In this document: in pieces, positions 1 to 64,000 of the stretch
Position numbering within the stretch: position 1 is the first letter of the stretch
How the letters are laid out: each line of letters begins with the position of its first letter
DNA from: Burkholderiales bacterium PBB3
GTDB lineage: Bacteria > Pseudomonadota > Gammaproteobacteria > Burkholderiales > Burkholderiaceae_C
Assembly: GCA_002256115.1 (NCBI GenBank)
Contig: NKIK01000003.1
Location: forward strand, 194,280-258,279
Direction of reading: 5' to 3'
DNA length: 64,000 nucleotides
Program-made: the position numbers and the translations under genes
The notes under the pieces: generated by a model
Seen by the model: only the letters and a program-made list of their open reading frames with translations
Database searches by the model: none
What the model was told of the DNA's origin: nothing

Positions 1-50
1 TCCAACTTGCAAAAAGTGCTCTTTGTTAATTGATCAAGGAGAAAATTGAA

Positions 51-485
51 ATGGCAACTGCAAAAAAACCGGTCGCAAAAAAGGCCGCTCCCGTGAAAGC
101 TGCACCCGCTAAAAAAGCGGCACCAGCTAAAAAAGTAGCTGCTAAGAAAGCTGCACCCGCTAAAAAAGCGGCACCAGCCAAAAAAGTAGCTGCTAAGAAA
201 GCTGCACCCGCTAAAAAAGCGGCACCAGCCAAAAAGGTAGCTGCAAAGAAAGCTGCACCTGCTAAAAAAGCGGCACCCGCTGCCAAGAAAGCAACCGCTA
301 AAAAGGCCGCAGTAGCGAAAAAAGCCGCTCCCGCAGCCAAGAAGCCAGCAGCCAAAAAGGCAGCCAAAAAGCCGGCTGCGAAGAAAGCCGCGAAAGCACC
401 CGCTGCAGCGCCTGCAGCACCCGCGGCCCAGACCACGTTAAACCCTCAGGCTGCGTGGCCTTTTCCAACCGCAAGCAAGCCTTAA
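51..485 (+). CDS. Lys/Ala-rich histone H1-like nucleoid protein
   Basis: ORF 30..485. AAGGAG at 37-42 followed by ATG at 51. AKKAAP-type repeats cover most of the length; C-terminal 'NPQAAWPFP' tail; hairpin terminator downstream. Confidence 0.75.
   Translation: MATAKKPVAKKAAPVKAAPAKKAAPAKKVAAKKAAPAKKAAPAKKVAAKKAAPAKKAAPAKKVAAKKAAPAKKAAPAAKKATAKKAAVAKKAAPAAKKPAAKKAAKKPAAKKAAKAPAAAPAAPAAQTTLNPQAAWPFPTASKP
95..285 (+). repeat. 51-nt tandem repeat (17 aa, KAAPAKKAAPAKKVAAK), ~3.7 units, inside the histone-like CDS
   Basis: Units start at 95, 146, 197 and 248 with only a few substitutions, read directly from the sequence. Confidence 0.85.
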
Positions 486-507
486 ACCTTCGGGTGTAAA
501 GCTACAA

Positions 508-540
508 AGCCCGGTGCTGCAAAGCCCGGGCTTTTTTTTA
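508..540 (+). terminator. Rho-independent terminator candidate
   Basis: Stem AGCCCGG (508-514) pairs with CCGGGCT (526-532), followed by a T-run at 532-539. Lies between convergent genes. Confidence 0.6.
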
Positions 541-563
541 TGCGCGCTAGCCAAAGAAATGCG

Positions 564-1697
564 TCAGGGGTAAAACGCCAGCAAGCGGTATCCACTGATC
601 CGATCTGCAGGGGTGGCGACTTTGACGTGCACGGGAATAGTCACCGTGAGATCGCCGCCTGCGACCAAGCTGCCACTGGAAGCCCCCAGATCTGCCGCCG
701 ACAGCACGTGCCGGATCATCGGCTGCTCCTGCAGGTCCGTCAGTGTCAGCTCCACTGCAGGCGCGGCAATGTCTATGGGGGCTGTGTTCTTCAGTGTGAT
801 GTTCAGGCGGTAGACATCGCCCCGCACTTTGACGAAAGCCGAATTTTCGATAACGACAGAATCGATCTGCCGGTAGGGTGAAATTTTGCAATCCAAAGCA
901 TCACACATCGCCAGCAATGCAGGACGCAAGTCTGCAATGCTGGCGGCCAAGCGCTCACGCTCATGAAAAATAACCTGGAACGCCAGCCCCAACACCAACC
1001 CGAGGGACACGGCGGCCAAACTTCGTCGCACCCAGGGTCGACTCCAGGCACTGGGGAGTTTTGCATTGCGTAAGAAACTGGGTCGCACCGTATCCAGGGG
1101 CGGCACAGGAAGTTCAGGCTCCTGCTCGTCTGCCACCGACGCTATCTCCGCAGCCGATTTTGCCGCGTTGGGAGGCTCACGCACTGCCGATGCGCCGTGA
1201 GCACCGGGCAGACTCCATTCCACTCCTGCATCCGTGGCTACCAAGGGGTAAGCATCCGCTTCGGGCGCGACACCGTCACCGGGTAGCTCAAGGTGCAAAG
1301 CGGGTTCTGCCGCCAAGGACTCGCCCGGCCGAACATCCAACAATGGATCACGGTCAAAGGCCGATGCTTCGGGCCAATCCAATTGGGCGGCCAGCTCTTG
1401 CTCTGGTGTCGACCCCAAGGCCGGTGCTGGCTCCGGGTGTTCAAAGAATTCTGGTGATGTCGGTGTCCCGGCATCGGGCTCCGCCACCGGTTCATCGTTA
1501 GGCACAGGTGCCGTTGGGACAACCAGTGCCTCGGTGGGACGCGGCGCTAAGGCCTGCGGTTCCCCCTGCAGATGCACATTGGCATCAAACACTTCATCGC
1601 ACTTGCCGCAACGCACCCAGCCCTCGGAAACGCGAAGTTGGTCAGGTACGACCTTAAATAGTGTGGTGCAGGCAGGGCAACGGGTGATCAGGCTCAT
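564..1697 (-). CDS. MJ0042-type zinc-ribbon / DUF3426-like membrane protein
   Basis: N-terminus 'CPACTTLFKV...VRCGKCDEVFDA' (two CxxC pairs), Pro/Ala-rich linker, one TM segment, C-terminal beta-rich domain typical of DUF3426. Confidence 0.7.
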   Translation of the reverse strand: MSLITRCPACTTLFKVVPDQLRVSEGWVRCGKCDEVFDANVHLQGEPQALAPRPTEALVVPTAPVPNDEPVAEPDAGTPTSPEFFEHPEPAPALGSTPEQELAAQLDWPEASAFDRDPLLDVRPGESLAAEPALHLELPGDGVAPEADAYPLVATDAGVEWSLPGAHGASAVREPPNAAKSAAEIASVADEQEPELPVPPLDTVRPSFLRNAKLPSAWSRPWVRRSLAAVSLGLVLGLAFQVIFHERERLAASIADLRPALLAMCDALDCKISPYRQIDSVVIENSAFVKVRGDVYRLNITLKNTAPIDIAAPAVELTLTDLQEQPMIRHVLSAADLGASSGSLVAGGDLTVTIPVHVKVATPADRISGYRLLAFYP

Positions 1698-1731
1698 CGT
1701 GACGCCATTGTAGAGTCGACCTCAGCCTGGC

Positions 1732-2610
1732 TCAGGGGGTGGCAGTCATCAAAATCCAGCCGTCTTCACTGTCGGTGACTTGCAATTGGCAGTAAGGTGC
1801 ATAAGCCTCTTTTAGCTCATCCGCCTGACGCGCCAAAATGCCTGCCAGTACTAGATGCCCGTGCTCAGCTACATAGGCGCGCAGCAGCGGTGCCAACACC
1901 TTCAGCGGCGTGGCGAGGATATTGGCCAGCACCAAGTTGTACGTGCCACTGGCAAGCTCGGGCAGGCCGGCTCGCAATTGCACGCCATTCGCGCTGGCGT
2001 TCAGCTCTGTCGACTCCACGGCCGCCGTGTCAATGTCCACCGCATCGACCATGGTAGCGCCAAACTTGGCGGCACCGATAGCCAGAATGCCGGAGCCACA
2101 GCCGTAATCCAGCACCCGTGCAAAACCGGGGTGCGCCGCAATCCAGCGCAAACACATGCGTGTGGTGGGGTGCGTGCCGGTGCCAAAGGCCAAGCCTGGA
2201 TCCAGACGAATGATCTGTCGGGCCTGGGCTGGCGGCTCATGCCAGGTCGGCACGATCCAAAACTCGGGCGTGATCTCGACCGGCGCAAACTGCGACTGGG
2301 TCAAGCGCACCCAATCCTGGTCTTGCAATTCCGACAAGCCCAAGACTTCGCAACCTTCAAAGAAATCTTGCGCCAGCAGCAAGACCGAGGCTTCTTCGGC
2401 CATGGCCTTGTCTGCAAACAGCGCGGTGATGCGTGAACGCTGCCAACCATCTTTGGGAGCCGGCATGCCCGGCTCGCCAAACAAGGCCACTTCGGCGTCG
2501 GTCTGAGCGTCCGCGTCTTCCACGCTGACGCTCAAAGCCTCCAACGCATCCAGCGCGTCGCTCAGCGACTCGACCCGGTCTTGCGGGCACATCAGCATCA
2601 GTTCAAACAT
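1732..2610 (-). CDS. prmA: Ribosomal protein L11 methyltransferase
   Basis: 292 aa. 'VLDYGCGSGILAI' SAM motif and conserved 'FGTGTHPTT'. Classic position downstream of accBC. Confidence 0.9.
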   Translation of the reverse strand: MFELMLMCPQDRVESLSDALDALEALSVSVEDADAQTDAEVALFGEPGMPAPKDGWQRSRITALFADKAMAEEASVLLLAQDFFEGCEVLGLSELQDQDWVRLTQSQFAPVEITPEFWIVPTWHEPPAQARQIIRLDPGLAFGTGTHPTTRMCLRWIAAHPGFARVLDYGCGSGILAIGAAKFGATMVDAVDIDTAAVESTELNASANGVQLRAGLPELASGTYNLVLANILATPLKVLAPLLRAYVAEHGHLVLAGILARQADELKEAYAPYCQLQVTDSEDGWILMTATP

Positions 2611-2618
2611 CGCGTTGC

Positions 2619-3968
2619 CTAGCGCTTGTGCTGTTCCAGCCAGTGTTCCAGGTAGTGGATATTGGTTCCACCATCCATGAACTTGGCGTCCACCAGCAGC
2701 TCACGGTGCAACGGAATATTGGTGTTGATGCCTTCGATCACGGTCTCGGCCAACGCCGTGCGCATGCGGGCCATGGCTTGCTCGCGGGTATCGCCATGCA
2801 CAATGATTTTTCCAACCATCGAATCGTAGTTGGGTGGCACAAAGTAGTTGGTGTAGATGTGGGAGTCGACACGCACACCGGGGCCGCCTGGCGCATGCCA
2901 CACGGTCACACGACCCGGCGATGGCACAAACTTGTACGGATCTTCCGCATTCACCCGGCACTCAATGGCATGGCCACGCATCACGATGTCGCGCTGGGCA
3001 AAGGGCAATTTCTCGCCCGCCGCCACCATGATCTGGGTCTTGACGATGTCCACGCCAGTCACCATTTCGGTCACGGGGTGCTCCACCTGCACGCGGGTGT
3101 TCATTTCAATGAAGTAGAACTCGCCGTCTTCGTACAGAAACTCGAAGGTGCCCGCACCGCGGTAACCAATCTTCTTGCAGGCAGCTACACAGCGCTCGCC
3201 AATGCGTTCGATCAATTTGCGATTGATGCCCGGCGCGGGAGCCTCTTCAAGAATCTTCTGGTGGCGGCGCTGCATGGAGCAATCGCGCTCGCCCAGGTAG
3301 ACCGCGTTCTTGTGCTTGTCGGCCAGAATCTGGATTTCAATATGGCGCGGATTCTGGAGAAACTTCTCCATATACACCGCCGGATTGCCAAAGGCAGCAC
3401 CGGCTTCCGCCTTGGTCATGGCCACCGCATTGATCAGCGCAGCCTCGGTATGCACCACGCGCATGCCGCGTCCACCGCCGCCACCCGCCGCCTTGATGAT
3501 GACGGGATAGCCCACGGCCTTGGCAATGCGACGAATCTGCACCGGGTCATCGGGCAACTCGCCCTCAGAACCGGGTACGCAGGGTACGCCCGCCTTGATC
3601 ATGGCTTGCTTGGCCGACACCTTGTCGCCCATGATGCGAATGGACTCGGGTGTGGGGCCAATGAACTGGAAACCGCTTTTCTCCACACGCTCGGCAAAAT
3701 CGGCGTTTTCGCTCAAAAAGCCGTAGCCAGGGTGAATCGCCTCGGCATCGGTCACTTCGGCGGCCGAGATGATGGCCGGCATATTGAGATAGCTCAAATT
3801 GGACGGTGCAGGCCCGATACAGACGGCTTCTTCGGCCAAACGCACGTATTTAGCGTCACGGTCTGCCTCGGAATACACCATGACGGCTTTAACGCCGAGC
3901 TCGCGGCAGGCGCGTTGAATCCGCAGCGCAATTTCACCGCGATTGGCAACAAGGATCTTTTTAAACAT
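2619..3968 (-). CDS. accC: Acetyl-CoA carboxylase, biotin carboxylase subunit
   Basis: 449 aa. '[17 protein letters not shown]', '[11 protein letters not shown]' ATP-grasp glycine loop, '[14 protein letters not shown]'. Confidence 0.95.
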
Positions 3969-3985
3969 GGGGTTCGGGCGATGCC

Positions 3986-4435
3986 TTATTCGATGATGAA
4001 CAGGGGTTGCCCGTATTCGACGGCCTGGCCGTTTTCGCTCAAGATTTTGGACACCGTGCCGGATTTGTCGGCCTCAATCTCATTGAGGATCTTCATGGCC
4101 TCAATGATGCAGATCGTGTCGCCTTCTTTGACGACATCACCGATTTCCACAAACGCTTTTGCCCCCGGCGACGACGACCGGTAAAAGGTGCCCACCATGG
4201 GTGACTTGACGGTATGGCCGGTTGGCACTTCTGCGACCGGCGCGCTGACAGGGGCATCGGGCGCGGCTGGAGCCATGGGCATGGCGGCATACATGGGTTG
4301 GGGTGCGTAGGCTTGCACCATGGCACCACCGCCTTTGACGATGCGCACTTTGCCTTCGGCCTCGGTAATTTCGAGCTCCGAGACATTGGACTCGGACACC
4401 AAATCGATCAGGGTTTTAAGTTTGCGTAAATCCAT
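3986..4435 (-). CDS. accB: Biotin carboxyl carrier protein
   Basis: Start set at '[13 protein letters not shown]' (ATG 4435), matching the E. coli AccB N-terminus. Biotinylation motif '[10 protein letters not shown]'. Confidence 0.9.
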
Positions 4436-4604
4436 GGAATCTCCAACAACGGCCATTTGGGCAAGCGGCGAATTTACAGCAAAACCACCGAAATGACGAT
4501 AAATTTATTTATTTTTAGCCAATTGGGCTTAAAAATTATGCAGCCCGGTAAAGACTGAGGATGAATTGCTAGCGCGTTCCGTGCCAAAATTTAGGGCGAA
4601 CACC

Positions 4605-5198
4605 CTATTTTAAACCAGCCCAGAGCGCCAACTCTTCAGGAGTTACCCGACCCATCTTGCGGTGCAAGATGGAGCCATCGGCGCTCAACACCACGCTAAA
4701 AGGCAAGCCACCGGTCAGGTTGCCCATGGCGCGTGTCAGCTCGGTGCCCGCCAAACCGGCCATACCCACCGAAAAATCCAGCGGCGACTTCTGCAAAAAG
4801 GCCTGCACCGGTTGCAGCTTGTCCACGGCCAGGCCCAGCACCTGCCAGCCATTGGCTTTATTTTTCAAATAAAAGTCATTGATCAAAGGCAGCTCTTCCA
4901 CGCACGGCGGGCACCAGGTTGCCCAAAAATTGAGCAGCAGAGGTTTACCGGCCAGGCTTTTCATGGGAAGCGTTGTGCCCTGGGGGGTGGGCCATTCGGT
5001 TTGCCAAAAACCTTCTGGCGGCGGCGTACCGGCTGGCGCAGCCACGACCGGCGGGGCGGCTTGGCGCCACCAAGCCAAACCTAGCCCAGCAACCGCAGCT
5101 GCACCCCCCACCGCAACCATGAGTGCGCGCCGCCCCGGCGCGAGCAAGGTGGACGATGCGCCGGGCGTGGCGACGGGTGGTACTGCAGGCTTCTTCAT
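4605..5198 (-). CDS. TlpA/redoxin-family thiol:disulfide oxidoreductase, exported
   Basis: 'FWATWCPPCVEELP' thioredoxin CxxC motif; N-terminal signal/TM region. Confidence 0.8.
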   Translation of the reverse strand: MKKPAVPPVATPGASSTLLAPGRRALMVAVGGAAAVAGLGLAWWRQAAPPVVAAPAGTPPPEGFWQTEWPTPQGTTLPMKSLAGKPLLLNFWATWCPPCVEELPLINDFYLKNKANGWQVLGLAVDKLQPVQAFLQKSPLDFSVGMAGLAGTELTRAMGNLTGGLPFSVVLSADGSILHRKMGRVTPEELALWAGLK

Positions 5199-5788
5199 AG
5201 GGCCTGATCATGCAGCAAACTGCGCAGGGCCGCCGCATCGCCCCGGGGACTGCGACCGCGGTGGTCGGGTTTCAGGGCGCCGCGCAGGTCGTCAAAGTCG
5301 TAAATCAGCAGGTGCACGCCCACGTGCTCCCCCAGCTCCGCGCTGCGCGCCTGGATGCTCAAGGCCTCCACCCGCTCGCCGGTAAAGCCGGTGACGGTGC
5401 TGGGGTCATAACGCACGCCCAGGTCGATCAGACCGATCTCCGCAGATTTGGGGTCATCGCAAAACAATTGCAGGTAAATATCTGAGCGGCGCGTGGCCGT
5501 GCCATGCCAGACCGCGCCGCCAATATAGGGGCGAAACCGCTGCAGCCGGTCCATCCAGCCCAATGCCAGACCGCGCAGCGCGCGCAGCTCCTGCGGCTGG
5601 GTGTCGGCACAAAACAGCGCGATGTAGTCCTCTACATGCGCTTCCAACAGCGCGTTGTCGGGCAAGGCGGTGCGCTCGGGCAGGCCGAGCTGCTTCACAG
5701 CGCGGCGTTTGGCTCCGCCATATTCCAAACCCTCTTCCACCACCAGGCGGGCGGCCACGGCGGCAATTTCTTCTTTCAAGGTATCCAT
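5195..5788 (-). CDS. Conserved hypothetical protein
   Basis: ORF 5195..5803 with coding-like composition; 4-nt overlap with the downstream redoxin gene. I recognise no motif. Start at 5803 or 5788. Confidence 0.5.
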   Translation of the reverse strand: MDTLKEEIAAVAARLVVEEGLEYGGAKRRAVKQLGLPERTALPDNALLEAHVEDYIALFCADTQPQELRALRGLALGWMDRLQRFRPYIGGAVWHGTATRRSDIYLQLFCDDPKSAEIGLIDLGVRYDPSTVTGFTGERVEALSIQARSAELGEHVGVHLLIYDFDDLRGALKPDHRGRSPRGDAAALRSLLHDQAL

Positions 5789-5837
5789 AGGAACATTGTG
5801 CATGCACTGCGTTCGACCTAGTTTGCTACAGTTTTAG

Positions 5838-6390
5838 GTTGCGGTAGGAGCGGAGGTTACCCCCCTCGCCCCCCCGCACAGATCCGTACGTGCGGAATTA
5901 CCGCATGCGGCTCTTGCCTCAGGTAGGTGACGCATAGAAACGATCCTCCGGGTAAGGGTGCAAACTGCGTATGGGTGGTATGAACCGCTGGGCAATACGG
6001 CTGAACCTGCATCATGGCATCTTGGGCTTCTGGCTTCTATGGCTTGGGGCCTTGCCTGTTCCGCCCGTGCCGCGTGGCTCGGGCACCGATGAGATCTCCC
6101 AGCTTCCGAGTAGATCGCTTCCCGGCATGCTCAGGGTCTCAGACCGCGCGGGGTCACAGCATGTCTTGCGATTGACGTCATGCTGCGTGTTGCCTTCTGG
6201 CATAGCAACACCATGGGCACCCCGATTGAATGATTTCGCGGCTCAATGGCTGGCCTGCTGGTCTCCCCTGTCAACGCTTCGATCCACACATCGCGGTGTG
6301 CAACGCATGACTCGGGGCCAGAGTGAGTTCGCTATTTTTTCCCTGTATTGGACTTCCACCAACTACGATCCACCGCCTTTGCCGGCGCAC
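5838..6390 (-). mobile_element. Group II intron-like ribozyme element, apparently ORF-less (553 nt)
   Basis: Read on the minus strand. 5' end GUGCGCCGGCAAAGGCGGUG (6390 downward) resembles the group II consensus 5' GUGCG. Domain V-like GAGCCGCAUGCGGUAAUUCCGCACGUACGGAUC at 5913..5881 has the AGC triad and AC bulge. Domain VI-like GC-rich hairpin has a GUAA loop and a bulged A 7 nt before a terminal AC at 5838. No RT/maturase ORF lies inside. Confidence 0.5.
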
Positions 6391-6456
6391 TGCTATATAT
6401 TTAATAGCTTCTCCCGCACTATCCACAGCCTGAATGGCCGGTTTGGCTTAAATCCA
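6391..6456 (+). repeat. Dispersed repeat, copy 1 (variant core CTTCTCCCGCACTATCCACAG)
   Basis: Aligns with copies 5 and 11 across the core and the right arm '...GCCTGAATGGCCGGTTTGGCTTAAATCC'. Abuts the intron 5' end. Confidence 0.8.
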
Positions 6457-6459
6457 AGG

Positions 6460-6990
6460 GGTAATCCCCCGGCTGTGCCGGGGTGACAGTAGAAGTTTGA
6501 CATTTGCGTTGGTATGGGTGTTCATCGCAGAAACTTCCAATCGTGAGCCGCCAAGCACACGAAAGGAAAAGAGGCGATGGACAAGATAGAAAACCTAAAC
6601 CACACGAAGTGGGACTGCAAGTACCACGTAGTGTCCATACCGAAGGATCGAAGAAAAGTACTGTACGGGCAATTGAGAGTGCACCTCGGAGAGGTATTTC
6701 GGGGGCTGGCCCAACACAAGGAGAGCCAGATAGAGGAAGGGCATTTAATGGCCGACCACGTCCACATGATGATCTCGATACCGCCGAAATACACGGTGTC
6801 CAACGTGGTGGGTTACATCAAGGGGAAAAGCGCGATACACCTAGCTCGGGTGTATGGGGAGAGAAAGAGAAATTTCACGGGGCAAAGCTTCTGGGCGCGG
6901 CGTTACTTTGTCTCGACCGTGGGATGAGACGAGGTATAGCCGCTTTGAGCGGCTCACAATATTGAAAACCCCCGGCTTTGCCGAGGGATG
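6460..6990 (+). mobile_element. Decayed IS200-family element
   Basis: Truncated tnpA flanked by similar subterminal hairpins: CCCCGGC-TGT-GCCGGGG (6467-6483) and CCCCGGC-TTT-GCCGAGG (6970-6986). Confidence 0.6.
6577..6927 (+). pseudogene. IS200-type Y1 (HUH) transposase TnpA, C-terminally disrupted
   Basis: 'HTKWDCKYHVVSIPKDRR', HUH motif 'DHVHMMISIPPK', 'FWARRYFVSTVG' then a stop. The usual C-terminal helix with the catalytic Tyr is missing or frameshifted ('DETRYSRFE' sits in another frame). Confidence 0.7.
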
Positions 6991-6996
6991 GTTATT

Positions 6997-8100
6997 TCAC
7001 ACCAAGCTAGCCAAGGCCGCCGGTGAAAAGTCAGACAGCTCGCTGGTGCGGCCATCGCGCACTTTCAGTGCCCAGTCCGGGTCACTGATGAGGGCGCGGC
7101 CCACGGCTACCAAGTCAAAGTCGCCGCGGTCAAAGCGGCGCATCAACTCGTCCAGCGACGCGGGCTTGGAGCTTTCGCCACCAAAGGCGGCGATGAATTC
7201 ACCGCTCAGGCCCACCGAGCCGACGGTGATGGTCGGGCGGCCAGTGAGCTTTTTGGCCCAACCGGCAAAGTTGAGGTCAGAGCCTTCAAACTCGGGCTCC
7301 CAGAAACGGCGTTGCGAGCAATGGAAGATATCCGCACCTGCGTCGGCCAGGGGCTGCAGCCAGGCGGCCATTTCATCGGGCGTTTGCGCCATGCGCGCGG
7401 TGTAGTCTTGCTGCTTCCATTGCGACAGGCGAATGATGACCGGATAGTCGGGCCCCACTTCAGCACGCACCGCTTTCAAAATATCGGCCGCAAAGCGCCC
7501 GCGTGCCACCAAGTCGCTGCCGCCGTAGCGGTCGGTGCGCGTGTTCATGCCGTCCCAGAAGAACTGGTCGATCAAGTAACCATGCGCACCGTGCAGCTCG
7601 ATGCAATCAAAACCCAGGCGCTTGGCGGCACCGGCGGCCTTGGCAAAGGCGGCAATGGTGTCGGCGATGGCCGAGTCTGTCATGGGTTCACAAAACGCCT
7701 TGCCCGGCTTGGACAGGCCAGATGGGCCGTCCCACGGCATAGGTGGCAGCCAGTCGATGCGGCGGTTAGGCACAGCGCCCACATGCCAGAGCTGCGGTGC
7801 CATCACGCCACCGGCGGCATGCACGGTGTTGATGACGTCTTGCCAACCGGCCAGCGCGTCGTCGCCCCAAAAGCGGGGCACATTGGGGTCGTTGCTAGAG
7901 GCGGGGCGCTCAATCACCGTGCCCTCGGACACGATCAAACCAACTGCCGATGCAGCGCGCTTGCGGTAATACTCGCTCACGTCCTTGGTGGGCACGCCGC
8001 CGGGTGAAAAAGAGCGTGTCATGGGGGCCATGACAATGCGGTTGGCGAGCTTGAGGCTCTTCAGGGCGAAGGGTTGGAACAGCGGTGCAGCGTTAGACAT
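6997..8100 (-). CDS. Old Yellow Enzyme family NADH:flavin oxidoreductase
   Basis: 367 aa. 'LANRIVMAPMTR', 'GFDCIELHGAHGYLIDQF' OYE signatures. Confidence 0.85.
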   Translation of the reverse strand: MSNAAPLFQPFALKSLKLANRIVMAPMTRSFSPGGVPTKDVSEYYRKRAASAVGLIVSEGTVIERPASSNDPNVPRFWGDDALAGWQDVINTVHAAGGVMAPQLWHVGAVPNRRIDWLPPMPWDGPSGLSKPGKAFCEPMTDSAIADTIAAFAKAAGAAKRLGFDCIELHGAHGYLIDQFFWDGMNTRTDRYGGSDLVARGRFAADILKAVRAEVGPDYPVIIRLSQWKQQDYTARMAQTPDEMAAWLQPLADAGADIFHCSQRRFWEPEFEGSDLNFAGWAKKLTGRPTITVGSVGLSGEFIAAFGGESSKPASLDELMRRFDRGDFDLVAVGRALISDPDWALKVRDGRTSELSDFSPAALASLV

Positions 8101-8251
8101 ACAGGCAAAAGGTGAAAGAGTTGCAGATCAAACCAGTTTACGTGGGCTGGCGGGGGCGCGTGGCGCGCAGGGTCTCCCAGGCTACAGCGGCAAACTCTCT
8201 GGTTAGACTGGCCATTACGCAGGTCATTTGAATGTCTAAGCACGCTACTCA

Positions 8252-8305
8252 TTTGATAGCTGCTCCCGCACTATCCACGGGCTGGAAGGCGTATTTCTAT
8301 ATGAA
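8252..8305 (+). repeat. Dispersed repeat, copy 2 (short left-arm form)
   Basis: 'TTTGATAGCTGCTCCCGCACTATCCACGGGCTGGAAGGCG...', 28 nt upstream of the hsdM ATG. Confidence 0.8.
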
Positions 8306-8332
8306 AACTTTAGAATTAAAACTGTCACATTC

Positions 8333-10633
8333 ATGAAAAATCTCGACGCCTTTAAGGCCCACGGCGACGTCATCTGGAACATTGCCAACCTGCTGCGCGG
8401 CCCCTACCGCCCACCGCAGTACCGCCGAGTCATGATTCCCCTCACCGTGCTGCGCAGGCTGGACTGTGTGCTGGAAGCCAGTAAAGACGCCGTCATCAAG
8501 TACCACAAGCAGCTCAAAGAGCAAACAGACAAAGACGGTAAACCCAAGTACGACACCGAAACCATTGAAAAAATGGTCTTCCACAAGTTCAAATTGGCGT
8601 TCTTCAACACCAGCGAATTCACCTTTCAAACCCTGCTGGGGGACCCCGACAAGCTAGTCGCCAACCTGGCGAACTACATGGCCGGCTTTTCCACCCGTGC
8701 CCGCAAGATCATTGAAAAGTTTAAGTTTGAGGAAGAGATCGACAAACTTGAAGAAGCCAACCGCCTGTTTGATGTGGTCAAGCAAGTGGCTGCAGTGGAC
8801 CTGCACCCTGACACCATTCCCAACATTGCCATGGGCTACTTGTTTGAGGACTTGGTGCGCCGCTTTAACGAGCAGGCCAACGAAGAGGCGGGGGACCACT
8901 TCACGCCGCGTGAAGTCATCAAGCTCATGGTGAACCTGCTGTTCACCCATGACGATCTGGTGTACCGCAAGGCCAAACTCATCAAGATTTATGACCCGAC
9001 CTGTGGCACGGGCGGCATGTTGTCGGAGTCTGAAAAGGTCATCAAAGATCCGGAGACGGGTTTGAACCCCAGCGCCGATGTGCGCCTATTCGGCCAAGAG
9101 TACAACCCCGAGTCTTATGCCATCTGCGGCTCCGACTTGATGATCAAAGATGAGGATGTCAAAAACATCGTCTTTGGCGACACGCTAGGTACCGGCAAGC
9201 TCAAGGAAGGCTTTGCTGATGGCGATGGCCACCCAGATGAGCACTTTCACTTCATGCTGGCCAATCCGCCCTTTGGCGTGGAATGGAAGCCTGAAAAAGA
9301 CTTTGTCACCAAAGAGCACGACGCCTTTGGCTTTAAGGGCCGCTTTGGCCCCGGCTTGCCGCGCATCAACGACGGCGCGCTGCTCTTTTTGATGCACATG
9401 ATCTCCAAAATGCAGCCCGCACCCGAGAAAGGTGGCGAGGGCTCGCGTATTGCCGTTGTCTTCAACGGCTCGCCGCTATTCACCGGCGATGCGGGCAGTG
9501 GCGAGAGCAACATCCGCCGCTGGATCATTGAAAACGACATGCTCGAAGCCGTCATCGGCCTGCCCGACCAGCTCTTCTACAACACCGGCATCTACACCTA
9601 TGTGTGGATCGTCACCAACCGCAAGACCGAGCAGCGCAAAGGCCGGGTGCAGCTCATCAACGCCACCGACTTTGCCTGGAAGATGAAGAAAAGCCTGGGC
9701 GACAAACGAAAGCGCATGGGCGATGGCACCGATGGCACGCCCGACCATCTGGCCGCCATCACCCGCCTGTATGGCGACTACGTCCACAACGTGCGCAAGA
9801 CCGTGGCCGAGATTCAAACCAACATCGACCAACGCGGCGAATCTAAACGCGACCAAACCAAAAGCCAATGCGTCAGCAAGATTTTTGACAACCAAGACTT
9901 TGGCTTTCTCAAGATCACCGTAGAGCGCCCTCTGCGCTTGAACTTTGCCGTGACGCCAGAGCGCATTGCCCGCGTGCAAGCCACTGACGCATTTACCGAC
10001 CTGGTAGTCTCACGCAAACGCAAAGACAAAAAAGCCATTCAAGAGCAAATTTTGGTGGGCGAAGCTGCGCAGCAGGCCATTCTGAAAGTGCTGCACGGCA
10101 TGCAAGACGCATTTGCCAATGGCGGACTGGTCAAAGATCGCAGCGTATTTGAGTCACTTGTGAATGACGCTTTTGCAGCAGACGGCATAGAACTGGACAG
10201 CAAGCTCAAAACCGCCTTCTTGTCCGCAGGTGGCTTGGCAGACAAAGACCCCAGCGCCGAAATTTGTTACAACAAAAAAGGCCAGCGCGAGCCCGACGCT
10301 GACCTGCGCGACACAGAGAACGTGCCCCTGCCCCCCGGCATCGCGCTGCCCCTGCCGCTGGACTATGAGAGCAAAAAGAACAAAGGCAAGGTGGACACCG
10401 CGCCCCTGCTGAAACTGGTGCAAGCCCACTGCGAGGCATACCTGGCCAATGAAGTGCTGCCCTACCGGCCCGATGCGTGGATAGACCACAGCAAAATCAA
10501 AGTGGGTTACGAAATTCCTTTCAATCGCCACTTCTATGAATACGAGCCTCCCCGCCCGCTGGAGGATATTGAGGCCGACATCCTGGCGCTGGAAAAAGAC
10601 ATCATGGCGATGCTGAAGGCCGTGACGGCATGA
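8333..10633 (+). CDS. hsdM: Type I R-M system, N6-adenine DNA methyltransferase subunit (long form)
   Basis: 766 aa. 'IYDPTCGTGGML' motif I, 'MLANPPFGVEW' motif IV; operon context with hsdS and hsdR. Confidence 0.9.
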   Translation: MKNLDAFKAHGDVIWNIANLLRGPYRPPQYRRVMIPLTVLRRLDCVLEASKDAVIKYHKQLKEQTDKDGKPKYDTETIEKMVFHKFKLAFFNTSEFTFQTLLGDPDKLVANLANYMAGFSTRARKIIEKFKFEEEIDKLEEANRLFDVVKQVAAVDLHPDTIPNIAMGYLFEDLVRRFNEQANEEAGDHFTPREVIKLMVNLLFTHDDLVYRKAKLIKIYDPTCGTGGMLSESEKVIKDPETGLNPSADVRLFGQEYNPESYAICGSDLMIKDEDVKNIVFGDTLGTGKLKEGFADGDGHPDEHFHFMLANPPFGVEWKPEKDFVTKEHDAFGFKGRFGPGLPRINDGALLFLMHMISKMQPAPEKGGEGSRIAVVFNGSPLFTGDAGSGESNIRRWIIENDMLEAVIGLPDQLFYNTGIYTYVWIVTNRKTEQRKGRVQLINATDFAWKMKKSLGDKRKRMGDGTDGTPDHLAAITRLYGDYVHNVRKTVAEIQTNIDQRGESKRDQTKSQCVSKIFDNQDFGFLKITVERPLRLNFAVTPERIARVQATDAFTDLVVSRKRKDKKAIQEQILVGEAAQQAILKVLHGMQDAFANGGLVKDRSVFESLVNDAFAADGIELDSKLKTAFLSAGGLADKDPSAEICYNKKGQREPDADLRDTENVPLPPGIALPLPLDYESKKNKGKVDTAPLLKLVQAHCEAYLANEVLPYRPDAWIDHSKIKVGYEIPFNRHFYEYEPPRPLEDIEADILALEKDIMAMLKAVTA

Positions 10634-10748
10634 GCGTGAATTTCATCTGCGGTGGAACATGTAAGTGCGGCTTACAAGTTCAATTCGAATCGAATTTCAG
10701 CGAGTCAGTTGTCAAGGAATCCTTGTCAACCGCCTTCAGGGGCAAACG

Positions 10749-12113
10749 ATGAATCTCGCTCCATATCCCGGCCACAAGCGCACAGGCATCGAATGGCTTG
10801 GCGCATTCCCCTCACACTGGGTTGTGAAGCGCCTTCGTTTCGCGACCGAACGCATTGAGCAAGGTTGGTCGCCCCAGTGCGACAACCAGGCAGCCGACGA
10901 TGATGCCTGGGGCGTGATGAAGGTCGGTTGCGTCAATGGCGATCAGTTCGATGCCAGTGAAAACAAGGCATTGCCACCAGAGCTAGACCCGAAAACCGAG
11001 TACGAGCTGCGCCCTGGCGATGTATTGATCAGCCGCGCCAATACCCGAGAGCTGGTGGGTAGTGCAGCAATCGTGCCCTGTGACGTGCGTTCCAAACTCT
11101 TGCTGTGCGACAAGCTGTTTCGCATCGACCTGAGCCCTGAAGTTGATGCCGCGTATTTGACGTTTTGCCTGCGAACTCAGGCAGCGAGACACCAGTACGA
11201 GCAAGAAGCAACCGGTGCGAGTGGCTCCATGCAAAACATTGGGCAGGACACCATCAAGAATTTGATATTGCCATTTCCTCCGTATTCGGAGCAACAGCAA
11301 ATCGCCGCCTTCCTCGACTGGAAGACCAGCCAGATCGACGCGCTGATTGCCAAAAAGCGAACACTGCTGGAGAAGCTCAAAGAAAAGCGCCTAGCCGTCA
11401 TCACCCAAGCCGTGACCAAGGGCCTGAACCCGGATGTGCCTATGCGCGATTCAGGTTCAGGCTGGATTGGTCAAGTGCCCTCAAATTGGGATGTTTTGAA
11501 AATCAAATTTGTGACTGAATTGGCAAGCGGGCACACGCCTTCTCGCTCCGTTGAAGAGTATTGGATTGATTGCACCATTCCTTGGGTTTCTTTGAATGAC
11601 TCAAAGATGCTCCGTGAGAAGGACGCCATTTCTGAAACGCACTACCAAATCAGCGAACTAGGCCTGGCAAACTCATCTGCAAGACTGTTGCCGGCTGGGG
11701 TTGTAGTCTTCTCGCGGGACGCTACGGTTGGACTTTGCGCAATTACTGAAGTCCCAATGGCCGTCTCGCAGCACTTCATTGCCTACATTTGCGGGGAAAA
11801 AATCAGTGGAAAGTATTTGCTATTTGTTCTCAAAGCAATGAATCAACACTTGCAGAGCCTTCAGACTGGTTCAACAATTGTCACCATTGGTATGCCGGAG
11901 GTTCGTAGTTTGATATGTCCGCTGCCGACAAGCGCAGAACAGGCTGACATAGTCGATCACATAGATTCAGTGACAGCAAGAATTGATCAAATGTTGGCAA
12001 ACGCCGAGACAGCCATCGCCCGCCTCACCGAATACCGCTCCGCCCTCATCACAGCAGCCACTACCGGCAAGATCGACGTGCGTGGCTGGCAACCTTTGGA
12101 GTCATCCCCATGA
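10749..12113 (+). CDS. hsdS: Type I R-M specificity subunit
   Basis: Start at ATG 10749 ('MNLAPYPGHK'). Two target-recognition domains separated by conserved coiled spacers ('EQQQIAAFLDWKTSQIDALI', 'EQADIVDHIDSVTARIDQML'). Confidence 0.85.
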   Translation: MNLAPYPGHKRTGIEWLGAFPSHWVVKRLRFATERIEQGWSPQCDNQAADDDAWGVMKVGCVNGDQFDASENKALPPELDPKTEYELRPGDVLISRANTRELVGSAAIVPCDVRSKLLLCDKLFRIDLSPEVDAAYLTFCLRTQAARHQYEQEATGASGSMQNIGQDTIKNLILPFPPYSEQQQIAAFLDWKTSQIDALIAKKRTLLEKLKEKRLAVITQAVTKGLNPDVPMRDSGSGWIGQVPSNWDVLKIKFVTELASGHTPSRSVEEYWIDCTIPWVSLNDSKMLREKDAISETHYQISELGLANSSARLLPAGVVVFSRDATVGLCAITEVPMAVSQHFIAYICGEKISGKYLLFVLKAMNQHLQSLQTGSTIVTIGMPEVRSLICPLPTSAEQADIVDHIDSVTARIDQMLANAETAIARLTEYRSALITAATTGKIDVRGWQPLESSP

Positions 12114-13243
12114 AATTTGAGACCTTCAAAGCGGGCACCTGGACGCCGCGCTACCAGTACAAGAGTTTTGAGCCGGTGCTGGTAGACCACGCCTGGATAT
12201 GGGAAGACTCCACCATCAACGCGCTGCTCGAATCTGCCAATCGGGCGTTGGGCGAGCTGAATGCGTTCTCACTGATCGTGCCGGACATTGACCTGTTCAT
12301 TGAAATGCACGTGGTGAAAGAAGCGCAAACCTCCAGCCGGATTGAAGGCACGCAAACCGGCATGGACGAAGCGCTGATGACCGAAGACCAGATTCAGCCC
12401 GAAAAGCGGGACGACTGGCGCGAGGTGCGCAACTATGTGGATGCCGTGAACGGTGCCATTGCCGAGCTGCAGACGCTGCCGCTGTCTAACCGCTTGTTGC
12501 GCAAAACCCATGAAATTTTGATGCGGGGCGTGCGCGGTGAGAACAAACAGCCTGGGGAGTTTCGCATCAGCCAAAACTGGATTGGCGGCTCCAGCTTGAT
12601 GGACGCGGTGTTTATTCCGCCGCACCCGGAAGGCGTGCCAGACCTGATGAGCGACTTGGAGAAGTTTTGGCACGATGAGAGCATTACCGTGCCGCACCTG
12701 ATTCGCCTGGCCATCAGCCACTACCAGTTTGAGACTATTCACCCGTTTCTGGATGGCAATGGACGCATTGGGCGACTGCTGGTGCCGCTGTATTTGGTGA
12801 GCAATGGGCTGCTGGCGAAGCCATCGCTGTACCTGTCAGACTTTTTTGAGCGTAACCGCGCCAGCTATTACGACGCACTGATGCGGGTGCGTGTGTCCAA
12901 TGACATGATTCATTGGGTGCGGTTTTTCTTGCAGGGCGTGGCGGAGACGGCCACAAAGGGTCGCAATGTATTCAAGGAAATTTTGACACTGAGGACGGAT
13001 GCTGAGCACAAATTGCTTTCATTGGGCAAGCGCGCGCCTAACGCAAAACAAGCACTCAACTTGCTATACCGGCGTCCTATGTTGAGCGCCATGGACTTGG
13101 AACGCAGCTTGGGCGTAAGCCATCCGACTGCGAATGCCTTATTGCGCGACTTCATTAGGCTGGGGTTTTTGAGAGAGATCACCGGCGCTTCTCGGCACCG
13201 CCTGTATGTGTTCGAAACTTACCTTGATCTCTTCACAAGGTAA
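12110..13243 (+). CDS. Fic-family (AMPylase-type) protein embedded in the type I R-M operon
   Basis: Fic motif 'HPFLDGNGRIGRLL'. Upstream inhibitory-helix-like 'SSRIEG' fits (S/T)xxxE(G/N). ATGA overlap with the hsdS stop (12110-12113). Confidence 0.9.
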   Translation: MKFETFKAGTWTPRYQYKSFEPVLVDHAWIWEDSTINALLESANRALGELNAFSLIVPDIDLFIEMHVVKEAQTSSRIEGTQTGMDEALMTEDQIQPEKRDDWREVRNYVDAVNGAIAELQTLPLSNRLLRKTHEILMRGVRGENKQPGEFRISQNWIGGSSLMDAVFIPPHPEGVPDLMSDLEKFWHDESITVPHLIRLAISHYQFETIHPFLDGNGRIGRLLVPLYLVSNGLLAKPSLYLSDFFERNRASYYDALMRVRVSNDMIHWVRFFLQGVAETATKGRNVFKEILTLRTDAEHKLLSLGKRAPNAKQALNLLYRRPMLSAMDLERSLGVSHPTANALLRDFIRLGFLREITGASRHRLYVFETYLDLFTR

Positions 13244-13303
13244 GGGAAATCAATTTCCCTTACATTAAGTCCAGCATAAGGTAAAGATTAGGCCTGCCTA
13301 ACC

Positions 13304-16300
13304 ATGAAAAAGCACACCGAAGCCCGGCTGGAAGATGCCATTGTGGACAGCCTGACCCGTGAGGGCGGCTTTGCGTTGGTGGACTATCGGCATGGCCCTG
13401 CCGCAGGCCGCTATGACAAGGCGCTGGCGCTGGACCCGGCGCTGGTGCTGGGCTTTATCCAAACCACCCAGCCCAAGGTATGGCACAGCCTGCATGCCAT
13501 CCACAAGGACGAAACGCCCAAGGTGGTGCTCGACCACCTGGTCAAAGAGCTGGACACCAAGGGCATGCTCAAGGTGCTGCGCCAGGGCTTCAAGTGCTAT
13601 GGCAAGAAACTGCGCGTGGCGGTGTTTGCCCCCAACAACGCCATGAACCCCGACACGCTGGCGCTGTACGGGCACAACCAACTGACGGTAACGCGCCAGC
13701 TGTATTACAGCGACGCCCACAGCAAGTCGCTGGACCTTGTGCTGTTTTTAAACGGCCTGCCCATTGCCACGGCAGAGCTGAAGAACCCGCTCTCCGGCCA
13801 AACGGTAGAAGACGCCAAGCGGCAATACAAGCGCGACCGCGATGCCCGCGAGCTGCTGTTTGAATTTAAAAAGCGTGCGCTGGTGCACTTTGCGGTAGAC
13901 CAAGACCAGGTGTTCATGGCCACGCGCCTGAGTGGCGACAAGACTTTCTTCTTGCCCTTTAACCTGGGCGATAACGGTCACCCAGGCAACCCGCCTGCGG
14001 CAGACGGCGGCTACCGCACGGCCTACCTGTGGCGCGAGGTGTGGCAGCGCGATAGCTTGCTGGACATCGTGGGCCGCTTTATGCACCTGCAGGAGGAGGA
14101 CAAGCGCATCCTCACCAACGAGGGCATCAAGAAGATTCACAAAGAGACCATGATCTTCCCGCGCTACCACCAGCTGGACGCGGTGCGCAAGCTGGTGGTC
14201 CATGCCCAAGCGCATGGGCCAGGGCGCAACTACCTGGTGCAGCACTCGGCGGGCTCGGGCAAGTCCAACTCCATCGCCTGGCTGGCGCACCGCCTGAGCA
14301 GCCTGCACGATGCGGCTGACAACAAGGTGTTTGACTCGGTGATTGTGGTGACCGACCGGCAGGTGCTAGACACGCAGTTGCAAGACACCATTTACCAGTT
14401 TGAGCACAAGCAAGGTGTGGTGCAAAAGATTGACGAAGACACGCGTCAGCTGGCCCAGGCGCTGGCGGGCGGCACGCCCATCATCATTACCACGCTGCAG
14501 AAGTTTCCGTTCATTACCGAGACGCTGGACAAGCTGCGCAAAGAGAACCACCCCGGCATTGCCATTGACACCCGGGACAAGCAGTTTGCCGTGATCGTGG
14601 ACGAGGCGCACAGCTCGCAGTCGGGCGAAAACGCCATGGAACTCAAAGGCGTACTGAACGCGCACCGCATCGAAGAAGAAGCCGCCCAATACGTGGCGGA
14701 GCAAGGGCTGGACTCGCAGGACGATGAAGACGAAGCCGACCCTCTGGCCGGCGTGGTGCGCGAGATGCGCAAGCGCGGCAAGCAAAGCAACCTGAGCTTT
14801 TTTGCATTTACCGCCACGCCCAAGTTCAAAACCAAAAAGGTGTTTGACGAGCCCGGCCCCAACGGGCAGTCCCCCTTTCACCTGTACACCATGCGGCAGG
14901 CGATTGAGGAGAAGTTCATCCTCGATGTGCTCAAGCACTACATCACCTACGAGGCGTACTTTCGCCTGGTGCAGGTGGGCGACGATGACCCGCATGTTGA
15001 GCGCAAGAAGGCAGCCCGTGCGCTGGCCCGCACGCTCACCTTCCATGAGGTGAACCTGCGCAGCAAGACCGAGGTGATGGTGGAGCACTTTCGCACCCAT
15101 GTGCGCCACAAAATCGGCGGCCGTGCCAAAGCCATGGTGGTCACCGACGGGCGCTTGCACGCGGTGCGCTACAAGCAAACGTTTGATGCCTACATTGCCG
15201 AGAAGGGCTACACCGATGTGAAAACGCTGGTGGCATTTTCAGGCATGGTGGAAGACCCGCGCTTTCCCGGCAAGAACCTGACCGAGGTGGGCATGAACGG
15301 TGGCATCAAAGAAAAAGAGCTGCCCGAAAAGTTTGAAAGCGCCGAATACCAAGTGCTGCTGGTGGCCGAGAAGTACCAAACCGGCTTTGACCAGCCCTTG
15401 CTGCACACCATGTATGTGGACAAGAAGCTCACCGGGCTGCAGGCGGTGCAAACCTTGTCGCGCCTGAACCGCAGCTGTGTAGGCAAGGAGGACACCTTCA
15501 TTCTGGACTTCAGGAATACCCCCGAAGAGATTTTTACGGCCTTCAAGCCCTATTACGAAGACACGCCCACCGATCTGCTGACGGACGCGCAGCACCTATA
15601 TCGACTGCACCACCAGATTGAAGAAACGGGGCTGATCTTTGAAGAAGAGGTGAACGCGTTTGGTGCGGTGTACTTCAAGTCGGTACGCAAACAGTCTGTA
15701 AGTGACCACGCAGCCATGAACGGCGTGCTGGACCAAGCCGTTGACCGGTTTAAGGAGCTGGATGAAGATGAGCGCGAGGAAACCAAAGCGCTGCTGGTGA
15801 ACTTTCGCAACCTGTATGCCTTTATGTCGCAGGTGATTCCCTACCAAGACTCGGATCTGGAAAAGCTCTACACCTACCTGCGCTTTTTGCTGACCAAACT
15901 GCCGCGCCGCGAGGGCGGGGGCACGGTGCAGCTGGATGAAGAGGTGGAGCTGCAGTACTACCGGCTGCAGAAGATTGGTGAAGGTCGAATCGACCTGTCT
16001 GCAGGGCAAGCACAACCACTCAAAGGCCCCAACGATGTGGGCACCGGGCAGGAGGATGCACCGATTCGACTCTCCGAACTGATCGACCTATTGAACCAGC
16101 GTTTTGGAACGGACTTTACCCAAGCTGACCAGCTGTTTTTTGATCAAATTCAAGAAGAAGCGATTGAGAGCGACGTACTGCAACAAGCGGCGGAAACCAA
16201 CTCAAAAGAGGATTTCCGCTACGTGTTTGAAAAGGCGTTTGAGGGCTTGGTCATGGAGCGCATGGAGGGGAACGAGGAAATCTTTGGCAAGCTGATGGCG

Positions 16301-16381
16301 GATGGCGAATTCCGAAAACTGGCGCTGGAGCACCTGTTGCACAAGGTGTACCAGAGTTTGAAGAATGGGAAAAAGCGTTGA
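13304..16381 (+). CDS. hsdR: Type I restriction enzyme, R (helicase/nuclease) subunit
   Basis: 1025 aa. 'HSAGSGKSNS' Walker A, 'VIVDEAHSSQSG' DEAH box, 'FAFTATPKFKT'. Confidence 0.9.
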   Translation: MKKHTEARLEDAIVDSLTREGGFALVDYRHGPAAGRYDKALALDPALVLGFIQTTQPKVWHSLHAIHKDETPKVVLDHLVKELDTKGMLKVLRQGFKCYGKKLRVAVFAPNNAMNPDTLALYGHNQLTVTRQLYYSDAHSKSLDLVLFLNGLPIATAELKNPLSGQTVEDAKRQYKRDRDARELLFEFKKRALVHFAVDQDQVFMATRLSGDKTFFLPFNLGDNGHPGNPPAADGGYRTAYLWREVWQRDSLLDIVGRFMHLQEEDKRILTNEGIKKIHKETMIFPRYHQLDAVRKLVVHAQAHGPGRNYLVQHSAGSGKSNSIAWLAHRLSSLHDAADNKVFDSVIVVTDRQVLDTQLQDTIYQFEHKQGVVQKIDEDTRQLAQALAGGTPIIITTLQKFPFITETLDKLRKENHPGIAIDTRDKQFAVIVDEAHSSQSGENAMELKGVLNAHRIEEEAAQYVAEQGLDSQDDEDEADPLAGVVREMRKRGKQSNLSFFAFTATPKFKTKKVFDEPGPNGQSPFHLYTMRQAIEEKFILDVLKHYITYEAYFRLVQVGDDDPHVERKKAARALARTLTFHEVNLRSKTEVMVEHFRTHVRHKIGGRAKAMVVTDGRLHAVRYKQTFDAYIAEKGYTDVKTLVAFSGMVEDPRFPGKNLTEVGMNGGIKEKELPEKFESAEYQVLLVAEKYQTGFDQPLLHTMYVDKKLTGLQAVQTLSRLNRSCVGKEDTFILDFRNTPEEIFTAFKPYYEDTPTDLLTDAQHLYRLHHQIEETGLIFEEEVNAFGAVYFKSVRKQSVSDHAAMNGVLDQAVDRFKELDEDEREETKALLVNFRNLYAFMSQVIPYQDSDLEKLYTYLRFLLTKLPRREGGGTVQLDEEVELQYYRLQKIGEGRIDLSAGQAQPLKGPNDVGTGQEDAPIRLSELIDLLNQRFGTDFTQADQLFFDQIQEEAIESDVLQQAAETNSKEDFRYVFEKAFEGLVMERMEGNEEIFGKLMADGEFRKLALEHLLHKVYQSLKNGKKR

Positions 16382-18717
16382 GACGCCTCCTTGCTATTCT
16401 TTTAGTAGCTGCTCCCGCACTATCCACGGCCCCAGCAGCGCATTCGGCTAGTTTTTCGGAGGTCAAAGCGGCTTACCAACCGTCGGACACGCTAATTCTG
16501 GACCGCCGAGGGGAGGTGATTCACCGCATCCGCACCGATGCCACGGTGCGCCGTGGCCAGTGGGTGGCCTTGGCGGATGTGTCGCCCGCCTTGCGCACGG
16601 CGCTGGTGTTGAGTGAAGACAAGCGTTTTTACGAACACAGCGGGGTAGATTGGCAAGCCGTGTCCAGCGCGGCCTGGGGCAATCTGTGGAACAGCAAAAC
16701 GCGCGGCGCGTCCACCATCACCATGCAGCTCAGTGGCTTGCTGGATGACGACCTGAAACGCGGTAGCGGCGGGCGCAGCGTGGTGCAAAAGTTGGGGCAA
16801 ACCGTGTCGGCCACGGTGCTGGAGCGGAGCTGGCGCAAAGATCAAATTTTGGAAGCCTACCTGAATCTGGTGCCGCTCAAAGGCGAGCTGGTGGGCATAG
16901 ACGCGCTAAGCCGCACCCTGTTTGGCAAGGCCGCGCACGGCCTGGACAACCGCGAGGCTGCCGTGGCCGCCGCCCTGGTGCGCGCGCCCAATGCCAAAGC
17001 GCCCCAAGTGGTGCAGCGCGCCTGCAGCGTGCTGCAAGCGCTGCAAAAAGCGGGCAATGCAGATTGCGAGGCGCTGGATTTGTTTGTGACTGGTGCGCTC
17101 TCGCGGCGCGACTATGAGGCCAGCAGCGGGCTGGCACCGCATGTGGCGGTGCAGGTGACGAAAGCGCTTCAAGCAGGGCCAGCAAACGGTGGGATTGGGG
17201 AAAGCTCGGCTGCGAAGTTGCCTGCCAAGTTAGTGAGAGCCAGCACCATCATCACGACGACTTTGCGCGCACCCTTGCAGCGCTTTGCCGTGCAAACCCT
17301 GCAAACCCATTTGCGTGAACTCAGTGGCCGCCATTTGGAAGACGCCGCGCTGGTCGTGCTGGACAACGCCGGCGGCGAGGTGCTGGCCTGGGTCGGGTCC
17401 TCCGGGCCACTCAGCCGCGCAGAAGACGTGGACTTTGTCACCGCGCTGCGCCAGCCAGGCTCTACGCTCAAGCCGTTTTTGTATGCGCAGGCGATTGCCG
17501 AGCGGCGCATCACCGCCGCCTCCCTCTTGGAGGACTCGGATGCCCAAATACAGACCAGCGGCGGCCTGTATATCCCGCAAAACTACGACCGCCACTTCAA
17601 AGGCTGGGTATCGACCCGCACGGCGCTAGGCGCATCGCTCAATGTGCCGGCCGTGCGCACGCTGGTCATGGTGTCGCCCGACGCGTTTCAAAAACAACTG
17701 GTGGCGCTGGGCCTGCCGCTGAAGGAAAGCGGCGACTTTTATGGCTACAGCCTGGCGCTGGGCAGCGCCGAGGTGTCGTTGCTGAATCTGAGCAATGCCT
17801 ACCGCGCTTTGGCCAATGGCGGGCGCTACAGCCCCACCCGCCTGACGCTGGCGGCACCCGTGGCTACGCAGCGCAGCACACGCACCCCACTCACTGCAGC
17901 CGCTTTGCCCCCCAGCCGCCAGGTGCTGGACCCGCGCGCGGCATTCATCGTGGGCGATATCTTGAGCGACCCCCTGGCCCGCGCCCGCAGCTTTGGCACC
18001 GACAGCGTGCTGGCCACCCGCGCCTGGACGGCCGTGAAAACCGGCACTAGCAAAGACATGCGCGACAACTGGGCCGTGGGCTACTCCCAGGCCTACACCG
18101 TGGGTGTGTGGGTGGGCAATGCCAGCGGCGCGCCGATGTGGGATGTGAGCGGCACCACCGGCGCGGCACCAATCTGGGCGGCGACGATGAACTACCTGCA
18201 CGCCAAACAGCCCAGCCGCGCGCCCAAGCCACCAGCGGGTGTGGTGCAGGCCGCAGTGCAATTTGCCAACCCCACGCCCGGCGGCGGCGCGGCTTCTGGC
18301 ACCGCAGCCCTGGTTAGCAGCACCGAAGCCGCGCGCCAGGAGTGGTTTATTGCAGGCACACAGCAAAGTGCATTTGCTATGAAAACAGGAGCTTCTCCCG
18401 CACTATCCACGGCCTACAAAGCACATAACACCAGTAACGCCCAAGACAGCGCCAGCGCCCGCATCACCAGCCCCACGCACGGCACCATCATCGCGTTGGA
18501 CCCCGACATCCCCCCCAAAGCCCAACGCCTGAGCTTCAGCGCCGAAGGCAGTGGCCTGCGCTGGAAGATGGACGGCAAAGTATTCGCCAGCGGCAACGCC
18601 GCCCAGTGGCTGCCCTGGCCGGGGCGGCATGTGGTGCAGATTGTGGACAGCAAGGGCAAGGTGCTCGATGAGATCAAACTCGAAGTGCGCGGGGCGGGGG
18701 TGGTGGCTAAGCGATAG
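16378..18717 (+). CDS. pbpC: Penicillin-binding protein 1C (bifunctional transglycosylase/transpeptidase)
   Basis: 'EDKRFYEHSGVD' GT51 motif, 'PGSTLKPF' (SxxK), 'KTGTS' (KTG). The only in-frame start is TTG 16378, which overlaps the hsdR stop. N-terminus uncertain. Confidence 0.85.
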   Translation: MRRLLAILLVAAPALSTAPAAHSASFSEVKAAYQPSDTLILDRRGEVIHRIRTDATVRRGQWVALADVSPALRTALVLSEDKRFYEHSGVDWQAVSSAAWGNLWNSKTRGASTITMQLSGLLDDDLKRGSGGRSVVQKLGQTVSATVLERSWRKDQILEAYLNLVPLKGELVGIDALSRTLFGKAAHGLDNREAAVAAALVRAPNAKAPQVVQRACSVLQALQKAGNADCEALDLFVTGALSRRDYEASSGLAPHVAVQVTKALQAGPANGGIGESSAAKLPAKLVRASTIITTTLRAPLQRFAVQTLQTHLRELSGRHLEDAALVVLDNAGGEVLAWVGSSGPLSRAEDVDFVTALRQPGSTLKPFLYAQAIAERRITAASLLEDSDAQIQTSGGLYIPQNYDRHFKGWVSTRTALGASLNVPAVRTLVMVSPDAFQKQLVALGLPLKESGDFYGYSLALGSAEVSLLNLSNAYRALANGGRYSPTRLTLAAPVATQRSTRTPLTAAALPPSRQVLDPRAAFIVGDILSDPLARARSFGTDSVLATRAWTAVKTGTSKDMRDNWAVGYSQAYTVGVWVGNASGAPMWDVSGTTGAAPIWAATMNYLHAKQPSRAPKPPAGVVQAAVQFANPTPGGGAASGTAALVSSTEAARQEWFIAGTQQSAFAMKTGASPALSTAYKAHNTSNAQDSASARITSPTHGTIIALDPDIPPKAQRLSFSAEGSGLRWKMDGKVFASGNAAQWLPWPGRHVVQIVDSKGKVLDEIKLEVRGAGVVAKR
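16400..16457 (+). repeat. Dispersed repeat, copy 3 (inside the pbpC 5' end)
   Basis: 'TTTAGTAGCTGCTCCCGCACTATCCACGGCCCCAGCAGCGCATTCGGCTAG', translated as '[18 protein letters not shown]'. Confidence 0.8.
18372..18432 (+). repeat. Dispersed repeat, copy 4 (in frame inside pbpC)
   Basis: 'TTTGCTATGAAAACAGGAGCTTCTCCCGCACTATCCACGGCCTACAAAGCAC', translated as 'FAMKTGASPALSTAYKAH'. Confidence 0.8.
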
Positions 18718-18932
18718 ATAGGGCGAAAGAGAAAGTGGCGCGGTTTAATAAACTGCGCCACTTTTGCTGGAAACTGCGCCATTTGAAGCGCTATCGGCGG
18801 CACACATGGGTGTTTGTGTGCGCTTTGGCGTCACACACCCACATCGGGATAATCCACTGAGCACAGCAGGCACTTAGTTTTAAAAGCACTATCTTGCAAC
18901 CCCTTCTAATCAACCAACCCTCCCTCCAAGGC

Positions 18933-20588
18933 ATGTGCCCCATAGCCGAGGCCGTGGATCGGCTCGCCCATGACTCAGATGGCGGTGAACGCGGGGCCGT
19001 TTTCACCCGGCGCGAGGTGGTTGATTTCATGTTGGACTTGGCGGGCTACACACCAGATCGTCCCTTGCACCAGCTGCGACTGTTGGAGCCCTCTTTTGGT
19101 AGCGGGGAGTTTTTGCTGGCGGCGGTAGAGCGGCTGCTAACGGCGTTTCAGGCGGCTGGCAGCGTGGGTGATTTGAGCTCGTGTATTCGGGCCGTGGAGT
19201 TGCACAGCAATACGTTCAATACAACCAAACACATCCTTGAAGTATTGCTTGCGCGCTTCGGCGTCCCCGAGCCAGAAGCCGCCCGCTTGCTAAACACCTG
19301 GCTCATCTCCGGTGACTTTTTACTGTCCCCCCTATCGGGTCAATTTGACTTTGTAATCGGCAACCCACCCTACGTGCGGCAAGAGCTGATACCTGCTGCG
19401 CTGATGCTGGAATATCGCAAGCGCTATGCCACGCTCTACGCCCGGGCCGACCTCTACATTCCTTTTATCGAGCGCTCGCTCGGTCTACTGGCCGACGGCG
19501 GGCAATGCGCGCTGATCTGCGCAGACCGCTGGACCAAAAACCGCTACGGTGCGCCGCTGCGCGCGCTGGTGGCGGGGGGCTTTCATTTGCGAGCCTATGT
19601 GGACATGGTGGACACACCGGCGTTCAGCACGCAGGTCATTGCTTACCCGGCTATCACGTTGATCGCAAAGGCCGCGCCTGGCCCCACGCTGGTGGCCGAG
19701 CGCCCCGCCATAGAGGTTGCCAGCCTCGCACTGCTGGCGCGTGCGCTGCTGCATGGAGTGGCCAACGACTCCCTAGGCATCTCTAGGGTCGATCATGCGA
19801 CCGCAGGCTCGCAGCCTTGGGTGCTGAGTTCTGCGCCCAAGCGCGCGCTGTTGCGCCGACTAGAGGAGCAATTTCCGCTACTGGAAGACGCGGGTTGCAA
19901 GGTAGGCATTGGCGTTGCTACTGGGGCCGACAAGGCTTTCATCGCCAAGATGGATGCACTGGACGTAGAGCCGTTTCGCAAATTGCCACTGGCAACCACT
20001 AAGGACATTGCCAGCGGCCAGGTGCATTGGTTAGGGCTGTGCGTTATCAACCCGTTTGAGGACGATGGCAAGCTGGCAAACTTAGACCATTACCCCAAGC
20101 TGCGCGCCTACCTGGAATCGCATCGCACCTTGATTGCAGGACGGCATGTTGCCAAAAAATCACCCGCCAACTGGTACCGCACCATTGACCGCATCACACC
20201 CGCATTGGCGGCACGCCCCAAGCTGCTGATACCAGATATCAAAGGCTCGGCCCATGTGGTTTATGAGCCCGGCGGTCTTTACCCGCACCACAATTTGTAT
20301 TACGTCGAATCCAACGAATGGGATTTGCGGGCGCTGCAAGCGGTGTTGCTGTCTAGCGTGGCGCGGCAGTTTGTCGCCGCGTATTCAACGACCATGCGGG
20401 GTGGCTATCTGCGGTTTCAGGCGCAATACCTGCGCCGCATTCGATTGCCATCATGGTCGGCGGTGCCCCTAGCCATGCGCGAGCGACTGGTGCGGGCGGC
20501 TGTCGCTTTTGATTTGCCCGAATGCGACCGGGCTGCAGCGGAGCTGTATGGCCTGACTGAAGATGAATCTGCCATGCTGGCGCAATAG
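18933..20588 (+). CDS. Type II N6-adenine DNA methyltransferase (gamma class, TaqI/PaeR7I-like)
   Basis: Start at ATG 18933. '[13 protein letters not shown]' motif I precedes '[11 protein letters not shown]' motif IV; large C-terminal target-recognition region. Confidence 0.8.
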
Positions 20589-20614
20589 AACTCAACTACC
20601 AAGAGAAAAAGTCA

Positions 20615-21349
20615 ATGGCACTGGATCTGAGTGACTACGAGAACAAAACCCGAGAGGCCATCAAAACCTTTTGGCAATCCCGCGCCGATGCCACCCAAAA
20701 GCAGAAAGACTCGGGCAAAACCGACCAAGGTGAGCGTGCCGGAGTAACCGGCGGCAAGAACATGGACGGCTTTGTCAATTTGATGATTGATATCGTCAAG
20801 GCCAATGGCCTGCCCCATGCCCAAGTTCACCAGAACCGAGCGATGCTTAGCTTGCCGGGTTACTTGCGCCCCACAAAGCTATGGGATTTGCTGGTGATGA
20901 ACGACGGGTATCTGGTTGCCGCGCTGGAGTTCAAAAGCAATGTCGGCCCCTCGTTTAGCAACAACTTCAACAACCGCACCGAAGAAGCTATCGGCACCTC
21001 GCATGATTTGTGGACTGCCTACCGCGAAGGCGCGTTCGGCAAGCAAACCCGACCGTTCGTGGGCTGGCTGATGGTGGTGGAAGACGCACCCGCTTCACGT
21101 GCTCCGGTCAATGGCAACTCCCCTCATTTCCCGGTGTTTAAAGAATTCATTGGTGCCTCTTATCAAAAGCGCTACGACATCCTGTGCCAGCGCCTGGCGC
21201 TGGAGCAGCTCTACAGCGCCGCAGCGGTCATAGCCACGCCGCGCTCAGCGGTTGCCAACGGTGCTTTCACAGAACTCTCATCCATGACAAGTCTCCGATC
21301 TTTTGTGGCCTCATTGGCCGGGCATATTGCCGCCGAGGCAGCGCGCTGA
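20615..21349 (+). CDS. Putative cognate type II restriction endonuclease (PD-(D/E)xK; XhoI/PaeR7I-like by size and gene order)
   Basis: 244 aa, 26 nt downstream of the methylase. Candidate catalytic 'ND-x8-EFK' in '[20 protein letters not shown]'. Family assignment is from memory only. Confidence 0.5.
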
Positions 21350-21513
21350 ATCGATATATTTCTCCCGCTACGGGTTAACCCCATATAGCCAAGCTCTGGC
21401 GCTGCACAAAATCATTTCGAATTAATCTGAAGCCTGTTGCCTTACCCCAGCAAGGCCCGGTCGATATGTTTTCAGGTTGGTTTGCTGTCACCTCAACCCA
21501 CCTCGGAGAAACC

Positions 21514-22281
21514 ATGAAAACACTGTTATTGGCCGCAACGCTGTTGACCACGGCCCTGACTTGCGCTTGGGCAGACGACAAAGCCGCCGCCGCCCACGGT
21601 ACCGCCCCGCATTGGAGCTACACCGGCCCAGCGGGTGCCATCAAATGGGGGGAGCTGCAAAAGGACTTTGCCACCTGCAAATTGGGCACCAAACAGTCAC
21701 CCATTGACATCAAAGGCGCGGCCAAAGGTAATCTGCCTGCCATCGGCTTCAACTATGGGCAAACCACCGCAGAAGTCGTCAACAACGGCCACACCATTCA
21801 GGTGAACTTGGCCGGTGGCGGTGATGTGAAAGTCGCCAGCGGCGGCTACAAGCTGCTGCAGTTCCACTTTCATACACCCAGCGAAGAAAAGATCAATGGC
21901 AAGCCCTACCCCATGGTGGCCCACCTGGTGCACAAGAGCGACGCGGGCAAGCTGGCGGTGGTCGCTGTGCTCTTCAAAGAAGGCAAAAAGAATGAGGTGC
22001 TAGAGAAAGTGTTTGCCGCCATGCCCGCCAAAGCCGATGGCAAGGTCGAACTGGCGGGCGGCGTGAATGTGGCGAATTTGTTGCCCACCAAGCGCGCGTA
22101 CTGGGCATTTGAAGGCTCTCTGACCACCCCGCCTTGCAGCGAAGAGGTGCAATGGCATGTGCTCAAAGACCCGGTAGAGATGTCCAAAACCCAGCTCGCG
22201 GCCTTCAAGAAGCTCTACCCCATGAACGCCCGCCCGGTGCAGCCGCTCAATGGCCGCAGCCTGCAGGAAAGCGCCTCCTGA
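21514..22281 (+). CDS. Alpha-class carbonic anhydrase, periplasmic
   Basis: Signal peptide 'MKTLLLAATLLTTALTCAWA'. 'SPIDI', 'QFHFHTPSEE', 'GSLTTPPCSE' alpha-CA signatures. Confidence 0.9.
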   Translation: MKTLLLAATLLTTALTCAWADDKAAAAHGTAPHWSYTGPAGAIKWGELQKDFATCKLGTKQSPIDIKGAAKGNLPAIGFNYGQTTAEVVNNGHTIQVNLAGGGDVKVASGGYKLLQFHFHTPSEEKINGKPYPMVAHLVHKSDAGKLAVVAVLFKEGKKNEVLEKVFAAMPAKADGKVELAGGVNVANLLPTKRAYWAFEGSLTTPPCSEEVQWHVLKDPVEMSKTQLAAFKKLYPMNARPVQPLNGRSLQESAS

Positions 22282-22376
22282 AGGCGTAAGCATTACGGCC
22301 ACCGCTGCACGCCGGGGACGGCGGCGGTGGCCGGGGCATTCGGGTCTATGATTACCAAAAACCAACCGAGAATCCC

Positions 22377-23327
22377 ATGTTTTTTAAGGCACTTTGCCAT
22401 TGGGCCACCCCCCTTAGGCGCACCCTGTTCACACGGGCGGCGCTGCTTACGAGTTTGGCAGCGCTGTCGGCACACGGCGCATTCGCTGCAGACAGTAGCC
22501 CGAATGCTGCTGACTATGATGGCAAAGCCATCGACCGGATTGCCCCGCGTTTTGTGTTGTCGGCCCAGCGCCCGCTCTGGCCCAATGCCCAGATTAATTA
22601 CTACTACAACCCCCAAGACCAACCGGCCGGCATTAGCACCGCCGACATGGAAGGCCTGCTGCGCAGCGCCGCGCGTAAGTGGGAAAACGTCTGCAATGTG
22701 CGGTTTAACTACCTGGGCACCACCGCCGTGCGGCCCAACCTGGCCGCCACCTTTGAGACCACAGACCGCGTAAATGTGGTGGGCTGGGAATTGCTCACGG
22801 GTAGCCAGGCACAGTTCTCGGGCTATGTGTCGTGGTGGTACCAAAACCAGGGCAACGCCATGATTGATGCGGACATGTTCCTCAACATCAGCGGCGGTGC
22901 GCAGTTTGCCCGCAACAAGCCCGGCCTGGGTGCGCTGCTGACGCACGAGATGGGGCACATGCTGGCCATCAGCCACTCCAATGTGCAACAGTCCGTGATG
23001 TTTGCTGAGCCCTACAACGACTTCACCTACCAAGCCACCCTGCGTGGCGACGACGCGGCCGCATGTACCACCATGTATGGTCCCAGCGCAAAAATCGACG
23101 CCAACCGTATCTTTAACTGGACCGAGCAAACCTTCACCCAGTTTTTAAGCCCCGTGGGCTCTACGTCACAAGACCTAGAGGGCTACCACTACCGCTTTTA
23201 CCCTAGCACCAACAGCTACATCGCCGAACGCAATGGGGTTTTGTACTACCTGCCCGTGGGGGGCAGTGTCATCACGCTGGGCACCGTAACGCAGTTCATG
23301 CCATCGGCATCCGGCGCAGGCTTTTGA
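22377..23327 (+). CDS. Secreted metzincin-like zinc metalloprotease
   Basis: Signal peptide; 'LLTHEMGHMLAISH' (HExxHxxxxxH). Confidence 0.6.
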   Translation: MFFKALCHWATPLRRTLFTRAALLTSLAALSAHGAFAADSSPNAADYDGKAIDRIAPRFVLSAQRPLWPNAQINYYYNPQDQPAGISTADMEGLLRSAARKWENVCNVRFNYLGTTAVRPNLAATFETTDRVNVVGWELLTGSQAQFSGYVSWWYQNQGNAMIDADMFLNISGGAQFARNKPGLGALLTHEMGHMLAISHSNVQQSVMFAEPYNDFTYQATLRGDDAAACTTMYGPSAKIDANRIFNWTEQTFTQFLSPVGSTSQDLEGYHYRFYPSTNSYIAERNGVLYYLPVGGSVITLGTVTQFMPSASGAGF

Positions 23328-23436
23328 CCGGCGGCGACACACTCTGCGGTTAGCATGGCAGCACGCCTGACGCACGCGCAGGCGCTCTCGGAAACAGTAG
23401 TAAGTAGCAATCATCAGCAACCAACCAGGAAATACC

Positions 23437-23841
23437 ATGAGCATTTTTAGCAGCATCCTCTCCAAACTCGGCTTTGGCGACAAAAAGGACGACGCAGCCG
23501 CAGTGGCCCCCGCACCGGCGGCGGATACCCCTGTGACCTCGATTGCACCCGTGGCCCCTGCCGCACCCGTCGCTATCAGCGAGGTCGATGTGGTCGCCAA
23601 GCTGACCGCTCTGGCCGCAGCCCATGCCGAAAAATTGAACTGGAAGACCTCCATCGTCGATTTGATGAAGCTCTTGGGCCTGGACAGCAGCCTGGCCGTG
23701 CGCAAAGAATTGGCCACCGAACTGGGCTGCCCCGCAGAGAAGATGGGCGACTCCGCCCAAATGAATATGTGGCTGCACAAAACAGTGCTGCAAAAGCTGG
23801 CAGCCAACGGCGGCAATATCCCAGCGGATATGTTGGACTGA
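23437..23841 (+). CDS. DUF3597-like small protein
   Basis: 'MSIFSSILSKLGFG' N-terminus, Ala/Pro linker, conserved C-terminal 'WKTSIVDLMKLLGLDSS...'. Confidence 0.6.
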   Translation: MSIFSSILSKLGFGDKKDDAAAVAPAPAADTPVTSIAPVAPAAPVAISEVDVVAKLTALAAAHAEKLNWKTSIVDLMKLLGLDSSLAVRKELATELGCPAEKMGDSAQMNMWLHKTVLQKLAANGGNIPADMLD

Positions 23842-23849
23842 GCACCTCC

Positions 23850-24431
23850 ATGCCCGCAGACCTTTTGCGCAGGGCCACGCCGTGGCACAAGGTCTGCGGT
23901 GTCTCTGGGGCCTTGCGCGCCAGCGCCGCCTGCACGCTTGGCGTGGCGCTGATCAGCCTGGTGGGCTGCGCCAGCGCCCCCAGCCTCAACCAAACCCCCT
24001 CCCCCAACAGCGGCACCACAGCCGCCAATGTGCCCAACCCCGTAGGCAAGCTCACCCCCGGCCAGGCCCAGGATGTGACCCTGTACGCCATGACCCTGGT
24101 GGGCACGCCCTACCGCTATGGTGGCAACACGCCCGAGGGCGGCTTTGACTGTAGTGGGCTGATTGGCCATGTGTACCAAACCAATGCCGGTCTGCAGCCC
24201 CCGCGCACTACGGCCAAGCTTCAGTTTTGGGGCAATGCGGTGGCCTTGGAGCAGGTGCGGATGGGGGATTTGGTCGTTTTTTTGAATAGCAACAACACGG
24301 CGAACCACGCGGGTATTTACGTGGGTAGTAATCGCTTTGTGCATGCGCCGTCCACGGGCGGGGTAGTGCGGCTGGATTCCTTGGCTGGCAAGCATTGGGC
24401 TGCGCAGACAGTGGTGGTGCGTCGGCCTTAG
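23850..24431 (+). CDS. NlpC/P60 (C40) peptidoglycan endopeptidase lipoprotein
   Basis: Start at ATG 23850. Lipobox 'LVGC'. 'TPYRYGGNTPEGGFDCSGLIGHVY' catalytic Cys motif and 'HAGIYVG...FVHAP'. Confidence 0.85.
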   Translation: MPADLLRRATPWHKVCGVSGALRASAACTLGVALISLVGCASAPSLNQTPSPNSGTTAANVPNPVGKLTPGQAQDVTLYAMTLVGTPYRYGGNTPEGGFDCSGLIGHVYQTNAGLQPPRTTAKLQFWGNAVALEQVRMGDLVVFLNSNNTANHAGIYVGSNRFVHAPSTGGVVRLDSLAGKHWAAQTVVVRRP

Positions 24432-24626
24432 TTTCGACAAGTGCGCCCGAAGAGCGCGGGCTCGGTGTTGGTGCTGGTGCTGGTCCGCACTGAATACCGT
24501 GCGGAAATTATTTCAAACGCGCGCTGTCGCATTTCACGCCGGAGTCAGGGGCGCGGCAGGTCTGTCGCCGTACTATATCGGGCATGCGTTGTGCGCTCCC
24601 CAAAAACACCCTGAGACACCCCCACC

Positions 24627-25772
24627 ATGACTGTCATTACCACCATTGAAGACCTGCGCGTATTGGCCGAAAAACGCGTGCCACGCATGTTCTATGACTA
24701 CGCCGATTCGGGCTCGTGGACAGAATCGACCTACCGCGCCAATGAGAGCGATTTTCAGAAGATCAAGCTGCGCCAGCGCGTGGCGGTGAACATGGAAAAC
24801 CGCAGCACCGCCACCAAAATGATTGGCATCGACGCCAAGATGCCGGTGGCCATCGCGCCCGTGGGCTTATGCGGCATGCAAAATGCCGATGGTGAAATCA
24901 AGGCAGCCAAGGCGGCCGAGAAATTTGGTATTCCGTTCACGCTGTCGACCATGAGCATTTGCTCGATTGAAGACATTGCCGAGAACACTACAGCGCCCTT
25001 CTGGTTTCAGCTGTACATGATGCGGGACCGCGGTGCCATGGTGAAGATGATTGAACGCGCCCGCGCGGCGCGCTGCAGTGCACTGGTGCTGACGCTGGAC
25101 TTGCAGGTGATTGGCCAGCGGCACAAGGATTTGAAGAACGGACTGACCGCACCGCCTAAGCCGACACTGGCCAACATCATCAACCTGATGACCAAGCCGC
25201 GCTGGTGCCTCGGCATGGCGGGCACCAAGCGCCACACGTTCCGCAATCTGGTCGGGCATGTGGAGGCAGTAAGCAATATGTCGTCGCTGGCGTCGTGGAC
25301 CAATGAGCAGTTTGACCCGCGCCTGTCGTGGTCCGATGTGGCTTGGGTCAAAGAGAAATGGGGCGGCAAGCTGATTCTCAAAGGCATTCAGGATTTGGAA
25401 GACGCGCACCTGGCCGTGGCCAGCGGAGCCGATGCGATTGTGGTCAGCAACCACGGCGGTCGCCAACTGGATGGCGCGCCCAGCAGCATCAGCGCGCTGC
25501 CCGAGATTGCGCAGGCCGTGGGCGACAAGATCGAAGTGTGGATGGATGGCGGCATTCGCAGCGGCCAAGACGTGCTGAAGGCCTGGGCTCTGGGTGCCAA
25601 GGGCACGATGATTGGCCGCGCCATGGTCTACGGCCTGGGTGCGATGGGCGAGGCGGGTGTGACCAAGGCACTGCAGATCATCCACAAAGAGCTAGACATC
25701 ACCATGGCCTTTTGCGGCCACACCAATATTCAAACCGTGGACAAAGGCATCCTGATTGCGGGCACTTACTGA
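24627..25772 (+). CDS. lldD: FMN-dependent L-lactate/alpha-hydroxyacid dehydrogenase
   Basis: Collinear with E. coli LldD: 'MPVAIAPVGLCGM', 'IVVSNHGGRQLDG', 'GGIRSGQDV'. Confidence 0.85.
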   Translation: MTVITTIEDLRVLAEKRVPRMFYDYADSGSWTESTYRANESDFQKIKLRQRVAVNMENRSTATKMIGIDAKMPVAIAPVGLCGMQNADGEIKAAKAAEKFGIPFTLSTMSICSIEDIAENTTAPFWFQLYMMRDRGAMVKMIERARAARCSALVLTLDLQVIGQRHKDLKNGLTAPPKPTLANIINLMTKPRWCLGMAGTKRHTFRNLVGHVEAVSNMSSLASWTNEQFDPRLSWSDVAWVKEKWGGKLILKGIQDLEDAHLAVASGADAIVVSNHGGRQLDGAPSSISALPEIAQAVGDKIEVWMDGGIRSGQDVLKAWALGAKGTMIGRAMVYGLGAMGEAGVTKALQIIHKELDITMAFCGHTNIQTVDKGILIAGTY

Positions 25773-25784
25773 TCGACCGGCCCC

Positions 25785-26309
25785 ATGAACCCTGAAAACT
25801 CCCCCGCTTCCTCAACACCGCCCCAAGGCGTGAGCCCCTGGTGGCGTGCGGGCGCGTACGCACTGTTGGTCGTGCTGGCCACCGGCATTGCCACCACCAT
25901 GAGTTTGTTCGCGCAATTTCAGACGCAGATCGCACATCTGCAAAACCAGCTCACACAAACCGCGCAGATCGCCCACATTGCCGTGCTGCTGGATGACAAA
26001 GCGGCCCCGGCCCTGCTGGTGACTTTTGCGCCGCAAGAAGGGGCTTTGCAATTGCAGCGGCTCAATGCCGTGAAGGAAGGCCGCGAGGACAGCATGCAGC
26101 TCTGGGCGCTGCGCGCGGGTGCTGCACCACAGTCCTTGGGCGTTATCACCAGCAAAGCCGCCACGCTGCGTTTGCCTGCTGCGGCCACGGCACTGCAGGG
26201 CATCGACCAATTGGCCATCAGCGTGGAAGACAGGGGCGGTGTAGACCCGGCGCGTGGGCCGCGTTTGCCGTATCTGTTTCAGGGTGCGTTGGTGAGGAAG
26301 GCTTTGTAG
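25785..26309 (+). CDS. RskA-like (anti-sigma-K C-terminal domain) membrane protein
   Basis: One TM segment, then 'QLWALRAGAAPQSLGVI...LAISVEDRGGV', typical of the RskA domain. No N-terminal zinc-finger anti-sigma domain. Confidence 0.45.
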   Translation: MNPENSPASSTPPQGVSPWWRAGAYALLVVLATGIATTMSLFAQFQTQIAHLQNQLTQTAQIAHIAVLLDDKAAPALLVTFAPQEGALQLQRLNAVKEGREDSMQLWALRAGAAPQSLGVITSKAATLRLPAAATALQGIDQLAISVEDRGGVDPARGPRLPYLFQGALVRKAL

Positions 26310-26370
26310 TTCTGGAGCTAGGTATATGCGCAGGAGCCTGGTCGGCAAAGCGCTCTGCTCCGTGTCCCCC

Positions 26371-26395
26371 GCCCGCTTCGCGGGCTCCTCCTTTT
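26371..26395 (+). terminator. Hairpin terminator candidate between convergent genes
   Basis: GCCCGC-TTC-GCGGGC followed by TCCTCCTTTT. Nested in a larger imperfect palindrome (26345-26359 / 26401-26415). Confidence 0.35.
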
Positions 26396-26459
26396 ACCTA
26401 CGCAGAACACTCTGCCGCCCAAGCTCCCGGGGCCGCGCAGCGCGGGGCGCTAGTTGTGT

Positions 26460-27140
26460 CTATTTGCTTAAGTGCAACACGTAGCGGCTGCCCAATCGGG
26501 CCTTAAAGATTTTGGCCAACTCGCCATTCCTCTGCAGCTCCGCCAGGCCGCGCACCAACTCCTGCCCCAGCTCTGGCTCCAAACCCGGAGACAGCATCAA
26601 CCACACCGGTTTGGATGCCAACACCAAGCGCTGGGCATCTGCAAAACTGGCTTCCAAACCCGTGCTGGACAAGGCATCGAGCAAAGATTCATTTACCGTA
26701 CAAAAGCCATCGATCCGCCGTGCCTGCAACATGCGCACACCTGACTCCTGCGACTGAAGTTCCTGAAACCGCCAGGGCACGGCGCGGTCGTCACTCAGCT
26801 CTTGGCAGCCACCGTTCATGCGGCCCAGCGCCAAGGGTGCCAAATCACCGCGCCCGGCCACCAGCGCAGCCGCACGGGCAAAGGGCACGACCTCCACCCG
26901 TATCACCCGCCCTGTTTGTTGGGACAAGGCTGCCGCAATGTCCGGGTAAATTCCCTGCGGGCGGCCACTGGCGTCTATCCAGCCAAACGGCTTGGCCTGC
27001 AAAACCGGCATAGAGAGCGCACGCTCGGTTGCTAGCAGAGGCGCGCACCATACCAACGCCCAACACGCCAACAAAGCCCGGCGCAGCGCTGCAGCAGTAG
27101 AAACGGCGAAGGGGAATGGCATGGAGACATCGTAGTCCAA
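26460..27140 (-). CDS. Periplasmic solute-binding-protein-like (family 3) protein, divergent
   Basis: Signal peptide; 'FGWIDASGRPQGIYPDIAAAL' resembles SBP_bac_3. Short, with weak similarity. Confidence 0.4.
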   Translation of the reverse strand: MDYDVSMPFPFAVSTAAALRRALLACWALVWCAPLLATERALSMPVLQAKPFGWIDASGRPQGIYPDIAAALSQQTGRVIRVEVVPFARAAALVAGRGDLAPLALGRMNGGCQELSDDRAVPWRFQELQSQESGVRMLQARRIDGFCTVNESLLDALSSTGLEASFADAQRLVLASKPVWLMLSPGLEPELGQELVRGLAELQRNGELAKIFKARLGSRYVLHLSK

Positions 27141-28471
27141 TCACGGGGGTCTGGGCTTGCTATCCTTGTCCCGTGCCATCGCCCTCCCCCACCATCCGCC
27201 GCATTGCCCACCTGGACATGGACGCGTTTTACGCGTCGGTAGAGCTGCTGCGCTACCCGCAACTCAAAGACCTGCCGGTGGTGATAGGCGGTGGGCGCGC
27301 GAATGTGGCGGCAGCCCTGGAGGTACTGCGCCAGCAAGCCGCAGAAGACGCGCCCGAGCTGGAGTGGGATGCCGCCGCGCAGCGCGCCGCACTGCGCCGC
27401 ATTCCCATCGATGCGTTTGCTCGCCTGGCGGACTACACCGGCCGCGGTGTGATCACCACCGCCACCTATGCCGCGCGCCAGTTTGGTGTGGGCTCGGCCA
27501 TGGGTCTGATGAAGGCCGCCAAGCTGTGCCCGCAGGCCATTCTTTTGCCGGTAGATTTTGAAGAATACCGGCGCTACTCGCGCCTGTTCAAATCCATCAT
27601 CACCGAGATTGCACCGCTGATGGAGGACCGCGGCGTGGACGAGGTCTACATCGACTTCACCGACGTGCCCGGCGGCCAGCGCGAGGGCGGCCGCGTGCTG
27701 GCGCGTCTGATTCAAAAGGCGATTTTGGACGCGACTGGTCTGACTTGCTCAGTGGGCGTGGCACCCAACAAACTGCTGGCCAAGATGGCCAGCGAATTCA
27801 ACAAGCCGCGCGGCATCTCTATCGTGTTTGAGGCCGATGTGCCGACCAAGGTGTGGCCGCTGGCCTGCCGCAAGATCAACGGCATTGGCCCTAAGGCGGA
27901 CGAGAAGCTCAAGCGCTTTGGTATTGAAACGATTGGCCAACTGGCCGAGCGTGATTTGCAGTGGCTGATGGATACCTTTGGCCAGCGCACTGGAGCCTGG
28001 CTGCACGCCGCCAGCCACGGCCAGGACGACCGCCCGGTGGTGACGGAAAGCGAACCCGTGAGCCTGAGCCGCGAGACAACTTTTGAGCGCGACCTGCACG
28101 CCGTGCGCGACCGCGCCGAGCTGGGGGCAGTCTTCACCCGCCTGTGCGAGCAGGTGGCGGCCGACCTGCAGCGCAAGGGCTACGTCGGCAAAACTATCGG
28201 CATCAAGCTGCGCTATGACGATTTCAGCGGCGTGACGCGCGACCTGACGGTGGAGCAGTACACCGACGATGCAAAAACCATCCGCCAACTGGCTGGCCAG
28301 TGCCTGAAACGCGCGCCGCTGCAGAAGAAGCTGCGGCTGCTGGGTGTGCGCGTGGGGGCGCTGGCAAACCGTGCCGACCTCCCTGGATTAATAGCCAAAA
28401 GTGCCTTGCAGGCCGTGGATAGTGCGGGAGCAGCTCCTGAATTAATAGCGGTTAACGGGGAGCTCTTTTAA
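27116..28471 (+). CDS. dinB: DNA polymerase IV (Y-family)
   Basis: 'IAHLDMDAFYASVELL', 'VDEVYIDFT', 'SVGVAPNKLLAKMAS'. The last ~25 codons run through repeat copy 5. Confidence 0.9.
   Translation: MAWRHRSPITGVWACYPCPVPSPSPTIRRIAHLDMDAFYASVELLRYPQLKDLPVVIGGGRANVAAALEVLRQQAAEDAPELEWDAAAQRAALRRIPIDAFARLADYTGRGVITTATYAARQFGVGSAMGLMKAAKLCPQAILLPVDFEEYRRYSRLFKSIITEIAPLMEDRGVDEVYIDFTDVPGGQREGGRVLARLIQKAILDATGLTCSVGVAPNKLLAKMASEFNKPRGISIVFEADVPTKVWPLACRKINGIGPKADEKLKRFGIETIGQLAERDLQWLMDTFGQRTGAWLHAASHGQDDRPVVTESEPVSLSRETTFERDLHAVRDRAELGAVFTRLCEQVAADLQRKGYVGKTIGIKLRYDDFSGVTRDLTVEQYTDDAKTIRQLAGQCLKRAPLQKKLRLLGVRVGALANRADLPGLIAKSALQAVDSAGAAPELIAVNGELF
28381..28462 (-). repeat. Dispersed repeat, copy 5 (full-length form, inverted orientation)
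   Basis: 'CCCTGGATTAATAGCCAAAAGTGCCTTGCAGGCCGTGGATAGTGCGGGAGCAGCTCCTGAATTAATAGCGGTTAACGGGGAG'. Confidence 0.85.
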
Positions 28472-28479
28472 AAACCCGC

Positions 28480-30981
28480 TCAAGCCGTGCCACTGATGCG
28501 CAAAAGTCGATCCACCAATGCCAATAACAGCGTGACATCGATGGGCTTGGTGACATAGCCGTCCAGGCCCGCAGCGGCGCCCTCTGCCTGTTCGCCTGGC
28601 GTTGAGTTGGCCGTAACAGCGATAACCGGAATGGTCTTGGTGCGCCCATAAGACTTGAGCACCTCCAGTACTTGGTAGCCATCCATACCGGGCATGTTGA
28701 TATCCAGCAAAATCAAGTCCGGCTGCTGAGCCAGCGCAATGTTCAGGCCCTCGCCCGGCGTCAGCGCTGTGGTCAGCCGCAGCTGGGGTCGCCTTTTTAG
28801 TATCACCCTTATCAGCTTCAGGTTGACCGGGTTGTCATCAATGCACAGCACATGCAACAGGCGCTCAATGGCGATTTCTTGCACCCCGTTGCCCCCAACT
28901 TCCTCAGTCATGGCTTGGTCGGGCAACGCACTTGCCGCCAGTTCCACCCAAAACATGGCCCCCGCGCCCAGGGTGCTTTGCACGCCCACTTGCCCCCCCA
29001 TCCGGCGCACGAGCTGATCGGTGATGCTCAGGCCGAGGTGGGTTCCGTCAGGACTGGACGGGTCACCCAACTGGTCAAAGGGCGCAAATACATGTTTCAG
29101 CCGCTGGGGCTCGATACCCGGCCCCGTGTCTTGTACCTCTACACGCAGCTTGTCAGCCCCCCACCGCAGCACCCGCACGCCAACATCGCCGCCCGTGGGG
29201 CTGTAATGGATGGCGTTGGTCAAGAGGTTGAGCAAAACTTGCTTGAGTCGCATCCGGTCCGCCTGCACCACAAGTCCCGGTGCAATCTCGCTGTGAAACG
29301 TCAGGGACTGTGCTTTTGCCAACGGAGCCACCAGACTCCAGCACTCCGCAATTGCGCGGCCCAGGTCGACCGGCTCCAACGTCAAACCCACCGCCCCGGA
29401 CTCGATCCTGGCCAAGTCCATCACCTCGTTGATTAGCTTGAGCAGGTGGGTGCCACCGCTGGTAATTTGGGCGATGCTGTCGCTCTGGTCTTTGGTGAGC
29501 CGCTCATCCAATTGCAACACCTGAGCGAAGCCCAGCACCGCATTCAGAGGGGTGCGCAGCTCGTGGCTCATGCCAGAAATAAACTGCGTCTTGGCCAGAC
29601 TGGCTTCCTCGGCCTGCACCTTGGCCTGCCGCAACTCCTCTTGCTGGGCCAATACGCCGCTCAGGTCGCTAAAAATGTTGAAGATGTACTGTATTTCCCG
29701 TTGTGGGCCAAGCACAGCACCAATCGAGCTTTGCGAGAGACAACGGCTGCCGTCTTTGCGCTGAAACGGCAAAGGTCCGCTCCAGCGACCGGTGGCAACC
29801 ATGGACGCTTTGATCTCAGACTCCAGCCTGGCTGCCACATCGGGCGGGAAGGCACGCGTAAACGGTGCCCCTTTGACCTCCGAATCGCTGTAGCCCAAAA
29901 GCCGCTTATGTGCCGCATTTTGGTAAAAACCGTGTCCCGTGGCATCTGTAATCACCACGCACTGGCTGCTGGCATCAATCACCCGGTGAAACAGGTTGAG
30001 CTCTTTTTGCGCTTCTTTGCGTTGGCTAATGTCGGTCACAAAGGCCGTCACTACCTGCCCGTTGCCACGCGAAGATCGCGTGAGGGCAATTTCCACCGGA
30101 ATTTGCGCACCGCTGCGGGTGGCCATCAGCATTTCTGCGCGCCCGGCCTTGGTTGAACCCGACTGCCCCAACAACTCGGACACAGACCTGCGCTGCGCAG
30201 TGTCGGGTTGGAATATCTCGACCACATCGTCAAACGGCCAGCCCTGTATCTCCTGAAACCCCCAACCCAAAAGGGTCTCCGCCTTGGGGTTCCAGCCAAT
30301 GATTTTGCCATCACGATCTACCGTGATAACCGCATCTTGCGCATTGTCCAAAATACCCTGCAGGCGCAACTGGGACTCTGTTTGTTTTTGCAATATCCGG
30401 GCCAATTCCGAGCCCACCAACACAATAAGCACCATGCCGACCAGCAACTCCACACCGACCAGCTGCGGCGCGCCTGTGCGCGTCAGCAGTGCGGCCAGTG
30501 CAGGTGGCAAGAGCACCAGCACCGTAAAGATCTGCATGGCCCGCTGGATATACGACATTGACAGCATGGCGATCACGCATACAGCCAAAAGTGCGGTTAC
30601 CAGCATCGCACTGAACTGGAAACCTGCCTGCGACAGCAGCCACGCGGGCACTGCAGACCAGCTCAACGCAGCCAGTGCGGACTGCGCCGTGAATAACGTC
30701 CGCCAACGCACAATGGCTTTGCCCTGCGGCGCTGCCTTTTTGAAACTGCGGCACTCCCACACACCCAGCGCCGACCCCAACCAGATGGCAGCCACCCAGA
30801 TGATCAACACTTCAGGCAAAAAGAATTGCCAAAACAGTGCGCCACCTACAGGGGCTACCACGGCCGCCGTGGTTACGTTCAAAGGTTTGCGGGCATACGC
30901 CTCGTAGAGCAGGTGCTGCTCTACGTCCAGATGGGTGGACGGGCGGGTCAGAAAGGAAAAATCCATGGGCTGTGTCAACAA
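28480..30981 (-). CDS. Hybrid sensor histidine kinase (multi-TM sensor, PAS x2, HisKA, HATPase, REC)
   Basis: 'SGMSHELRTPLNAV' H-box, 'GTHLGLSI' G2 box, C-terminal REC 'LILLDINMPGMDGY'. Confidence 0.85.
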   Translation of the reverse strand: MLTQPMDFSFLTRPSTHLDVEQHLLYEAYARKPLNVTTAAVVAPVGGALFWQFFLPEVLIIWVAAIWLGSALGVWECRSFKKAAPQGKAIVRWRTLFTAQSALAALSWSAVPAWLLSQAGFQFSAMLVTALLAVCVIAMLSMSYIQRAMQIFTVLVLLPPALAALLTRTGAPQLVGVELLVGMVLIVLVGSELARILQKQTESQLRLQGILDNAQDAVITVDRDGKIIGWNPKAETLLGWGFQEIQGWPFDDVVEIFQPDTAQRRSVSELLGQSGSTKAGRAEMLMATRSGAQIPVEIALTRSSRGNGQVVTAFVTDISQRKEAQKELNLFHRVIDASSQCVVITDATGHGFYQNAAHKRLLGYSDSEVKGAPFTRAFPPDVAARLESEIKASMVATGRWSGPLPFQRKDGSRCLSQSSIGAVLGPQREIQYIFNIFSDLSGVLAQQEELRQAKVQAEEASLAKTQFISGMSHELRTPLNAVLGFAQVLQLDERLTKDQSDSIAQITSGGTHLLKLINEVMDLARIESGAVGLTLEPVDLGRAIAECWSLVAPLAKAQSLTFHSEIAPGLVVQADRMRLKQVLLNLLTNAIHYSPTGGDVGVRVLRWGADKLRVEVQDTGPGIEPQRLKHVFAPFDQLGDPSSPDGTHLGLSITDQLVRRMGGQVGVQSTLGAGAMFWVELAASALPDQAMTEEVGGNGVQEIAIERLLHVLCIDDNPVNLKLIRVILKRRPQLRLTTALTPGEGLNIALAQQPDLILLDINMPGMDGYQVLEVLKSYGRTKTIPVIAVTANSTPGEQAEGAAAGLDGYVTKPIDVTLLLALVDRLLRISGTA

Positions 30982-32030
30982 TCTAACAAGCTATTGCGGA
31001 TAGCCAGCAGCGCGGGCAGGCAGAGCTGAAAGTGGCGAATGACCTCGGGGTCAAAGTGCGCGCCGCTTTGTGAAACTAAAAATTCAACAGCCGCATCCAC
31101 GCTCCAGGCGGCTTTGTAGGGCCGCTCAGACGTAAGGGCATCAAACACATCGGCCACGGCCACAATGCGGGCCGCCAGGGGTATGGCCTCACCCTCCAAG
31201 CCGGCCGGGTAGCCAGTGCCGTCCCACTTTTCGTGGTGATTTAGCGCAATTTTCTGGGCCAACTGCAGCAGATCGGATTCGTCATCATCGGCCAATATCA
31301 TGGCCCCGATAGCGGCGTGCGTTTGCATCGTGGCCCACTCGGCCGCGTCCAGCTTGCCTGGCTTGAGCAGGATGCTGTCAGGGATGCCAATCTTGCCCAC
31401 ATCGTGCATGGGGCTGGCGTGCAGTAGCAGGTCGCACCGCTCAATACTCCAGCCCATGCTGTTGGCTATGCACTCTGCAAACCGGCTCATGCGAATGGTG
31501 TGCAAGCCGGTTTCGTTGTCGCGGTACTCCGCGGCGCGGCCCAGGCGCTGCACCACTTGCAGACGCGTCTTGTTAAGGGCCTCGGTGCGCTCGCGCACGC
31601 GCTCTTCCAGCACTGCCTTTTGGTCAAACACCATGCGGTGTGCCAGCTGCGCGTCCAGCAAATTGCGCACCCGCATGAGCAGCTCAGCGCGGTCAAAGGG
31701 CTTGCCAATGAAGTCCCGCGCGCCACTGTTGAGCGCCTTGAGCAAGGCATCGCGCCCGTGCTGCGCTGTCATAACTACCACCGGGGGCAGCATGGAATCC
31801 TCCAGATTTTTGAGCTGCTCCATGACCGCGTAGCCATCCAGGTGCGGCATGTTGATGTCGAGCAAGATCAGGTCCGGGCGGCCCTCTTGGTAGCGCGGCA
31901 GCACCTCACGCGGGTCCTGCAAGAGTACGAGCTGGGTGTAGCCCTGTCCGGTGAGCAGTTTGTCGAGCAGCTTAAGATTGACCGGCTCGTCGTCCACCAC
32001 AAAAATGCGGGCTGGGTTGGTCTGGGTCAC
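30975..32030 (-). CDS. Response regulator with HD-GYP c-di-GMP phosphodiesterase domain (RpfG-like)
   Basis: REC 'IFVVDDEPVN...LILLDINMPHLDGY'; 'HDVGKIGIPD', 'HHEKWDGTGYP'. Overlaps both neighbouring kinase genes. Confidence 0.9.
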   Translation of the reverse strand: MTQTNPARIFVVDDEPVNLKLLDKLLTGQGYTQLVLLQDPREVLPRYQEGRPDLILLDINMPHLDGYAVMEQLKNLEDSMLPPVVVMTAQHGRDALLKALNSGARDFIGKPFDRAELLMRVRNLLDAQLAHRMVFDQKAVLEERVRERTEALNKTRLQVVQRLGRAAEYRDNETGLHTIRMSRFAECIANSMGWSIERCDLLLHASPMHDVGKIGIPDSILLKPGKLDAAEWATMQTHAAIGAMILADDDESDLLQLAQKIALNHHEKWDGTGYPAGLEGEAIPLAARIVAVADVFDALTSERPYKAAWSVDAAVEFLVSQSGAHFDPEVIRHFQLCLPALLAIRNSLLDC

Positions 32031-34561
32031 AAGGTGGTCTCTGTTGGGCTACTTTGCAGTAAATCGTCCATGGTCCAAAGGAGTACCCGCACATCCACCG
32101 GCTTGGTCAGATAGCCGTCGAAGCCGGCAGCCAGGCCCCGCGCCACATCGGCTGGCATGGCGTTGGCCGTCACGGCAACAAAGGGTACGTGCCGGAATCG
32201 CGCGTCCGCTTTCAGAATGCCCAAGACCTGGTAGCCGTCGAGTCTTGGCATATCGATATCCAGCAAAACAATGTCAGGCGTGTTGGCCAACGCCAGTTCT
32301 ATGCCTTGCTCCGGCTCGGCGGCAGACGTCAGTTTGAAGTTGGGCCGACGCGCCAATACGACTTCAATCAAGCGCAAGTTGATGGGGTTGTCGTCAATCG
32401 AGAGTACCCGGACCGTGCGCTCCAATGCGCCAGACTCCGTGGCGCAGGCGAAACCCACCTCGCAATCATCCTCGGCAGGCAGCACATCGGGGCCTTGCGG
32501 CAACACAATGCTGAACGTCGTACCCACCCCCACGGTGCTGTGCACCTCCACCGTGCCGCCCATCAGTTCGACCAAGCGCCGCGTGATGGTCAGGCCAATG
32601 CCAGTGCCTTCCACCGTGCCGGTATCGGCACCCAAACGATTAAAGGGTTGAAACAAGTCGCCCAGGCGCTCGGGGGCAATACCCGCACCCGTGTCACTGA
32701 CTGCAATGCACAGCAAGCCCTCTGGCATGACTTGTACCGACGCGGTAACGCTGCCACCGACTCGGTTGTATTTCACGGCGTTAGACAACAGGTTGATCAA
32801 CGCCTGCTTGAGCTTGGTGTGGTCGGCCCGCGCTGTCAGCCCGGCGGGTACCGCAAACTCCAGGCGCACGTTGTGTGCAGTCGCCAGGGTCTGGATCAGG
32901 TCGCGGCAGTCTTTCAGCAGTTCGGCCAGAATCACGCTTTCCAGCGATACATCCAGTTTGCCGGATTCGATTTTGGCCAGGTCCAGCACTTCATTGATCA
33001 AAGCCAACAAGTGCTGCCCGGCCTTCATGATTTCCTGCACACTGTCTTGCTGGTCGGCGTTCAGATCCTGGTCATATTCCAGCATCTGCGCAAATCCCAA
33101 AATGGCATTCATGGGCGTGCGCAACTCATGGCTCATGCTCGACAAAAAATCGGACTTGGCCAGATTGGCCCGCTCGGCCTCGTCTTTGGCCCCGGCCAAC
33201 TCCGCACGGCGCGCCAGTTCGGCGCTGAAGTCGGTAAATATATTGAAAGAGTACTGCACCCTGCCGTCGTCATCACGAATAAACCCCACATTGCTGGCCG
33301 ACGTAAAAACGGAGCCGTCTTTGCGCTGGATAGTCAGTTGGCCCATCCAGCCACGCTCGGAGGCAACCGCGTCCCGCGAAGCCAGTTTGAATGCCTCTTT
33401 TGCTTCCTTTGGCACTACTTTGGAGAAGTGTTGCCCCAAAATTTCTCCATCGCGGTAACCCAGTTCTTTTGCCTGCGCCTGGTTTTGATAGACCACGATG
33501 CCTTTGGCATCGGCAATGCCCACGCACTGATCACTGGAATCAAACACGCGTCTGAATAGTTTCAAGCGCTCCTGGACCTTCTTACGCTCTGAAATATCGG
33601 TCAAAAATGCCGTGTAACTGAGCTTGCGGTCATGTTGTAGCGGTGTGACCACCAGCTCGACCGGGAACACTTCGCCGTTTTTACGCTGGGCAGTGGCCTC
33701 TATTCTTTGACCCGGCGTAGTCATGCCAACGGCCTTGCGCCCAGGCACCAAATGGCGGTAGATACCGCGTTGGCTGGTGGGATCAAACCGCTCGGCCTCA
33801 GGCACCAACGTGCTTTGCACTGTAGCCCCCACGGCATCTTCCGCCGTCCAGCCAAATATGGTCTCGGCCCGGTGGTTCCAGGCGGTGATGTGCCCTTGCG
33901 CATCGATGCCCACCACTGCGTCGGGCACATCTGCCAACACGGCCTTGAGGTGCAGTTGCGACTCCTGCAGCTGCCAGGCGGTTTGATGCGACGCGCGCCC
34001 TACCACAATCAGCGCCGCTATACCCGCCAGCAAGACCAGCGCCACCAAACGGTCAACATCACCGCCGGTGACCAGGCCGACAGTCGCCGTGGGCAACAAA
34101 GCCCCCACCACAAAGCCCGCCATGGCCATGCGCTGCTCTGACACCGAAGCGACGATAACCGCGCTGACACAAAACAACATACTCACAAACAAGACCGCAT
34201 AGGGGCCATCAATGGGCCACATCATCAGCGCAGGCCCCACGGACCAGCACAGGCCGGAGACGGTGATCTGCAGCGCAAATACGCGCTGCCAAAAGACGAT
34301 ATTTTGTCCGGACGGAGCCGCCCTAAAGAATGCCCAACAGTTGAAACCGGCCGCTAGACACATGCAAGCCATGGCGCTGACCCAGATCACTTTGGGCTGG
34401 TGCGGCAGGTAGGGCCAAAGGACCCACGCACCAACAATGGTTGCAACGGCCGACATGGCCACATCCAACACATTTCTTCTGTAGGCCAGATACAGAAGCG
34501 CCGATTCAACGGACAAGTCGCGGTGGGGCTGGGGCATCGTTTGATGATACCCACGCACCAC
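32027..34561 (-). CDS. Hybrid sensor histidine kinase, paralogue of 28480..30981
   Basis: Same architecture: 'SSMSHELRTPMNAI', 'GTGIGLTI', REC 'IVLLDIDMPRLDGY'. Confidence 0.85.
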   Translation of the reverse strand: MVRGYHQTMPQPHRDLSVESALLYLAYRRNVLDVAMSAVATIVGAWVLWPYLPHQPKVIWVSAMACMCLAAGFNCWAFFRAAPSGQNIVFWQRVFALQITVSGLCWSVGPALMMWPIDGPYAVLFVSMLFCVSAVIVASVSEQRMAMAGFVVGALLPTATVGLVTGGDVDRLVALVLLAGIAALIVVGRASHQTAWQLQESQLHLKAVLADVPDAVVGIDAQGHITAWNHRAETIFGWTAEDAVGATVQSTLVPEAERFDPTSQRGIYRHLVPGRKAVGMTTPGQRIEATAQRKNGEVFPVELVVTPLQHDRKLSYTAFLTDISERKKVQERLKLFRRVFDSSDQCVGIADAKGIVVYQNQAQAKELGYRDGEILGQHFSKVVPKEAKEAFKLASRDAVASERGWMGQLTIQRKDGSVFTSASNVGFIRDDDGRVQYSFNIFTDFSAELARRAELAGAKDEAERANLAKSDFLSSMSHELRTPMNAILGFAQMLEYDQDLNADQQDSVQEIMKAGQHLLALINEVLDLAKIESGKLDVSLESVILAELLKDCRDLIQTLATAHNVRLEFAVPAGLTARADHTKLKQALINLLSNAVKYNRVGGSVTASVQVMPEGLLCIAVSDTGAGIAPERLGDLFQPFNRLGADTGTVEGTGIGLTITRRLVELMGGTVEVHSTVGVGTTFSIVLPQGPDVLPAEDDCEVGFACATESGALERTVRVLSIDDNPINLRLIEVVLARRPNFKLTSAAEPEQGIELALANTPDIVLLDIDMPRLDGYQVLGILKADARFRHVPFVAVTANAMPADVARGLAAGFDGYLTKPVDVRVLLWTMDDLLQSSPTETTL

Positions 34562-34577
34562 GTCAGCACAGCGTAAG

Positions 34578-34922
34578 CTACTGGTCTGTGGCGACGCCCA
34601 GCCGCCACAGCGACGTCACCTCTTTGGAGCGTGCTGCGTGCGGCGGGTCGGTGGCCACGATCCGGCCGATTCCCCGGCGCGCCAGCACCGCCAACAAAAC
34701 ACCGGTGCCCGTGCCAATATCAAAGGCGCACAGGGCCGCCACCGAAGCCACGCTAACGGCGCCGGGTGGGCCCCAGGCCTCTGCACAAGCCTGACGCGCA
34801 TCGGGGCTGCGCTTCAGAGGGACACTGTAGTCAGCCTCAAAGCCAATCAACAGCATGCCCAGCACGCGAGAGCGCTGGGCTTGGCGATGCAGATGGAAGC
34901 CTGCGGCAAAACTAAGTGCCAA
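34578..34922 (-). pseudogene. Decayed copy of the methyltransferase gene at 47407..48756
   Basis: The translation matches three separate blocks of the 467-aa protein ('FHLHRQAQ..VLGMLLIGFEADY', 'FDIGTGTGVL.AVLARRG', 'HAAR..EVTSLWRL'), with two large internal deletions and no N-terminal third. Confidence 0.65.
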
Positions 34923-34986
34923 ATCGGCCTTTGAAGCCGTGGATAGTGCGGGAGCAGCTCCTGAATTAATAGCGGTTAACGGGGAG
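34906..34986 (-). repeat. Dispersed repeat, copy 6
   Basis: 34936-34986 is identical (51/51 nt) to 28412-28462 of copy 5. Confidence 0.85.
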
Positions 34987-35020
34987 TTGTTTTAGCTTGT
35001 GGTGCATCTGCGCATCAGCA

Positions 35021-36373
35021 TCACGACGGCCGCACAGGCTTCTTGCCGCGCTTGGGCGCCAGCAATACCGACTCACCCACTCTTGCAGTGGCGAATTTCT
35101 GGGGTGGTGATGGCTCCATCACCCCCGCCTCTTGAGTGAGCTTTGTCATTTCTGGCACCTGGATTTGAATGCGCTCGTTCAGTCGATTGAGCCCTGCGTT
35201 CCAGTGCCACAGCATCCTCGCGCCCACCGCGTCAAACCCTGGCGTGTGCTTCATGCGTTGAATCAATTCCGGCACGGTCGCCGCCACGGCGGTGCACACC
35301 AGCTCAGCGAGTTCGCGTTGGCGCGGGGGGTCGATACCCAGAAACACTTGCATGAATTGCCACAAGGGCTTCAGATGGGTCCAGCTCTTGCGGCCATCGA
35401 TGGACATGCCTGGCGGGTTATCCGCGTAGCTGTCATAGGCCACGATGGTCAGCATGTCGTAGATGGGCGCGACATGCACATCCTCCAAGCCGGTGTACAA
35501 AAAAGCAAGATTCTTGGTGTGGCAGTCTGAGTTGCCAAGTGCGTGCGTCAACAGCAGTGTCACGGCCAGTTGCTCGTAGGACGCGCGGCGGCCCTGGGGT
35601 GGCACATAGTTGCGCACAAGGCGCGCGGCGCGCTCCCAGGTGCCGTCGTACTTTTGCTCGGCACCCATGCCCAGCATGCTGCAAAAGTCTTCAAAACCCA
35701 GCCGCTCGCCAGTGAGCGGATCAATGTCAAAGCGCTCGACCACGAGGATCTGACCGTCGTCGGAAACCACTGTTTCTGCAACCGCGAAGCCGGTGGCTTT
35801 GGCCGCTTGCATACACAGGTGCTCGTTGAGCCCCACAAGCGGTTGCTTGTCTGAGCTAGCTTTGACGATGTGGCGCTCTGTGGATACGGTGCCTTTGCGG
35901 AACAGTGCTTTGGTCTCTGGCGTCAGAAATTTGGGGACCACCCCCGACACGCCTGAGGCCGCGTACTGGCTCATCAATTGCAGAAACACTTCGCGCGAAG
36001 ACTCACCATGCAACAGTCCATCGAGTTCATTGGCGGCGAGTTGCGGATTGGGACTACTGCCTGCGCTTACCTGAACGCGACCGATCATGTTGTGCCCCAC
36101 CACCGACAGCAGATCCATGGGACTTGCTCCCAGATGCGGCCCCAACTGCTCTTTGAGGACGGACAGTAAAAACCCCTCCGGCAGACTCACCTGAAAGAAA
36201 GGGTGCAGATTGGGCCACTCCCAGCTGGGGGACTGCACGGGCATGAGCAGCGACACAAAATCCTCGGGAGGGGTTCCGTGCAGGTAGGTCAGGTAATGCT
36301 CAAACCCTGCGGGGCTCTGCAACACCGCCACATGTCTGCCGTTCACGAAGACATTGAGTTCTGCCTTGCTCAT
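35021..36373 (-). CDS. hipA: HipA-family Ser/Thr kinase toxin
   Basis: 450 aa. N-terminal HipA coupling region; catalytic loop 'GNSDCHTKNLAFL' (DxHxKN); overlaps the upstream HTH gene. Confidence 0.85.
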   Translation of the reverse strand: MSKAELNVFVNGRHVAVLQSPAGFEHYLTYLHGTPPEDFVSLLMPVQSPSWEWPNLHPFFQVSLPEGFLLSVLKEQLGPHLGASPMDLLSVVGHNMIGRVQVSAGSSPNPQLAANELDGLLHGESSREVFLQLMSQYAASGVSGVVPKFLTPETKALFRKGTVSTERHIVKASSDKQPLVGLNEHLCMQAAKATGFAVAETVVSDDGQILVVERFDIDPLTGERLGFEDFCSMLGMGAEQKYDGTWERAARLVRNYVPPQGRRASYEQLAVTLLLTHALGNSDCHTKNLAFLYTGLEDVHVAPIYDMLTIVAYDSYADNPPGMSIDGRKSWTHLKPLWQFMQVFLGIDPPRQRELAELVCTAVAATVPELIQRMKHTPGFDAVGARMLWHWNAGLNRLNERIQIQVPEMTKLTQEAGVMEPSPPQKFATARVGESVLLAPKRGKKPVRPS

Positions 36374-36669
36374 GGCTTGCCGGACGCTCCGTGCGAAGCA
36401 TTGCGCAGTTCTTGCTGCAAGTCGTTCAAATTGGGGCGGCGGGTAGCGGGCACAAACTCCATCTCCACATCCAACACCTGCAACAAACGCAAGAGCTTGC
36501 CTGCGGATAGATCGCTGGAGGCCCCCGTCTCAAAGCGCGACAGCGTCTCTTGTCGCAATCCGGCAGCTGCTGCTACCTCAGTCTGCGTCTTGCCCGCTGC
36601 CTTGCGCAGCTGCTTGTACCGCGCACCAACGTCGGGCAGTGTTAATAAGGGATTTGCGTTTGGCATCAT
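36370..36669 (-). CDS. hipB: XRE-family HTH antitoxin (HipB-like)
   Basis: 'YKQLRKAAGKTQTEVAAAAGLRQETLSRFETG' HTH. ATGA-type overlap with hipA. Start taken at ATG 36669; the ORF extends to TTG 36690. Confidence 0.75.
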   Translation of the reverse strand: MMPNANPLLTLPDVGARYKQLRKAAGKTQTEVAAAAGLRQETLSRFETGASSDLSAGKLLRLLQVLDVEMEFVPATRRPNLNDLQQELRNASHGASGKP

Positions 36670-36706
36670 AAATTGGAGAAAATTTTCCAAATCATGCTGT
36701 TCATTG

Positions 36707-36787
36707 CATATTTCGTCAATCCAAAATATGTTTTTCAGATCAAACTATTTGTAATTTTTGTAGAAATATGATTTGAATAGCATATTT
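36707..36787 (-). promoter_or_regulatory. Candidate hipBA operator/promoter region with two dyads
   Basis: CATATTT-N10-AAATATG (36707-36730) and AAATATG-N10-CATATTT (36764-36787) lie in AT-rich DNA just upstream of hipB. Confidence 0.4.
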
Positions 36788-36842
36788 TGGGCAAGGGAAG
36801 AAACGGCCAATGCTGGGTAAGCGCGCTGGCAACCGTGCCGAT

Positions 36843-36913
36843 CCCCCTAGATTAGTGGCCAAAAGTGCCTTTCAACCGGCGATAGTGCGGGGGCAGCTCC
36901 TGAATTAGTAGCA
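36843..36913 (-). repeat. Dispersed repeat, copy 7 (degenerate)
   Basis: 'CCCCCTAGATTAGTGGCCAAAAGTGCCTTTCAACCGGCGATAGTGCGGGGGCAGCTCCTGAATTAGTAGC'. Confidence 0.75.
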
Positions 36914-37092
36914 ATTCGCGCAGATAAAGACTCGGCATCATGTACTGCATGGACATATCGGCAGCCAACGGCTATTGGAGGCTCATTTCGGTCTTTGCAG
37001 CCTCTCCGAAGCGGTCGGTCAAAATGCAGTTTTAACGTTGGAGGCCAGGCGCGGCTGAAGGCCGTCGCCTCTGGGCCGACCAGTTAGATTTC

Positions 37093-37578
37093 TTATAGGC
37101 CAAGAACATCACAGTGAAGTGGCCTGAGGTGAAACTTGCGGCGTTCGCGGCCCTGCCACTCACGCGGTACTTTGTCGAGTTCGCAGTTGAGTGTGACGCT
37201 GTTGACAATGCCAAACCCCAAAGCTACCCACTCAAACTCTCGCGAGTCTGATCCTGCATTTACCTTAAACCAGAATGCCTGTGTCGGGTCGCTTGAACTG
37301 GGAGGCATGCCAGGGTATCGCACCGGGGTCGCTTTCCCGGTAGCCACAACGACAAGGGCAGTACCCCGCGCGTCGGTAGTCGCGTAAATTGGGCGTTCGC
37401 AATCATCCGAGCCCAAGCTTCTGTAATCCAGGCACGTTGAGATGCCTGCAGCTCGCACTGGCTTTCCCGACTTTGTCAGCGTCACAGTAATCGGCGTAAG
37501 GACGACGTTCTCCGCATAAGCGGCAGGTACAGCCAAAGCGAGTGCTAAGGCGATATGAATGTGCCGAACGTAATACAT
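37093..37578 (-). CDS. Small secreted hypothetical protein in a low-GC patch
   Basis: Start moved to ATG 37578 ('MYYVRHIHIALALALAVPAAYA|EN' signal peptide). The longer ORF to 37917 would overlap the HKD gene. Confidence 0.4.
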   Translation of the reverse strand: MYYVRHIHIALALALAVPAAYAENVVLTPITVTLTKSGKPVRAAGISTCLDYRSLGSDDCERPIYATTDARGTALVVVATGKATPVRYPGMPPSSSDPTQAFWFKVNAGSDSREFEWVALGFGIVNSVTLNCELDKVPREWQGRERRKFHLRPLHCDVLGL

Positions 37579-37849
37579 GCTCGCGTGAAATCTACTTAAT
37601 GTCCAGAGCACCAATAAGTGCTCGATAAACTGGCTGATGCACGATATTCTGGTCATCAAATCCTCCCGAAAGTGGCTTGCAGCCTCACTTTCACTGTTTT
37701 TCGACTTTGTTAAATGGATATCGATATTCTGGCAGACCTGCCGAGACTGGCGGATACAAAACCATGTCCACAGACTCCATGAGACTGAAATTGGGTGACC
37801 GTCCTGAACGACAGCTATCACCCACAGATCGCAACGAGCAGGCTGAATC

Positions 37850-38566
37850 TCAATCGCCCAACTTTCCCCACAACTGATCAAACGCCCCCTGAAACTGCCG
37901 CACCAACGCAGCGTCATTCGTCACAACCACGTTCTCTTCGTTATGAGCCGCAGCACTGCGCGTCCAGTTGTAGCTGCCGTTCAGCAGCCACTGCCCATCA
38001 AAGATCGCAAACTTGTGGTGCATGTGCGCATCGGTGCGGTCCACGGCGGTGGGCACACCGGCGGCGCGCAGTCGGGTCACATCGCTGCCGGAGTCGGTTT
38101 CTTTGTCGTTGTCGGTGATGAAGCGCAGGGCCACGCCGCGTGCATGCGCGGCCAGCACCTCTTGGGCGATGCGGTCGTCGGACACGGTGAACACACAAAA
38201 ATCTACGCTGCGGTGGGCGCTGCGGAAGTGCTCGACGATGGTGTTCAGGCAAGCTTCACCAGGGCTAAAGAATGCGCTGGAGCGAATGGCTTGCGCTGGC
38301 GTACGGGCCACGTCCAGCGCGCGCACCACGGCCTCCGTCCAGCGCAGCACGGCCATGGGGTCTTGCTGTTCGGCCAACCGGTTGCGCGCCAGTGTGAAAG
38401 CATGGTTGCGCAGTTGGCGAAAGCCGTCTTCCGGCGGCTGGGCCTGGCGCAGGGTTTGGGCCAGGCTGTGTTTCTCTTCGTCGTCCAAGCGCAGGTCGGC
38501 CAGAGAGGCTTCCAACTGGCCTAGCAAGTTTTCCATGTCTGCGGGTGTGGCAGTCATCGTTTCCAC
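37850..38566 (-). CDS. Single-HKD phospholipase D-family protein (Nuc-like nuclease/phosphodiesterase)
   Basis: 'HMHHKFAIFDGQWLLNGSYNWTRSAA' HKD motif near the C-terminus, after a ~90-aa helical N-terminal extension. Starts 2 nt after the giant gene's stop. Confidence 0.85.
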   Translation of the reverse strand: METMTATPADMENLLGQLEASLADLRLDDEEKHSLAQTLRQAQPPEDGFRQLRNHAFTLARNRLAEQQDPMAVLRWTEAVVRALDVARTPAQAIRSSAFFSPGEACLNTIVEHFRSAHRSVDFCVFTVSDDRIAQEVLAAHARGVALRFITDNDKETDSGSDVTRLRAAGVPTAVDRTDAHMHHKFAIFDGQWLLNGSYNWTRSAAAHNEENVVVTNDAALVRQFQGAFDQLWGKLGD

Positions 38567-38568
38567 AC

Positions 38569-41500
38569 TCAGCCCTCGGTCTTCTTGCCACCGCCCTGGG
38601 CACGCGGTGCCCGTGGCTCGTTGGCTTTGGCCAGCAGCAGCTCCAGCCGTTTACTGATGCTGTGGTCCAGGTCCATGCGCTTCTCCGTCGCGGCGATCAG
38701 CGGCATGATGACTTTGCGGTATGTCACCGCCAACTGCAGCACGGCCTCAGCCATTTGCGCTCCCTCACTGGGTTCTTTGGGTCCCGCTGCCGGGCGCAAC
38801 TCATCAACCGACCGGCTCACATCCAGCAGTGCATTGGCAATGCGCGTAGAGCCGTCCGCATCCGCCCCACCCGCTTTGCGCTGGCGCACAAATTCGGCGC
38901 AGATGGCCTGCCAACGCGCATCCTCCTCGGGGCTTGCGGTGCCCATCAGTTGGGCCAGCTTGAGTAGGTTTTCTTGCGTGCCGGTGGTCAGGGTCTGGGC
39001 CTCACCCCGGTAGTGGTCGCGCAGCAGGGCGTCCAGTTCATCCTCATGCATCAGCCCGGTGATCTGGGCAGCCAGCTTGGTCATATTGCGGTAGCTGCCC
39101 TGTAGCTTGAAAGCGGGCTCGGTGCGGTAGTCGTCACGCTGGGCGGCTGAATCGATATAGGCCTGGTTCACCTTCAGCAGCAGATCGCGCGCGCGGAACA
39201 GCCTTTGCATGAGTGCTTTAAGCTCTTCCAGTTCGGCACTACTGTAAGCATGGGCAAAGTCGCCGCTGGCCACCTCATCCCCCTGGGCCAGGCGCACCAG
39301 CAATTGCACATCGCGCGGGTCGCGCGATGACAGGGGTGCCAGCACCGGATTGCTGGTCAGGCTGTTCTCAATATACGACTGGGCGAACAGGGCTTCGCGC
39401 CCAGCCAACACATCGCCCAGGTTGTAGATATCGGCCCGGTTGGCCAGCATGTCCGGGATCTTGAAGACCTCGCCCGACTCGGTATACGGGTTGCCCGCCA
39501 TGGCGATGGCAAAGCGCTTACCGCGCAAGTCGTAGCTGCGCGCCTGGCCTTGCCACATGCCTTCAATGCGGCGCGTGCCATCGGCCAGGCCGATGAACTT
39601 CTGCAAAAACTCCGCACTGGTGTGCTGAATGTCGTCCAGGTAGAGCATCACATTGCTGCCCATGGCCAGGCCCAGGTTCAGCTTCTCCAGCTCTTGGCGG
39701 GCAGCGCTGTTGCTGGCCGACGCAGGGTCAAGCGCCGTCACGTCATGGCCCAGTGCGGGGCAGTTGATGCGCACAAACACCAGCCCCAGCCGGTCGGCCA
39801 CATATTCCATCAGCGTGGTCTTGCCATAGCCAGGCGGCGAAATCAGCAACAACAGCCCCATGCGGTCCGTACGGCTGGTGGCACCGGTGGTGCCAATCTG
39901 CTTGGCCAGGTTGTCGCCAATCATCGGCAGGTACACCTCGTCGATCAGACGGTTGCGCACAAAAGATGACAAAGGCTTGGCCTGGAACTGGGATAAACCG
40001 AGGCGCGATTTTTCTGCGCTCAGCAGTTCGTGGTGCAAGCTTTTGAGCGCTGCAAACGCGGGCACCACCGTTTCGGCATGCGCGCGGTAGCGGCTCCAGA
40101 AGTCATTCAAATTGATCTGCAAGCTGCCTTGATTGATGCGGGCGTGTTCGCTGCGCAAACCGGTCACCGTGGCATCCAGCACCACATTCACCCTGCGGCG
40201 CTGGCCTGGCACAGCCAATACGCAGGCGGCATCGTCTACCCATGCGATGGCGGTCGGCTGGTGCGCCAGTGCAAAGGCATGCATCCAGGCACGCGCCAGC
40301 AACCAACGCTCGGCGGGTGTGGATGCATCCAGGCTGTGTTGCCAATCCAGCGCTTGGCCCAGGCGCTCCAGCTCGCGCTGCAGTGCGCTGGCCATGTCTT
40401 CGCCCGCGCCGCTGATAACCCAGGCCTGCTCTGTACCTGCAGCCCCAATCTCCCGCAGCCAATAGCTCGCGGCTTGATGGCACGCGGTCTGGTGATGCCC
40501 GTTATCAACGGACACTGGCGACAACGCGAAGCCGCTCTCTTCGGCAAACTGCAGCACGCTGTGCGCGGCCTCCACTTCCAGTTTTTGCAGGCTATCGCCA
40601 GCGCCAAAGAGGTGTTGCACTTGCAGCGCTGCACGCGCACGCCGCCGCCAAGACGCCTGCGCCTCACCCGAGCCCAAGTGCTGCCAAACCAATGTCGCCA
40701 GCGCGCGCTCTGTGGGGCCCCAAGTCAGCAAGCCTGCCTGCTCTTGCATGGGCACCAAAGCAGCAACCAAGCGCACCGCATCTTCGTCGTGCACGCCCTT
40801 TTCGTACCCTTCTTGATAACGGGCTGCGGCAAATTGGCGCACGCCCTCCAGCAGCGCCGCATGGCCGTCTTCACCTTGCGCCACCAGCGCCAGAGTTTGT
40901 GCCCAGGTCAGTGTGGCCTGCCCTTTTAGAACCTCTTCAATCCAACTTGCCGCCAAGTACTCTGCGCGGCTGATCAGCGCGGTCTCAGACGGCAGGGCTT
41001 GTTGCCAATACGGGCGATACGCGTCCAGCCGCGCGTCTTGCAGCGGTGCCCGGTAATCCGTGCCCGTCAGGTAAAAGGCCATGCTGTCGCCCAGCGGAGC
41101 CAGTGTGAGCTCCAGCGGCTGGCGGCTGATGGTGAAAGCGTGGCGGCCCAGGCGCAAATGGTTGCCGCCCTCAGACACCAGCTCGCGCTGATCACGCACC
41201 GCGCGCAAGGCGTGGTCGCGGCAAGTCTTGAGGCGCGTGTCCAGATCATCCGCAGCCACCTGGTCACCCAGGCCCCGCATGTCTGCAATCAGAGTGCGCA
41301 GCTTGGCAATCAGCAAGTCCGCCGCAAAGTAGCTGTGCACTTCTTCCAAGCCACTGAGCTGGGCCACACGGCGCTGCGCCCCGTCCAAAATGCGACCGGC
41401 CGCTGCAGCCAGAGCCTGCACGCGCTGCTGGCGCGCTTGCACCAGCGTTTGCTTGCGCGCGGTCAGCGCTTCGTAGACGGCCTCGCGTTTCTCTGTCACA

Positions 41501-43743
41501 TCGGCCAAGAACTCAGCGTGCTCGGCAAAGCGGCCCTCCAGCTCTTCCAGTTGGGCCAGCAGGCGGGTCAATGCGTCATCGCATTTTTCGGGGGTGTCGG
41601 CAAAGTCCAGCGCGTTCTCCACCGCTTGGCCAAACAATTTGAACTGGGCCTGAAACTCGGCTGCCGCCTCGCGCGAGCCCAGTGCCTTGCGTCGGTTACG
41701 CGCATCGGCTCGCAAGCGGTTGATGTCGGTGTACAGCGCAGAAATGCGCTCCAGAATGCCAGTGCGCTGCACGGCATCGCCGCCGGGCAAACCACCCAGC
41801 TGTTCGGTCAGCAGGTCCAGGCCTGCGGCCGTATCGTCCAGCCCCTGCAGAATGCTTTGTAGGCCCTGGCTGGTGGATACCTTGGGCAGCTCAGTGGCCA
41901 CTTGTGCCAGTTGCTGCTGGTGGGCGTGGAAGGCCTTTGCATCGGCCATGAAGGCCATGGCGCGCTCACCCACGCGCTGCTGCTCGGCCACCAGCTCGGT
42001 GTGCATGGCCTCTATGCGGGGCAGATCGGTGTAGCGCAGTTCTTTCAGGGTTTCCAGGTGGCCGCGGCGTTCGCGCAGGCGGCCCAGCGCCGCCACAAAG
42101 TCTTCGGGCTTGCGCCATAGCGTGCTGGCAATATCCACCACCAGTGCCTTGTGCTGGGCCTGTGCTTCGTCCAGGGCCTTGGCGGTCTCCTTGCGGATTT
42201 GCTCTACCTTCTCAAACTCGGCCAGCGTGGTGCGCGCCGCATCGCCAATGCCTTGCAGGTCTTGCAGCAAAGCACCCGCCTCGGGGTCGGCCAGCCAAAA
42301 ATAAGCGTCTGTGACGCGTCCGCATTGGCGAATCAAATCCTCATAGGCGGTGCGGGTGGGCGCTTGCTCTTGCAAGGCGCGCGCAATGCCCATCAACTCG
42401 GCAATACCGCGCACCAGCTCCGCATTGCCGATACGGCTGAAAAAGCCGGTGCCCGCATTCGCGCCGCCCGCGTACTCCTCGCTAAAAAACGGGGTTTGCC
42501 ACAGCTGCATCGGGTGCAGCCGCGTGGGCTCACCCATGCCCGCCTGAAACACCAGCACCTTGCCATCGGCAAACAGCGCGTAGCCATTGGCCACGATCGG
42601 CGCGGCCAAGGATTTATCGATCAGGTTGTAGGTAAACAGCGCATAGTGGCCGCTGACCGGCTGGTAAAACAGATACAGCACATCCTCGCCATTGGGCGAG
42701 CGCAGCATGCGCTTGAAGCGCAAATTGCGTGCAACATCTTCAGGCAAATCAAAGTGCTTGAACTCGCCCGACTGCAGGTAATAGCCACCCGGAAACACAA
42801 TGCCGTGGTCCTCCGGCAACTGCACACACGACAAGCCAATGGCATCAATGCGCGCTACCTGCAGCGTGCGCTGGTTGAAGACCAGATAGCGGGTAGTTTG
42901 TTCGCGATAGGGCCGCACGCGCAGCAAAATGAGTGCGCCCAGCTTGGCGTAGGCCACCTCGGCATCGGTGAGCGACTGGCTCTTGTCGTCCACCGGCTCG
43001 CTGTAAATGCCCAGTCCGGTTTCGGTGTTGTTCTCTACCTTAACGGTCAGGTCGCCACCCACCGTCTCCACGAATACCGTGTCCAGAATATTGATATGCG
43101 GATGCTTGCCGTCCACATGGTTTTCACGGGTGGTTGGCGTCCATTCAAAGTCGTGGCTAGGCGGTAGCGCAATGTCGCGCTCGCCACGGTTGTCCAGATA
43201 CTGCAGCGTGCCATCTGGCGACAACTGCCAGCGGAACACGCGCACGTCGTGCACTTGCTGACCTATCTGAAAAGCCGCCAGCAGCTTACCCTGCGTGACC
43301 CGCAGTTGCAGCAGTTGGGCTTGCTTGTAATAGGCGTAAAGCTCTTTGAAGTCGGATGCGAAACGCGCGTCTTCCAGAAAGCTGCCAGCCAGAGGCACAT
43401 CTTCCAGATCCTGCTCGGTACCCATGCGGTACAGCGCAAAAACATCCCCCACGCTGGTCTCTTTGCGCAGGCCAATGAAAACGTTATAGCCAAACAGCAG
43501 CAGATCGCCAATGCGCACGATGTCGCGGGCGACACAGTTGTTTTGGGTGCGGGCACGGGTGCGCAGTACCAGCGTTTGCTCGGACTTGCCAAACTCTAGC
43601 GTGCGGGCGGCATTGAGCGTTTGTGCTTTTTTAAGCAGCACTTCGCCCTGCACGGTCAGGCGATTCTTCAGCAGCTCGTAGCTATTGCTGCCAGCGACCA
43701 GACTCTCAGTGGAGTCTGCCGCCGCGGATGTGTCAGAAGGCAT
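38569..43743 (-). CDS. 1,724-aa protein with one C-terminal AAA+ (MoxR/AAA_5-like) module; N-terminal 1,300 aa unassigned
   Basis: Walker A 'SPPGYGKTT' (nt 39814-39837), Walker B 'VMLYLDD' (nt 39631-39648), 'AMAGNPYTESGEVFKIPDMLANRADIY'. Residues ~480-900 are Ala/Leu/Gln/Arg-rich and coiled-coil-like. Uninterrupted ORF with coding-like composition. Confidence 0.85.
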   Translation of the reverse strand: MPSDTSAAADSTESLVAGSNSYELLKNRLTVQGEVLLKKAQTLNAARTLEFGKSEQTLVLRTRARTQNNCVARDIVRIGDLLLFGYNVFIGLRKETSVGDVFALYRMGTEQDLEDVPLAGSFLEDARFASDFKELYAYYKQAQLLQLRVTQGKLLAAFQIGQQVHDVRVFRWQLSPDGTLQYLDNRGERDIALPPSHDFEWTPTTRENHVDGKHPHINILDTVFVETVGGDLTVKVENNTETGLGIYSEPVDDKSQSLTDAEVAYAKLGALILLRVRPYREQTTRYLVFNQRTLQVARIDAIGLSCVQLPEDHGIVFPGGYYLQSGEFKHFDLPEDVARNLRFKRMLRSPNGEDVLYLFYQPVSGHYALFTYNLIDKSLAAPIVANGYALFADGKVLVFQAGMGEPTRLHPMQLWQTPFFSEEYAGGANAGTGFFSRIGNAELVRGIAELMGIARALQEQAPTRTAYEDLIRQCGRVTDAYFWLADPEAGALLQDLQGIGDAARTTLAEFEKVEQIRKETAKALDEAQAQHKALVVDIASTLWRKPEDFVAALGRLRERRGHLETLKELRYTDLPRIEAMHTELVAEQQRVGERAMAFMADAKAFHAHQQQLAQVATELPKVSTSQGLQSILQGLDDTAAGLDLLTEQLGGLPGGDAVQRTGILERISALYTDINRLRADARNRRKALGSREAAAEFQAQFKLFGQAVENALDFADTPEKCDDALTRLLAQLEELEGRFAEHAEFLADVTEKREAVYEALTARKQTLVQARQQRVQALAAAAGRILDGAQRRVAQLSGLEEVHSYFAADLLIAKLRTLIADMRGLGDQVAADDLDTRLKTCRDHALRAVRDQRELVSEGGNHLRLGRHAFTISRQPLELTLAPLGDSMAFYLTGTDYRAPLQDARLDAYRPYWQQALPSETALISRAEYLAASWIEEVLKGQATLTWAQTLALVAQGEDGHAALLEGVRQFAAARYQEGYEKGVHDEDAVRLVAALVPMQEQAGLLTWGPTERALATLVWQHLGSGEAQASWRRRARAALQVQHLFGAGDSLQKLEVEAAHSVLQFAEESGFALSPVSVDNGHHQTACHQAASYWLREIGAAGTEQAWVISGAGEDMASALQRELERLGQALDWQHSLDASTPAERWLLARAWMHAFALAHQPTAIAWVDDAACVLAVPGQRRRVNVVLDATVTGLRSEHARINQGSLQINLNDFWSRYRAHAETVVPAFAALKSLHHELLSAEKSRLGLSQFQAKPLSSFVRNRLIDEVYLPMIGDNLAKQIGTTGATSRTDRMGLLLLISPPGYGKTTLMEYVADRLGLVFVRINCPALGHDVTALDPASASNSAARQELEKLNLGLAMGSNVMLYLDDIQHTSAEFLQKFIGLADGTRRIEGMWQGQARSYDLRGKRFAIAMAGNPYTESGEVFKIPDMLANRADIYNLGDVLAGREALFAQSYIENSLTSNPVLAPLSSRDPRDVQLLVRLAQGDEVASGDFAHAYSSAELEELKALMQRLFRARDLLLKVNQAYIDSAAQRDDYRTEPAFKLQGSYRNMTKLAAQITGLMHEDELDALLRDHYRGEAQTLTTGTQENLLKLAQLMGTASPEEDARWQAICAEFVRQRKAGGADADGSTRIANALLDVSRSVDELRPAAGPKEPSEGAQMAEAVLQLAVTYRKVIMPLIAATEKRMDLDHSISKRLELLLAKANEPRAPRAQGGGKKTEG

Positions 43744-43751
43744 GCAGACCC

Positions 43752-44288
43752 TTACCAGTCAGCACGCAACAAGGCGACTAGCTCGTCACGGCCTGGCTGC
43801 GCCTGAAGCCACTGGCGAATGCGTGCCAGCTCATCCATGGTCTCAGCGCCGTGGCGTTGGCGCAGCACGGCTTCGCGTCCTTGGCGCAACTCGTTAGTCT
43901 GCAATTGGCGCTGCCAAGCATCGGTCAGAATCTCGTCGAGCCGGCTGCCCAGACCTGCTGCCACAAATGCCTGCCACTCGCCGCGGGCAAACCAGACGTT
44001 CTGGCACGCAGCGCAACGGTCCACGCGGAAGTCGGGCTGCGCGCCTACGCGGAAACGCTGCATCAGGCGCGCGCACGCAGGGCAATGCCGGGCGATCGGG
44101 TCTTCATCGGCAGCGATGGCTTGCGCCACCGGCGGCACCGGTGTTTTGTCGCGCCAGGCGCGGTAGTCGTCGAGTTGTAAAAGCTGGCCTTCACAACTGA
44201 CGCATTCCAGGCCCTGCAGTCCGGGTGCCAATTCGCAGACTGTGAGTTCGGTGTGGGCCTCGCAGCCGCAGCGCAGTGTTGATTTCAT
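43752..44288 (-). CDS. Double zinc-ribbon protein (zf-TFIIB-like)
   Basis: 'CPACARLMQRF...VDRCAACQNVWFARGEW' matches the CPxC...DxCxxCxGxWxDxGE pattern. A degenerate first copy is 'CGCEAH...CVSCEG'. 8 nt upstream of the giant gene. Confidence 0.65.
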   Translation of the reverse strand: MKSTLRCGCEAHTELTVCELAPGLQGLECVSCEGQLLQLDDYRAWRDKTPVPPVAQAIAADEDPIARHCPACARLMQRFRVGAQPDFRVDRCAACQNVWFARGEWQAFVAAGLGSRLDEILTDAWQRQLQTNELRQGREAVLRQRHGAETMDELARIRQWLQAQPGRDELVALLRADW

Positions 44289-44303
44289 GGGTGTGCTCCT
44301 GCG

Positions 44304-46466
44304 TTACTCGGGTTTCTGGCCACTTTTGTTGGTCTTGGACAGCAAGGAGGCAATCGCCAGGTCTTTCAGCTCGCCCGACGAGTTGCCGAGCGACCCGACC
44401 AGTTGCCCCAGGTCGTCCACCATATTGCGTTTGCCCGACAGGTGATCTTTCAGCCCGATCTTCAGCGTATCGCTCTTGGCGATAGCGCCGTCGATGCCCT
44501 TGCCCACCGCCAGCGCACTGACGAAACGCTCGAAGTAGCTGCCGTCGCCGCCCACCATCTCGATCTTGGCATTGGCCAGTGCTTTGCCCAGGACTTCGGC
44601 CTGCTCTTTGGCGATGGCGGTTTGTGCATCGATGCCCTTGAGGGTCTCGGTATGCGCCATCTCCAGCCGCATGCGGTATTCCTCGTGGTCGCGCGTTTCG
44701 CTGCTCATGGCCTTCATGGCTTCAAACTTCTCGCGCAGGCCCTTGGCCTCTGCAGAGAAGCGTGCTTGCACGTTCTGGGCATCAGCTTCGCCTGCCTTGA
44801 TCGTGGCTTCGGCTCCGGCGGTGCGCACAGCCACTTCGGCCAGGCCCAGTTTCTCTTTGCCTTGCGCTTCAGCTTCCAGTTTGGCCTGCAGGCCCGTGGC
44901 TTCGGCTTGCGCGCGCGCTTCGATCACCTGCGCGTCTGCCAGGCCGGCTTTGATGGTGGCTTCCACGCCCGCTGTACGCACCGCCACATCGGCCAGGCCC
45001 AGCTTCTCTTTGCCTTGCGCTTCAGCCTGGTTACGCGCCTCAATCACATGCACATCCGACAGACCCTTTTTCTCGGTGGCGTCGGCAGTCACCATCATCA
45101 CGCGGGCGGCCGCCAGGCCAGGGGCGGCACTCACTGCCTCCATGCCTTCCGCCTCCCGCTTTTTGGACTCGGCGTTCTTCTCTGACACCTTGAGTCGCGC
45201 ATCCGCCATGGCGACTTCTTCGCTAGCTTTGTGGCGTGCACTGCGTTCTTGCGACTCTGCCGCCTTCACTTCCGCAATCATTTTTTCTTCGGCCTGACCT
45301 TCAGCCAGGATGATGGTGGAGCGCTTGGTGCGCTCTGCCTCCGCTACCACGCGCAGTTCCTTGATGGCTTCTTCTTGCTCGGCCACGGTGCGGTCCACCA
45401 CGATGCGTTCGCGGATCACGTCGGCAATGGCTTTCTTTTGCACCTCCAGCGCGCGTTCTTTGTCGATCTTCTGCAGGGCCACTTCTTTCTCGCGGTCCAC
45501 CACTTCCAGGTCGCGCGCACGAATCACTTTTTCTTCTTCAATGGCCACCGCGCGCTTGCGGTTGTTCTCGGCCACTTCTTTTTCGCGCAATGCGTTTTCG
45601 TTTTGCACTGCTACCTGCTGCTCGCCTTGCAGGCGCGCCATCTCGGATTTGGTGCGTTCCTCAGATTGGATCTTGGAAGTCTCGGCCTCTTCGCGAGCGC
45701 GCATGGTGGCCACTTCCCGCTGCTGGCGGGCTTGGGCGTCGGCGGCCTGGCGATCCAGCTCCAGCATGGTCTCCTGGGTTTCCACGTTTTTCTTCTTGAT
45801 CTGCATCTCTTCGTTGCGGCGCAGCTCGTTGGTGCGCACGCTCTCCACCGCCGTCAGCTCGGTGATTTTCTTGATGCCCTGGGCGTCCAGAATATTGCTC
45901 GCGTCCAGCTTGGACACCGGTGTTTGCTCCAGGTAGTCAATGGCAGCATCTTCGAGCACATAGCCCGACAGGTCGTCGCCAATCTGGCGAATGATTTCGT
46001 CGCGGAAATGGTCGCGCGCCTGGTACAGGTCCACAAATTCCATGGACTTGCCCACGGTTTTGAGCGCCTCTGAAAACTTGGAGGAGAACAGGTCTTCCAA
46101 CGCATCCTGGTTGGAGGCTCGCTCGCAGCCCACGCCTTGGGCGACCTTCAAAACGTCTTCCGCGGTTTTGTTGACGCGTACGAAAAACTTGACCTTGATG
46201 TCGGCGCGGATGTTGTCCTTGCAGATCAGCCCTTCGCGGCCCGAACGGTCAATCTCAATGGTCTTGACCGAGATGTCCATCAACTCGGCCTTGTGGATGA
46301 TGGGGTAGACCATGCAGCCTGTGAAAGTGACCGTAGGCTCAGCGCGCATGGTGTTCACGATCAGGGCGTGGCCCTGCTCAATCTTCCGGTAAAAGCGCGC
46401 AAACAATACAAACATGCCGAACACGATGACCGTGATGACGGCTGCTGCGACGATGATGGGTTCCAT
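44304..46466 (-). CDS. yqiK: Flotillin-like SPFH (band 7) protein
   Basis: N-terminal TM 'IIVAAAVITVIVFGMFVLFARFYRK', SPFH domain, long Glu/Ala/Arg coiled coil. Internal 153-nt duplication ('QGKEKLGLA(D/E)VAVRTAG.EATIKAG' twice, period 44838 vs 44991). Confidence 0.9.
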   Translation of the reverse strand: MEPIIVAAAVITVIVFGMFVLFARFYRKIEQGHALIVNTMRAEPTVTFTGCMVYPIIHKAELMDISVKTIEIDRSGREGLICKDNIRADIKVKFFVRVNKTAEDVLKVAQGVGCERASNQDALEDLFSSKFSEALKTVGKSMEFVDLYQARDHFRDEIIRQIGDDLSGYVLEDAAIDYLEQTPVSKLDASNILDAQGIKKITELTAVESVRTNELRRNEEMQIKKKNVETQETMLELDRQAADAQARQQREVATMRAREEAETSKIQSEERTKSEMARLQGEQQVAVQNENALREKEVAENNRKRAVAIEEEKVIRARDLEVVDREKEVALQKIDKERALEVQKKAIADVIRERIVVDRTVAEQEEAIKELRVVAEAERTKRSTIILAEGQAEEKMIAEVKAAESQERSARHKASEEVAMADARLKVSEKNAESKKREAEGMEAVSAAPGLAAARVMMVTADATEKKGLSDVHVIEARNQAEAQGKEKLGLADVAVRTAGVEATIKAGLADAQVIEARAQAEATGLQAKLEAEAQGKEKLGLAEVAVRTAGAEATIKAGEADAQNVQARFSAEAKGLREKFEAMKAMSSETRDHEEYRMRLEMAHTETLKGIDAQTAIAKEQAEVLGKALANAKIEMVGGDGSYFERFVSALAVGKGIDGAIAKSDTLKIGLKDHLSGKRNMVDDLGQLVGSLGNSSGELKDLAIASLLSKTNKSGQKPE

Positions 46467-46523
46467 GAAAACTCCCTAGTGAAACAAATTACTTAAACGA
46501 TCGAAGAGGCAGTGCGCAGGGCG

Positions 46524-47153
46524 CTAAGGCTCCGCCACCACCTTGTAGCGTGCTGTCTTTTCGTCATAGCCCACGATGCGTGCACTGCTACCGCGTGCCA
46601 GTGCATTGGGCACAGGCGTCCAGATGCGAATATTGATGCTGGCACCGTGCTGGGCCACCTCGGCGCGGCCCATCTGCTCATCCACCGTTTGGGTCAGCAC
46701 TTTGCAGGTCTGCCCCACCAGCGATGCATTGTTGATGGCAGCGTGGGTGACGAACAAACCACGCAGCGGCCGAATCATGCGGGCACTGACCGTGACCGCC
46801 AAAGACAGGCTGGCCAGGGCCAACACAGCACCCGCGCCGTAGTTGGCTGCGGCACCACCCAACCAGGGCAGCACCCACATGGCCCCCAGGCAGCTCAGTG
46901 TCCAAGCGACCAATATGACCAGGCTGACCGCGATAGAAAATGGAACCCCGTGCAGGCCGAAAGCGACCACATAGCTGGCCACCGTGCTGATCTCGTAGCC
47001 GTCCACATCGGCGGCAGAGCCAGGCTCCAGGTCCAGAGACTCTAAATCGACCACGCCCAGCAGGGCCAGCAGCCAGTAAAAGATCACGACCCCTAAAAAA
47101 GTCGTGAAGAGTGCGGTGGGAAATGCGACCACCGCGTCCAAAAAGCTCAGCAT
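46524..47153 (-). CDS. yqiJ: YqiJ-like inner-membrane protein with C-terminal NfeD-type OB fold
   Basis: 209 aa, which I recall is about the size of E. coli YqiJ. Multiple TM segments, then a beta-rich 'LVGQTCKVLTQTVDEQMGRAEV...' domain. Directly upstream of the flotillin gene, as in yqiJK. Confidence 0.7.
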   Translation of the reverse strand: MLSFLDAVVAFPTALFTTFLGVVIFYWLLALLGVVDLESLDLEPGSAADVDGYEISTVASYVVAFGLHGVPFSIAVSLVILVAWTLSCLGAMWVLPWLGGAAANYGAGAVLALASLSLAVTVSARMIRPLRGLFVTHAAINNASLVGQTCKVLTQTVDEQMGRAEVAQHGASINIRIWTPVPNALARGSSARIVGYDEKTARYKVVAEP

Positions 47154-47311
47154 TGTTCTCCCTCTTATATGGCTAAGCGCCGTTTTGCCGCGATGTTAGC
47201 CAATCTGGCCCGCGGCGGGCCCGTTTTCTACGGGCTTGCGGATATTGTGTGCAATAAATTGGCCCCACAGCGCAAAAGCCATCTTGGGCTTAGGGGCCTT
47301 GGCAGCCGCGC

Positions 47312-47382
47312 AATTTAAATGAATTCAAGCTGTAGAGCCCATGGATAGTGCGGGAGCAGCTTCTGAATTGATAGCAATCAAT
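47312..47382 (-). repeat. Dispersed repeat, copy 8
   Basis: '...GAGCCCATGGATAGTGCGGGAGCAGCTTCTGAATTGATAGCAATC'. Confidence 0.8.
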
Positions 47383-47406
47383 AACAACGAATGGCCAACT
47401 GCGGGG

Positions 47407-48756
47407 CTAGCGTGCGGGTGCCACCGCCAACCGCCACAGCGAGGTGACCTCTAGCGCACGCGCCGCGTGCAGCGGGTCGGCCGCATCAAAGGCCTTGCCA
47501 TGCACCGGCTTGGTATCCAGCCGCCCCAGCACCTGCAGGCCCGCGCCAGCAATCGCGTCCAACAATTCAGCGCGGCTGCGCAGGCCCAGGTGTTCGGCCA
47601 AATCCGAGAGGATCAGCCAGCCCTCGCCCTGCGGCTCCAAGTGCGCGGCCAGGCCCGCCAAAAAGCCCAGCAGCATAGCGCTGCCTTCGTCATACACCGC
47701 GTGCTCTATGGGTGAGCTGGGCCGGGCGGGTAGCCACGGCGGGTTGCACACGATCAGATGCGCCAGCCCTGGCGGGAATAGGGATGTCTGCAACAACTGC
47801 ACCGGCGAATCAGCGCGGCCCGCCACGCCCAGCCTCTGCAAATTTTCAGCCGCGCAGGCCAGGGCGCGCGGGTCCAGATCGGTGGCCACGATATGGCCCA
47901 CACCCCGGCGCGCCAGCACCGCAGATAACACGCCCGTGCCCACACCAATGTCAAACGCCGTCAGCTTGGCGGCGGCCTGCGCACCGTGGGCTCCTTGGAC
48001 TCCTTGGACTACTTGGACACTTGGCAGCGGTGCCTGCTGCACCAAGCTCACATACTCACCCCGCTGCGGAGAAAACACGCCGTAGTGCGGGTGGATGCGG
48101 TTGTGGGGCGCAGCGCCCAGGGCGGGCACTTCCACACCGTTTTTGCGCCACTCGTGCGCGCTGATCAGGCCCAGCAGCTCACGCAATGACGCTACCGAAG
48201 CCACAGCGTCCGCACCCGGCGGGCCCCAAGCCTCAGCACAGGCCTGGCGCGCATCGGGGGCGCGCTTGAGTGCGATACCGTAATCCGCCTCAAAGCCAAT
48301 CAGAAGCATGCCCAGCACGCGCGCACGCTGCGCCTGGGCTTGGCGGTGCAAATGAAAGGCAGTGGCCGGATTCGATGCCTTTTCGGCCACTGAGGCCGTG
48401 GATAGTGCGGGAGCAGCTCCTGAATTAATAGCATTGCGCTCTGGCGCGCCCGCTAGTTGCTTTGCCCTCTTGATGGCCTTGGCACCCTTGGCGGCTTTGC
48501 CGCTGGGGCCCGACGCATCGGCCCGCCGCGCGAGCGCCTGCAGCATCTGCCGCGCGTTTTGAAAATCACCCCGCCACAGCAGCGCCGTGCCTTCGCAGGC
48601 CAGGCGGTAAGCGACATCGGCGCTCAGGGTGTCATCGGCCAGCACCACGCGCTTGGGTGGGCTGACACCACGCTCTGAGCGCCACTGCGCGCTGCAGGGC
48701 TGGCCGGCTTCTTGCCAGTGGATGCGGGCTTCGCCCGATGTTGGTGAAGTCGTCAT
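47407..48756 (-). CDS. Class I SAM-dependent methyltransferase (NPPW motif; HemK/RsmC-like) with a long N-terminal extension
   Basis: 'FDIGVGTGVLSAVLARRG' motif I, 'LIVCNPPWLPA' motif IV. Start ambiguous (48756, 48771 or 48810). Contains repeat copy 9 in frame. Confidence 0.75.
   Translation of the reverse strand: MTTSPTSGEARIHWQEAGQPCSAQWRSERGVSPPKRVVLADDTLSADVAYRLACEGTALLWRGDFQNARQMLQALARRADASGPSGKAAKGAKAIKRAKQLAGAPERNAINSGAAPALSTASVAEKASNPATAFHLHRQAQAQRARVLGMLLIGFEADYGIALKRAPDARQACAEAWGPPGADAVASVASLRELLGLISAHEWRKNGVEVPALGAAPHNRIHPHYGVFSPQRGEYVSLVQQAPLPSVQVVQGVQGAHGAQAAAKLTAFDIGVGTGVLSAVLARRGVGHIVATDLDPRALACAAENLQRLGVAGRADSPVQLLQTSLFPPGLAHLIVCNPPWLPARPSSPIEHAVYDEGSAMLLGFLAGLAAHLEPQGEGWLILSDLAEHLGLRSRAELLDAIAGAGLQVLGRLDTKPVHGKAFDAADPLHAARALEVTSLWRLAVAPAR
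48366..48433 (-). repeat. Dispersed repeat, copy 9 (in frame inside the methyltransferase)
   Basis: '...GAGGCCGTGGATAGTGCGGGAGCAGCTCCTGAATTAATAGC', translated on the minus strand as '[19 protein letters not shown]'. Confidence 0.8.
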
Positions 48757-48760
48757 AAGT

Positions 48761-49075
48761 TCAGTAGCCATGGAGGGCGTATTCCAGGGCGTCCCAAATG
48801 GCTTCGGCATCGCCTTGCAGGTTGGCTACTGGGCGGCGCAGATCGCCGGGCTCATGGGAGGTAATCGCCAAAGTCTCCAACACAAGCATTTCACCCGCAA
48901 CACTCAGCCAGGGATTCAGTGTGGTGGGAGGCGCTGTTTGCGTATCCGGGCGCGCCAACGCCACGGTGATCACCGCTACGGGGCGTTTCAGAAAATTGCT
49001 TTGAATGCCGACGACGAAGGGATGACTGTCGCGCAACTCTTCGACCGGGTTGGGGTACACATCGAACTGAGCCAT
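48761..49075 (-). CDS. ccdB: CcdB-family toxin
   Basis: 104 aa. 'MAQFDVYPNP......PFVVGIQSNFL' matches the CcdB N-terminal pattern. 1-nt overlap (TGATG) with the upstream antitoxin gene. Confidence 0.7.
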   Translation of the reverse strand: MAQFDVYPNPVEELRDSHPFVVGIQSNFLKRPVAVITVALARPDTQTAPPTTLNPWLSVAGEMLVLETLAITSHEPGDLRRPVANLQGDAEAIWDALEYALHGY

Positions 49076-49488
49076 CAGTTGGCTTCACCTGTGGAAGCTG
49101 CAGCGGGGCTTTGCTTCTTCAGCGCCTTGGCCTTACGCCATTCGTGAATACGTATCCCCATCGATCCAATCTTTGCCATTCGCCGGTTCATGGCCTCAAT
49201 GGCCTCTTTGTTCTCATCCTCCCATTGCGTACGGGCCGCTTCCACTTCAGCAGGGCTACGGGCTGCTGCCGCTGCGCGACGGGCTATGCGCTCTGGCGTA
49301 AGCCAGCCGTTGCCCGCAGCATTCACTTTGTAGGTGGCGCTCTCCTCCTGGACGCTGGGGGTGACGGGCACGACTTTGACCGGTTGCATGACGATGCTGC
49401 CATCGGCCTGCACGGTCAGATCAAACAGCTGACCCGCGTACTTTTTACCCAGCGATATCTGGCCGCTGGCGCCCACTTCTTTCAGCAT
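49075..49488 (-). CDS. ccdA: CcdA-like antitoxin with an N-terminal AbrB/SpoVT-like swapped-hairpin segment
   Basis: Start at ATG 49488 ('MLKEVGASGQISLGKKYAG...'). C-terminal 'WEDENKEAIEAMNRRMAKIGS' resembles the CcdA signature. Confidence 0.6.
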   Translation of the reverse strand: MLKEVGASGQISLGKKYAGQLFDLTVQADGSIVMQPVKVVPVTPSVQEESATYKVNAAGNGWLTPERIARRAAAAARSPAEVEAARTQWEDENKEAIEAMNRRMAKIGSMGIRIHEWRKAKALKKQSPAAASTGEAN

Positions 49489-49629
49489 GGTGATGCTCCT
49501 GCAAAAACAATTCATGCCATCATGCCGCATGAATGCAGCCTGTCAAGCTGCCATGGCGCGGCGCACATGCACTAAAGTTCGCCCACCCCATCACTAACCC
49601 TCACCACCCCTCATTCACCCTCGCCCACC

Positions 49630-50475
49630 ATGATCGACCTCACCTGCTTCACCCTCACCGAATCCGCCCACATTGCCCACCTGGTGCTGAACAAGCCCGA
49701 GGCCATGAACACCATGCACCCTACCTTCTGGCGCGAGCTGGATGCGGCGCTGACCCATATCCACGCCCAAGGCACGGCGCGTGCGCTGGTGATCAGCAGC
49801 ACAGGCAAGCACTTCAGCGCCGGCATGGCGCTGGAGACCTTTGCTGGCGCGATTCAGATGGACGACCAAAGCCCCGAAGGCCGCGCCGCCATCTTTGATG
49901 TGCTGACCGACATGCAGGCCACCTTCACCAAGATTGAAAACCTGCGCATCCCGGTGATCGCCGCCATCCAGGGCGGCTGCATTGGCGGCGCGGTGGATAT
50001 GGTGACGGCCTGCTGCATCCGCTACGCGTCTGCCGATGCCTTCTTTTGTATTCAAGAAATCAACATCGGCATGGTGGCCGATGTGGGCACGCTGCAGCGC
50101 CTGCCCAAGCTGATCCCACTGGCCATCGCCAAAGAGCTGGCCTACACCGGTCGGCGCATGCCCGCCACGCAGGCTCTGCAATACGGCCTGGTCAACGCCG
50201 TGCTGGAAACGCCCGAGGCCGCCACCGCAGCCGCGCTGCAGTGCGCCGCCGAGATCGCCAGCAAGCCGCCCATCGCCCAATGGGGCACCAAGCAAGCCCT
50301 GCACTATGCGCGTGACCATTCGGTGGAAGATTCACTCAAACAAATGGGCTGGCTGCAAGGCGCTATCTGGAGCAACCGCCATGTGATGGAAGCCGTGACC
50401 GCCATGAAGACCAAGCGCCCGGGCGACTTCCCAGCGCTCAAAACCCTGCACCGGTTTAACGATCTCGGGCAATGA
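49630..50475 (+). CDS. Enoyl-CoA hydratase/isomerase (crotonase) family protein
   Basis: 'GKHFSAGMAL', 'PVIAAIQGGCIGGAVDM' crotonase oxyanion-hole motifs. Confidence 0.85.
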   Translation: MIDLTCFTLTESAHIAHLVLNKPEAMNTMHPTFWRELDAALTHIHAQGTARALVISSTGKHFSAGMALETFAGAIQMDDQSPEGRAAIFDVLTDMQATFTKIENLRIPVIAAIQGGCIGGAVDMVTACCIRYASADAFFCIQEINIGMVADVGTLQRLPKLIPLAIAKELAYTGRRMPATQALQYGLVNAVLETPEAATAAALQCAAEIASKPPIAQWGTKQALHYARDHSVEDSLKQMGWLQGAIWSNRHVMEAVTAMKTKRPGDFPALKTLHRFNDLGQ

Positions 50476-50621
50476 AGCAAGGGCGCGCGGGACGCCACAA
50501 GTCGGGCACCAATCCGCAACGCCTGAAGCTAGAGCTGACCGAAAGCAAGCTGGTGGACGATGGGGAGGACATCATTTCCAGAATGAATGCCATCAAGCGC
50601 TGGGCACTTGACCAGCTCTAA
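50472..50621 (+). CDS. Possible 49-aa small protein (speculative)
   Basis: ATG overlaps the crotonase stop (ATGA at 50472-50475). 'MKQGRAGRHKSGTNPQRLKLELTESKLVDDGEDIISRMNAIKRWALDQL'. No homology is known to me. Confidence 0.25.
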   Translation: MKQGRAGRHKSGTNPQRLKLELTESKLVDDGEDIISRMNAIKRWALDQL

Positions 50622-50732
50622 ATTGACCAGGCTTTTGGACGCGATAAGCGCAATGACGCGAGTGATGCGATGACTGCCGAAGGCGCGGAGACGGCCGACC
50701 CTGCAGTGGTATCCGCCTGAAGGGTTTCGGCG

Positions 50733-51653
50733 CTACTGGCGCGCGGTGCGGGTATTGCGCGGCAAGGCCTGCGGGTGGCTGGTGCGAAAGGGGTTGATGT
50801 CCAAACCACCGCGGCGTGTGTAGCGCGCGTACACCGCCAGCTTCATGGGTTTGCAGCGGGTCCAGATGTCCATGAAGATGCGCTCCACACACTGCTCATG
50901 AAACTCGTTGTGGTTGCGAAAACTCACGAGGTACTGCAACAAGCCAGCTTGGTTAATCTGATCACCGGTGTAGCTGATCTGCACACTGCCCCAGTCCGGC
51001 TGGCCGGTGACCAGGCAATTGCTTTTGAGCAAATTGCTGACAAACACTTCGGACACCGGCGCTTCATCCGGCGTCGCGCTCAAGAGCTGCGGCGCAGGCG
51101 TGTAGTGCTCAAAGTCCATGTCCAGCCGGTCCAGACTCAGGCCATCCAGCTCATGCACGGGCTCTTTGTCAAACGCGTCCATGCCGAACACTGTGACGCC
51201 AATAGAGGCGTGGGTGGACACTATCCGTTCTCCCTGAGCCTGTCGAAGGGCTCCGACGGGCTCAGCCCGAACGGCCGTCGAATCTTCAGTCGCCGTGTCC
51301 CGCCACACCGCTTCTGAAATATCGGCGCGCAGCCGTTCCTTCACTGCCTGCGCATCGGCAAAGCGGGTGTTGTTAAAGCTGTTGAGATAGAGCTTGAAGG
51401 ACTTGCTCTCTACGATGTTCAGCGTCTCACACGGAATGGTGAAGTGGGCCAGCGCCACCTGGGGCTTGCCGCGCAGGTTCAGCCAGCTCAGCTCAAACGC
51501 GGTCCACATATCGGCACCCAAAAACGGGGTGGTGCCAGCAATGCCAATCTCTTCCCGTTTGCCCGCGCGGGGAATGGGAAACAGCAGCGTGGGGTCGTAC
51601 TGGTCGATATAGGCGCTGGACTTGCCCAGTTGCGATTGCTCGGGCGTGTTCAT
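50733..51653 (-). CDS. queF: NADPH-dependent 7-cyano-7-deazaguanine (preQ0) reductase, two-domain type
   Basis: Collinear with E. coli QueF: '[18 protein letters not shown]', '[19 protein letters not shown]', '[17 protein letters not shown]', '[14 protein letters not shown]'. Confidence 0.9.
51225..51274. repeat. 50-nt imperfect palindromic element inserted in frame in queF
   Basis: Arms 51225-51245 and 51254-51274 are complementary at 17/21 positions (CCGTTCTCCCTGAGCCTGTCG / CGACGGGCTCAGCCCGAACGG). Encodes '[15 protein letters not shown]', absent from E. coli QueF at this position. Confidence 0.6.
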
Positions 51654-52549
51654 GGCCGCGTGCCTAACAAGTGCGAGGTCAGGGCCTCCACAATTTGGCG
51701 CACCGGCTCGGGCGGCAGATCGTGGCCCATGCCGTCAATGGTGAGCAGGCGTGCGCCGGGAATGCGGCGTGCCGTGTCTTCGCCATTGCCCAGCGGCACC
51801 AGGGGGTCCGCCTTGCCATGGATCACCAAGGTGCGGCTGGTGATGGACGCCAAGGCCTCCGCCCGCCCGGTGTCGGCCACGATGGCCAGCATCTGGCGCA
51901 GCGTGCCCACCGGGTGAAAACTGCGCTTAACGCCGATGGCAATGCGCTCGCGCATTTCGGTCTCGGGCACCGGGTAGGCCGGGCTGCCAATGATTTTGAA
52001 CAAGGCGACAAAATGGTCCATGGCTGCCGCCGGGTTGCGGGCGGGGCGCTTGAGCATGGCGCGCAGCACTTCTGGCCGGGCCTGGGGCAGGCCGCGTGCA
52101 CCGCTGCTGCTCATGATGCTGGTCAGACTCAGCACCCGCTTGGGCGCGGCGATGGCCACGCGCTGGGCAATCATGCCGCCCATGCTGACGCCCACCACAT
52201 GGGCGTATTTGATTTTTAGGGTGTCGAGCACGCCAATGGCGTCCTGCGCCATATCAGTCAGGGTGTAAGGGGGCTTGGTGCCCAGGCCCAGCTTGAATTT
52301 CAAGGTAGCCCACAGCAGGCTGGGTTTGCCCAGGTGGTCAAAGTGCTGGCTCAGGCCAATGTCGCGGTTGTCCATGCGGATCACGCGAAAGCCCGCGTCC
52401 ACCAGCGCCTGCACCATCTGCGGCGGCCAGGCCACCAGTTGCATGCCCAGCCCCATGATCAGCAAGACCACCGGTTGGCTGGCCGATGCGGGCTTGCCGT
52501 TGGCACTGTCTTCAATCTCGATATCGATACCATTTGCTCTGATTTTCAT
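51650..52549 (-). CDS. Alpha/beta-fold hydrolase
   Basis: '[13 protein letters not shown]' nucleophile elbow; 'HGKADPLVP', 'GMGHDLP'. Confidence 0.8.
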
Positions 52550-52600
52550 AGCTGCTCCCGCATATTTACAGGGCCTTACAGCCCGATTGGGTTAAAAATT
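52545..52600 (+). repeat. Dispersed repeat, copy 10 (degenerate)
   Basis: 'TTTTCATAGCTGCTCCCGCATATTTACAGGGCCTTACAGCCCGATTGGGTTAAAAATT'. Contains the hydrolase start codon (52547-52549) and the GGGAG 5 nt upstream of it. Confidence 0.7.
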
Positions 52601-52623
52601 GAGTACTGCTGAACCCAAGGGGT

Positions 52624-53394
52624 TCACGCCTTGCGCCGAAAGACAAGGCGCTGGGGTGTGGACTCAGGCGCAGTCCAGCGGTAGCCCTCCAGGTCAAAGG
52701 CGCGCAACTGGTCGGGCATGGTCAAGCGGTGCGTGGTGGCATAGCGCGCCATCAGGCCCCGGGCGCGTTTGGCAAAAAAGCTGATGACTTTGTACTGCCC
52801 GGCCTTGTGCTCCTGAAACACACACTCCACCACCCCGGCTTTCAGGGCCTTGATGTTCACTGCCCGGTAGTACTCGGTAGACGCCAGGTTAATGACCACG
52901 GGGCTGATGTCTTTGCGCAGCCGGGTGTTCAGGTAGTCCGAAATCTGGCTGCCCCAATATTGGTAGAGGTCTTTGCCCTGCGCGGTGGGCAGGCGCGTGC
53001 CCATCTCCAGGCGGTAGGGCTGCATCAGGTCCAGGGGGCGCAGCACGCCATACAGGCCGCTCAAGATGCACACATGGTCCTGGGCCCAGGCCAAGTCGTC
53101 GGGGCCTAGGGTCTTGGCATCCAGGCCACCATACACATCACCATCAAAGGCCAGCGCCGCCTGGCGCGCGTTTTTGGGTGTGGCCCGGCTCGACCAAGCC
53201 TGGTAGCGCGCTACGTTCAGGCTAGACAGCGCGTCGCTCAAGTCCATCAGCTCCGAGATCTGGGGCGGTGAGTACGTGCGCAGCACATCAATGAGGGCTT
53301 TGCTTTGTTTGACGAACAACGGGGCGGTGTGGGGCTGGCCGACAAGCGGGGTGTCGTAGTCCAAAGATTTAGCGGGCGAGAGGAGAAAAAGCAT
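52624..53394 (-). CDS. yaaA: Peroxide stress protein YaaA (UPF0246/DUF328)
   Basis: 'MLFLLSPAKSLDYDTP' hallmark N-terminus; 256 aa. Confidence 0.9.
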   Translation of the reverse strand: MLFLLSPAKSLDYDTPLVGQPHTAPLFVKQSKALIDVLRTYSPPQISELMDLSDALSSLNVARYQAWSSRATPKNARQAALAFDGDVYGGLDAKTLGPDDLAWAQDHVCILSGLYGVLRPLDLMQPYRLEMGTRLPTAQGKDLYQYWGSQISDYLNTRLRKDISPVVINLASTEYYRAVNIKALKAGVVECVFQEHKAGQYKVISFFAKRARGLMARYATTHRLTMPDQLRAFDLEGYRWTAPESTPQRLVFRRKA

Positions 53395-53480
53395 GCGGCA
53401 TTATCCCGATTGGCAGGCACCCCAACGCGGCCCCGGCCCGTGCCCTGGAGTGTTGCCAGGCGCAGAATCGGCCACCCAGG

Positions 53481-53552
53481 CCCTCAAATTTAAGCCAAAT
53501 CAGCCGTTCAGGCCGTGGATAGTGCGGGAGCAGCTCCTATTTTTATAGCAAT
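53481..53552 (-). repeat. Dispersed repeat, copy 11
   Basis: 'CCCTCAAATTTAAGCCAAATCAGCCGTTCAGGCCGTGGATAGTGCGGGAGCAGCTCCTATTTTTATAGCA'. Confidence 0.85.
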
Positions 53553-53606
53553 CGATGCTACACATCGGCACCGGTAAAATCATCGGTCGCTCACAAGAGA
53601 ACCCCC

Positions 53607-56600
53607 ATGTCTGATAACGCCACCCCCCCATTGCCCACAACGCCCGCTGCTGCCCTGGAGCAGCCCGGCCTGCAGTCCCTGTCCAAATCCTTCGAGCCCG
53701 TCGCGCTGGAAGCACACTGGGGCCCCGAGTGGGAAAAGCGTGGCTATGGCGTGGCGGGCTACCGTGGCACCAGCGCCCCTGATGCGGCCGCTGCAGCCCA
53801 GAGCAAAAACTTCTGCATCCAGTTGCCGCCGCCCAATGTGACCGGCACGCTGCACATGGGCCATGCGTTCAACCAAACCATCATGGACAGCTTGACGCGC
53901 TACCACCGCATGGCCGGTTTCAACACCGCGTGGATTCCCGGCACCGACCACGCCGGCATTGCCACCCAGATCGTGGTGGAGCGCCAGCTGCAAGAGCAAA
54001 AAATCAGCCGCCACGACCTGGGTCGCGAGGCCTTCACTGCCAAGGTGTGGGAGTGGAAAGAGAAATCCGGCAACATCATCACCAACCAGATGCGCCGCAT
54101 GGGCGACACCGTAGACTGGAGCCGCGAGTACTTCACCATGGACCCCAAGCTGTCCAAAACGGTGACCGAGACCTTTGTGCAGCTGTACCAGCAAGGCCTG
54201 ATCTACCGCGGCAAGCGCCTGGTGAACTGGGACCCGATTCTGATGAGCGCCGTGAGCGATCTGGAAGTGGAGAGCGAAGAGGAAGACGGCTCGCTCTGGC
54301 ACATCCGCTACGACTTTGTGGATGGCCCGCAAACAGTGAACGGTGAAACCGTGCAGGGCTTGGTGGTGGCAACTACTCGCCCCGAGACCATGCTTGGCGA
54401 CGTGGCCGTCATGGTGCACCCAGAGGACGAGCGCTACATGCATTTAATTGGCAAGCAAGTGAAGCTGCCCTTGTGCAACCGCAACATACCAATCATTGCT
54501 GACGACTACGTGGACAAGGCCTTTGGTACGGGCGTGGTCAAAGTTACACCGGCACACGACCAAAACGACTATGCCGTGGGCAAGCGCCACAACTTGGAGC
54601 CCATTTGTGTCTTAACCCTAGACGCAAAGATCATCAGCAATGACATTGTTGCTGCGGGCCAAGGCTGGGAAAAATATACGGCTCCACTTGAGGGTGGCGG
54701 CAAGATCAGCCGAGTGAGTCCTGGCATCTCCTCTTTGGCGGTTGACGTGGGTATTCCGGAAAACCTGCAGGGGCTTGATCGTTTTGTTGCGCGCAAGCAA
54801 GTTGTAAAGGACTTGGAAACCTTGGGTCTTCTAGTCGAAGTGAAGAAACATAAACTGATGGTGCCGCGCTGCGCGCGCACCGGCCAGGTGATCGAACCCA
54901 TGCTGACTGACCAATGGTTTGTCGCCATGAACCAAGTGGGTGCAGGCGACGCTACCGGCAAATCCATCGCGCAAAAAGCCATCGACGCGGTGCAGAGCGG
55001 CGAAGTGAAGTTCGTGCCCGAGAACTGGGTCAACACCTACAACCAGTGGATGAACAACATTCAGGACTGGTGCATCAGCCGCCAGCTCTGGTGGGGCCAC
55101 CAGATTCCGGCTTGGTACGACGAAGACGGCAAGGTTTACGTCGCACGCAACGAAGCGGAAGCCCAGGCGCAAGCCCTTGGCAAGACACTCAAGCGCGACC
55201 CGGATGTGCTGGACACCTGGTACTCCTCCGCATTAGTTCCTTTCAGCACCATGGGTTGGGGCAATAGCGACAACGTAGCTGGCGAGTGTGCCGGTGTCGG
55301 CCGCAGCGACTTGGCAAGCGCAGCGCCTCTGAGCAAGGCCGATTCCGGCACCCTCGCCAGCGGGGCCAAGGCCGAAAGCCTCGATGACTTCGACCTGTAC
55401 CTGCCCTCTAGCGTCCTGGTCACCGGCTACGACATCATCTTCTTCTGGGTCGCCCGAATGATCATGATGACCACGCACTTCACCGGCCAGGTGCCGTTCA
55501 AGCACGTCTACATCCACGGCCTGGTGAAAGACGCGCAGGGCAAAAAGATGAGCAAGTCCGAGGGCAATGTGCTGGACCCGGTGGACCTGATTGACGGCAT
55601 CGAGCTCGGCCCCCTGCTGGCCAAACGATCCGAAGGCCTGCGCAAGCCCGAGACCGCACCCCAGGTGCGCAAAAACACCGAAAAAGAATTCCCCGAAGGC
55701 ATCCCCGCCTACGGTGCCGACGCTTTGCGTTTCACCTTTGCAGCGCTCGCATCGCTGGGCCGTGGCATCAACTTCGACAGCAAGCGCTGCGAGGGCTACC
55801 GCAATTTCTGCAACAAGCTGTGGAACGCCACCCGCTTTGTGCTGATGAACTGCGAAGGCAATGACTGTGGGCTGAACGAGCACACCAAAGAGCAGTGCGA
55901 ACCCGGTGGCGAAGCCCATGGCTACCTGGAGTTCAGCCAGGCCGACCGCTGGATCGTCTCGCTGCTGCAGAAGACCGAGGCTGAAGTGGCCCAGGGCTTC
56001 ACCGACTACCGCCTGGACAACGTGGCCAACACGATTTACGACTTCGTGTGGAACGAGTTCTGCGACTGGTACCTGGAAATTGCCAAGGTGCAAATCAACA
56101 CCGGCAGCGATGCACAAAAGCGCGCCACCCGCCGCACGCTGATCCGCACGCTCGAGACCATCCTGCGCCTGATCCACCCCATCACGCCCTTCATCTCCGA
56201 AGAGCTGTGGCAAAAGGTGGCGCCCGTTGCGGGGCGTCAGGGTCCGTCTGTAGCTATCGCTGCTTACCCCGTGGCCCAGCCCGAGCGCATTGACGAAGCC
56301 GCCATCGCGCATGTGGTCAAGCTCAAAGCCCTGGTGGATGCCTGCCGCACCCTGCGCGGCGAAATGAGCGTGTCGCCTGCCACCCGTCTGCCCTTGTATG
56401 TGGTGGCGCAGACCGCAGCAGAGAGCGAATTCCTGCAGTCGTCCGCAGCGGTACTGCAAGCGCTGGCTAAGCTCAGCGAAGTGAAGGTATTTGCTGATGA
56501 AGCCAGTTGGCAGGCAGCGGCGCAATCTGCACCTGTGGCGGTGGTGGGCGAAGCCCGCGTCTGCCTGTTTGTAGAAGTGGACATAGCGGCTGAAAAAATC

Positions 56601-56783
56601 CGCCTGGGCAAGGAAGTAGCGCGCCTGGAAGAGCAAATCGGCAAGGCCCAGATCAAGCTGAGCAACGAAGCCTTTGTGGCCAAAGCCCCAGCCGCCGTGC
56701 TGGAGCAGGAACGCAAGCGTGTGGCCGACTTTGTAGCCACGCTCAGCAAGGTGCGAGAGCAATTGGCCCGCTTGGGCACATAA
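53607..56783 (+). CDS. valS: Valyl-tRNA synthetase
   Basis: '[15 protein letters not shown]' (HIGH), 'KMSKSEGN' (KMSKS), C-terminal coiled coil. 1058 aa, with an extra segment at 55261-55392. Confidence 0.95.
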
Positions 56784-56815
56784 AAAAAGGGCGACCTAAG
56801 GGTCGCCCTTTTTCT
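56784..56815 (+). terminator. Rho-independent terminator (potentially bidirectional)
   Basis: AAAAAAAGGGCGACC-TAA-GGGTCGCCCTTTTTC, immediately after the valS stop. Confidence 0.8.
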
Positions 56816-56831
56816 TGGGGTGGCGTGGCGA

Positions 56832-57059
56832 CTAGCGACGGCGCATTACATGGATGTACTCTTCGCCCAGCGTTTCCTGATGGATCAGCTCGTTCCCGGT
56901 TTGTTTGGCAAAAGCCTGAAAGTCCCGCGTCGAGCCTGAATCGGTGGCCACGACCTTCAGCGTTTCACCACTGGCCATATCGGCCAAAGCCTTCTTGGCT
57001 TTCAAAATGGGCAGGGGGCAATTCAAACCACGGGTGTCGAGTTCTCGGTCAATGTGCAT
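56832..57059 (-). CDS. TusA/SirA-family sulfur-carrier protein
   Basis: 75 aa from ATG 57059. 'LDTRGLNCPLPILKAKKAL' conserved Cys-Pro motif. Confidence 0.8.
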   Translation of the reverse strand: MHIDRELDTRGLNCPLPILKAKKALADMASGETLKVVATDSGSTRDFQAFAKQTGNELIHQETLGEEYIHVMRRR

Positions 57060-57103
57060 GTCAGGTCCTTTGTTTTGAATTGTAGGTGTGCGCTCGTGCA
57101 GGC

Positions 57104-57634
57104 TCAATCCCGCTTGGGAAACTCCACAAAGCTGGGGGTATGCCCGCGCGATTTCAACCAATCGGCCAGCGCATAGCCAGTGCCTGCCGGCCAGCATTTC
57201 ACGGTTTCTGGCGTGTAGAGCCGGTAATCGACCAACTCCGCCGACAAACGCACATCCCCATGGCAAACCGCGTGGTAGGCAATGATGATTTGGTTCATAC
57301 GCTGAAAGTCGTAGACGCCAATCAAATTCAGGTCCGTGGTGACCAGGCTGGTTTCCTCGGCAATCTCACGCGTAATGCCTTCTTGGGGCGTTTCACCCGC
57401 CTCCATAAACCCGGTGATCAGCGCATACATCTTGCCGGGCCATGCGGCGTTGCGGGCTAGCAAAATGTGGCCGTTGTACTCAATGACGGCGGCCAACACC
57501 GGCGTGGGATTGTTCCAGTGCGTGAAGTCGCAGGCCGGGCAGCGCAGGCGGGCCTTTTCGCCCCCATCTTCCACCTGGGTGATGAGGGCCAAGGGTGTGG
57601 CGCACTGTGGGCAAAATTTAAAGGCAGATGTCAT
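57104..57634 (-). CDS. NUDIX hydrolase with an N-terminal zinc ribbon
   Basis: 'CPQCATPL...CPACDFTHWNNP' and Nudix box 'GFMEAGETPQEGITREIAEETSL'. Confidence 0.8.
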   Translation of the reverse strand: MTSAFKFCPQCATPLALITQVEDGGEKARLRCPACDFTHWNNPTPVLAAVIEYNGHILLARNAAWPGKMYALITGFMEAGETPQEGITREIAEETSLVTTDLNLIGVYDFQRMNQIIIAYHAVCHGDVRLSAELVDYRLYTPETVKCWPAGTGYALADWLKSRGHTPSFVEFPKRD

Positions 57635-58533
57635 GCAGGGAAAACTCCGGTAGAGAGGTAGCGGTCACCCCGGTCACACACTATGAAGACGATGGTGGCA
57701 TTGGCGTCGCGCTTGGCAATCTCTTGCGCCACCCAGCAGGCACCCGCTGCCGATACGCCAGCAAAAATGCCCTCTTCGCGCGCCATGCGGCGGCACATGT
57801 CCTCGGCATCTGCCTGGCTCACATACACCAGCTCATCCACATTGGCAGGGTCGTAGATTTTGGGCAAATAGGCCTCGGGCCATTTGCGAATGCCGGGAAT
57901 GCGCGAGCCCTCAGACGGCTGCGCACCGATGATGCGGATGGCGGGGTTCTTTTCCTTCAGGAACCGTGCCACACCGGTGATGGTGCCCGTGGTGCCCATG
58001 GCGCTCACAAAGTGGGTAATCTGCCCGCCGGTTTGCTCCCAAATCTCGGGGCCCGTGGTCTCGTAGTGGATGCGCGGATTGTCCTGGTTGGCAAATTGGT
58101 CCAACACCCGGCCTTTGCCATCGCGCTGCATTTGTTCGGCCAGATCACGGGCGTATTCCATACCACCGCTCTTGGGCGTCAGGATCAGCTCTGCGCCAAA
58201 GGCTTTCATAGTCTGCACGCGCTCGATGGACAAGTCCTCCGGCATGATCAACACCATGCGGTAGCCCTTGATGGCTGCCGCCATGGCCAGCGCAATGCCG
58301 GTGTTGCCCGAGGTAGCCTCCAGCAAAGTGTCGCCCGGCTTGATTTCACCGCGCTCCTGGGCCCGCTGGATCATCGACAAGGCGGGCCGGTCTTTGACTG
58401 AGCCCGCAGGGTTATTGCCCTCCAATTTGCCCAAAACCACGGTCTTGCGGGCCGTGTTTTCAGTGGCACCAATGCGTTGCAGGGCGACCAAGGGGGTTTT
58501 TCCGATTGCGTCTTCAATAGTTGGATAGATCAT
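57631..58533 (-). CDS. cysM: Cysteine synthase B
   Basis: Collinear with E. coli CysM: 'KLEGNNPAGSVKDRPALSMI', 'EATSGNTGIALAM', 'GTTGTITGV'. Confidence 0.9.
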   Translation of the reverse strand: MIYPTIEDAIGKTPLVALQRIGATENTARKTVVLGKLEGNNPAGSVKDRPALSMIQRAQERGEIKPGDTLLEATSGNTGIALAMAAAIKGYRMVLIMPEDLSIERVQTMKAFGAELILTPKSGGMEYARDLAEQMQRDGKGRVLDQFANQDNPRIHYETTGPEIWEQTGGQITHFVSAMGTTGTITGVARFLKEKNPAIRIIGAQPSEGSRIPGIRKWPEAYLPKIYDPANVDELVYVSQADAEDMCRRMAREEGIFAGVSAAGACWVAQEIAKRDANATIVFIVCDRGDRYLSTGVFPA

Positions 58534-58575
58534 GTCCGTAAATGTGCCATAATTCAGGGCTTACGTATTAGCGTC

Positions 58576-58660
58576 GCCCGGGTGGTGGAATTGGTAGACG
58601 CACGGGACTCAAAATCCCGCGCCGCAAGGCGTGCCGGTTCGATTCCGGCCCCGGGCACCA
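58576..58660 (+). tRNA. tRNA-Leu (anticodon CAA), class II with long variable arm, encoded CCA
   Basis: Acceptor GCCCGGG/CCCGGGC; anticodon stem-loop CGGGA-CUCAAAA-UCCCG; T-arm GCCGG-TTCGATT-CCGGC. Confidence 0.9.
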
Positions 58661-58666
58661 CATTGA

Positions 58667-58699
58667 AAGCCAGACAACACCTTGTTGTCTGGCTTTTTC
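58667..58699 (+). terminator. Rho-independent terminator after tRNA-Leu
   Basis: AGCCAGACAAC-ACCT-GTTGTCTGGCT followed by TTTTT. Confidence 0.75.
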
Positions 58700-58743
58700 T
58701 TTGCGCTGGATTATTCTTGGCGCCAATGGCATCCTAGGGTCCC

Positions 58744-59457
58744 ATGCAAACTACCGTCCTGTCCAATGTAACTGCCCCGCAGCCCCAGGCGAAAACACCC
58801 GCGCTGTTTTGGGCCGTGTTGGTCGTGTTTGTGGTGTTCGCCCTCATTCCCACCCTCTGGACCGATGTGGATCTGGCTGCAGCGGGTCTCTTTGCTGGCC
58901 AAAGCAAGCAGTTGGACGCTGGCCCTTGGCCTTGGGTGGTGTGGATCAATGCGCAGATTCCGACCGTTTTTCGCTTCGTGGTGCTGGCCGCCTTTGCGGG
59001 CTGGCTGTTCACCAGTTTCAGCCGCTACGGCAAGCAGTGGCGCTTGCAGCTGGCATTCCTGGCATTGGCTGGCACCTTGGGACCTGGGCTCGTAGTGAAC
59101 CATGTGTTCAAAGACAACTGGCAACGTGCCCGGCCCTACCAAGTAGCGCAGTTTGGTGGCCCGCAACAATTCACCCGCGCTGCGGTCATGACCGACCAGT
59201 GCGACAACAACTGCTCTTTTGTCAGCGGCCATGTGGCTTGCGGCTTCTTTTTTGCCAGCCTGATGCTGGTCCACCGTCGGCGTCGTGTGGCGTGGGCCGT
59301 CACGGGCGTCACCAGCGGCTTGGTCATCGGCTTTGCCCGCATGGCAGATGTAGCCCATTGGCTCAGTGACGTGCTGTGGGCCTGCCCAATCACCTTGTTG
59401 TGCAGTTGGGTCGTATGGAAACTGCTTTTACTTCTATACAAGCCACCCAAGTTTTAG
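58744..59457 (+). CDS. PAP2-family membrane phosphatase
   Basis: 'KDNWQRARP', 'SFVSGH', 'ARMADVAHWLSD' (KxxxxxxRP / SGH / RxxxxxHxxxD). Confidence 0.8.
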   Translation: MQTTVLSNVTAPQPQAKTPALFWAVLVVFVVFALIPTLWTDVDLAAAGLFAGQSKQLDAGPWPWVVWINAQIPTVFRFVVLAAFAGWLFTSFSRYGKQWRLQLAFLALAGTLGPGLVVNHVFKDNWQRARPYQVAQFGGPQQFTRAAVMTDQCDNNCSFVSGHVACGFFFASLMLVHRRRRVAWAVTGVTSGLVIGFARMADVAHWLSDVLWACPITLLCSWVVWKLLLLLYKPPKF

Positions 59458-59504
59458 TATCAGGGCACAATGCATTGAAATAATCCGTTGGACCGCGAGG
59501 CGAG

Positions 59505-61091
59505 GTGAACGCCCGCGACAAAGCCCAGGAGTCCTTGATGGAAATGCTCTTTGCAGACGAGGCGCCCGCACCCACCCCTGATGCCACTACGTTTGGCAAG
59601 AAGAGTTGGTGCGTTCTCATGGTGGATGACGATGAAGAGGTGCACACCGTCACCCGTTTGGCTCTGCGCAATTTTGACTTTCAGGGCCAGGAGTTGGAGC
59701 TGATCAGCGCCTACTCTGCCAAAGAGGGCCGGGCTATTTTTGAGAGCCGCGATGACATCGCTCTGGCCATCATCGATGTGGTCATGGAAACCGAACACGC
59801 CGGCTTGGACCTGGTGCACTACGTGCGCAACACCCTGGAAAACAACCGCACCCGCCTGGTGATGCGCACCGGCCAGCCCGGACAGGCACCGCAGGACCAG
59901 GTGATCCGCGAGTACGACATCGACGACTACAAAGAAAAAACGGAGATGACCATCCAGAAGCTGCGCACCCTGCTCTACAGCAAGCTGCGCGCTTACCGGG
60001 ATTTATGTGTCATTGAAGAGCAGCGCGACGGGCTGACCCGCGTATTGCGCGCCACCGAGAAGGTTCAGACCTCCGAGTCACTCACTCTGTTTGCCACGGC
60101 CGTCTTAGAGCAGTTGACGTCGCTGTTGCACCTAGACATCTCCGCGCTGTATTGCACCGTCTTGCCCTCCACCCATGCGAGGCAACAGGCATCGCGCACG
60201 CTGGCGGCCACTGGGGAGTACGTCAAATACAGCACGGGTACGCAATTTGACGATTTGCCAGCCGTTGTCGCAGAGCGCTTTCAAAAAGTGCTGGATGCCA
60301 AAGCGCCTCTGCACTTCGAGGACGCCTATGTGGTCTATAGCGCGGGCGACCGGGGCTCCAGCAATCTGCTGTACGTGACGCACTCCTCGACACTGGACAA
60401 ACTGGATCGTCAGCTATTGGAGATTTATACCCAAAGTGTGGCGATCACCTTTGAGAACATCAACCTGCAGGAAGACCTGCGTGACACCCAAAAAGAGCTG
60501 GTGTACATCCTGGCCGATGCTGTGGAGGCGCGCAGCAAAGAGACGGGTGCCCATGTCAAACGGGTGGCCTTGGGCAGTGAAATGCTGGCCCGCTTGTGCG
60601 GACTGCCCGAAGACCAGGTGCTGTTGATCAAGCATGCGTCTCCGCTGCATGACATTGGCAAAGTGGCCATTCCGGATGCGATCCTGCATAAGCCCGGCAA
60701 GCTGGATGCGCAGGAGTGGGCCTTGATGCAAAAGCATGCGCAGTTCGGTTTGGACATTCTGCAAAGATCGGATCGACCGCTGATGAAACTGGGTGCCGAA
60801 ATCGCTATCACCCACCACGAAAAATGGGATGGCACGGGCTACCCCAACGGCATGCAGGGTGGTGCCATTCCTATCTCAGGGCGCATTACGGCGCTCATTG
60901 ATGTGTTTGATGCCTTGGGCTCTAAACGCAGTTACAAAGGTGCGTGGTCCGATGATCTGGTTATGGAACACATTGTTGCGGGGTCGGGCACGCAGTTTGA
61001 CCCCGTGTTGGTAGAACTCCTGGTGGCCAATCGTGAAGCCTTTCAGGCATTGCGCCTGCAATATCCCGACCTTGAAGAGCCACACGCCTAG
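59505..61091 (+). CDS. Response regulator with middle domain and HD-GYP phosphodiesterase domain
   Basis: REC 'VLMVDDDEEVH...AIIDVVMETEHAGLD'; 'HDIGKVAIPD', 'HHEKWDGTGYP'. Confidence 0.85.
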   Translation: MNARDKAQESLMEMLFADEAPAPTPDATTFGKKSWCVLMVDDDEEVHTVTRLALRNFDFQGQELELISAYSAKEGRAIFESRDDIALAIIDVVMETEHAGLDLVHYVRNTLENNRTRLVMRTGQPGQAPQDQVIREYDIDDYKEKTEMTIQKLRTLLYSKLRAYRDLCVIEEQRDGLTRVLRATEKVQTSESLTLFATAVLEQLTSLLHLDISALYCTVLPSTHARQQASRTLAATGEYVKYSTGTQFDDLPAVVAERFQKVLDAKAPLHFEDAYVVYSAGDRGSSNLLYVTHSSTLDKLDRQLLEIYTQSVAITFENINLQEDLRDTQKELVYILADAVEARSKETGAHVKRVALGSEMLARLCGLPEDQVLLIKHASPLHDIGKVAIPDAILHKPGKLDAQEWALMQKHAQFGLDILQRSDRPLMKLGAEIAITHHEKWDGTGYPNGMQGGAIPISGRITALIDVFDALGSKRSYKGAWSDDLVMEHIVAGSGTQFDPVLVELLVANREAFQALRLQYPDLEEPHA

Positions 61092-61101
61092 AACGTGGCG
61101 C

Positions 61102-62013
61102 TCAGACTAGACCCGTGTGGACACTGGGGTAGCGCAACTTCAAGCCGAGTTCGCGCTTCATTCGCATGTTCACCAATCGACGCGACTCCCCCATAAAGCT
61201 CAATTGCATGGGCGATAGCAAAGCCGCCGCCTCAGCCCGCGTCACGCGCGGCGGCTTGCTAAGCCCATACAAGCCTGCCGCCAAATCAAAGTAGTCGCCC
61301 ATCTTGAGATCGGAGTCATCACAGACGTTGTAGGCCCGTTGGGGCTTGCCCAGCCACAGCGCCCGTACGCAAGCCCTGGCCAGGTCGTCCGCGTGGATGT
61401 GATTGGTATACACATCCTGTGCGGCCTCCAAAACCGGCAGCCCTTTCTGCAAACGCGCGCGCGGGGTGCCACCCTCGCGGTCCGGTGCGTAGATGCCGGG
61501 GATGCGCAAAATGCAAATGGTCGCGGCGGTTGCGCGGCCCCAATGCCGCAGCCGGTCCTCTGCATCCACCCGACGCCGAGCCCGTTCCGTGCCAGCGTTA
61601 ACTGCACGCAACTCTGATACCCAAGTGCCTCCGCAATCCCCGTAAACACCGCTGGTGGAGCCATAGACCAAGGCGCGCGGCTTAGAACGACCTCGCAATG
61701 CCTTCAGCAGGGCCGCGGTGCGACCATCCGCGCTACCGGTGGGCGCTGGAGGGGCCAGATGAATGATGCGGTGGGCCAAGCCTGCCAGCCGTTGCAAGCT
61801 CGTTGGTCCATCCAAATTGCCTAGCAACGGGACAATGCCCGCAGCACGCAATGGCGTCATACGCTCCATGGTAGAAGTCAGTGCCAGCACACGGGTACGC
61901 CCCGCTAGCTGGTGCGCAATCCGCATACCAATATCGCCACATCCAATGATCAAGACGCGCTGCCGACGAAAACGGGAAGGTAGTGCCCCCAGTGGGCTTT
62001 GGATTGAGGGCAA
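61102..62013 (-). CDS. NAD(P)-binding SDR/epimerase-family protein
   Basis: Rossmann 'VLIIGCGDIGMRIA'; size and layout of atypical SDR epimerases. Confidence 0.65.
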   Translation of the reverse strand: MPSIQSPLGALPSRFRRQRVLIIGCGDIGMRIAHQLAGRTRVLALTSTMERMTPLRAAGIVPLLGNLDGPTSLQRLAGLAHRIIHLAPPAPTGSADGRTAALLKALRGRSKPRALVYGSTSGVYGDCGGTWVSELRAVNAGTERARRRVDAEDRLRHWGRATAATICILRIPGIYAPDREGGTPRARLQKGLPVLEAAQDVYTNHIHADDLARACVRALWLGKPQRAYNVCDDSDLKMGDYFDLAAGLYGLSKPPRVTRAEAAALLSPMQLSFMGESRRLVNMRMKRELGLKLRYPSVHTGLV

Positions 62014-62061
62014 AATCGACGCCTTGTGAATTCAACTGTCCGCAAGGATACTTAAAAAACT

Positions 62062-63114
62062 ATGACGGCTGCTGCAGGTGCGCAATCCTTCTTTTCTGTC
62101 ACAGTACAGCCCAGTGGGCGCAGCTTTACGGTACCCAACGGGGACACCGTACTGGCGGCAGGGATCAACCAGGGTATTGGCCTTCCCTATGGCTGCAAAG
62201 ACGGGGCCTGCGGTTCGTGCAAATGCAAAATGCTCAGCGGAGCTGTAGTGCATGGCAATCACCAAAGCAAGGCGCTGAGCCCGGAAGAAGAAGCCAGCGG
62301 CTATGTGCTGACCTGCTGCGCCATGCCCCAATCGGATCTGGTATTGGAGTCACGCCAGGTGACCGAGGCCGGTTCTCTGCCCATCAAAAAAATGCCCACC
62401 CGCGTGAGCAGCATGCGCAAAGCGTCTGACGACGTAATGGTCATTCAACTGCAACTCCCGGCCAACGACATGTTTGCGTACCGGGCGGGCCAGTATGTGG
62501 AATTCATTTTGCGCGACGGCGCACGGCGCAGCTATTCGATGGCCAATGCACCGCACCTGGGGCCCGGGGTCGAGTTGCACATCCGACACATGCCTGGCGG
62601 CAAATTTACCGACCATGTGTTTGGCGCTATGAAGGAAAAAGAGATTCTGCGCATTGAGGGCCCCTTCGGCTCATTCTTCTTGCGTGAGGACTCTGACAAG
62701 CCCATTATTTTGTTGGCCTCAGGCACGGGCTTTGCGCCCGTCAAGGCTTTAATCGAGCATATGCAGCACCAGGGTATTGCACGCAAGGTGGTGCTGTACT
62801 GGGGGGCACGCAAGCCCTCGGATTTGTATATGCAAGACTGGGTTCAGAATCAGTTGGCGACCATACCCACGCTCAGCTTTGTACCGGTGGTCTCGGATGC
62901 CTCGGAAAGCGATGCCTGGTCAGGCCGCACGGGCTTTGTGCATCAAGCCGTAATGCAAGACTTTCCGGATATGCGGGCCTATCAGGTCTATGCCTGTGGC
63001 GCGCCCATCGTGGTGGAGTCTGCACGCGCAGACTTTGTGGCGCTGTGCGGGCTCGACTCCGACGAGTTCTTCGCCGACGCATTCACCTCAGAGGCGGACA
63101 AGCTGGCCCCTTAA
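62062..63114 (+). CDS. 2Fe-2S ferredoxin fused to an FNR-type flavin reductase (AscD/Fre-like)
   Basis: 'CKDGACGSCKCK' plant-type ferredoxin cysteines, 'RSYSMAN' FAD motif, 'LLASGTGFAPV' NAD(P)H motif. Confidence 0.8.
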   Translation: MTAAAGAQSFFSVTVQPSGRSFTVPNGDTVLAAGINQGIGLPYGCKDGACGSCKCKMLSGAVVHGNHQSKALSPEEEASGYVLTCCAMPQSDLVLESRQVTEAGSLPIKKMPTRVSSMRKASDDVMVIQLQLPANDMFAYRAGQYVEFILRDGARRSYSMANAPHLGPGVELHIRHMPGGKFTDHVFGAMKEKEILRIEGPFGSFFLREDSDKPIILLASGTGFAPVKALIEHMQHQGIARKVVLYWGARKPSDLYMQDWVQNQLATIPTLSFVPVVSDASESDAWSGRTGFVHQAVMQDFPDMRAYQVYACGAPIVVESARADFVALCGLDSDEFFADAFTSEADKLAP

Positions 63115-63120
63115 AGTTGC

Positions 63121-63954
63121 TCATGCGCGTTTTCGGGTCGGGTACTCGCTCATCACCACGGCAATGACCACCAGAGCCGCACCGATAGAGGCCTGCAAAG
63201 CCAGTGCCTCGCCGAGCCATAGCCATGCAAACACGGCGGCAAATACCGGCTCCGTGGCGTAGACCAAGGCGGCTTTGTCGGCAGTAACATGGCGCTGGGC
63301 AATCGCTTGCAAAAAGAGCATACCCGCAGTGGCTATCACGCCCAAGTACACCAATCCTGCAAACACTTGCCAATCCATTCTGTCGGGCAAAGTAGCCAAG
63401 CTGTCGGTGCCAACGGACGCCAACACCATCCACACGCCACCCAAGCCAGCCATCCAGACCACCTGCGTAGCCGCCAAATGTTTGGGGTTATGGCGCACCG
63501 CCCATTTTGACAAGATGATGACGTCTATTGCATACGCCAAGGCACCCAAAATGGTTGCAGCATCTGCCCACCAATGGGCACCGCCCTCCCACGACATCAA
63601 GCCAATGCCAACACAGGCGAGGGCTGCGGCAGCCCATACTAGCCAACTCGGGCGTGCACCCAGCACGAAGCCCAACATGGGAACCATCAGCACATTGAGA
63701 CTGGTGAGGAAGGCACTGCGGTTAGACGAGATGTGTTCCAAGCCATAGGCCTGCGCCACATAAGACGCCAGCACGATGACGCCCAGCACACCACCATCTC
63801 TCCAGGCTTGCTTAGGCGCGCGCACTGCAAAAGGCAGCATCAGCGCCGCTGCAATGAACCTATTTCCGGCAGTTGAAGCTACTAAAACCTGCTGCAAGTT
63901 AGACTGGGAGCCGAGTTCAACGAATTTGTAGAGGTCACCAAATGGGTGAAGCAA
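63121..63954 (-). CDS. EamA/DMT-family transporter
   Basis: About 10 hydrophobic segments in two EamA-like halves. The true start may lie slightly upstream of 63954. Confidence 0.75.
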   Translation of the reverse strand: MLHPFGDLYKFVELGSQSNLQQVLVASTAGNRFIAAALMLPFAVRAPKQAWRDGGVLGVIVLASYVAQAYGLEHISSNRSAFLTSLNVLMVPMLGFVLGARPSWLVWAAAALACVGIGLMSWEGGAHWWADAATILGALAYAIDVIILSKWAVRHNPKHLAATQVVWMAGLGGVWMVLASVGTDSLATLPDRMDWQVFAGLVYLGVIATAGMLFLQAIAQRHVTADKAALVYATEPVFAAVFAWLWLGEALALQASIGAALVVIAVVMSEYPTRKRA

Positions 63955-64000
63955 AAAGACGTCAATTGGCTGCGCAAGCGCAAGCCATGGATGTCATGTT

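Follow-up and report, generated by a model that had tools for sequence, protein, structure and literature searches.

The window analysed here, by which we mean the whole stretch of 64 kb, carries on its minus strand a 553-nt element (5838..6390) located 34 nt upstream of a conserved gene (5195..5803, minus strand) that encodes a 202-aa protein assigned to no Pfam family. The initial annotation had placed the element close upstream of this gene and in the same orientation, and both statements are correct. The gene is the first of a conserved block, in which it is followed by the genes for a redoxin, accB, accC and prmA. In an exact look-up of the gene product, the 202-aa form had no match and the 197-aa form matched only a 1.4-kb contig that is identical to the window. 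Named homologues of this protein point to a Rhodoferax-like host within the Comamonadaceae. In five related assemblies, the gene block is preceded by a spacer of 107-160 nt and a divergent mpl gene; no mpl gene was found anywhere in the 64-kb window, and synteny with the relatives ends at a copy of IS200.

On its 5' side, the element borders on a copy of a dispersed intergenic repeat (6391..6460, minus strand; about 60-70 nt, ..GTGGATAGTGCGGGAGMAGCT..N..TAGCA), the 3' end of which constitutes the 5' exon of the intron described below. At least 11 copies of this repeat are present in the 64-kb window, and their similarity stops precisely at ..TAGC(A/G), that is, at the 5' junction of the intron. 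The 3' end of the element is directly adjoined by 14 nt, CUAAAACUGUAGCA (5824..5837, minus strand), which are unexplained; this short stretch is absent from the empty orthologous sites and resembles a second copy of the last 14 nt of the repeat. Such empty sites are found in four related loci (L007, L008, L009 and L014; relatives are designated here by L numbers), where the downstream gene has an orthologue with 95% identity at the protein level and the intron is absent. In all four, the orthologous repeat copy is uninterrupted (..GTGGATAGTGCGGGAGCAGCTATTAAATATGTAGC(A/G)) and only 21 nt separate it from the start region of the gene. Because the closest relatives possess the same repeat, uninterrupted and without an intron, we consider the element to be lineage-specific and dispensable.

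The repeat copy that borders on the element adjoins, at its other end, a defective IS200 on the opposite strand (6460..6998, plus strand), the limits of which were set by homology to IS200 copies from plasmids. Its transposase, TnpA (6577..6927, plus strand), matches the Pfam family Y1_Tnp (E 4.4e-33) over profile positions 2-107 of 121, with an internal deletion of about 120 nt and without the C-terminus. A functional connection between the intron and the IS200 transposase, either of the IStron kind or in the form of a RAYT/REP link, was considered and rejected, given the opposite strands, the separate ends and the ordinary IS200 homology, which stops near 6460, at a distance of 70 nt from the intron, with the host repeat in between. 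A simple promoter scan of 5700..7100 detected no sigma-70-like site, and in a terminator scan of the same region, only the hairpin at the right end of IS200 was terminator-like, with no terminator in the element.

The element at 5838..6390 is a copy of a bacterial group II intron, with matches to two Rfam families that are far beyond chance. The RF02005 model (group-II-D1D4-6) is matched over its full length at 6356..6134 on the minus strand, with 166.6 bits (E 2.6e-48), where the gathering score is 49 bits; the relatives score 164-202 bits, which places the element at the low end of the range. The RF00029 model (Intron_gpII, D5/D6) is likewise matched in full, at 5915..5838 on the minus strand, with 37.6 bits (E 1.5e-5 in a local scan of 1.1 kb), slightly (2.4 bits) below its gathering score of 40 bits. 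This shortfall is uninformative because intact, full-length relatives themselves score only 32-47 bits. The single-sequence minimum free energy fold of the 553 nt has a z-score of 0.09 and is uninformative. The 5' end had been likened to the start of a group II intron, and the element indeed begins with GUGCG (GUGCGCCGGCAAAGGCGGUG at 6390, minus strand) and ends with ..AAC at 5838, in agreement with the 5' GUGYG and 3' AY termini of these introns. Both ends coincide with those of the full-length relatives, which can be aligned with it from the first base to the last.

Domain I (6103..6385, minus strand, with an approximate 3' limit; RF02005 covers 6134..6356) was delimited by projecting the consensus structure of 37 relatives onto the element. 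Of the approximately 140 columns with a conservation of at least 90%, only 6 deviate in the element, compared with 0-12 in intact members, and its RF02005 score is similar to those of the intact-looking relatives L042 and L038; judged by these sequence comparisons, its domain I looks normal for the RF02005 family. We relied on conserved-column counts and Rfam scores because the numbers of broken pairs in an RNAalifold structure overstate decay in the 5' part and were discarded. At least one apparently broken pair, that of columns 15/294, arises from the wrong prediction of a long-range helix, behind which the local hairpin that follows GUGCG is compensated, and eleven further 'broken' pairs fall inside the deleted region of domain II.

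The exon-binding site EBS1 (UGCUAU; 6202..6207, minus strand) is located in a hairpin loop immediately 5' of the invariant GAAGGCAA and pairs at all six positions with IBS1 (AUAGCA; 6391..6396, minus strand), the final six bases of the 5' exon. Given that, in the relatives, this loop and the 5' exon covary over about 17 different IBS1 sequences, the assignment is secure. The candidate EBS2, UCAUUCAAU (6225..6233, minus strand), occupies an internal loop that follows GAGCCGCGAAA. The location of EBS2 after this motif is shown by matches of 5-8 bp in L045, L074, L017, L049 and L071, in which the loop pairs with exon positions -13..-7; the longest pairings, of 8 bp, are those of L045 and L074. 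In the element itself, the pairing is weak, with 6 of 7 positions matched to exon -15..-9, all of them A-U, around a central A·C. An alternative EBS2-IBS2 pairing, between AAUAGC (intron nt 54-59) and GCUAUU (exon -20..-15), was rejected because the UAGCGAA of that loop is conserved among relatives with unrelated exons.

Domains V and VI had been recognized in the initial annotation as a hairpin with the AGC triad and an AC bulge and a second hairpin with a GUAA loop and a bulged A close to the 3' end, and both are present. Domain V (5880..5913, minus strand, 34 nt), with its triad and bulge, is aligned by RF00029. Domain VI (5841..5877, minus strand) has the GUAA loop, contains 3 nt more than in the relatives and is intact, with the bulged branch-point A at 5845, the eighth base from the 3' end at 5838. 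The two non-canonical pairs of domain V that had been read as signs of decay both exist and turn out to differ in meaning. The G·A opposite the G of the triad occurs in nearly all of the 37 aligned relatives and is therefore a family trait rather than decay. The C·A mismatch, at the seventh pair in the lower helix, is unique to the element: this pair is Watson-Crick in all 37 relatives, where it covaries among U-A, G-C and A-U, so that the element is the sole exception among the 38 sequences.

The element departs from the family in the central part of the intron. An alignment of 24 full-length members gives the domain order D1, D2, D3, D4 with a conserved ATG, D5 and D6. Domain II consists of a basal helix (GGGAGAUCUC../..GAGAAGUC) around two hairpins and is followed by domain III, about 90 nt that are strongly conserved (..GUAGUACC..CGAACAA..GCGGAG..GUGGAGGGAAGGG..) and that we regard as a genuine RNA domain because compensatory changes support 12 of the 15 pairs predicted for it. 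Domain IV contains the conserved region of the protein start, UCGAUGGG. In the element, domain II is truncated (6038..6100, minus strand): the basal helix is represented by its 5' strand, which is followed by the first hairpin and the beginning of the second one. Of a profile derived from the domain II sequences of 24 relatives, only positions 1-63 of 92 are matched (E 3.9e-5, 6100..6038), and the basal helix is unclosed, its 3' strand having been deleted. As a candidate for this 3' strand, AGAAGCC (intron nt 353-359) was rejected; it corresponds to the RRSQ codons of the protein remnant discussed below.

No match to domain III was found in the element. In a search of the 64 kb with an nhmmer profile, the best match had an E-value of 0.17 and lay elsewhere, while among the loci listed, the same profile matches 77 members of the family. 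With a covariance model of domain III and the filters switched off, nothing in the window exceeded 12.9 bits (E 0.3), and all matches were at unrelated places; L002, L016, L025, L038, L042, L074 and L132 score 67-98 bits with this model. Overall, the domain III models detect the domain III of relatives at E-values of 1e-11 to 1e-25.

Downstream of domain II, the element continues with a remnant of the intron-encoded protein (IEP) gene (5914..6037, minus strand), which comprises the last 35-50 codons or so (..RFSRIAQRFIPPIRSLHPYPEDRF..) with stop codons inside; in full-length relatives, this stretch also holds the 3' side of domain IV. By tblastn with the IEPs of eight relatives, the remnant (..RSQ..RFSRIAQRFIPPIRSLHPYPEDRF..) extends from 6053/6038 to 5901, with the best match to residues 550-599 of the L006 protein (51% identity, E 1.6e-8). 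The same search detected no reverse transcriptase (RT) gene anywhere in the 64-kb window apart from this C-terminal remnant, and the longest minus-strand open reading frame (ORF) inside the element has 63 aa (6012..6203), so that the reported absence of an RT/maturase ORF holds. The junction itself (6038..6041, minus strand; intron nt ~350-353; ..CCAAGCCAUAGAAGCCAG..) joins the middle of domain II to the ..RRSQ.. codons, some 45 codons short of the end of the protein gene. Nucleotide homology to L006 ends at intron nt 349 and restarts at 431, and about 1.36 kb are missing in comparison with full-length relatives of 1,900-1,935 nt. Of the domain IV stem, the 5' half with the start region UCGAUGGG is gone, and only the 3' coding remnant is left. 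The alignments thus show one deletion, through which the element has lost the ORF together with the 3' third of domain II, the whole of domain III and domain IV in its 5' half.

The description of the element as an 'ORF-less group II intron' in the initial annotation accordingly stands in part. It is an intron derivative with correct ends, domains I, V and VI and no RT/maturase ORF; with domain III missing, domain II partial and the 5' half of domain IV gone, it is not a complete D1-D6 ribozyme, and the label overstates what remains of the sequence. The accompanying suspicion that the copy is decaying is correct.

Related introns are numerous. A blastn search of plasmids returned thousands, none of which covers more than 69% of the query. 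Full-length copies that carry ltrA include L001 on Rhizobium jaguaris pRCCGE525a (1,912 nt), two copies in tandem in R. rhododendri (L002) and a copy of about 1,906 nt on a Pseudomonas putida plasmid (L006). The element is 76-80% identical to the plasmid full-length introns over intron nt 1-350 and about 82% identical over nt 431-553. A plasmid hit (H1) that resembled a 503-nt ORF-less copy proved to be an artefact, composed of D5/D6 of one intron and D1 of a second, full-length intron 120 nt downstream. An exact-pattern scan for two invariant domain I motifs, with one genome per species, yielded at least 120 further loci that span Acidobacteriota, Planctomycetota, Proteobacteria and other phyla. 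Among the matches listed, most copies with both ends locatable have 1,900-1,935 nt, and the nearest relatives come from metagenome-assembled genomes (MAGs) of Burkholderiales and Gallionellaceae: L074 (Ca. Rhodoferax bjergmarkensis) is 81% identical to the element, L053 82%, L102 80% and L069 86% over the 127 nt available. The IEPs of the relatives contain RT and maturase regions and no endonuclease domain. Only one RF02005 match, that is, no second copy of the element, was found in the 64-kb window; a full-length relative may be present elsewhere in the genome. An exact-pattern scan of genome contigs for ORF-less copies of similar size returned no matches, and neither did a scan of metagenome contigs for the 23-mer around EBS1; the window's own locus was absent from the former collection and was also missed by the latter scan, which makes both uninformative on copy number.

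The family to which the element belongs is RF02005 (group-II-D1D4-6), with an intron protein that has RT and maturase regions and no endonuclease domain. Membership in class D, which includes RmInt1-like introns and is characterized by the C-terminal IEP motif LX3AX3PXLF[V/A]HW (PMC4615759), was rejected: this motif is absent from the IEPs of the relatives, which end ..LPPCRLMHPHPDARLTVTT.. or ..IPRPRNAHPYPEDRFASHT.., and from the remnant in the element (..IPPIRSLHPYPEDRF..). Of the IIB-like classes without an endonuclease, E and F, class F introns such as So.us.I2 (PMC3552965, supplement) resemble the relatives in size (about 1.9 kb), in an IEP of about 430 aa that starts from a conserved ATG and in the lack of an endonuclease domain, a similarity that we note as a lead only.

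The family also includes ORF-less forms. Among the matches listed, these are L038 (668 nt), L132 (679 nt), L042 (688 nt, from a Caldimonas MAG), L016 (747 nt) and L025 (about 856 nt), all with domains II and III and a compact domain IV. Introns of the RF02005 type repeatedly yield complete ORF-less forms. Three other relatives, L039, L105 and L004, are dead fragments without domain III, and by its structure, as judged from the sequence, the element is grouped with these, its complete domains V and VI notwithstanding.

The insertion site deserves separate attention. The intron in L074 occupies a member of the same repeat family at a position 14 nt further upstream and has the 8-bp EBS2 match mentioned above, which suggests that the repeat is a homing site of this intron lineage. 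More generally, sub-lineages of these introns appear to home to generic multi-copy sites, one being the REP-like repeat in Comamonadaceae and another the complement of the ribosome-binding site, mostly in Acidobacteriota. A literature search for group II introns that target REP elements found nothing relevant. The two side observations, on ORF-less forms and on multi-copy homing, may prove more useful than the element itself.

Taken together, these observations indicate that the element is very probably a decaying, non-autonomous relic of a retroelement-type group II intron that is inactive or nearly so, and that is most likely carried in, or adjacent to, the 5' leader of the gene at 5195..5803. 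Under this scenario, a full-length ancestor of about 1.9 kb would have integrated in sense orientation at the 3' end of the REP-like repeat upstream of this gene, presumably guided by the 6-bp EBS1-IBS1 pairing that is still seen in the element. A single internal deletion of about 1.36 kb, evident from the alignments, later fused the middle of domain II to the last 45 or so codons of the protein. It eliminated domain III completely, left domain II without its closing strand and took away the 5' half of domain IV, including the start of the protein. In introns such as Ll.LtrB, the primary binding site of the maturase is in D4a, around the start of the ORF, and this region is deleted in the element; by analogy with these studied introns, the binding site would probably have been lost as well. 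Point changes, seen as the stop codons in the protein remnant and the C·A in domain V, followed. If transcribed, the unspliced element would simply lengthen the 5' leader. An unspliced copy can persist in this location, upstream of the start codon, because the coding sequence is not interrupted, and its position upstream of both the ribosome-binding site and the start codon probably leaves little selection either to keep the element working or to remove it.

Domain III is a catalytic effector that is recruited by domain II (PMC9275481). With no domain III, a broken domain II and neither a maturase nor a maturase-binding site, splicing at a useful rate is most likely impossible, as is mobility. 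At low rates, domains I and V alone support group II chemistry, and domain III can act in trans, so that some residual splicing is possible. The evidence that runs counter to a relic is the good preservation of domains I, V and VI, the branch-point A and the EBS1 pairing. Such preservation implies either that the deletion is recent or that some constraint persists, and it fits a recent deletion equally well.

Several other interpretations account for part of the data. The element could be a functional, splicing-only ORF-less intron that is excised from the 5' leader with the aid of a maturase supplied by a full-length relative elsewhere in the genome. The GUGCG start, the 6/6 EBS1-IBS1 pairing, domain V, domain VI with its branch-point A and the correct 3' end are all compatible with splicing, and bacterial ORF-less introns, although rare, nearly always occur alongside related IEP-encoding introns, which may act in trans (PMC4424553). 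In L003, the only other assembly with this locus, the sequence breaks in domain V, which could be due to sequence that is repeated in that genome. Yet the element has no domain III, only part of domain II and no 5' half of domain IV, whereas the five complete-looking ORF-less relatives all keep domains II and III; moreover, the domain V mismatch is seen in no relative, the EBS2-IBS2 pairing is weak and there is no RT gene within 64 kb, so we regard active splicing of this kind as unlikely. If it did occur, the predicted ligated exons would read ..AUAUAGCA joined to CUAAAACUG.. (also written ..UAAAUAUAUAGCA joined to CUAAAACUGUAGC..). There is a slim chance that the element, as a mini intron devoid of domain III, domain IV and part of domain II, is still capable of self-excision from the 5' leader of the conserved gene, perhaps helped by host factors or by a maturase or domain III acting in trans; were this so, it would be the equivalent, in bacteria, of the reduced introns of organelles.

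The remnant might, alternatively, have been recruited to act in cis on the downstream gene, be it by forming a structured leader, by donating a promoter or by blocking read-through from the IS200 side, and would then be retained for this role instead of for splicing. Its orientation, the distance of only 34 nt from the start codon and a domain I that is conserved at about the level of intact members are in line with such a role, which nevertheless seems improbable, considering that close relatives with a 95%-identical orthologue do without the element, that the simple scans found no sigma-70-like promoter or terminator inside it and that its preservation is equally explained by a recent deletion. 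Still more doubtful, to the point of being hardly credible, is a non-autonomous mobile mini-intron that is mobilized in trans and is spreading from one copy of the intergenic repeat to others. The element is located exactly at the end of a multi-copy repeat, its EBS1 matches the terminal AUAGCA, most of the other repeat copies in the window end with ATAGCA or a similar sequence and L074, with its 8-bp EBS2 match, resides in the same repeat family. There is, however, only one element against at least 11 repeat copies in the 64 kb, and D4a and domain III, which are needed for the formation of the ribonucleoprotein and for catalysis, are deleted.

The interpretation of the element as a relic points to an ordinary outcome, namely, a retroelement copy disabled by an internal deletion. 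Degenerate copies of group II introns are a known kind of object, of which the element is a new instance. It also illustrates that the lack of an ORF combined with good matches to domains I, V and VI does not make a functional ORF-less intron, and that domains II and III need to be checked against full-length relatives before this term is applied.

Compared with the full-length introns of the RF02005 family (the plasmid copies L001 and L006 and those in the MAGs L053, from Gallionella, L102, from Undibacterium, and L074), the element has the same 5' end and domain I architecture, and the EBS1/EBS2 positions, domain V including its G·A, domain VI and the 3' end are alike. The full-length introns encode an RT-maturase of about 430 aa, whereas the element lacks the 3' third of domain II, domain III and the ORF-bearing part of domain IV; furthermore, the EBS1 of the plasmid relatives is UAAGCG, in contrast to UGCUAU in the element. 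With splicing-only ORF-less introns, it shares the absence of an IEP and the retention of the splice-site elements at both ends and of domains I, V and VI, but the ORF-less members of its own family are complete ribozymes. The closest structural parallels are truncated or deleted remnants, which, like the element, derive from retroelement copies by internal deletion and have recognizable ends. In L004, on a Roseibium plasmid, domain II is joined to RT domain 6-7, with a breakpoint in domain II and no domain III, as in the element; L039 and L105 have lost half of domain V, whereas in the element, domains V and VI are complete and EBS1 and IBS1 are matched. The RmInt1 remnants in Sinorhizobium are further examples of truncated group II introns (PMC4181065). 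Finally, the group III introns of Euglena chloroplasts and other organellar introns with degenerated ribozymes (PMC4424553) are similarly reduced and lack central domains; these introns, however, are located inside essential genes and are spliced in vivo with the help of host factors, whereas the element lies outside the coding sequence.

The group II intron remnant (553 nt, 6390..5838, minus strand; RF02005 family, without domain III) sits at the 3' end of one copy of an intergenic repeat of about 60-70 nt, ending in ..GCCGTGGATAGTGCGGGAGCAGCTCCTGAATTAATAGCA, that is dispersed through the window in at least 11 copies. These end at 6391, 8243, 16392, 18375 and 52535 on the minus strand, and at 28450, 34974, 36913, 47376, 48433 and 53550 on the plus strand. 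The repeat had no match in Rfam at gathering thresholds. Related assemblies also carry it, with two copies in L007, one of those whose orthologous locus is intron-free. A second RF02005-family intron, this one with domain III, lies inside the same repeat family in Ca. Rhodoferax bjergmarkensis (L074:7300-8000, a locus that ends 629 nt into the intron). Its insertion point, between ..GATATTGCGCAAGCAGCTA and GUGCG, precedes the window intron's own site in the repeat by 14 nt, and it shows an 8-bp EBS2-IBS2 pairing and a 5-bp EBS1-IBS1 pairing with its 5' exon.

Directly 3' of the window intron are 14 nt, CTAAAACTGTAGCA (5824-5837, minus strand), that comparison with relatives showed to be missing at empty orthologous sites. 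They are identical to the end of the 5' exon at 10 of 14 positions, and by sequence resemble a duplicate of the last 14 nt of the repeat. Target duplication is not expected from group II retrohoming.

Only one other public assembly contains the exact locus, a Logan contig of 1,413 nt from SRR5749613, which is identical to the window and breaks within the domain V loop. Either a repeated intron sequence in the sample or simply low coverage could account for the contig ending there.

Synteny with relatives, in which the divergent gene mpl lies upstream, stops at the repeat and an adjacent defective IS200 copy (6460-6998, plus strand), and no mpl was found within the 64-kb window. The IS200 copy is internally shorter by about 120 nt, through a deletion, than the plasmid copies; it encodes a TnpA of 116 aa (6577..6927, plus strand) covering positions 2-107 of the 121 in the Y1_Tnp profile, has end hairpins at 6467-6483 and 6969-6987, and weakly matches the IS200 5'-UTR RNA STnc490. 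Beyond it are a flavin oxidoreductase of the Old Yellow Enzyme type (6997..8100, minus strand) and ORFs at 8333..10633, 10665..12113 and 13304..16381 (the last of 1,025 aa) which, judged from their translations alone, resemble the components of a type I restriction-modification system. The region 6997-16381 may be an island or the product of a rearrangement.

Among relatives, full-length introns (L001:3501-5412 on a plasmid, L006, L061 and others) show a reading frame without stops over about 600 codons, running from domain I into domain V. The PGAP annotation of ltrA begins within domain I (3532..5355 in L001), and the conserved ATG of these introns is positioned after domain III. A Rhizobium rhododendri plasmid (L002:1162-5105) carries a tandem pair of full-length introns spaced 120 nt apart, both preceded by ..CGCTTA.

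Loss of the ORF with retention of the ribozyme seems recurrent in the RF02005 family, because about 55 loci with both ends locatable, among the matches listed, include five complete ORF-less introns (L038, L132, L042, L016 and L025; 668-856 nt) whose hosts span four different phyla or classes. All five have domains I-III, a compact domain IV, and domains V and VI. L025 also contains a nested additional 5' intron fragment.

Of the matches listed (L015-L134), 90 have a 5' exon that could be read, and in 30 of these ..CAT N3-14 CTCC(T)(T) stands immediately before the intron, the complement of the start codon and Shine-Dalgarno sequence of a gene on the opposite strand. At these loci, the majority of which, among the matches listed, are from Acidobacteriota MAGs, the EBS1 loop sequence is AGGAG(A/C) or AAGGAG. 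They look like a sub-lineage of the RF02005 family with the complement of the ribosome-binding site as its homing target.

Follow-up and report, generated by a model that had tools for sequence, protein, structure and literature searches.

On the minus strand of the DNA analyzed here, a stretch of 64,000 nucleotides from Burkholderiales bacterium PBB3 (contig NKIK01000003.1, positions 194,280 to 258,279; hereafter the window), a group II intron begins where a copy of a dispersed repeat ends. This raises the question of whether the repeat family is the homing target of the intron, and of how such a site would be recognized. A first-pass annotation of this DNA had placed the 5' end of the intron against the ...ATAGCA end of a repeat copy, and both the junction sequence and the Rfam matches agree with that placement. 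On the minus strand, the exon side of the junction reads ...GTGGATAGTGCGGGAGAAGCTATTAAATATATAGCA and the intron side GTGCGCCGGC..., with the boundary between positions 6391 and 6390. The start of the intron (6390) lies one base past ...ATATATAGCA, whose hexamer is the last conserved stretch of the repeat. The occupied copy of the ~65-nt repeat spans 6391..6455 (minus strand; ATTTAAGCCAAACCGGCCATTCAGGCTGTGGATAGTGCGGGAGAAGCTATTAAATATATAGCA); read from 6456 to 6391, it ends in ...GCTATTAAATATATAGCA, and GTGCGCC begins at 6390.

The intron spans 5838..6390 (minus strand, 553 nt), from 5' GUGCG to ...CUACCGCAAC 3'. The Rfam model RF02005 (group-II-D1D4-6) matches 6356..6134 with 166.6 bits over its full length, and RF00029 (domains V/VI) matches 5915..5838 with 37.6 bits (E value of 1.8e-5), a match found at relaxed thresholds and slightly below the gathering score of 40 bits. 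Both ends of the intron line up with the ends of related introns from public genomes, and the GUGCG start and ...AAC end agree with the 5' GUGYG and 3' AY of group II ribozymes. Domain V (5881..5913, minus strand) has the AGC triad, an AC bulge, and a 5-nt terminal loop, UAAUU (GCGG-UAAUU-CCGC), and domain VI (5838..5880, minus strand) has a bulged A located 8 nt from the 3' end.

The repeat is oriented and non-palindromic, about 65 nt long, and present in 11 copies in the window. Its core, GGATAGTGCGGGAGCAGCT, is found in 10 of these at three or fewer mismatches, versus 0.08 expected, and the remaining copy is degenerate. A metagenome scan with the core returned 43 loci, of which about 30 are true members of the family, giving 39 unique copies when those of the window and of related metagenome contigs are taken together. 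The information content per position over these 39 copies was used to set the boundary. Counted from the core start, conservation spans about −32 to +33, and the terminal A, T, A, G, C, and A carry 1.3, 1.7, 2.2, 1.8, 1.4, and 1.0 bits, followed by 0.4 bits at the next base and ∼0 thereafter. The intron thus starts within one base of the 3' boundary, and the claim that it sits exactly at, or near, the repeat terminus holds.

The other window copies ending in ATAGCA include those at 16393..16460 and 18376..18442 (both minus strand, the latter in frame within pbpC) and at 53485..53550 (plus strand). The copies at 28385..28450 (at the 3' end of a dinB-like open reading frame [ORF]) and 34909..34974 end in ATAGCG, and that at 36848..36913 ends in GTAGCA, all three on the plus strand. 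Two further plus-strand copies, 47311..47376 and 48368..48433, end in TGAATTGATAGCA and TGAATTAATAGCA, respectively. These copies, as well as the one at 8244..8310 (minus strand), are unoccupied. The degenerate copy is located at 52535..52600 (minus strand), where its tail gives the start codon of the downstream gene. The three sequences that the annotation had quoted as other copies, TTATAGCAATCG, TGATAGCAATCA, and TAATAGCATTGC, were recovered as the copies at 53517, 47343, and 48400. The only ATAGCA copy of the window that is followed by C is the occupied one.

An EBS-IBS complementarity to the exon flank, on which the annotation had made a link between intron and repeat depend, was found in domain I. 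The loop GUUGCUAU (6202..6209, minus strand) closes the hairpin at model positions 141-168 in the Rfam structure, and its UGCUAU (6207-6202) is a perfect complement (6/6 bp) of AUAGCA. This IBS1, ATAGCA (6391..6396, minus strand), makes up the final hexamer of the 5' exon and coincides with the conserved 3' terminus of the repeat. The loop is assigned as EBS1 because it covaries with the cognate 5' exons in related introns: a 6-bp pairing between the corresponding loop and its own exon exists in six of seven introns of the same Rfam type. Among the six introns other than that of the window, the 6-bp cognate pairing is seen in L081, L075, L028, L011, and L037, and 4 bp are seen in L084. Their loops read UAAGCG, UAAGCG, UGAGCG, GAGCAA, UACUGU, and UAGCUU, and the matching 5' exon ends read CGCUUA, CGCUUA, CGCUCA, UUGCUC, GCAGUA, and UUGCUA. 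The intron sits exactly at the repeat end because EBS1 pairs with ATAGCA, which is that end; as judged from this complementarity, the link between the intron and the repeat is base pairing and not DNA structure.

A candidate EBS2, AUUCAAU (6225..6231, minus strand), is part of an internal loop of domain I, AAAUCAUUCAAU (around 6236-6225). Its AUUCA matches UGAAU at −13..−9 of the commonest repeat tail (cTGAATtaATAGCA) in 5/5 positions, and the candidate matches the tail of the occupied copy in 6/7. In L028 and L084, the loops in the corresponding position match their respective exons in 5/5 positions, at −12/−13. In an all-against-all test that allowed G-U pairs, cognate combinations were no better than non-cognate ones. 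With Watson-Crick pairs only, the means were 3.6 for cognate combinations versus 2.7; for the match to the common tail, a comparison chosen post hoc, the P value is about 0.03. The EBS2-IBS2 pairing is therefore statistically weak and suggestive only.

The order of events can be read from related genomes. Downstream of the intron lies a gene for a protein of 202 amino acids (5195-5803, minus strand) preceded by a 20-nt spacer (5195..5823 together), and synteny with the relatives holds from its ATG (5803/5802). Homologues of this gene, 86 to 95% identical, are found in metagenome and genome contigs of Rhodoferax-like bacteria. Those of L164-L167 and L172 (95%), L173 (94%), L168/169 (90%), and L171 (88%) have an orthologous repeat copy before the gene at the same distance, always followed by a 20-nt spacer, with mpl as the divergent upstream neighbor. 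The orthologous repeat is well kept in the closest relatives (tail ATTAAATATGTAGCA/G versus ATTAAATATATAGCA in the window) and decayed in the distant ones. Both the intron and an IS200 element described below are absent from the orthologous repeat sites of these six related genomes; since the orthologous copy is empty in them, the repeat preceded the intron. A resemblance of the spacer in L164 (TGCGGGGGTGGGCG) to domain VI, considered as a footprint of an intron, is coincidental, given that every relative has the 20-nt spacer. In all, about 50 repeat copies other than the occupied one are empty, including the orthologous copy in the six related genomes.

The intron retains little of a coding sequence. 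A tblastn search with the protein of L075, together with translation, identified an ORF remnant at 5919..6041 (minus strand) that corresponds to the last ∼40 codons of an intron-encoded protein (...RFIPPIRSLHPYPEDRFYASPT, followed by the stop codon), with one in-frame TGA farther upstream. Compared with the L075 protein, ∼450 codons, comprising the reverse transcriptase and most of the maturase domain, are deleted, and homology to the 1.9-kb relatives covers intron positions 1-353 and then about 431-553. With 553 nt in total and ∼40 C-terminal codons remaining, it belongs with the ORF-less introns and, as judged from these alignments, arose by deletion and no longer has a reverse transcriptase gene of its own. 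In bacteria, ORF-less introns are rare and normally coexist with a related ORF-containing intron that acts in trans (PMC4424553). A search with the 40-residue ORF remnant gave no close relative, and an Rfam search of the 64-kb window gave no related ORF-containing intron. The reverse transcriptase would have been supplied in trans from a full-length relative, and the C terminus of the protein of such a helper is expected to read ...HPYPEDRFYASPT. The intron of the window may be immobile now.

Taken together, the pairing and the empty sites make it moderately probable that insertion was guided by the EBS and that the repeat family serves as a de facto pool of sites. The non-autonomous intron would have entered a pre-existing repeat copy by RNA-guided reverse splicing followed by reverse transcription. 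The site would have been picked by pairing of EBS1 (UGCUAU) with ATAGCA, and AUUCA may also pair with UGAAU in the A/T-rich tail upstream. Since the 3' end of the repeat hardly varies from ATAGCA, EBS1-guided insertion into a repeat copy lands exactly at the boundary. The family gives close to half of the ATAGCA hexamers in a G+C-rich genome, which would make it the main practical pool of sites. That the family, rather than this single site, is the habitual target may be supposed. Against it speak the many empty copies, among them those of the window at 47343 and 48400, which match the candidate IBS2 as well as IBS1 perfectly, and the C that follows ATAGCA in the occupied copy alone among the window copies with this end. 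The event would be an ordinary sequence-guided intron insertion, with no new mode of targeting.

The annotation had offered class C introns as a precedent for homing next to structured DNA, and this analogy does not hold. At terminators and attC sites, IIC introns recognize a stem-loop and an IBS1 of 3 to 4 nt, with no EBS2 (PMC4424553). The intron of the window resembles them in lying beside a recurring short DNA motif in intergenic DNA and differs from them in having no stem-loop and a full 6-nt IBS1, in addition to a candidate EBS2 loop. Its domain V terminal loop has 5 nt instead of 4, as in classes E and F. Moreover, the terminal loop CAAUCGCAAG (6174-6165) can pair, through UCGC/GCGA, with the loop AAUAGCGAAC (6336-6327); this candidate alpha' pairing was read from alignments, in which L011 shows one compensatory change. 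A 5-nt domain V loop and an alpha' at the tip of a stem-loop in DId3 are marks of IIE/IIF introns, whose ribozymes measure 450 to 700 nt (PMC3753933), a range that includes the ribozyme of the window. By these predicted features, the intron is of the IIB-like class E/F type and does not belong to class C. From the distribution of the classes, we presume that class E is likelier than class F. It is highly improbable, then, that the intron recognizes a stem-loop of the repeat DNA as IIC introns do. In the occupied copy, the tail can fold into a hairpin of 5 bp (GCTAT-N7-ATAGC), but this hairpin is not conserved elsewhere, where only the 3 bp of GCT/AGC are kept. RNAalifold gave, on both strands, only these 3 bp and a weak 5-bp stem, without compensatory changes. 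Folding of the repeat as single-stranded DNA, a check that the annotation had proposed, gave no structure either: the predicted folds of eight copies/strands were no stabler than those of shuffled sequences (z scores of −0.64 to +1.13). There is thus no conserved or stable hairpin before the insertion site, and the full 6-bp EBS1 stands with the IIE/IIF-type features, with no IIC features beside them.

In a rival reading, the intron came to this copy as DNA and not by reverse splicing, either through recombination or gene conversion among the repeat copies or jointly with part of another copy. In its favor are 14 nt, CTAAAACTGTAGCA (5824..5837, minus strand), located directly 3' of the intron and absent from every empty site, which resemble the tail of another repeat copy (11/14 identical to the copy at 16407) and end with the near-IBS1 sequence GTAGCA. 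Such an addition is not expected from simple retrohoming. Three origins are conceivable for the 14 nt: an earlier local duplication, which would also have given the C at +1 (a base found in most introns of this Rfam type), a stretch of donor 3' exon that came along, or an exchange of DNA among repeat copies that left them as a trace. Against such a transfer of the intron, the 5' tail ATTAAATATATAGCA is orthologous to that of the relatives and was therefore not imported, and the perfect EBS1-IBS1 match is what reverse splicing predicts; we regard this route as improbable. A more serious competitor is incidental adjacency, in which a single retrotransposition hit an ATAGCA that was a repeat end by chance and left a relic that is now immobile, with no special tie between the intron and the repeat family. 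A random position and strand in 64 kb would reach one of the 11 repeat ends with a probability of only about 1e-4. Once EBS1 is given, however, the prior rises to ∼45%, as 6 of the 14 ATAGCA hexamers of the window (one of the 14 being the complement of EBS1 itself) are repeat ends, and adjacency alone is accordingly no sign of specialization. Consistent with chance, no second copy of the intron was found, either in a metagenome scan for introns with the same EBS1 hairpin or in 245 kb of related repeat-bearing contigs; two matches to the hairpin in viral contigs are chance matches in a coding region and not introns. The loss of the ORF, with no matching protein found, and the poorer fit of the occupied tail to the candidate EBS2, compared with the tails of other copies, point in the same direction. 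On the other side, and indirectly, the candidate EBS2 fits the commonest tail of the family, and the closest relatives among the matches listed are specialized on the ends of IS66 elements. On balance, we consider chance adjacency possible and somewhat unlikely, and EBS-guided insertion into a pool of repeat sites remains the preferred reading. What the locus shows at present is a normal insertion guided by EBS1, and the analogy with class C introns is corrected.

The related introns come from a scan of a genome collection with a domain V pattern, a general one, which returned at least 118 loci. The closest full-length relatives among the matches listed are L081 (Mesorhizobium calcicola) and L075 (Pseudomonas), both inserted in ...GCGCTTA/C (the slash marks the insertion point), 1 nt inside the terminal inverted repeat of an IS66-family element. 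Their 90-nt exon is also found in 197 rhizobial plasmids, beside IS66 tnpA/tnpB, and an empty IS66-end site in Rhizobium tropici pRtrCIAT899b reads ...GAGCGCTTAC. In the 5' exon of L075 (58-157), the IS66-end target is duplicated in tandem (GTTTATGGAGCGCTTA twice). A plasmid match in Rhizobium rhododendri (H1), considered as an ORF-less relative of 500 nt, consists of the 3' end of one intron and the 5' end of another. The IS66-end introns (L081, L075, and the copies in Rhizobium/Sinorhizobium plasmids) share with the intron of the window the D1 architecture, 75 to 80% nucleotide identity, the EBS1 in the same hairpin, the C at +1 in the 3' exon, and insertion at 0 to 1 nt from the terminus of a multicopy element. 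In contrast, they measure ∼1.9 kb and encode an En-less reverse transcriptase, the proteins of these relatives having no En domain. They also differ in their guide, with an EBS1 UAAGCG fitting the IS66 tip GCGCTTA/C, whereas the intron of the window has another EBS1, which matches a dispersed repeat of its host. Given the location of the relatives at IS66 tips, insertion at the ends of multicopy DNA recurs in the lineage, and end-of-repeat targeting is plausible.

A bolder proposal, which we consider unlikely, is that the lineage retargeted its EBS1 (and EBS2) from IS66 tips to the 3' end of a host-wide repeat, whose hundreds of copies would be intergenic safe-harbor homing sites for ORF-less introns mobilized in trans. 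If true, bacterial group II introns would have in such a repeat, in addition to unique homing sites, terminators, and attC sites, a fourth kind of target. If the family proves to be the usual target, the intron of the window would offer a clear example of a non-IIC, sequence-guided bacterial intron that uses a dispersed host repeat as a harmless multicopy landing pad, and a natural ORF-less derivative would also join the short bacterial list.

Several known systems are comparable. RmInt1, RmInt2, and Sr.md.I1 of Sinorhizobium are En-less introns of the IIB type (class D) that home into multicopy insertion sequences through EBS1/2/3, and RmInt2 has been described as targeting the inverted repeats of such elements (PMC4615759). 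They differ from the intron of the window in being class D introns that contain an ORF and whose mobility was experimentally shown; no class D C-terminal motif was apparent in the protein of the relatives of the window intron. In Pseudomonas putida KT2440, two of nine intron copies are associated with REP sequences (Tobes and Pareja 2006, PMC1525189). That case is similar in that an intron lies next to a dispersed extragenic repeat; it differs in that REPs are palindromic and the association is weak, whereas the repeat of the window is non-palindromic and the pairing to its terminal hexamer is explicit. The known ORF-less introns of bacteria are likewise rare derivatives (PMC4424553).

On its other side, the occupied repeat copy adjoins, at its left end, a defective element of the IS200 family (6454..6998, plus strand; tnpA at 6577-6927) that has an internal deletion of ∼120 nt. 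Apart from the missing ∼120 nt, the element can be aligned over its whole length, left hairpin through right end, to the IS200 of Achromobacter pDCA-1. Its tnpA matches positions 2-107 of the 121 of the Pfam profile Y1_Tnp, and as a result of the deletion it stops before the C-terminal helix with the catalytic Tyr. Absent from all relatives, the element marks the synteny break. Its right end touches the stop codon of an OYE reductase gene (6997-8100, minus strand), and the variable region beyond the break holds this reductase, a type I restriction system, pbpC, dinB, and hipA. A 30-kb inversion between inverted repeat copies, which would have parted mpl from the downstream gene, was considered and rejected, the ORF at 35021-36373 encoding HipA and not a Mur ligase. 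At the far end of the window, 138 nt (63848-63985) match, with 97.8% identity, the end of a metagenome contig that is unrelated elsewhere (L152, 12190-12327) and may be another repeated or mobile sequence.

The repeat family is a by-product of this work that is perhaps of more interest than the intron insertion. As far as the copies compared here indicate, it is an undescribed and strongly conserved family of Rhodoferax/Polaromonas-like bacteria: it matched no Rfam family and nothing in the plasmid collection, and no mention of it was found in a literature search. The repeat is not a REP or REPIN, as it has no imperfect palindrome or hairpin, and the adjoining Y1 transposase is not a RAYT; it belongs to an ordinary IS200 that has its own ends and is absent from the relatives. 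As for a MITE, there are no terminal inverted repeats, and presence/absence polymorphism is seen between L164 and L168, with borders blurred by divergence. This polymorphism concerns a copy between the genes for DAHP synthase and an acetyltransferase (L164, 807-866), in the place of which L168/L169 have only 23 nt (L168, 2316-2340), and it suggests that the repeat is or was mobile. A micro-ORF in the repeat (..PWIVREQLL and a stop), with coding-like stop and Leu codons, has no consistent start and is preceded by in-frame stops in some copies, and another frame is equally open. By-eye comparison with sigma-54 and sigma-70 promoters gave no fit, and a role as a replication signal was discarded on account of an orientation that is unlinked to GC skew. 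Our working guess is that the repeat is a non-autonomous mobile or recombining element recognized by a protein.

Some copies have become part of genes or accompany them. The copy at 18376-18442 lies in frame in pbpC (16378-18717, plus strand), between the transpeptidase and BiPBP_C domains (FAMKTGASPALSTAYKA). A related peptide (FAINSGAGRAYSTRARGLND) occupies this place in PbpC homologues of other genomes, and in L174 (10001-10885), 37 nt of the DNA there share ∼81% identity with the repeat consensus in reverse complement. Judging from these resemblances, either the repeat was inserted in frame in pbpC long ago or pbpC is the source of the repeat family. In the dinB-like ORF (27116-28471, plus strand), which encodes a Y-family polymerase, the last ∼30 codons past IMS_C come from the copy at 28385-28450. 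In the degenerate copy (52535-52562), GGGAG and the tail make up a Shine-Dalgarno-like sequence and the ATG of the gene at 51650-52549 (minus strand; ATGAAAATCAGAGCAAATGGT...). Finally, the segments 34578-34973 and 47420-48432 are paralogous (∼80% identical) and hold a methyltransferase-like gene and a truncated copy of it, with a repeat copy after each at the same relative position.

Follow-up and report, generated by a model that had tools for sequence, protein, structure and literature searches.

The window analysed here is a 64-kb stretch of DNA from Burkholderiales bacterium PBB3, and it holds two identical 51-nt sequences in direct orientation, at 28412-28462 and 34936-34986. In both, a member of a common dispersed repeat family is joined to the final codons of dinB, and alignment shows the second copy to be a chimera, with a left half of methyltransferase type and a right half that is a displaced dinB terminus. 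We give about even chances to the reading that homologous recombination between non-allelic repeats brought two divergent forms of the interval from dinB to the methyltransferase into tandem, the block with the hybrid kinases probably being the incoming one.

The direct repeat and the 3' end of dinB

27116..28471, + strand, dinB (DNA polymerase IV); Pfam IMS, IMS_HHH and IMS_C, and C-terminal alignment with relatives
28377..28449, + strand, R28k, family element lying in frame within the C-terminal linker of dinB; repeat search, alignment and core search
28412..28462, + strand, copy 1 of the 51-nt identity; direct reading and alignment
28451..28471, + strand, dinB terminal codons GTT AAC GGG GAG CTC TTT TAA (VNGELF*)
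34936..34986, + strand, copy 2 of the 51-nt identity; direct reading and alignment
34975..34995, + strand, displaced dinB terminus GTT AAC GGG GAG TTG TTT TAG (VNGELF*), outside any long ORF

Both sites were read directly, and the 51/51 identity was confirmed together with the difference in the next 8 nt, which are CTCTTTTA after copy 1 and TTGTTTTA after copy 2; the base that follows is A and G, respectively. Through both stop codons the pair agrees at 57/60 positions. By an arithmetic estimate, an exact 51-mer pair is expected about 1e-21 times in random sequence of 64 kb. The original prediction had also seen the identity extend beyond the family consensus, and this was borne out, as the sequence common to the aligned window copies ends at ...TAGC and the extension consists of dinB codons. 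The 51 nt are made up of 38 nt of family core and box, followed by 13 nt of dinB. This 13-nt extension and the 8 nt that follow it are the last codons of dinB, not repeat sequence. The last Pfam domain of DinB ends at residue 418, and residues 419-451 derive from the repeat copy and the native C-terminus, ...ELIAVNGELF*. The protein ends in ...(V/I)NGELF* or ...NGDLFE* in all five relatives compared, and among some 65 DinB proteins of Comamonadaceae about two thirds have LF* as their ending. Judging by the motif known from Pol IV, we take VNGELF* to be a clamp-binding-type C-terminus. It is copy 1 that forms the functional 3' end of dinB. All differences between the two tails are silent (CTC and TTG both encode Leu, TAA and TAG are both stops), for which the chance with three random substitutions is 0.005-0.008, and the TTG codon of the displaced tail is also used in the dinB of three relatives (L083, L085 and L086).

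When up to 3 mismatches are allowed, the 19-nt core of the repeat is found 10 times in the window, where 0.08 occurrences would be expected and none of 100 shuffles reached this count; the density is about one copy per 6 kb. Of the 10 window copies, 7 passed a strict filter, as did 20 copies from metagenomes; among these 27, GGTTAAC follows the repeat only at 28.4 and 34.9 kb. Judged from its copies, the repeat is short, non-palindromic, dispersed and tolerated in frame in protein linkers, one copy each lying in frame in the linkers of dinB, the methyltransferase and PbpC. No stable hairpin was found in eight copy/strand folds (z-scores from -2.2 to +1.3, mostly between -0.7 and +1.3 and near zero), and no terminator-like site at either copy of the 51-nt identity. 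The Rfam scan of the window returned only a group II intron and tRNA, with no curated match for the repeat.

The pair had been taken as exceptionally conserved, but it is not unique in this. The 38-nt part is also matched exactly at 48393-48432, and the two copies have exact runs of 40 nt and 38 nt in common with the one at 48.4 kb; across the 45 copy pairs, the longest exact run has a median of 20 nt. Nor does the identity speak for a recent event, as had been proposed, the 13 nt being conserved dinB coding sequence and the 38 nt belonging to a core that is homogenised within each genome. The core is not usable as a clock, because three orthologous in-frame sites in three genomes bear genome-specific cores.

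The joint at 34.9 kb and the two methyltransferase copies

34578..34935, - strand, methyltransferase remnant; homologous to 47420-48337 in three blocks, two internal stretches being deleted
34915..34973, + strand, R34k; methyltransferase homology runs on through the left arm (81% to 48334-48432), core equal to those of R28k and R48k
47317..47375, + strand, R47k, joint of the island with the 3' end of the intact methyltransferase; repeat search and alignment
47407..48810, - strand, intact methyltransferase (MTS/PrmA-like), bearing R48k in frame; end-to-end alignment with the L083 and L084 proteins
48374-48432, R48k, in frame inside the intact methyltransferase; codons 132-151 of the stop-to-stop frame 47407-48825

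Positions 34875-34973 are 81% identical to 48334-48432, and 34737-34884 are 80% identical to 48190-48337. This homology ends at ...TAGC, where the dinB tail starts, so that R34k has a left flank 80-81% identical to R48k and the methyltransferase, and a right flank that is the dinB tail. The chimeric joint upholds the original prediction that the pair is a recombination footprint.

The remnant is truncated at the repeat on its 5' side and its frame is still open. It differs from the intact copy at 60 sites over 289 nt (21%), distributed 12/9/39 by codon position, with a divergence of 0.109 at positions 1+2 and 0.406 at position 3. The corresponding values between the intact methyltransferase and L083 are 0.109 and 0.396. 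Distances to L084 are 0.202/0.458 for the remnant and 0.197/0.448 for the intact copy, and the relative-rate comparison gave no excess decay in the remnant. Because the differences fall mostly at third codon positions, the two copies must have diverged as working genes.

This pattern bears on a tandem duplication in place, which had been part of the original prediction. Unequal crossing-over between sister chromosomes, with the dinB-tail repeat pairing with the methyltransferase repeat, would have been followed by divergence of the copies, and hipBA and the island would later have taken the place of the second set of kinase genes. It predicts exactly the observed series of repeats (dinB/dinB, methyltransferase/dinB, methyltransferase/methyltransferase), and Salmonella offers known examples of REP-mediated tandem duplications whose join-point is chimeric. 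However, a copy truncated at birth should decay neutrally, yet 65% of the differences lie at third positions, in a pattern of purifying selection, and the non-synonymous divergence is no higher than between orthologues. The 21% divergence is neither near-identity nor neutral decay, all three tail differences are silent (P about 0.006), and a second HD-GYP or kinase copy is absent. We consider a duplication in place improbable.

Gene order in relatives and the probable direction of transfer

28480..30981, - strand, hybrid histidine kinase 1 (PAS-PAS-HisKA-HATPase-REC); domain scan
30975..32030, - strand, REC-HD-GYP response regulator; domain scan; orthologue faces dinB in 5/5 relatives
32027..34561, - strand, hybrid histidine kinase 2; orthologue (61-66% aa) of the single kinase in L083 and L084
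35021..36690, - strand, hipA-hipB toxin-antitoxin cassette; domain scan and homology search
36823..36912, + strand, R36k, second dinB relic; repeat search and left-flank shuffle test
49630..50475, + strand, enoyl-CoA hydratase (ECH) gene; the family-wide conserved synteny downstream of dinB resumes here

Five relatives were compared (L083, L084, L085, L086 and L087), L083 and L084 having the longest contigs. The gene order in these two is FMN dehydrogenase, dinB, HD-GYP, kinase, methyltransferase, with the HD-GYP and kinase genes lying between two repeats of like orientation, one at the dinB site and one at the methyltransferase site. HD-GYP also faces dinB in L085, L086 and L087. The comparison shows the dinB-HD-GYP-kinase-methyltransferase synteny to be ancestral among these genomes; in more distant genomes dinB is followed by ECH and the methyltransferase is also absent. 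Relatives had been predicted to show an empty site with a single repeat copy. No simple empty site exists, because they already have dinB facing HD-GYP (5/5, the two longest contigs adding the kinase and the methyltransferase). With the same two repeat sites flanking the block in L083 and L084, the result comes near to what the original prediction had itself named as speaking against it, namely relatives that all carry the segment. Kinase 1 is missing from all five relatives; the homologues closest to it reach 50-54% identity and occur in unrelated contexts.

The ancestral gene order could also be read in the reverse direction, with the kinase/HD-GYP block and the remnant native and the hipBA-island-intact methyltransferase block (34.99-48.4 kb) incoming. 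A donor with that block directly downstream of dinB would then have recombined through its dinB-tail repeat with the resident methyltransferase repeat. Gene-content parsimony argues for this, since HD-GYP adjoins dinB in 5/5 relatives (with kinase and methyltransferase too) and the left block thus has the ancestral synteny; the junction between the remnant and kinase 2 also looks ancestral. Moreover, hipBA is a mobile cassette, with homology to hipBA cassettes in unrelated contexts over 35025-36784, and the G+C content is lower around hipB and the neighbouring ORF. Against it, the intact methyltransferase behaves as a resident orthologue on both sides of its repeat (0.39 and 0.40 at four-fold sites versus L083), like the flanking genes dinB, ECH and FMN dehydrogenase (four-fold divergence 0.32-0.39). 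The ratio d(window,L083)/d(L083,L084), calculated with few taxa and with the remnant represented by 289 nt, stays at 0.63 in dinB and 0.64 in the intact methyltransferase but reaches 0.85 in HD-GYP, 0.87 [0.80-0.94] in kinase 2 and about 0.8 in the remnant; the FMN dehydrogenase is intermediate (0.77 [0.66-0.92]). The neighbour-joining trees conflict: dinB groups {L084, L087} at 99.5% and HD-GYP groups {L084, window} at 95.6%, long-branch effects being possible in the HD-GYP tree. At quartet-informative sites, 13 place the intact methyltransferase with L083, against 7 and 6. HD-GYP, kinase 2 and the remnant sit deeper in the phylogeny than dinB and the intact methyltransferase. Because of the distance ratios, conflicting trees, quartet counts and four-fold divergence, the kinase block is probably the incoming one, and the reverse direction seems doubtful to us. 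The homologous insertion of roughly 28463-34935 that had been put forward is favoured on these phylogenetic grounds.

The data show the anatomy of the region, its chimeric joint, the ancestral gene order and the patterns of divergence; the mechanism, direction and order of events that we infer are as follows. One repeat copy (Rd) stands in the dinB C-terminal linker just before VNGELF* and another (Rm) in frame in the methyltransferase. DNA from a related lineage, with its own dinB-to-methyltransferase interval, would have met the resident chromosome and entered by RecA-type homologous recombination. One crossover would have paired the non-allelic cores of donor Rm and resident Rd, and the incoming version would therefore have come to lie in tandem with the resident one, which was not replaced. 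Of the two, version 1 (28.47-34.93 kb, probably incoming) comprises kinase 1, HD-GYP, kinase 2 and the methyltransferase remnant. Version 2 (34.99-48.4 kb) has the intact methyltransferase together with hipBA and a defence-like island. The recombinant joint is the copy at 34.9 kb, Rm-type on the left and Rd-type on the right. The exact runs of 38-51 nt among R28k, R34k and R48k exceed the minimal length usually quoted for RecA-dependent recombination. By the same route, an exchange between the two 51-nt copies would be expected to delete the kinase block and leave the DinB protein unchanged.

Several observations count against this recombination reading. No donor-like genome (dinB, kinase 1, HD-GYP, kinase 2, methyltransferase) was found, and no resident-like genome (dinB, single repeat, hipA), the junction pattern having 0 matches in metagenomes; nor does the reading account for the origin of kinase 1. 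In addition, R36k comprises 26 nt of dinB coding sequence, left arm and core, about 87% identical to 28358-28449, with an unrelated right flank; its left-flank score is 35, against 13.1 +/- 2.1 in 2000 shuffles. This relic at 36.8 kb, in which dinB is more decayed, suggests that a second, older event took place and that DNA was added at the dinB 3' end more than once. At least one further event would be needed, which weighs against the preferred reading.

The assembly was also considered, since the source is a MAG. Its contig could mis-join two co-occurring strains or molecules at the 51-nt repeat, in the other resolution of the graph, the chromosome would run from dinB through one repeat to hipA, and the 6.5-kb segment would be a separate circle or belong to a second strain. 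An independent k-mer assembly of the same run (Logan, SRR5749613) breaks at both repeats, giving the kinase block as a 6519-nt contig that ends in both of them, and its hipA contig ends inside the repeat. Such breaks are, however, expected for any multi-copy 31-mer repeat. Ordinary short reads span 51 nt, larger k or read pairs should resolve the repeat, and the truncated, internally deleted methyltransferase beside kinase 2 most simply fits the assembled arrangement. An artefact of this kind is, in our judgement, quite improbable.

Comparison with known systems

As in islands of the tRNA/tmRNA type, the 3' terminus of a gene, here dinB, is duplicated as a direct repeat and the gene is intact; the second relic at 36.8 kb, more decayed and more distant, recalls tandem island arrays. 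The 51-59-nt copies would then be attL and attR of an element whose integrase targets and restores the 3' end of dinB, the site-specific insertion considered in the original prediction. In contrast to such islands, neither an integrase gene nor an empty site was found: the Pfam, NCBIfam and PADLOC scans gave no integrase, recombinase or transposase in the ORFs of 28-49 kb, in or beside the segment. Furthermore, a dispersed family represented 10 times locally accounts for 38 of the 51 nt, copy 2 has a left half that comes from the methyltransferase and not from an island, and the segment adjoining dinB is orthologous to that at the same place in relatives. Site-specific integration is largely refuted by these observations, and we hold it to be highly improbable.

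The repeat resembles REP and REPIN-RAYT elements in being short, abundant, genome-specific and interspersed, but it lacks a stable hairpin, several copies are in frame in genes and no RAYT gene was seen within the 64-kb window. Terminal inverted repeats or a hairpin with target-site duplications, as in MITEs, were not recognised for the window repeat: a long hairpin is not predicted, copy flanks are unrelated in the alignments, and target-site duplications were judged by eye only. In-frame tolerance within coding genes, in linkers and termini, is shared with the Rickettsia palindromic elements and other in-frame gene-fused repeats (reviewed in PMC3184786). The window repeat differs from the Rickettsia elements in being non-palindromic, and its copies at orthologous sites differ between genomes and match within a genome. 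The beta-proteobacterial repeat element BRE is described by Hot et al. (2011, PMC3110155) from Bordetella and Comamonadaceae as about 90 bp long, 69% G+C and often tandem, with some copies wholly within coding sequences. On that description, BRE is like the window family a short repeat with copies inside coding sequence, whereas the window family is dispersed and has A/T-rich boxes.

Rearrangements by homologous recombination between dispersed repeats (REP/BIME, IS, rrn) resemble the present case in that the join lies inside a short repeat and has the chimeric flanks of two family members. The tandem units differ from those rearrangements in not being copies of each other: they are versions about 20% diverged, with different gene content. 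This points to incoming DNA from another lineage rather than to exchange between sister chromosomes.

The 51-nt pair and the end of dinB

The two sites at 28412-28462 (copy 1) and 34936-34986 (copy 2) are identical at 51 of 51 positions by direct reading, exactly as the original prediction had it. The next 8 nt read CTCTTTTA after copy 1 and TTGTTTTA after copy 2 and the base that follows differs too, giving 57/60 in all. Both sites belong to a dispersed repeat family. Its 19-nt core, GGATAGTGCGGGAGCAGCT, is found at 10 places in the window when up to 3 mismatches are allowed (0.08 expected): four minus-strand copies fall within 6-18 kb, and the other six, all plus-strand, within 28-53 kb. The aligned window copies have about 60-75 nt in common (...GCCAAAnnnGCCnTTCAGGCCGTGGATAGTGCGGGAGCAGCT, 9-10 variable bases and ATAGC), and past TAGC their divergence is total. 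The longest exact matches of the two sites with R48k, the copy inside the methyltransferase gene at 48.4 kb, are 40 and 38 nt, against a median of 20 nt across all family pairs. The 51-nt pair is the family's best, as claimed, but by a small margin only.

The identity does extend beyond the family consensus. A strict filter left 27 copies, 7 of the 10 in the window and 20 from metagenomes, and of these only copies 1 and 2 have GGTTAAC 3' of the repeat; the 13-nt extension is therefore dinB sequence and not the mark of a repeat subfamily. The gene concerned is:

27116-28471, plus strand, DNA polymerase IV ORF (dinB), Pfam domains ending at residue 418

Its final 33 codons read across the repeat to a terminal GTT AAC GGG GAG CTC TTT TAA (VNGELF*). 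The tail at copy 2, GTT AAC GGG GAG TTG TTT TAG, also encodes VNGELF*, since both mismatches make a Leu-to-Leu change and the next difference is stop-to-stop. The probability that three random substitutions leave the peptide unchanged is 0.005-0.008. DinB ends in ...ELIAVNGELF*, ...ELIAVNRELF*, ...DLIAINGELF* or ...KNGDLFE* in all five close relatives, and LF* closes about two thirds of the roughly 65 Comamonadaceae DinB proteins compared. From known Pol IV biology we take VNGELF* to be the beta-clamp-binding terminus.

Many Comamonadaceae DinB linkers (L002-L081) carry ...AQAA(I/T)xS(I/G)A..., which, as read from the peptides, resembles the repeat box GCTATnnAnTCnATAGC in the orientation opposite to that of the window genome. 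This suggests that the DinB linker may have been occupied repeatedly and independently.

Repeat orientation tends to track local gene direction: for roughly 6-7 of the 10 copies in the window, the host or adjacent genes have the GCTAT...AGCT...GGCC strand as their sense strand, the dinB copy being an exception. A terminator or structured-RNA role was dropped, as the element showed no terminator-like site, no stable or significant fold and no Rfam match. Immediately next to another copy, R6k (6389-6460), lies the following feature, with no intron-encoded protein ORF evident:

5838-6356, minus strand, compact group II intron-like RNA (RF02005 D1-D4 at 6134-6356, 166.6 bits; RF00029 D5-D6 at 5838-5915, 37.6 bits, slightly below the gathering score)

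The plus-strand ORF 5956-6486 that overlaps it is probably spurious. At the right end of the window, 63848-63985 shares 138 nt at 97.8% with positions 12190-12327 of a metagenome contig (L174). About 420 nt upstream the contig, unlike the window, has a family repeat. This could reflect either an insertion polymorphism or a small conserved gene.

A methyltransferase remnant at the 34.9-kb joint

Left of the identity, copy 2 is unlike the dinB copy (21/52 matches). Its flank was mapped block by block, given the internal deletions, onto another gene of the window:

47407-48810, minus strand, intact methyltransferase (Pfam MTS/PrmA), with R48k in frame at codons 132-151 of the stop-to-stop frame 47407-48825

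Its protein and the orthologues of two relatives align over their full lengths. Positions 34875-34973 match 48334-48432 at 81% and 34737-34884 match 48190-48337 at 80%, and further homologous blocks lie at 34648-34727 and 34591-34651. The stretch 34578-34935 is thus a methyltransferase copy cut at its internal repeat, with two internal deletions, and it is joined to a dinB terminus at the repeat core. A single open frame spans the repeat and both deletions; this predicted ORF keeps the SAM-binding motif and is without the NPPW region:

34578-34991, minus strand, methyltransferase remnant, 137 codons

The copy at 36823-36912 (R36k) is the converse chimera. It has 26 nt of dinB coding sequence, the left arm and the core, and is about 87% identical to 28358-28449, with a left-flank score of 35 as against 13.1 +/- 2.1 in 2000 shuffles. 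Its right flank was considered as a dinB-tail homologue, but the match was not significant and the flank is unrelated. Between the two chimeras sits a hipBA cassette, whose homology to cassettes elsewhere covers 35025-36784, in unrelated neighbourhoods.

The remnant and the intact gene differ at 60 of 289 alignable nt (12, 9 and 39 by codon position).

Divergence between methyltransferase copies (codon positions 1+2; position 3)
Remnant and intact copy: 0.109; 0.406
Intact copy and L083: 0.109; 0.396
Remnant and L084: 0.202; 0.458
Intact copy and L084: 0.197; 0.448

As the first comparison matches the second, both copies were working genes while they diverged, and as the remnant is as near to the relative L084 as the intact copy is, there has been no measurable decay since inactivation. 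These two results and the silent-only differences in the dinB tail speak clearly against an old duplication in place. This pattern points to a meeting, probably fairly recent, of two locus versions from lineages about 20% apart. The original prediction of a segment that arrived by recombination is supported in part, as an addition, probably of the kinase block; duplication, its other suggestion, is contradicted by this 21% divergence in the manner of working genes.

Relatives and the probable direction of transfer

The block between the two sites (28.47-34.93 kb) carries kinase 1, an HD-GYP gene, kinase 2 and the remnant, and by its domains is likely to act in cyclic-di-GMP signalling. PBB3 is a metagenome-assembled genome. 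In an independent Logan assembly of SRR5749613 the kinase block is a 6519-nt contig, accompanied by a hipA contig, and both have their ends inside repeats. By exact-protein search, HipA was found in one Logan sample only, HD-GYP only in that sample and in the NCBI MAG, and DinB as called in the window in no record. The best DinB match among species-representative genomes was 81% at the amino acid level, too distant for strain-level presence/absence and useful only for deep synteny. The dinB of the nearest genomes was 80-86% identical in nucleotides.

The original prediction expected an empty site with a single repeat in relatives. HD-GYP directly faces dinB in 5/5 close relatives, so the simple empty-site test fails and does not settle the history. 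The two longest contigs, L083 (GCA_025363275.1) and L084 (GCA_965194295.1), have one kinase and an intact methyltransferase beyond HD-GYP, followed in L083 by the enoyl-CoA hydratase gene; in more distant Comamonadaceae the hydratase gene comes directly after dinB. Orthologous to kinase 2 (61-66% at the amino acid level), their single kinase is just 38-40% identical to kinase 1. Both have repeats, oriented alike, at the dinB and the methyltransferase sites, so this repeat pair already bracketed the kinase/HD-GYP genes before the lineages split. Specific to the window genome are kinase 1, hipBA, a 37-47 kb island and a ccdB pair.

28480-30981, kinase 1, only 38-40% identical to kinase 2
37093-47153, minus strand, lineage-specific island: a PLD-family nuclease (37850-38566; weak DrmC/MkoB/DpdK matches), a 1724-aa DUF3686/AAA protein (38569-43743), a 178-aa zinc-ribbon protein, and two proteins of 720 and 209 aa without a family match
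48761-49530, minus strand, ccdB toxin gene with a neighbouring 151-aa ORF that may encode the antitoxin, flanked by the methyltransferase and enoyl-CoA hydratase genes

Kinase 1 has no homologue above 54% identity among 5.8 billion proteins, and those found are not beside HD-GYP genes. The island looks like a defence system in its gene content, yet no PADLOC system matched. The ccdB pair is not present at the corresponding place in L083, and its ccdB 3' end is overlapped by about 50 nt by the predicted methyltransferase start.

The ratio d(window,L083)/d(L083,L084), calculated gene by gene to tell which version is foreign, splits the genes into two groups.

Distance ratio by gene (95% bootstrap interval)
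dinB: 0.63 (0.53-0.75)
Intact methyltransferase: 0.64 (0.55-0.73)
FMN dehydrogenase: 0.77 (0.66-0.92)
HD-GYP: 0.85 (0.74-1.00)
Kinase 2: 0.87 (0.80-0.94)
Remnant: about 0.8 (no interval computed)

In the same analysis, from which a PbpC row was left out as being out of frame, the window branch did not look accelerated. Neighbour-joining trees conflict, with {L084, L087} grouped at 99.5% for dinB and {L084, window} at 95.6% for HD-GYP. Quartet-informative sites favour placing the intact methyltransferase with that of L083 (13 versus 7 and 6). Its four-fold divergence from L083 is 0.39 and 0.40 on either side of the repeat and alike in the flanking genes, and no chimerism of this gene across its repeat was seen. 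The divergence of kinase 2 at four-fold sites was dropped as a stand-alone foreign sign, since in this kinase L083 and L084 show just as raised a divergence from each other; distance-ratio and topology tests took its place. The main rival reading, that the kinase block is native and the other version came in, would be preferred by gene-content parsimony, but it is countered by the ratios, the tree conflict, the quartet counts and the uniform divergence of the intact methyltransferase. On these few taxa we therefore hold, with moderate confidence, that 28.47-34.93 kb is the foreign version.

Neither a donor genome nor an empty site was found in the relatives and metagenomes searched. The junction pattern TTAATAGCGGTTAACGGGGAG had 0 matches in the metagenome scan. 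The donor arrangement was sought through kinase 1, whose nearest homologues (50-54% identical) are in unrelated contexts, and a dinB-hipA adjacency through HipA, whose homologues at 83-91% identity are in unrelated contexts as well.

Genome-specific cores, a proposed route and known systems

Family copies lie in frame in the dinB, methyltransferase and PbpC linkers of the window genome, L083 and L084, and in PbpC also in L006.

Linker copies (window; L083; L084) and cores
dinB: 28377-28449; about 7474; about 5418
Methyltransferase: 48374-48432; about 2885; about 460
PbpC: 18374-18424; about 15683; about 13517
Core: GCTCCCGCACTATCCAC; ACTSAGGCAG...; GGTAGCGCTAGTRCTGTAT

The cores agree across the three sites inside each genome and are unrelated between the three genomes, while the adjoining box is conserved site by site. 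At the dinB site L083, L085 and L087 have a common core that the window genome does not share, and yet the window dinB is closer to that of L083 than those of L085 or L087 are. One core per genome and a core shared against dinB kinship mean that cores evolve in concert within genomes, which accounts for 38 of the 51 identical bases and leaves core identity no clock. The recent date read from the 51-nt identity falls with it, the other 13 nt being dinB sequence. For scans this is a caution, since a long perfect repeat may combine a homogenised core with conserved coding sequence and then says little about age.

Genome-own cores at orthologous sites suggest concerted evolution or genome-wide core replacement and, if they hold genome-wide, would bear on the homogeneity of bacterial repeat families. 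We put forward only tentatively that the repeat might be an undescribed coding-tolerant element with conserved arms (...GCC...TTCAGGCC; AGCT-N9-10-TAGC) and a core of about 20-25 nt overwritten genome-wide and lineage-specifically. If true, a new core would have swept through existing copies by a homing-like process or biased conversion, and the elements would keep renewing their stretches of perfect identity and so drive rearrangements like that at dinB.

For the joint itself, a linear fragment from a relative would have carried dinB, the dinB-tail repeat, kinase 1, HD-GYP, kinase 2 and a methyltransferase with its internal repeat. The left crossover would lie within or upstream of dinB, and at the right the repeat core of the donor methyltransferase would have paired with that of the resident dinB tail. 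This would yield a working dinB that ends in the donor tail (CTC, TAA), a donor block terminating in a methyltransferase cut at its repeat, and the resident tail (TTG, TAG) moved 6.5 kb downstream and still joined to hipA, the former neighbour of dinB. The translesion-polymerase gene would stay intact because each incoming piece brings its own clamp-binding terminus. The 36.8-kb relic suggests an older additive event of the same sort. This history does not account for how kinase 1 came to lie between the dinB tail and HD-GYP.

A short dispersed repeat in coding linkers can thus serve as a portable homology patch, by which a related species' version of a locus can be added beside the resident one without replacing it. 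Recombination between the 51-nt copies is predicted to excise the block scarlessly and leave DinB unchanged; deletion, if confirmed, would make the block a natural presence/absence polymorphism.

Insertion by a site-specific system, as originally proposed, finds no support in gene content, no integrase, transposase or other recombinase being encoded in 28-49 kb. In-frame repeats are already known (PMC3184786). The betaproteobacterial repeat BRE, some copies of which lie inside coding sequences, has a reported composition that differs from the family here, as far as its description goes (PMC3110155), and no description of the present family was found in the literature, BRE being compared by description only. 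By the features tested, the repeat at the dinB joint is unlike an integrase island, REP/REPIN or a MITE. The joint works like repeat-mediated homologous rearrangement, and the arrangement at dinB resembles tandem accretion at a gene 3' end.

Follow-up and report, generated by a model that had tools for sequence, protein, structure and literature searches.

A decayed methyltransferase fragment, separated by a 12.4-kb segment from an intact copy of the gene, is probably not a local duplicate of it but resembles a diverged foreign fragment that arrived with the neighbouring sensor-kinase genes by way of a dispersed repeat of ~60 nt, here called R. On balance, we favour a history in which the 3' end of dinB gained modules one step at a time, through homologous or illegitimate recombination, the methyltransferase fragment coming in with the last of them. 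All coordinates refer to the stretch of DNA analysed, 64 kb in length (the window); the features are collected in Table 1.

Table 1. Features of the methyltransferase-dinB interval and its borders, in order along the window
Feature	Position	Strand	Basis or remark
dinB (Pol IV); R at 28391-28452, current tail 28453-28471	27116..28471	+	Pfam IMS
Second PAS hybrid histidine kinase, paralogue (38% aa) of the first	28480..30966	-	absent from L007 and L095
Response regulator with HD (HD_5) output domain	30975..32030	-	Pfam; dS 1.19 to L007
PAS hybrid histidine kinase (first), directly downstream of relic	32027..34537	-	Pfam; 65% aa identity, dS 1.41 to L007
Methyltransferase relic, 3' part only	34578..34914	-	blastn, alignment; in-frame deletions of 6, 222 and 402 nt
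R copy joining methyltransferase relic to dinB tail relic no. 1	34915..34976	-	repeat search, alignment
dinB tail relic no. 1 (AVNGELF*), between R and hipA stop codon	34977..34997	+	translation match to dinB end
hipA toxin kinase	35021..36373	-	Pfam HipA_C and Couple_hipA
hipB antitoxin (HTH_3)	36370..36690	-	Pfam
dinB 3' relic no. 2: short dinB body piece, R (36854-36912) and decayed tail; frameshifted	36797..36930	+	blastn
Low-GC gene, small protein with signal-peptide-like N-terminus	37093..37656	-	sequence features
Operon gene 5, PLD-family (NucT/DrmC-like) nuclease	37850..38557	-	Pfam PLDc_2, E 4e-30; gene call in L097
Operon gene 4, 1724 aa, DUF3686 + DUF7902 + AAA+	38569..43743	-	Pfam DUF3686, E 4.5e-197
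Operon gene 3, zinc-ribbon protein	43752..44288	-	Pfam Zn_ribbon_TFIIB
Operon gene 2, SPFH/flotillin-like; N-terminal membrane segment, long coiled coil	44304..46466	-	weak Pfam Flot, E 0.009
Operon gene 1, multi-pass membrane protein	46524..47153	-	hydrophobic segments; no Pfam match
R copy between methyltransferase stop codon and operon gene 1	47317..47377	-	repeat search
Intact class I SAM-dependent methyltransferase (HemK/PrmA-like, NPPW motif), 467 aa	47407..48810	-	Pfam MTS/PrmA
R copy in methyltransferase linker, in frame	48374..48434	-	translated as part of the linker
ccdA/ccdB pair upstream of intact methyltransferase	48761..49530	-	Pfam CcdB

The relic and its junctions

Nucleotide alignment of the two regions confirms the relic, as judged from its sequence, as a genuine decayed homologue of the intact methyltransferase, which is the resident orthologue. 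With both regions read on the minus strand, blastn recovered matches of 34973..34737 to 48432..48190 (79.5% over 244 nt, E 8e-45), 34727..34648 to 47958..47879 (80.0%, E 1.5e-12) and 34651..34598 to 47480..47427 (79.6%, E 1.9e-6). The original prediction of three collinear blocks at ~80% identity is borne out, with block coordinates correct to within a few bases, and R does lie, as it stated, at the same relative position in both copies. Homology extends ~50 nt 5' beyond the ORF on which that prediction was based, up to 34973, the outer edge of R, so that the truncation falls exactly at R and the relic lacks the first ~125 codons of the intact gene. Its three deletions remove 630 nt in total, and because each preserves the reading frame, an ORF of 114 codons is still present. 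The conserved block HEWRK..NRIHPHYGVFSP and the NPPW motif are missing. Short sequence matches occur at both ends of the 402-nt deletion at least. The source annotation puts the start of the intact gene at 48756 (449 aa).

What adjoins the 5' end of the relic, by way of R, is a spare dinB tail and not cargo-specific sequence. The plus-strand translation of 34918-34997 (25 residues) corresponds to the 25-residue C-terminus of DinB, and the motif GTTAACGGGGAG occurs in the window at 28451 and 34975 only. Pol IV probably binds the clamp through this AVNGELF*/VNGELF* tail. The relative L001 has the same dinB tail as the stranded copy, GAGTTGTTTTAGCT, whereas the current dinB tail, GAGCTCTTTTAAAA, differs. 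A stretch of 51 nt, made up of most of R and the first tail codons, is identical at 34936-34986 and 28412-28462. It had been proposed that the two methyltransferase copies bracket the inserted DNA, but it is these direct repeats that enclose a module, namely the 6.5 kb of relic and kinase genes (28412-34986).

The segment between the two copies is itself composite, a second dinB relic (36797-36930) dividing hipBA from the remainder. Here blastn aligned 28358-28449, at the 3' end of dinB, with 36823-36912 (85.9%, E 1.6e-24), and the translation of the relic, KKRPMLGKRAGNRADPPRLVAKSAFQ, is collinear with KKLRLLGVRVGALANRADLPGLIAKSALQ of DinB; its flank outside R matches dinB at 19 of 20 positions, with an E value (0.054) that is marginal taken alone. 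A relative, L001, has a scar of the same kind, with a dinB 3' relic on the distal side of its PIN-MazE module. A sliding-window comparison gave no breakpoint inside dinB.

The dispersed repeat

The R family has ~11 copies in the window, in both orientations, and a 35-mer from it occurs three times at <=3 mismatches against zero expected by chance. R is translated in frame in variable linkers of two conserved proteins, the methyltransferase and DinB (in the latter in the C-terminal linker, just before the tail), and disrupts neither. Since methyltransferase orthologues in related lineages have R at the matching spot, its presence in this gene is older than the event, as had been predicted. R is not palindromic, has no significant secondary structure (z about 0) and matched no family in Rfam. 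Its copies are mosaic, so that a crossover within R cannot be mapped.

One way to view R is as an attachment site, with R-bounded cassettes or circles moved by a site-specific recombinase encoded elsewhere and the scars being of the att type, not products of RecA. The interval does contain modules bounded by R copies (28391, 34915, 36854 and 47317), but the family is genome-wide and its copies mostly bound no obvious cassettes; and although the kinase module is flanked by identical 51-nt repeats and could equally be closed into a circle of 6.5 kb in the de Bruijn graph, no recombinase gene lies in or adjoining the interval. Nor, according to Pfam, does any ORF of 34578-47407 contain an integrase or transposase domain, in keeping with the original prediction for this segment. 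The replaced dinB tail resembles elements that restore the 3' end of a target gene, yet the dinB body sequence outside R in relic no. 2 points to a junction that was not site-specific, and R shows neither a significant fold nor an Rfam match. We therefore regard an attachment-site function as distinctly unlikely.

The kinase module

Downstream of the relic lie two hybrid kinases and a response regulator, the closest homologue of the kinase being 65% identical, and the adjacency of relic and kinase matches the methyltransferase-kinase order of L007, L089 and L095. The window derives from a metagenome-assembled genome, and a misjoin of its contig at the 51-nt repeat would place the relic and the kinase module in another strain or locus. 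Short-k contigs assembled independently from the same run stop inside R copies, so the links across the 51-nt repeat come from the original contig only. However, the independent assembly of run SRR5749613 has the relic, with its deletions, and the kinases on one contig, and the two assemblies differ by one mismatch in 6.5 kb, which fits a single population. Ordinary reads are also longer than the repeat, and the 258-kb contig crosses many other R copies. Having three deletions and no 5' end, the relic is a pseudogene wherever it is located, and the kinase module, ending with a dinB tail, must adjoin a dinB. A chimeric contig is thus very unlikely.

Divergence of the relic

Differences between relic and intact copy are distributed 17/10/42 over the three codon positions, giving dN 0.117, dS 0.865 and dN/dS 0.136, although the comparable stretch is only 103-104 codons and dS is near saturation. 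The divergence is old, was shaped by purifying selection and resembles that of functional orthologue pairs from different species. The dS of the intact methyltransferase to L001, L003 and L006 (0.60-0.62) is like that of the backbone genes (yaaA 0.65-0.69, hydrolase 0.61, queF 0.66, ECH 0.70 and dinB 0.58-0.63), and by this measure the intact copy looks like part of the chromosomal backbone. The relic and the adjoining kinase genes, in contrast, are outliers at dS 1.2-1.4. Values for the relic to L001 and L006 are 1.29-1.37, against 0.72-0.80 for the intact copy over identical columns, a difference that sign tests on third positions support modestly (24:10, p 0.024; 25:11, p 0.029), while the kinase and the HD-domain regulator stand at 1.41 and 1.19 to L007, for which backbone genes give 0.55-0.87. 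Kinase genes may simply evolve fast.

The original prediction was that the methyltransferase, or its 3' part, had been duplicated in place as a target, that the cargo had landed between the copies as one unit of 12.4 kb and that the downstream copy had decayed. The copies are indeed in direct orientation with R at equal relative position, and the best nucleotide identity of the relic is to the intact copy (77-78%), with a third-position identity that is slightly higher to it (59%) than to all others (50-52%). Neutral decay, however, would spread differences evenly over codon positions, unlike the 17/10/42 pattern and the dN/dS of 0.14 seen here. The dS of ~0.9 is at least as large as that to the orthologues in other species, none of which has a second copy. 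In neighbour-joining trees the relic was sister to the intact copy in just 41 of 500 bootstraps and fell outside the clade of the intact copy and its five nearest orthologues (L001, L006, L007, L089 and L087) in 353, although a long pseudogene branch can be drawn towards the base of such trees. The dinB tail at the 5' edge of the relic is also left unexplained. Duplication in place is thus largely refuted by the codon-position pattern, the dS, the bootstraps and the dinB-tail junction, and we consider it most improbable.

An exchange hot spot

The 12.4-kb segment occurs beside the methyltransferase in none of 80 species-level relatives and in none of the close metagenomic relatives, and hipBA, the secreted-protein gene and the five-gene operon are accordingly accessory, as had been supposed. 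The predicted empty site is also found: in L007, L089 and L095 the methyltransferase is followed directly by kinase and regulator, facing dinB with nothing between. Gene content between the conserved methyltransferase and the convergent dinB differs in each lineage, and this interval is a hot spot of gene exchange. Directly observed are the anatomy of the locus, the two dinB relics, the divergence pattern and the lack of this cargo in relatives.

The positional counterpart of operon gene 1, before an SPFH-type gene on a Hymenobacter plasmid, is annotated as DUF1449 family, which we take to be YqiJ/NfeD-like. Gene 2 contains a 153-nt tandem duplication (44719-45024), and the gene in its position on pQBR103 bears the annotation SPFH domain protein. 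Gene 3 is missing from the homologous operons of L092 and L094. Gene 4 is annotated elsewhere as 'DNA repair ATPase'; plasmid copies are also found, and its best homologues are 79% identical and lie in unrelated genomic contexts. The low-GC gene matched no family.

Proposed history

The following account infers which way the DNA moved, in what order and by which recombination pathway. The ancestor would have had the order methyltransferase, five-gene membrane/ATPase/nuclease operon, secreted-protein gene and hipBA, with hipA facing dinB; hipBA would itself have been an earlier addition, anchored in dinB on one side only, leaving the older dinB relic at 36797-36930. A later donor, presumably a more distant relative outside the lineages sampled, with methyltransferase, kinase and regulator facing dinB as in L007, L089 and L095, may then have recombined by one crossover in or near dinB and another between its methyltransferase R and the recipient's dinB R, or, with identical product, a 6.5-kb circle may have integrated at R. 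Together with two hybrid kinases and the HD-domain response regulator, the insert would have brought the donor methyltransferase's 3' part and a new tail for dinB, stranding the old tail beside hipA. The imported fragment would never have had a 5' end or promoter here, and would then have lost its 630 nt.

The transfer could also have run the opposite way, with a resident arrangement as in L007 and a related donor that gave ccdB', the intact methyltransferase, operon, hipBA and dinB tail, leaving the relic as the displaced resident gene; the left crossover would lie in or upstream of ccdA, and the right one would join R in the donor's dinB to R in the recipient's methyltransferase. The same anatomy is predicted, including a dinB tail adjoining hipA, and the adjacency of relic and kinase agrees with L007, L089 and L095. 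The N-terminal half of ccdA is backbone-like and its C-terminal half, with the whole of ccdB, is a different allele (74% vs 35% aa identity to L001). DNA homology to L001 ends at 49330, inside ccdA, and this discontinuity could be the left crossover, but it is weak evidence because toxin-antitoxin alleles swap often. Moreover, the dS of the intact methyltransferase to L001 and L006 (0.60) is exactly that of the backbone and the outer flank genes on both sides are uniform, whereas the relic (1.3) and the kinase and regulator (1.2-1.4 to L007) are the outliers, which would require a donor coincidentally as far from L001 as the recipient. This direction is therefore unlikely.

Relation to known systems

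Under the favoured history of stepwise addition, the locus has partial parallels elsewhere. In the minimal mobile elements of Neisseria, transformation and homologous recombination exchange gene cassettes that lie between conserved flanking genes. Here, too, the methyltransferase and dinB enclose lineage-specific whole-gene modules with no integrase or transposase. However, one crossover would have joined non-allelic R copies inside the two flanking genes, so that modules accumulated and gene relics were left, whereas Neisseria alleles are cleanly replaced. We know of no natural transformation in this organism. Homology-facilitated illegitimate recombination, or additive integration, described in Acinetobacter and pneumococcus, likewise has an anchor (here dinB) at one end with little or no homology at the other, and leaves part of the anchor gene duplicated, as in dinB relic no. 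2. The second join of the last event, unlike in that process, would have used a 60-nt repeat sharing 51 identical nt, enough for ordinary homologous recombination, and the events here come from comparative data, not from experiments.

Some integrative elements, such as e14 in icd and tRNA-gene islands, insert into the 3' end of a gene and replace it with one of their own. The likeness lies in an insertion in the last dinB codons, with a new AVNGELF* supplied, the old tail at the far end and direct repeats flanking; but neither an integrase nor an excisionase is present, the 'att' sequence belongs to a genome-wide repeat family, and the insert carries a housekeeping-gene fragment in place of a phage or island backbone. 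Rickettsia palindromic elements and similar short repeats sit in frame within protein-coding genes, as R does in the linkers of two conserved proteins, but R is neither palindromic nor significantly folded and its role here would be that of a recombination substrate. As in rearrangements mediated by REP or IS sequences, dispersed repeats would serve as portable homology for RecA-type recombination, although with foreign modules gained instead of resident DNA duplicated or deleted, and with no transposase. The case is ordinary in kind and instructive in detail.

Homology between the relic and the intact methyltransferase

The truncated methyltransferase copy (the relic) and the intact gene are related as originally predicted: blastn returns the three collinear blocks described, with both copies on the minus strand and the predicted coordinates right to within a few bases (34973..34737 against 48432..48190, 79.5% identity, E 8e-45; 34727..34648 against 47958..47879, 80%, E 1.5e-12; and 34651..34598 against 47480..47427, 79.6%, E 1.9e-6). 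The dispersed ~60-nt repeat, R, is likewise found at the same relative position in both. By Pfam, the intact gene encodes an MTS/PrmA-like class I SAM-dependent methyltransferase of 467 aa (a database version of the protein begins 18 codons later), with close homologues in Comamonadaceae, Oxalobacteraceae, Gallionellaceae and other Burkholderiales. Both the methyltransferase and the kinase protein of the window match those of the metagenome-assembled genome (MAG) 'Burkholderiales bacterium PBB3' at 100% identity. The relic is without the first ~125 codons and has lost a further 6, 222 and 402 nt internally. Because all three of these deletions are in frame, an open reading frame persists. Invariant core motifs, including NPPW, are lost with the deletions. 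In the alignment of the two copies, a short match visible by eye, GACCCGC, lies at both ends of the 402-nt deletion.

Positions of the features discussed (window coordinates)
Feature	Position (strand)	Description
Left edge of window	75-329	short tandem repeats, alternating 18/15-nt spacing; unit of 102 nt, present as 8 overlapping copies
Group II intron	5838-6356(-)	compact, ORF-less; no reverse-transcriptase ORF inside
Intron domains V-VI	5838-5915	Intron_gpII, 37.6 bits, just below family threshold
Intron D1-D4	6134-6356	Rfam group-II-D1D4-6, 166.6 bits
R copy near intron	6389-6448	33 nt from the intron
dinB	27116..28471(+)	Pol IV gene
R in dinB	28391-28452
51-nt repeat, copy at dinB	28412-28462	perfect match to 34936-34986
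New dinB tail	28453-28471	GAG CTC TTT TAA
Kinase module	28480-34537(-)	two PAS hybrid histidine kinases and HD response regulator
Second PAS hybrid histidine kinase	28480-30966(-)	between response regulator and dinB
Methyltransferase relic	34578-34973(-)
R and old dinB tail, read as one frame	34918-34997(+)	adjoins hipA stop codon
51-nt repeat, copy at relic	34936-34986	perfect match to 28412-28462
Old dinB tail	34977-34997	GAG TTG TTT TAG CT
hipA/hipB overlap	36370-36373
dinB relic no. 2	36797-36930	between hipB and secreted-protein gene; dinB body piece, R, decayed tail; frameshifted
Secreted-protein gene	37093..37656	low GC
Membrane protein-SPFH-ATPase triad	38569-47153(-)	part of the five-gene operon
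Tandem duplication	44719-45024	153 nt, 73% identical; coiled-coil region of flotillin-like gene
Intact methyltransferase	47407-48810(-)	467 aa
R in intact methyltransferase	48374-48434
ccdAB	48761-49530(-)	upstream of methyltransferase; mosaic
ORF	49075-49530(-)	over-extended ccdA, not a separate gene
ORF	49615-50319(-)	234 aa; not a gene, antisense to enoyl-CoA hydratase
Enoyl-CoA hydratase	49630-50475(+)

Divergence of the relic

The original prediction took the two copies to be a duplicated target sequence holding the genes between them. That reading is not borne out by the distribution of differences over codon positions, the dN/dS ratio, the bootstraps, or the dinB tail found at the 5' edge of the relic. 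Over the 103-104 codons that can be compared outside the repeat, the relic differs from the intact copy at 17 first, 10 second and 42 third positions, giving a dN of 0.117, a dS of 0.865 and a ratio of 0.136; one pair of functional orthologues, the intact copy against the related locus L001, gave a dS of 0.80 and a ratio of 0.13. The relic's divergence pattern looks like that of functional orthologue pairs, and from this orthologue-like codon-position pattern we infer that the relic was a working gene for nearly all of its divergence time.

At full length, the intact copy has a dS of 0.60-0.62 to L001, L003 and L006. This equals the dS of the backbone on both sides (yaaA 0.65-0.69, hydrolase 0.61, queF 0.66, ECH 0.70 and dinB 0.58-0.63), which identifies the intact copy as the resident orthologue. 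The relic gives a dS of 1.29-1.37 to L001 and L006, and the third-position sign test for it came out at 24:10 (p 0.024) and 25:11 (p 0.029). At first and second positions together the relic has no excess in the comparison with L001 (11:12) and an excess of between 17:6 and 21:2 in those with L006, L087, L089 and L007, so that some relaxation of constraint in the relic is possible. In 353 of 500 neighbour-joining bootstraps the relic fell outside the clade made up of the intact copy and the five orthologues nearest to it; in 41 the relic and the intact copy were paired. The kinase and regulator next to the relic are divergence outliers like it, with a dS to L007 of 1.41 and 1.19, against a range of 0.55-0.87 for ECH, dinB, the FMN dehydrogenase and the methyltransferase.

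Near-saturated dS values made the four-point dS comparisons disagree on topology, and these were dropped; reliance was placed instead on codon-position counts, sign tests and bootstraps. With few sites available and dS near saturation, the divergence statistics support, rather than prove, that the relic is not a duplicate of the intact gene. A local (tandem or segmental) duplication followed by pseudogene decay was rejected, as the copies do not come out as each other's closest relatives and divergence in the dead copy does not look largely neutral. Furthermore, the 5' edge of the relic consists of R and then a dinB tail (AVNGELF*), which the methyltransferase's own context does not explain.

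The methyltransferase-dinB interval in related genomes

A profile scan with the methyltransferase was carried out on one genome per species, and the best 80 loci were kept with 10-kb flanks each. When all window proteins were used as tblastn queries, neither the operon nor hipBA nor the secreted-protein gene turned up in any of these 80 loci, in keeping with the earlier view of the intervening DNA as accessory. The close relatives are mostly metagenomic contigs, with methyltransferases ~80-85% identical, and have a common backbone of yaaA - hydrolase - queF ... ECH - (ccdAB) - methyltransferase ... dinB - rskA-like gene - FMN dehydrogenase. The stretch from the methyltransferase to the convergent dinB contains hicB and PIN/MazE in L001-L005, a hydrolase in L006, nothing in L008, a PAS hybrid kinase and HD response regulator in L007, L089 and L095, and the operon, hipBA and kinases in the window. 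As in a hot spot, the same two conserved genes flank different genes according to lineage.

The original prediction had suggested looking in relatives for the kinase module directly next to the methyltransferase, and this arrangement was found in L007, L089 and L095, where the kinase pair starts 10-140 nt past the methyltransferase stop. In the window, the relic stop codon (34578) is ~40 nt from the kinase start (34537), and the adjacency of relic and kinase is that of these three loci. Kinase homologues were searched for a donor, and the closest was only 65% identical. The otherwise similar modules of L007 and L095 lack the second PAS kinase of the window, which shares 38% identity with the first.

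To the other side of the methyltransferase, the N-terminal (DNA-binding) half of ccdA shares 74% identity with its L001 counterpart, the C-terminal half and ccdB only ~35%, and DNA homology of the ccdAB region to L001 ends at 49330. The antisense 234-aa ORF beyond it owes its conservation solely to the real enoyl-CoA hydratase gene on the opposite strand.

The repeat R and the dinB scars

R is present in the window in ~11 dispersed copies, in both orientations, and a 35-mer from it occurs 3 times in the window against 0 expected. Alignment of the repeat flanks, and then of dinB 3' ends, placed R in frame inside dinB, where it encodes the linker before the C-terminal tail, which we take to be a β-clamp-binding motif. 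A supposed 'long form' of R was rejected as a repeat subfamily, being the dinB coding tail. A dinB-type tail is also encoded beyond the relic, and the motif GTTAACGGGGAG occurs at only two sites in the window, the dinB end and the relic junction. The stranded tail is the same as the dinB tail of L001, and the present dinB tail differs from both. The R copies bracketing the relic and kinase module have a perfect 51-nt stretch in common. Like an integrative element between attL and attR, the segment is flanked by direct repeats and has restored the 3' terminus of its target, with the new and old dinB tails both present.

The second dinB relic is 85.9% identical to dinB with R included (E 1.6e-24), and its flank outside R matches dinB at 19 of 20 positions, with a collinear translation. 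L001 has a dinB 3' relic of its own at 6960-7100, with a piece of the body, R and a tail; it lies on the far side of the PIN-MazE module and is a scar of the same type.

R has no family in Rfam and, compared with shuffled sequence, no better fold (z -1.6 to +1.3), and the ideas of a REP hairpin and of an attC site were therefore dropped. R is translated in frame in a linker of the methyltransferase as it is in dinB. In L007, L008 and L001, both the methyltransferase and dinB carry R at the same gene positions as in the window. The intragenic R cores are lineage-specific in both genes (e.g. GTAGCTACTnAGGCAG in L007 and GGAGCTGCTCCCGCAC in the window), which suggests concerted evolution or repeated replacement of the intragenic copies. 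Whole-repeat identities of 63-83% within a genome and 60-68% between genomes give weak support for either process. Elsewhere in the window, a group II intron lies close to an R copy, which raises the question of whether R is a homing context for the intron.

In an independent assembly of run SRR5749613, one contig of 12,402 nt covers 34957-47358, with 100% identity over the 11,417 nt compared (34957-46373), and a second reproduces 28433-34951 with one mismatch; the relic with its deletions is confirmed on one contig with the kinases. These short-k contigs end inside R copies (28433, 34951-34957 and 47358). Since both end inside R, the order across the 51-nt repeat rests on the MAG contig. R is a systematic assembly breakpoint in the PBB3 genome.

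Cargo genes

The hipBA genes overlap and match HipA_C (4e-39), Couple_hipA (1e-12) and HTH_3 (1.3e-12) in Pfam, and form a standard HipA/HTH type II toxin-antitoxin pair. The products of the five-gene operon are a multi-pass membrane protein, one that is SPFH/flotillin-like, one with a zinc ribbon, a 1724-aa DUF3686-DUF7902-AAA+ protein (labelled 'DNA repair ATPase' in other annotations; closest homologue only 79% identical) and a PLD-family nuclease. The order DUF1449-type membrane protein - SPFH/flotillin - DUF3686 ATPase (~1700 aa) is the same in L092, L093 and L094, with the triads of L092 and L094 in unrelated contexts in other Burkholderiales. Plasmids show this order too, such as pQBR103 and a Hymenobacter plasmid, where neighbours are annotated SPFH and DUF1449 and PspA lies upstream. 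The triad (in the window, L092, L094, L099 and L100) extends from Burkholderiales to Deinococcus, Streptomyces, Vibrio and Hymenobacter, plasmids included, and PspA or a PLD nuclease occurs in some of the neighbourhoods examined.

The operon has no match to a described defence system in PADLOC (2023), where hits were generic PLD-nuclease ones (MkoB, DpdK and DrmC; E 1e-8 to 1e-3) with marginal ones for the ATPase, and NCBIfam and PADLOC gave it no system-level identity. A full-text literature search for DUF3686 or PF12458 found no papers, and a PDB sequence search with the ATPase and flotillin-like protein gave no useful match and no solved structure. A role in membrane-associated stress or nucleic-acid targeting would be a guess.

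History and mobility

Read on the + strand from dinB, the region consists of the dinB body, R and the new tail; the three signalling genes; the methyltransferase 3' relic, R and the old dinB tail; hipA and hipB; the older dinB relic; the secreted-protein gene and five-gene operon; R; and the intact methyltransferase (3' part, R, 5' part). The simplest history for this order would be stepwise addition at the dinB 3' end. hipBA would have entered with dinB as its anchor and been joined illegitimately at the other end, leaving the second dinB relic behind. Later, DNA would have come from a more distant relative with a methyltransferase-kinase arrangement, through one crossover between the R of the incoming methyltransferase and that of the recipient dinB and a second in or near dinB; a circle integrating at R would be an equivalent route. 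The truncated methyltransferase fragment would then be a passenger of the kinase-module event.

The same anatomy is predicted if events ran in the reverse direction, with the cargo and intact methyltransferase imported into a kinase-bearing ancestor, and the discontinuity inside ccdA at ~49330 could be the left crossover of such an import. The dS pattern is against this direction, however, and we disfavour it. A sliding-window comparison revealed no internal breakpoint in dinB or the intact methyltransferase. The relic's R is a mosaic, with 13/22 matches both to methyltransferase-type and to dinB-type variants, and a crossover inside R is unmappable. Judging from the scars and the divergence pattern, exchange in the interval may have taken place through DNA uptake and homologous recombination in the flanks.

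As had been noted from the sequence, the segment between 34578 and 47407 contains no integrase or transposase by Pfam, and no ORF of 27116-49530 has the tyrosine or serine recombinase domain that would mark an integrase-mediated island. A composite transposon or IS-bounded segment was rejected, there being no transposase and the bounding repeats being direct 60-nt R copies. An integron cassette array was also rejected: R is without an attC-like fold, is dispersed in both orientations, and there is no integrase. We consider it improbable that R is the recombination site of a cassette accretion operating without a local integrase, in which modules would repeatedly be added at the dinB 3' end (dinB being a stress-induced polymerase gene) with the clamp-binding tail restored each time. 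If it were, in-frame R copies would be kept as landing pads common to Comamonadaceae-like genomes.

Compared with known systems, the interval recalls in its behaviour the minimal mobile elements of Neisseria, its scars resemble those of homology-facilitated illegitimate recombination, and the restored dinB tail resembles those of elements that insert at 3' ends; no defining mobility genes are present in the interval. In kind it is an ordinary variable region, of modest interest for its passenger gene fragment, its in-frame dispersed repeat as a crossover point and its serial dinB relics.

The case illustrates that scars can make a variable region legible even when it has no mobility gene. A fragment of a diverged gene beside a genomic island may be a passenger of a neighbouring import rather than a duplicated target, and codon-position statistics separate the two. 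The identical 51-nt repeats are a place where assemblies break. A short dispersed repeat translated in frame in two conserved genes appears to serve as a crossover point for the gain of foreign modules, which bears on how Burkholderiales metagenome-assembled genomes acquire toxin-antitoxin, signalling, and membrane-stress or nuclease operons.
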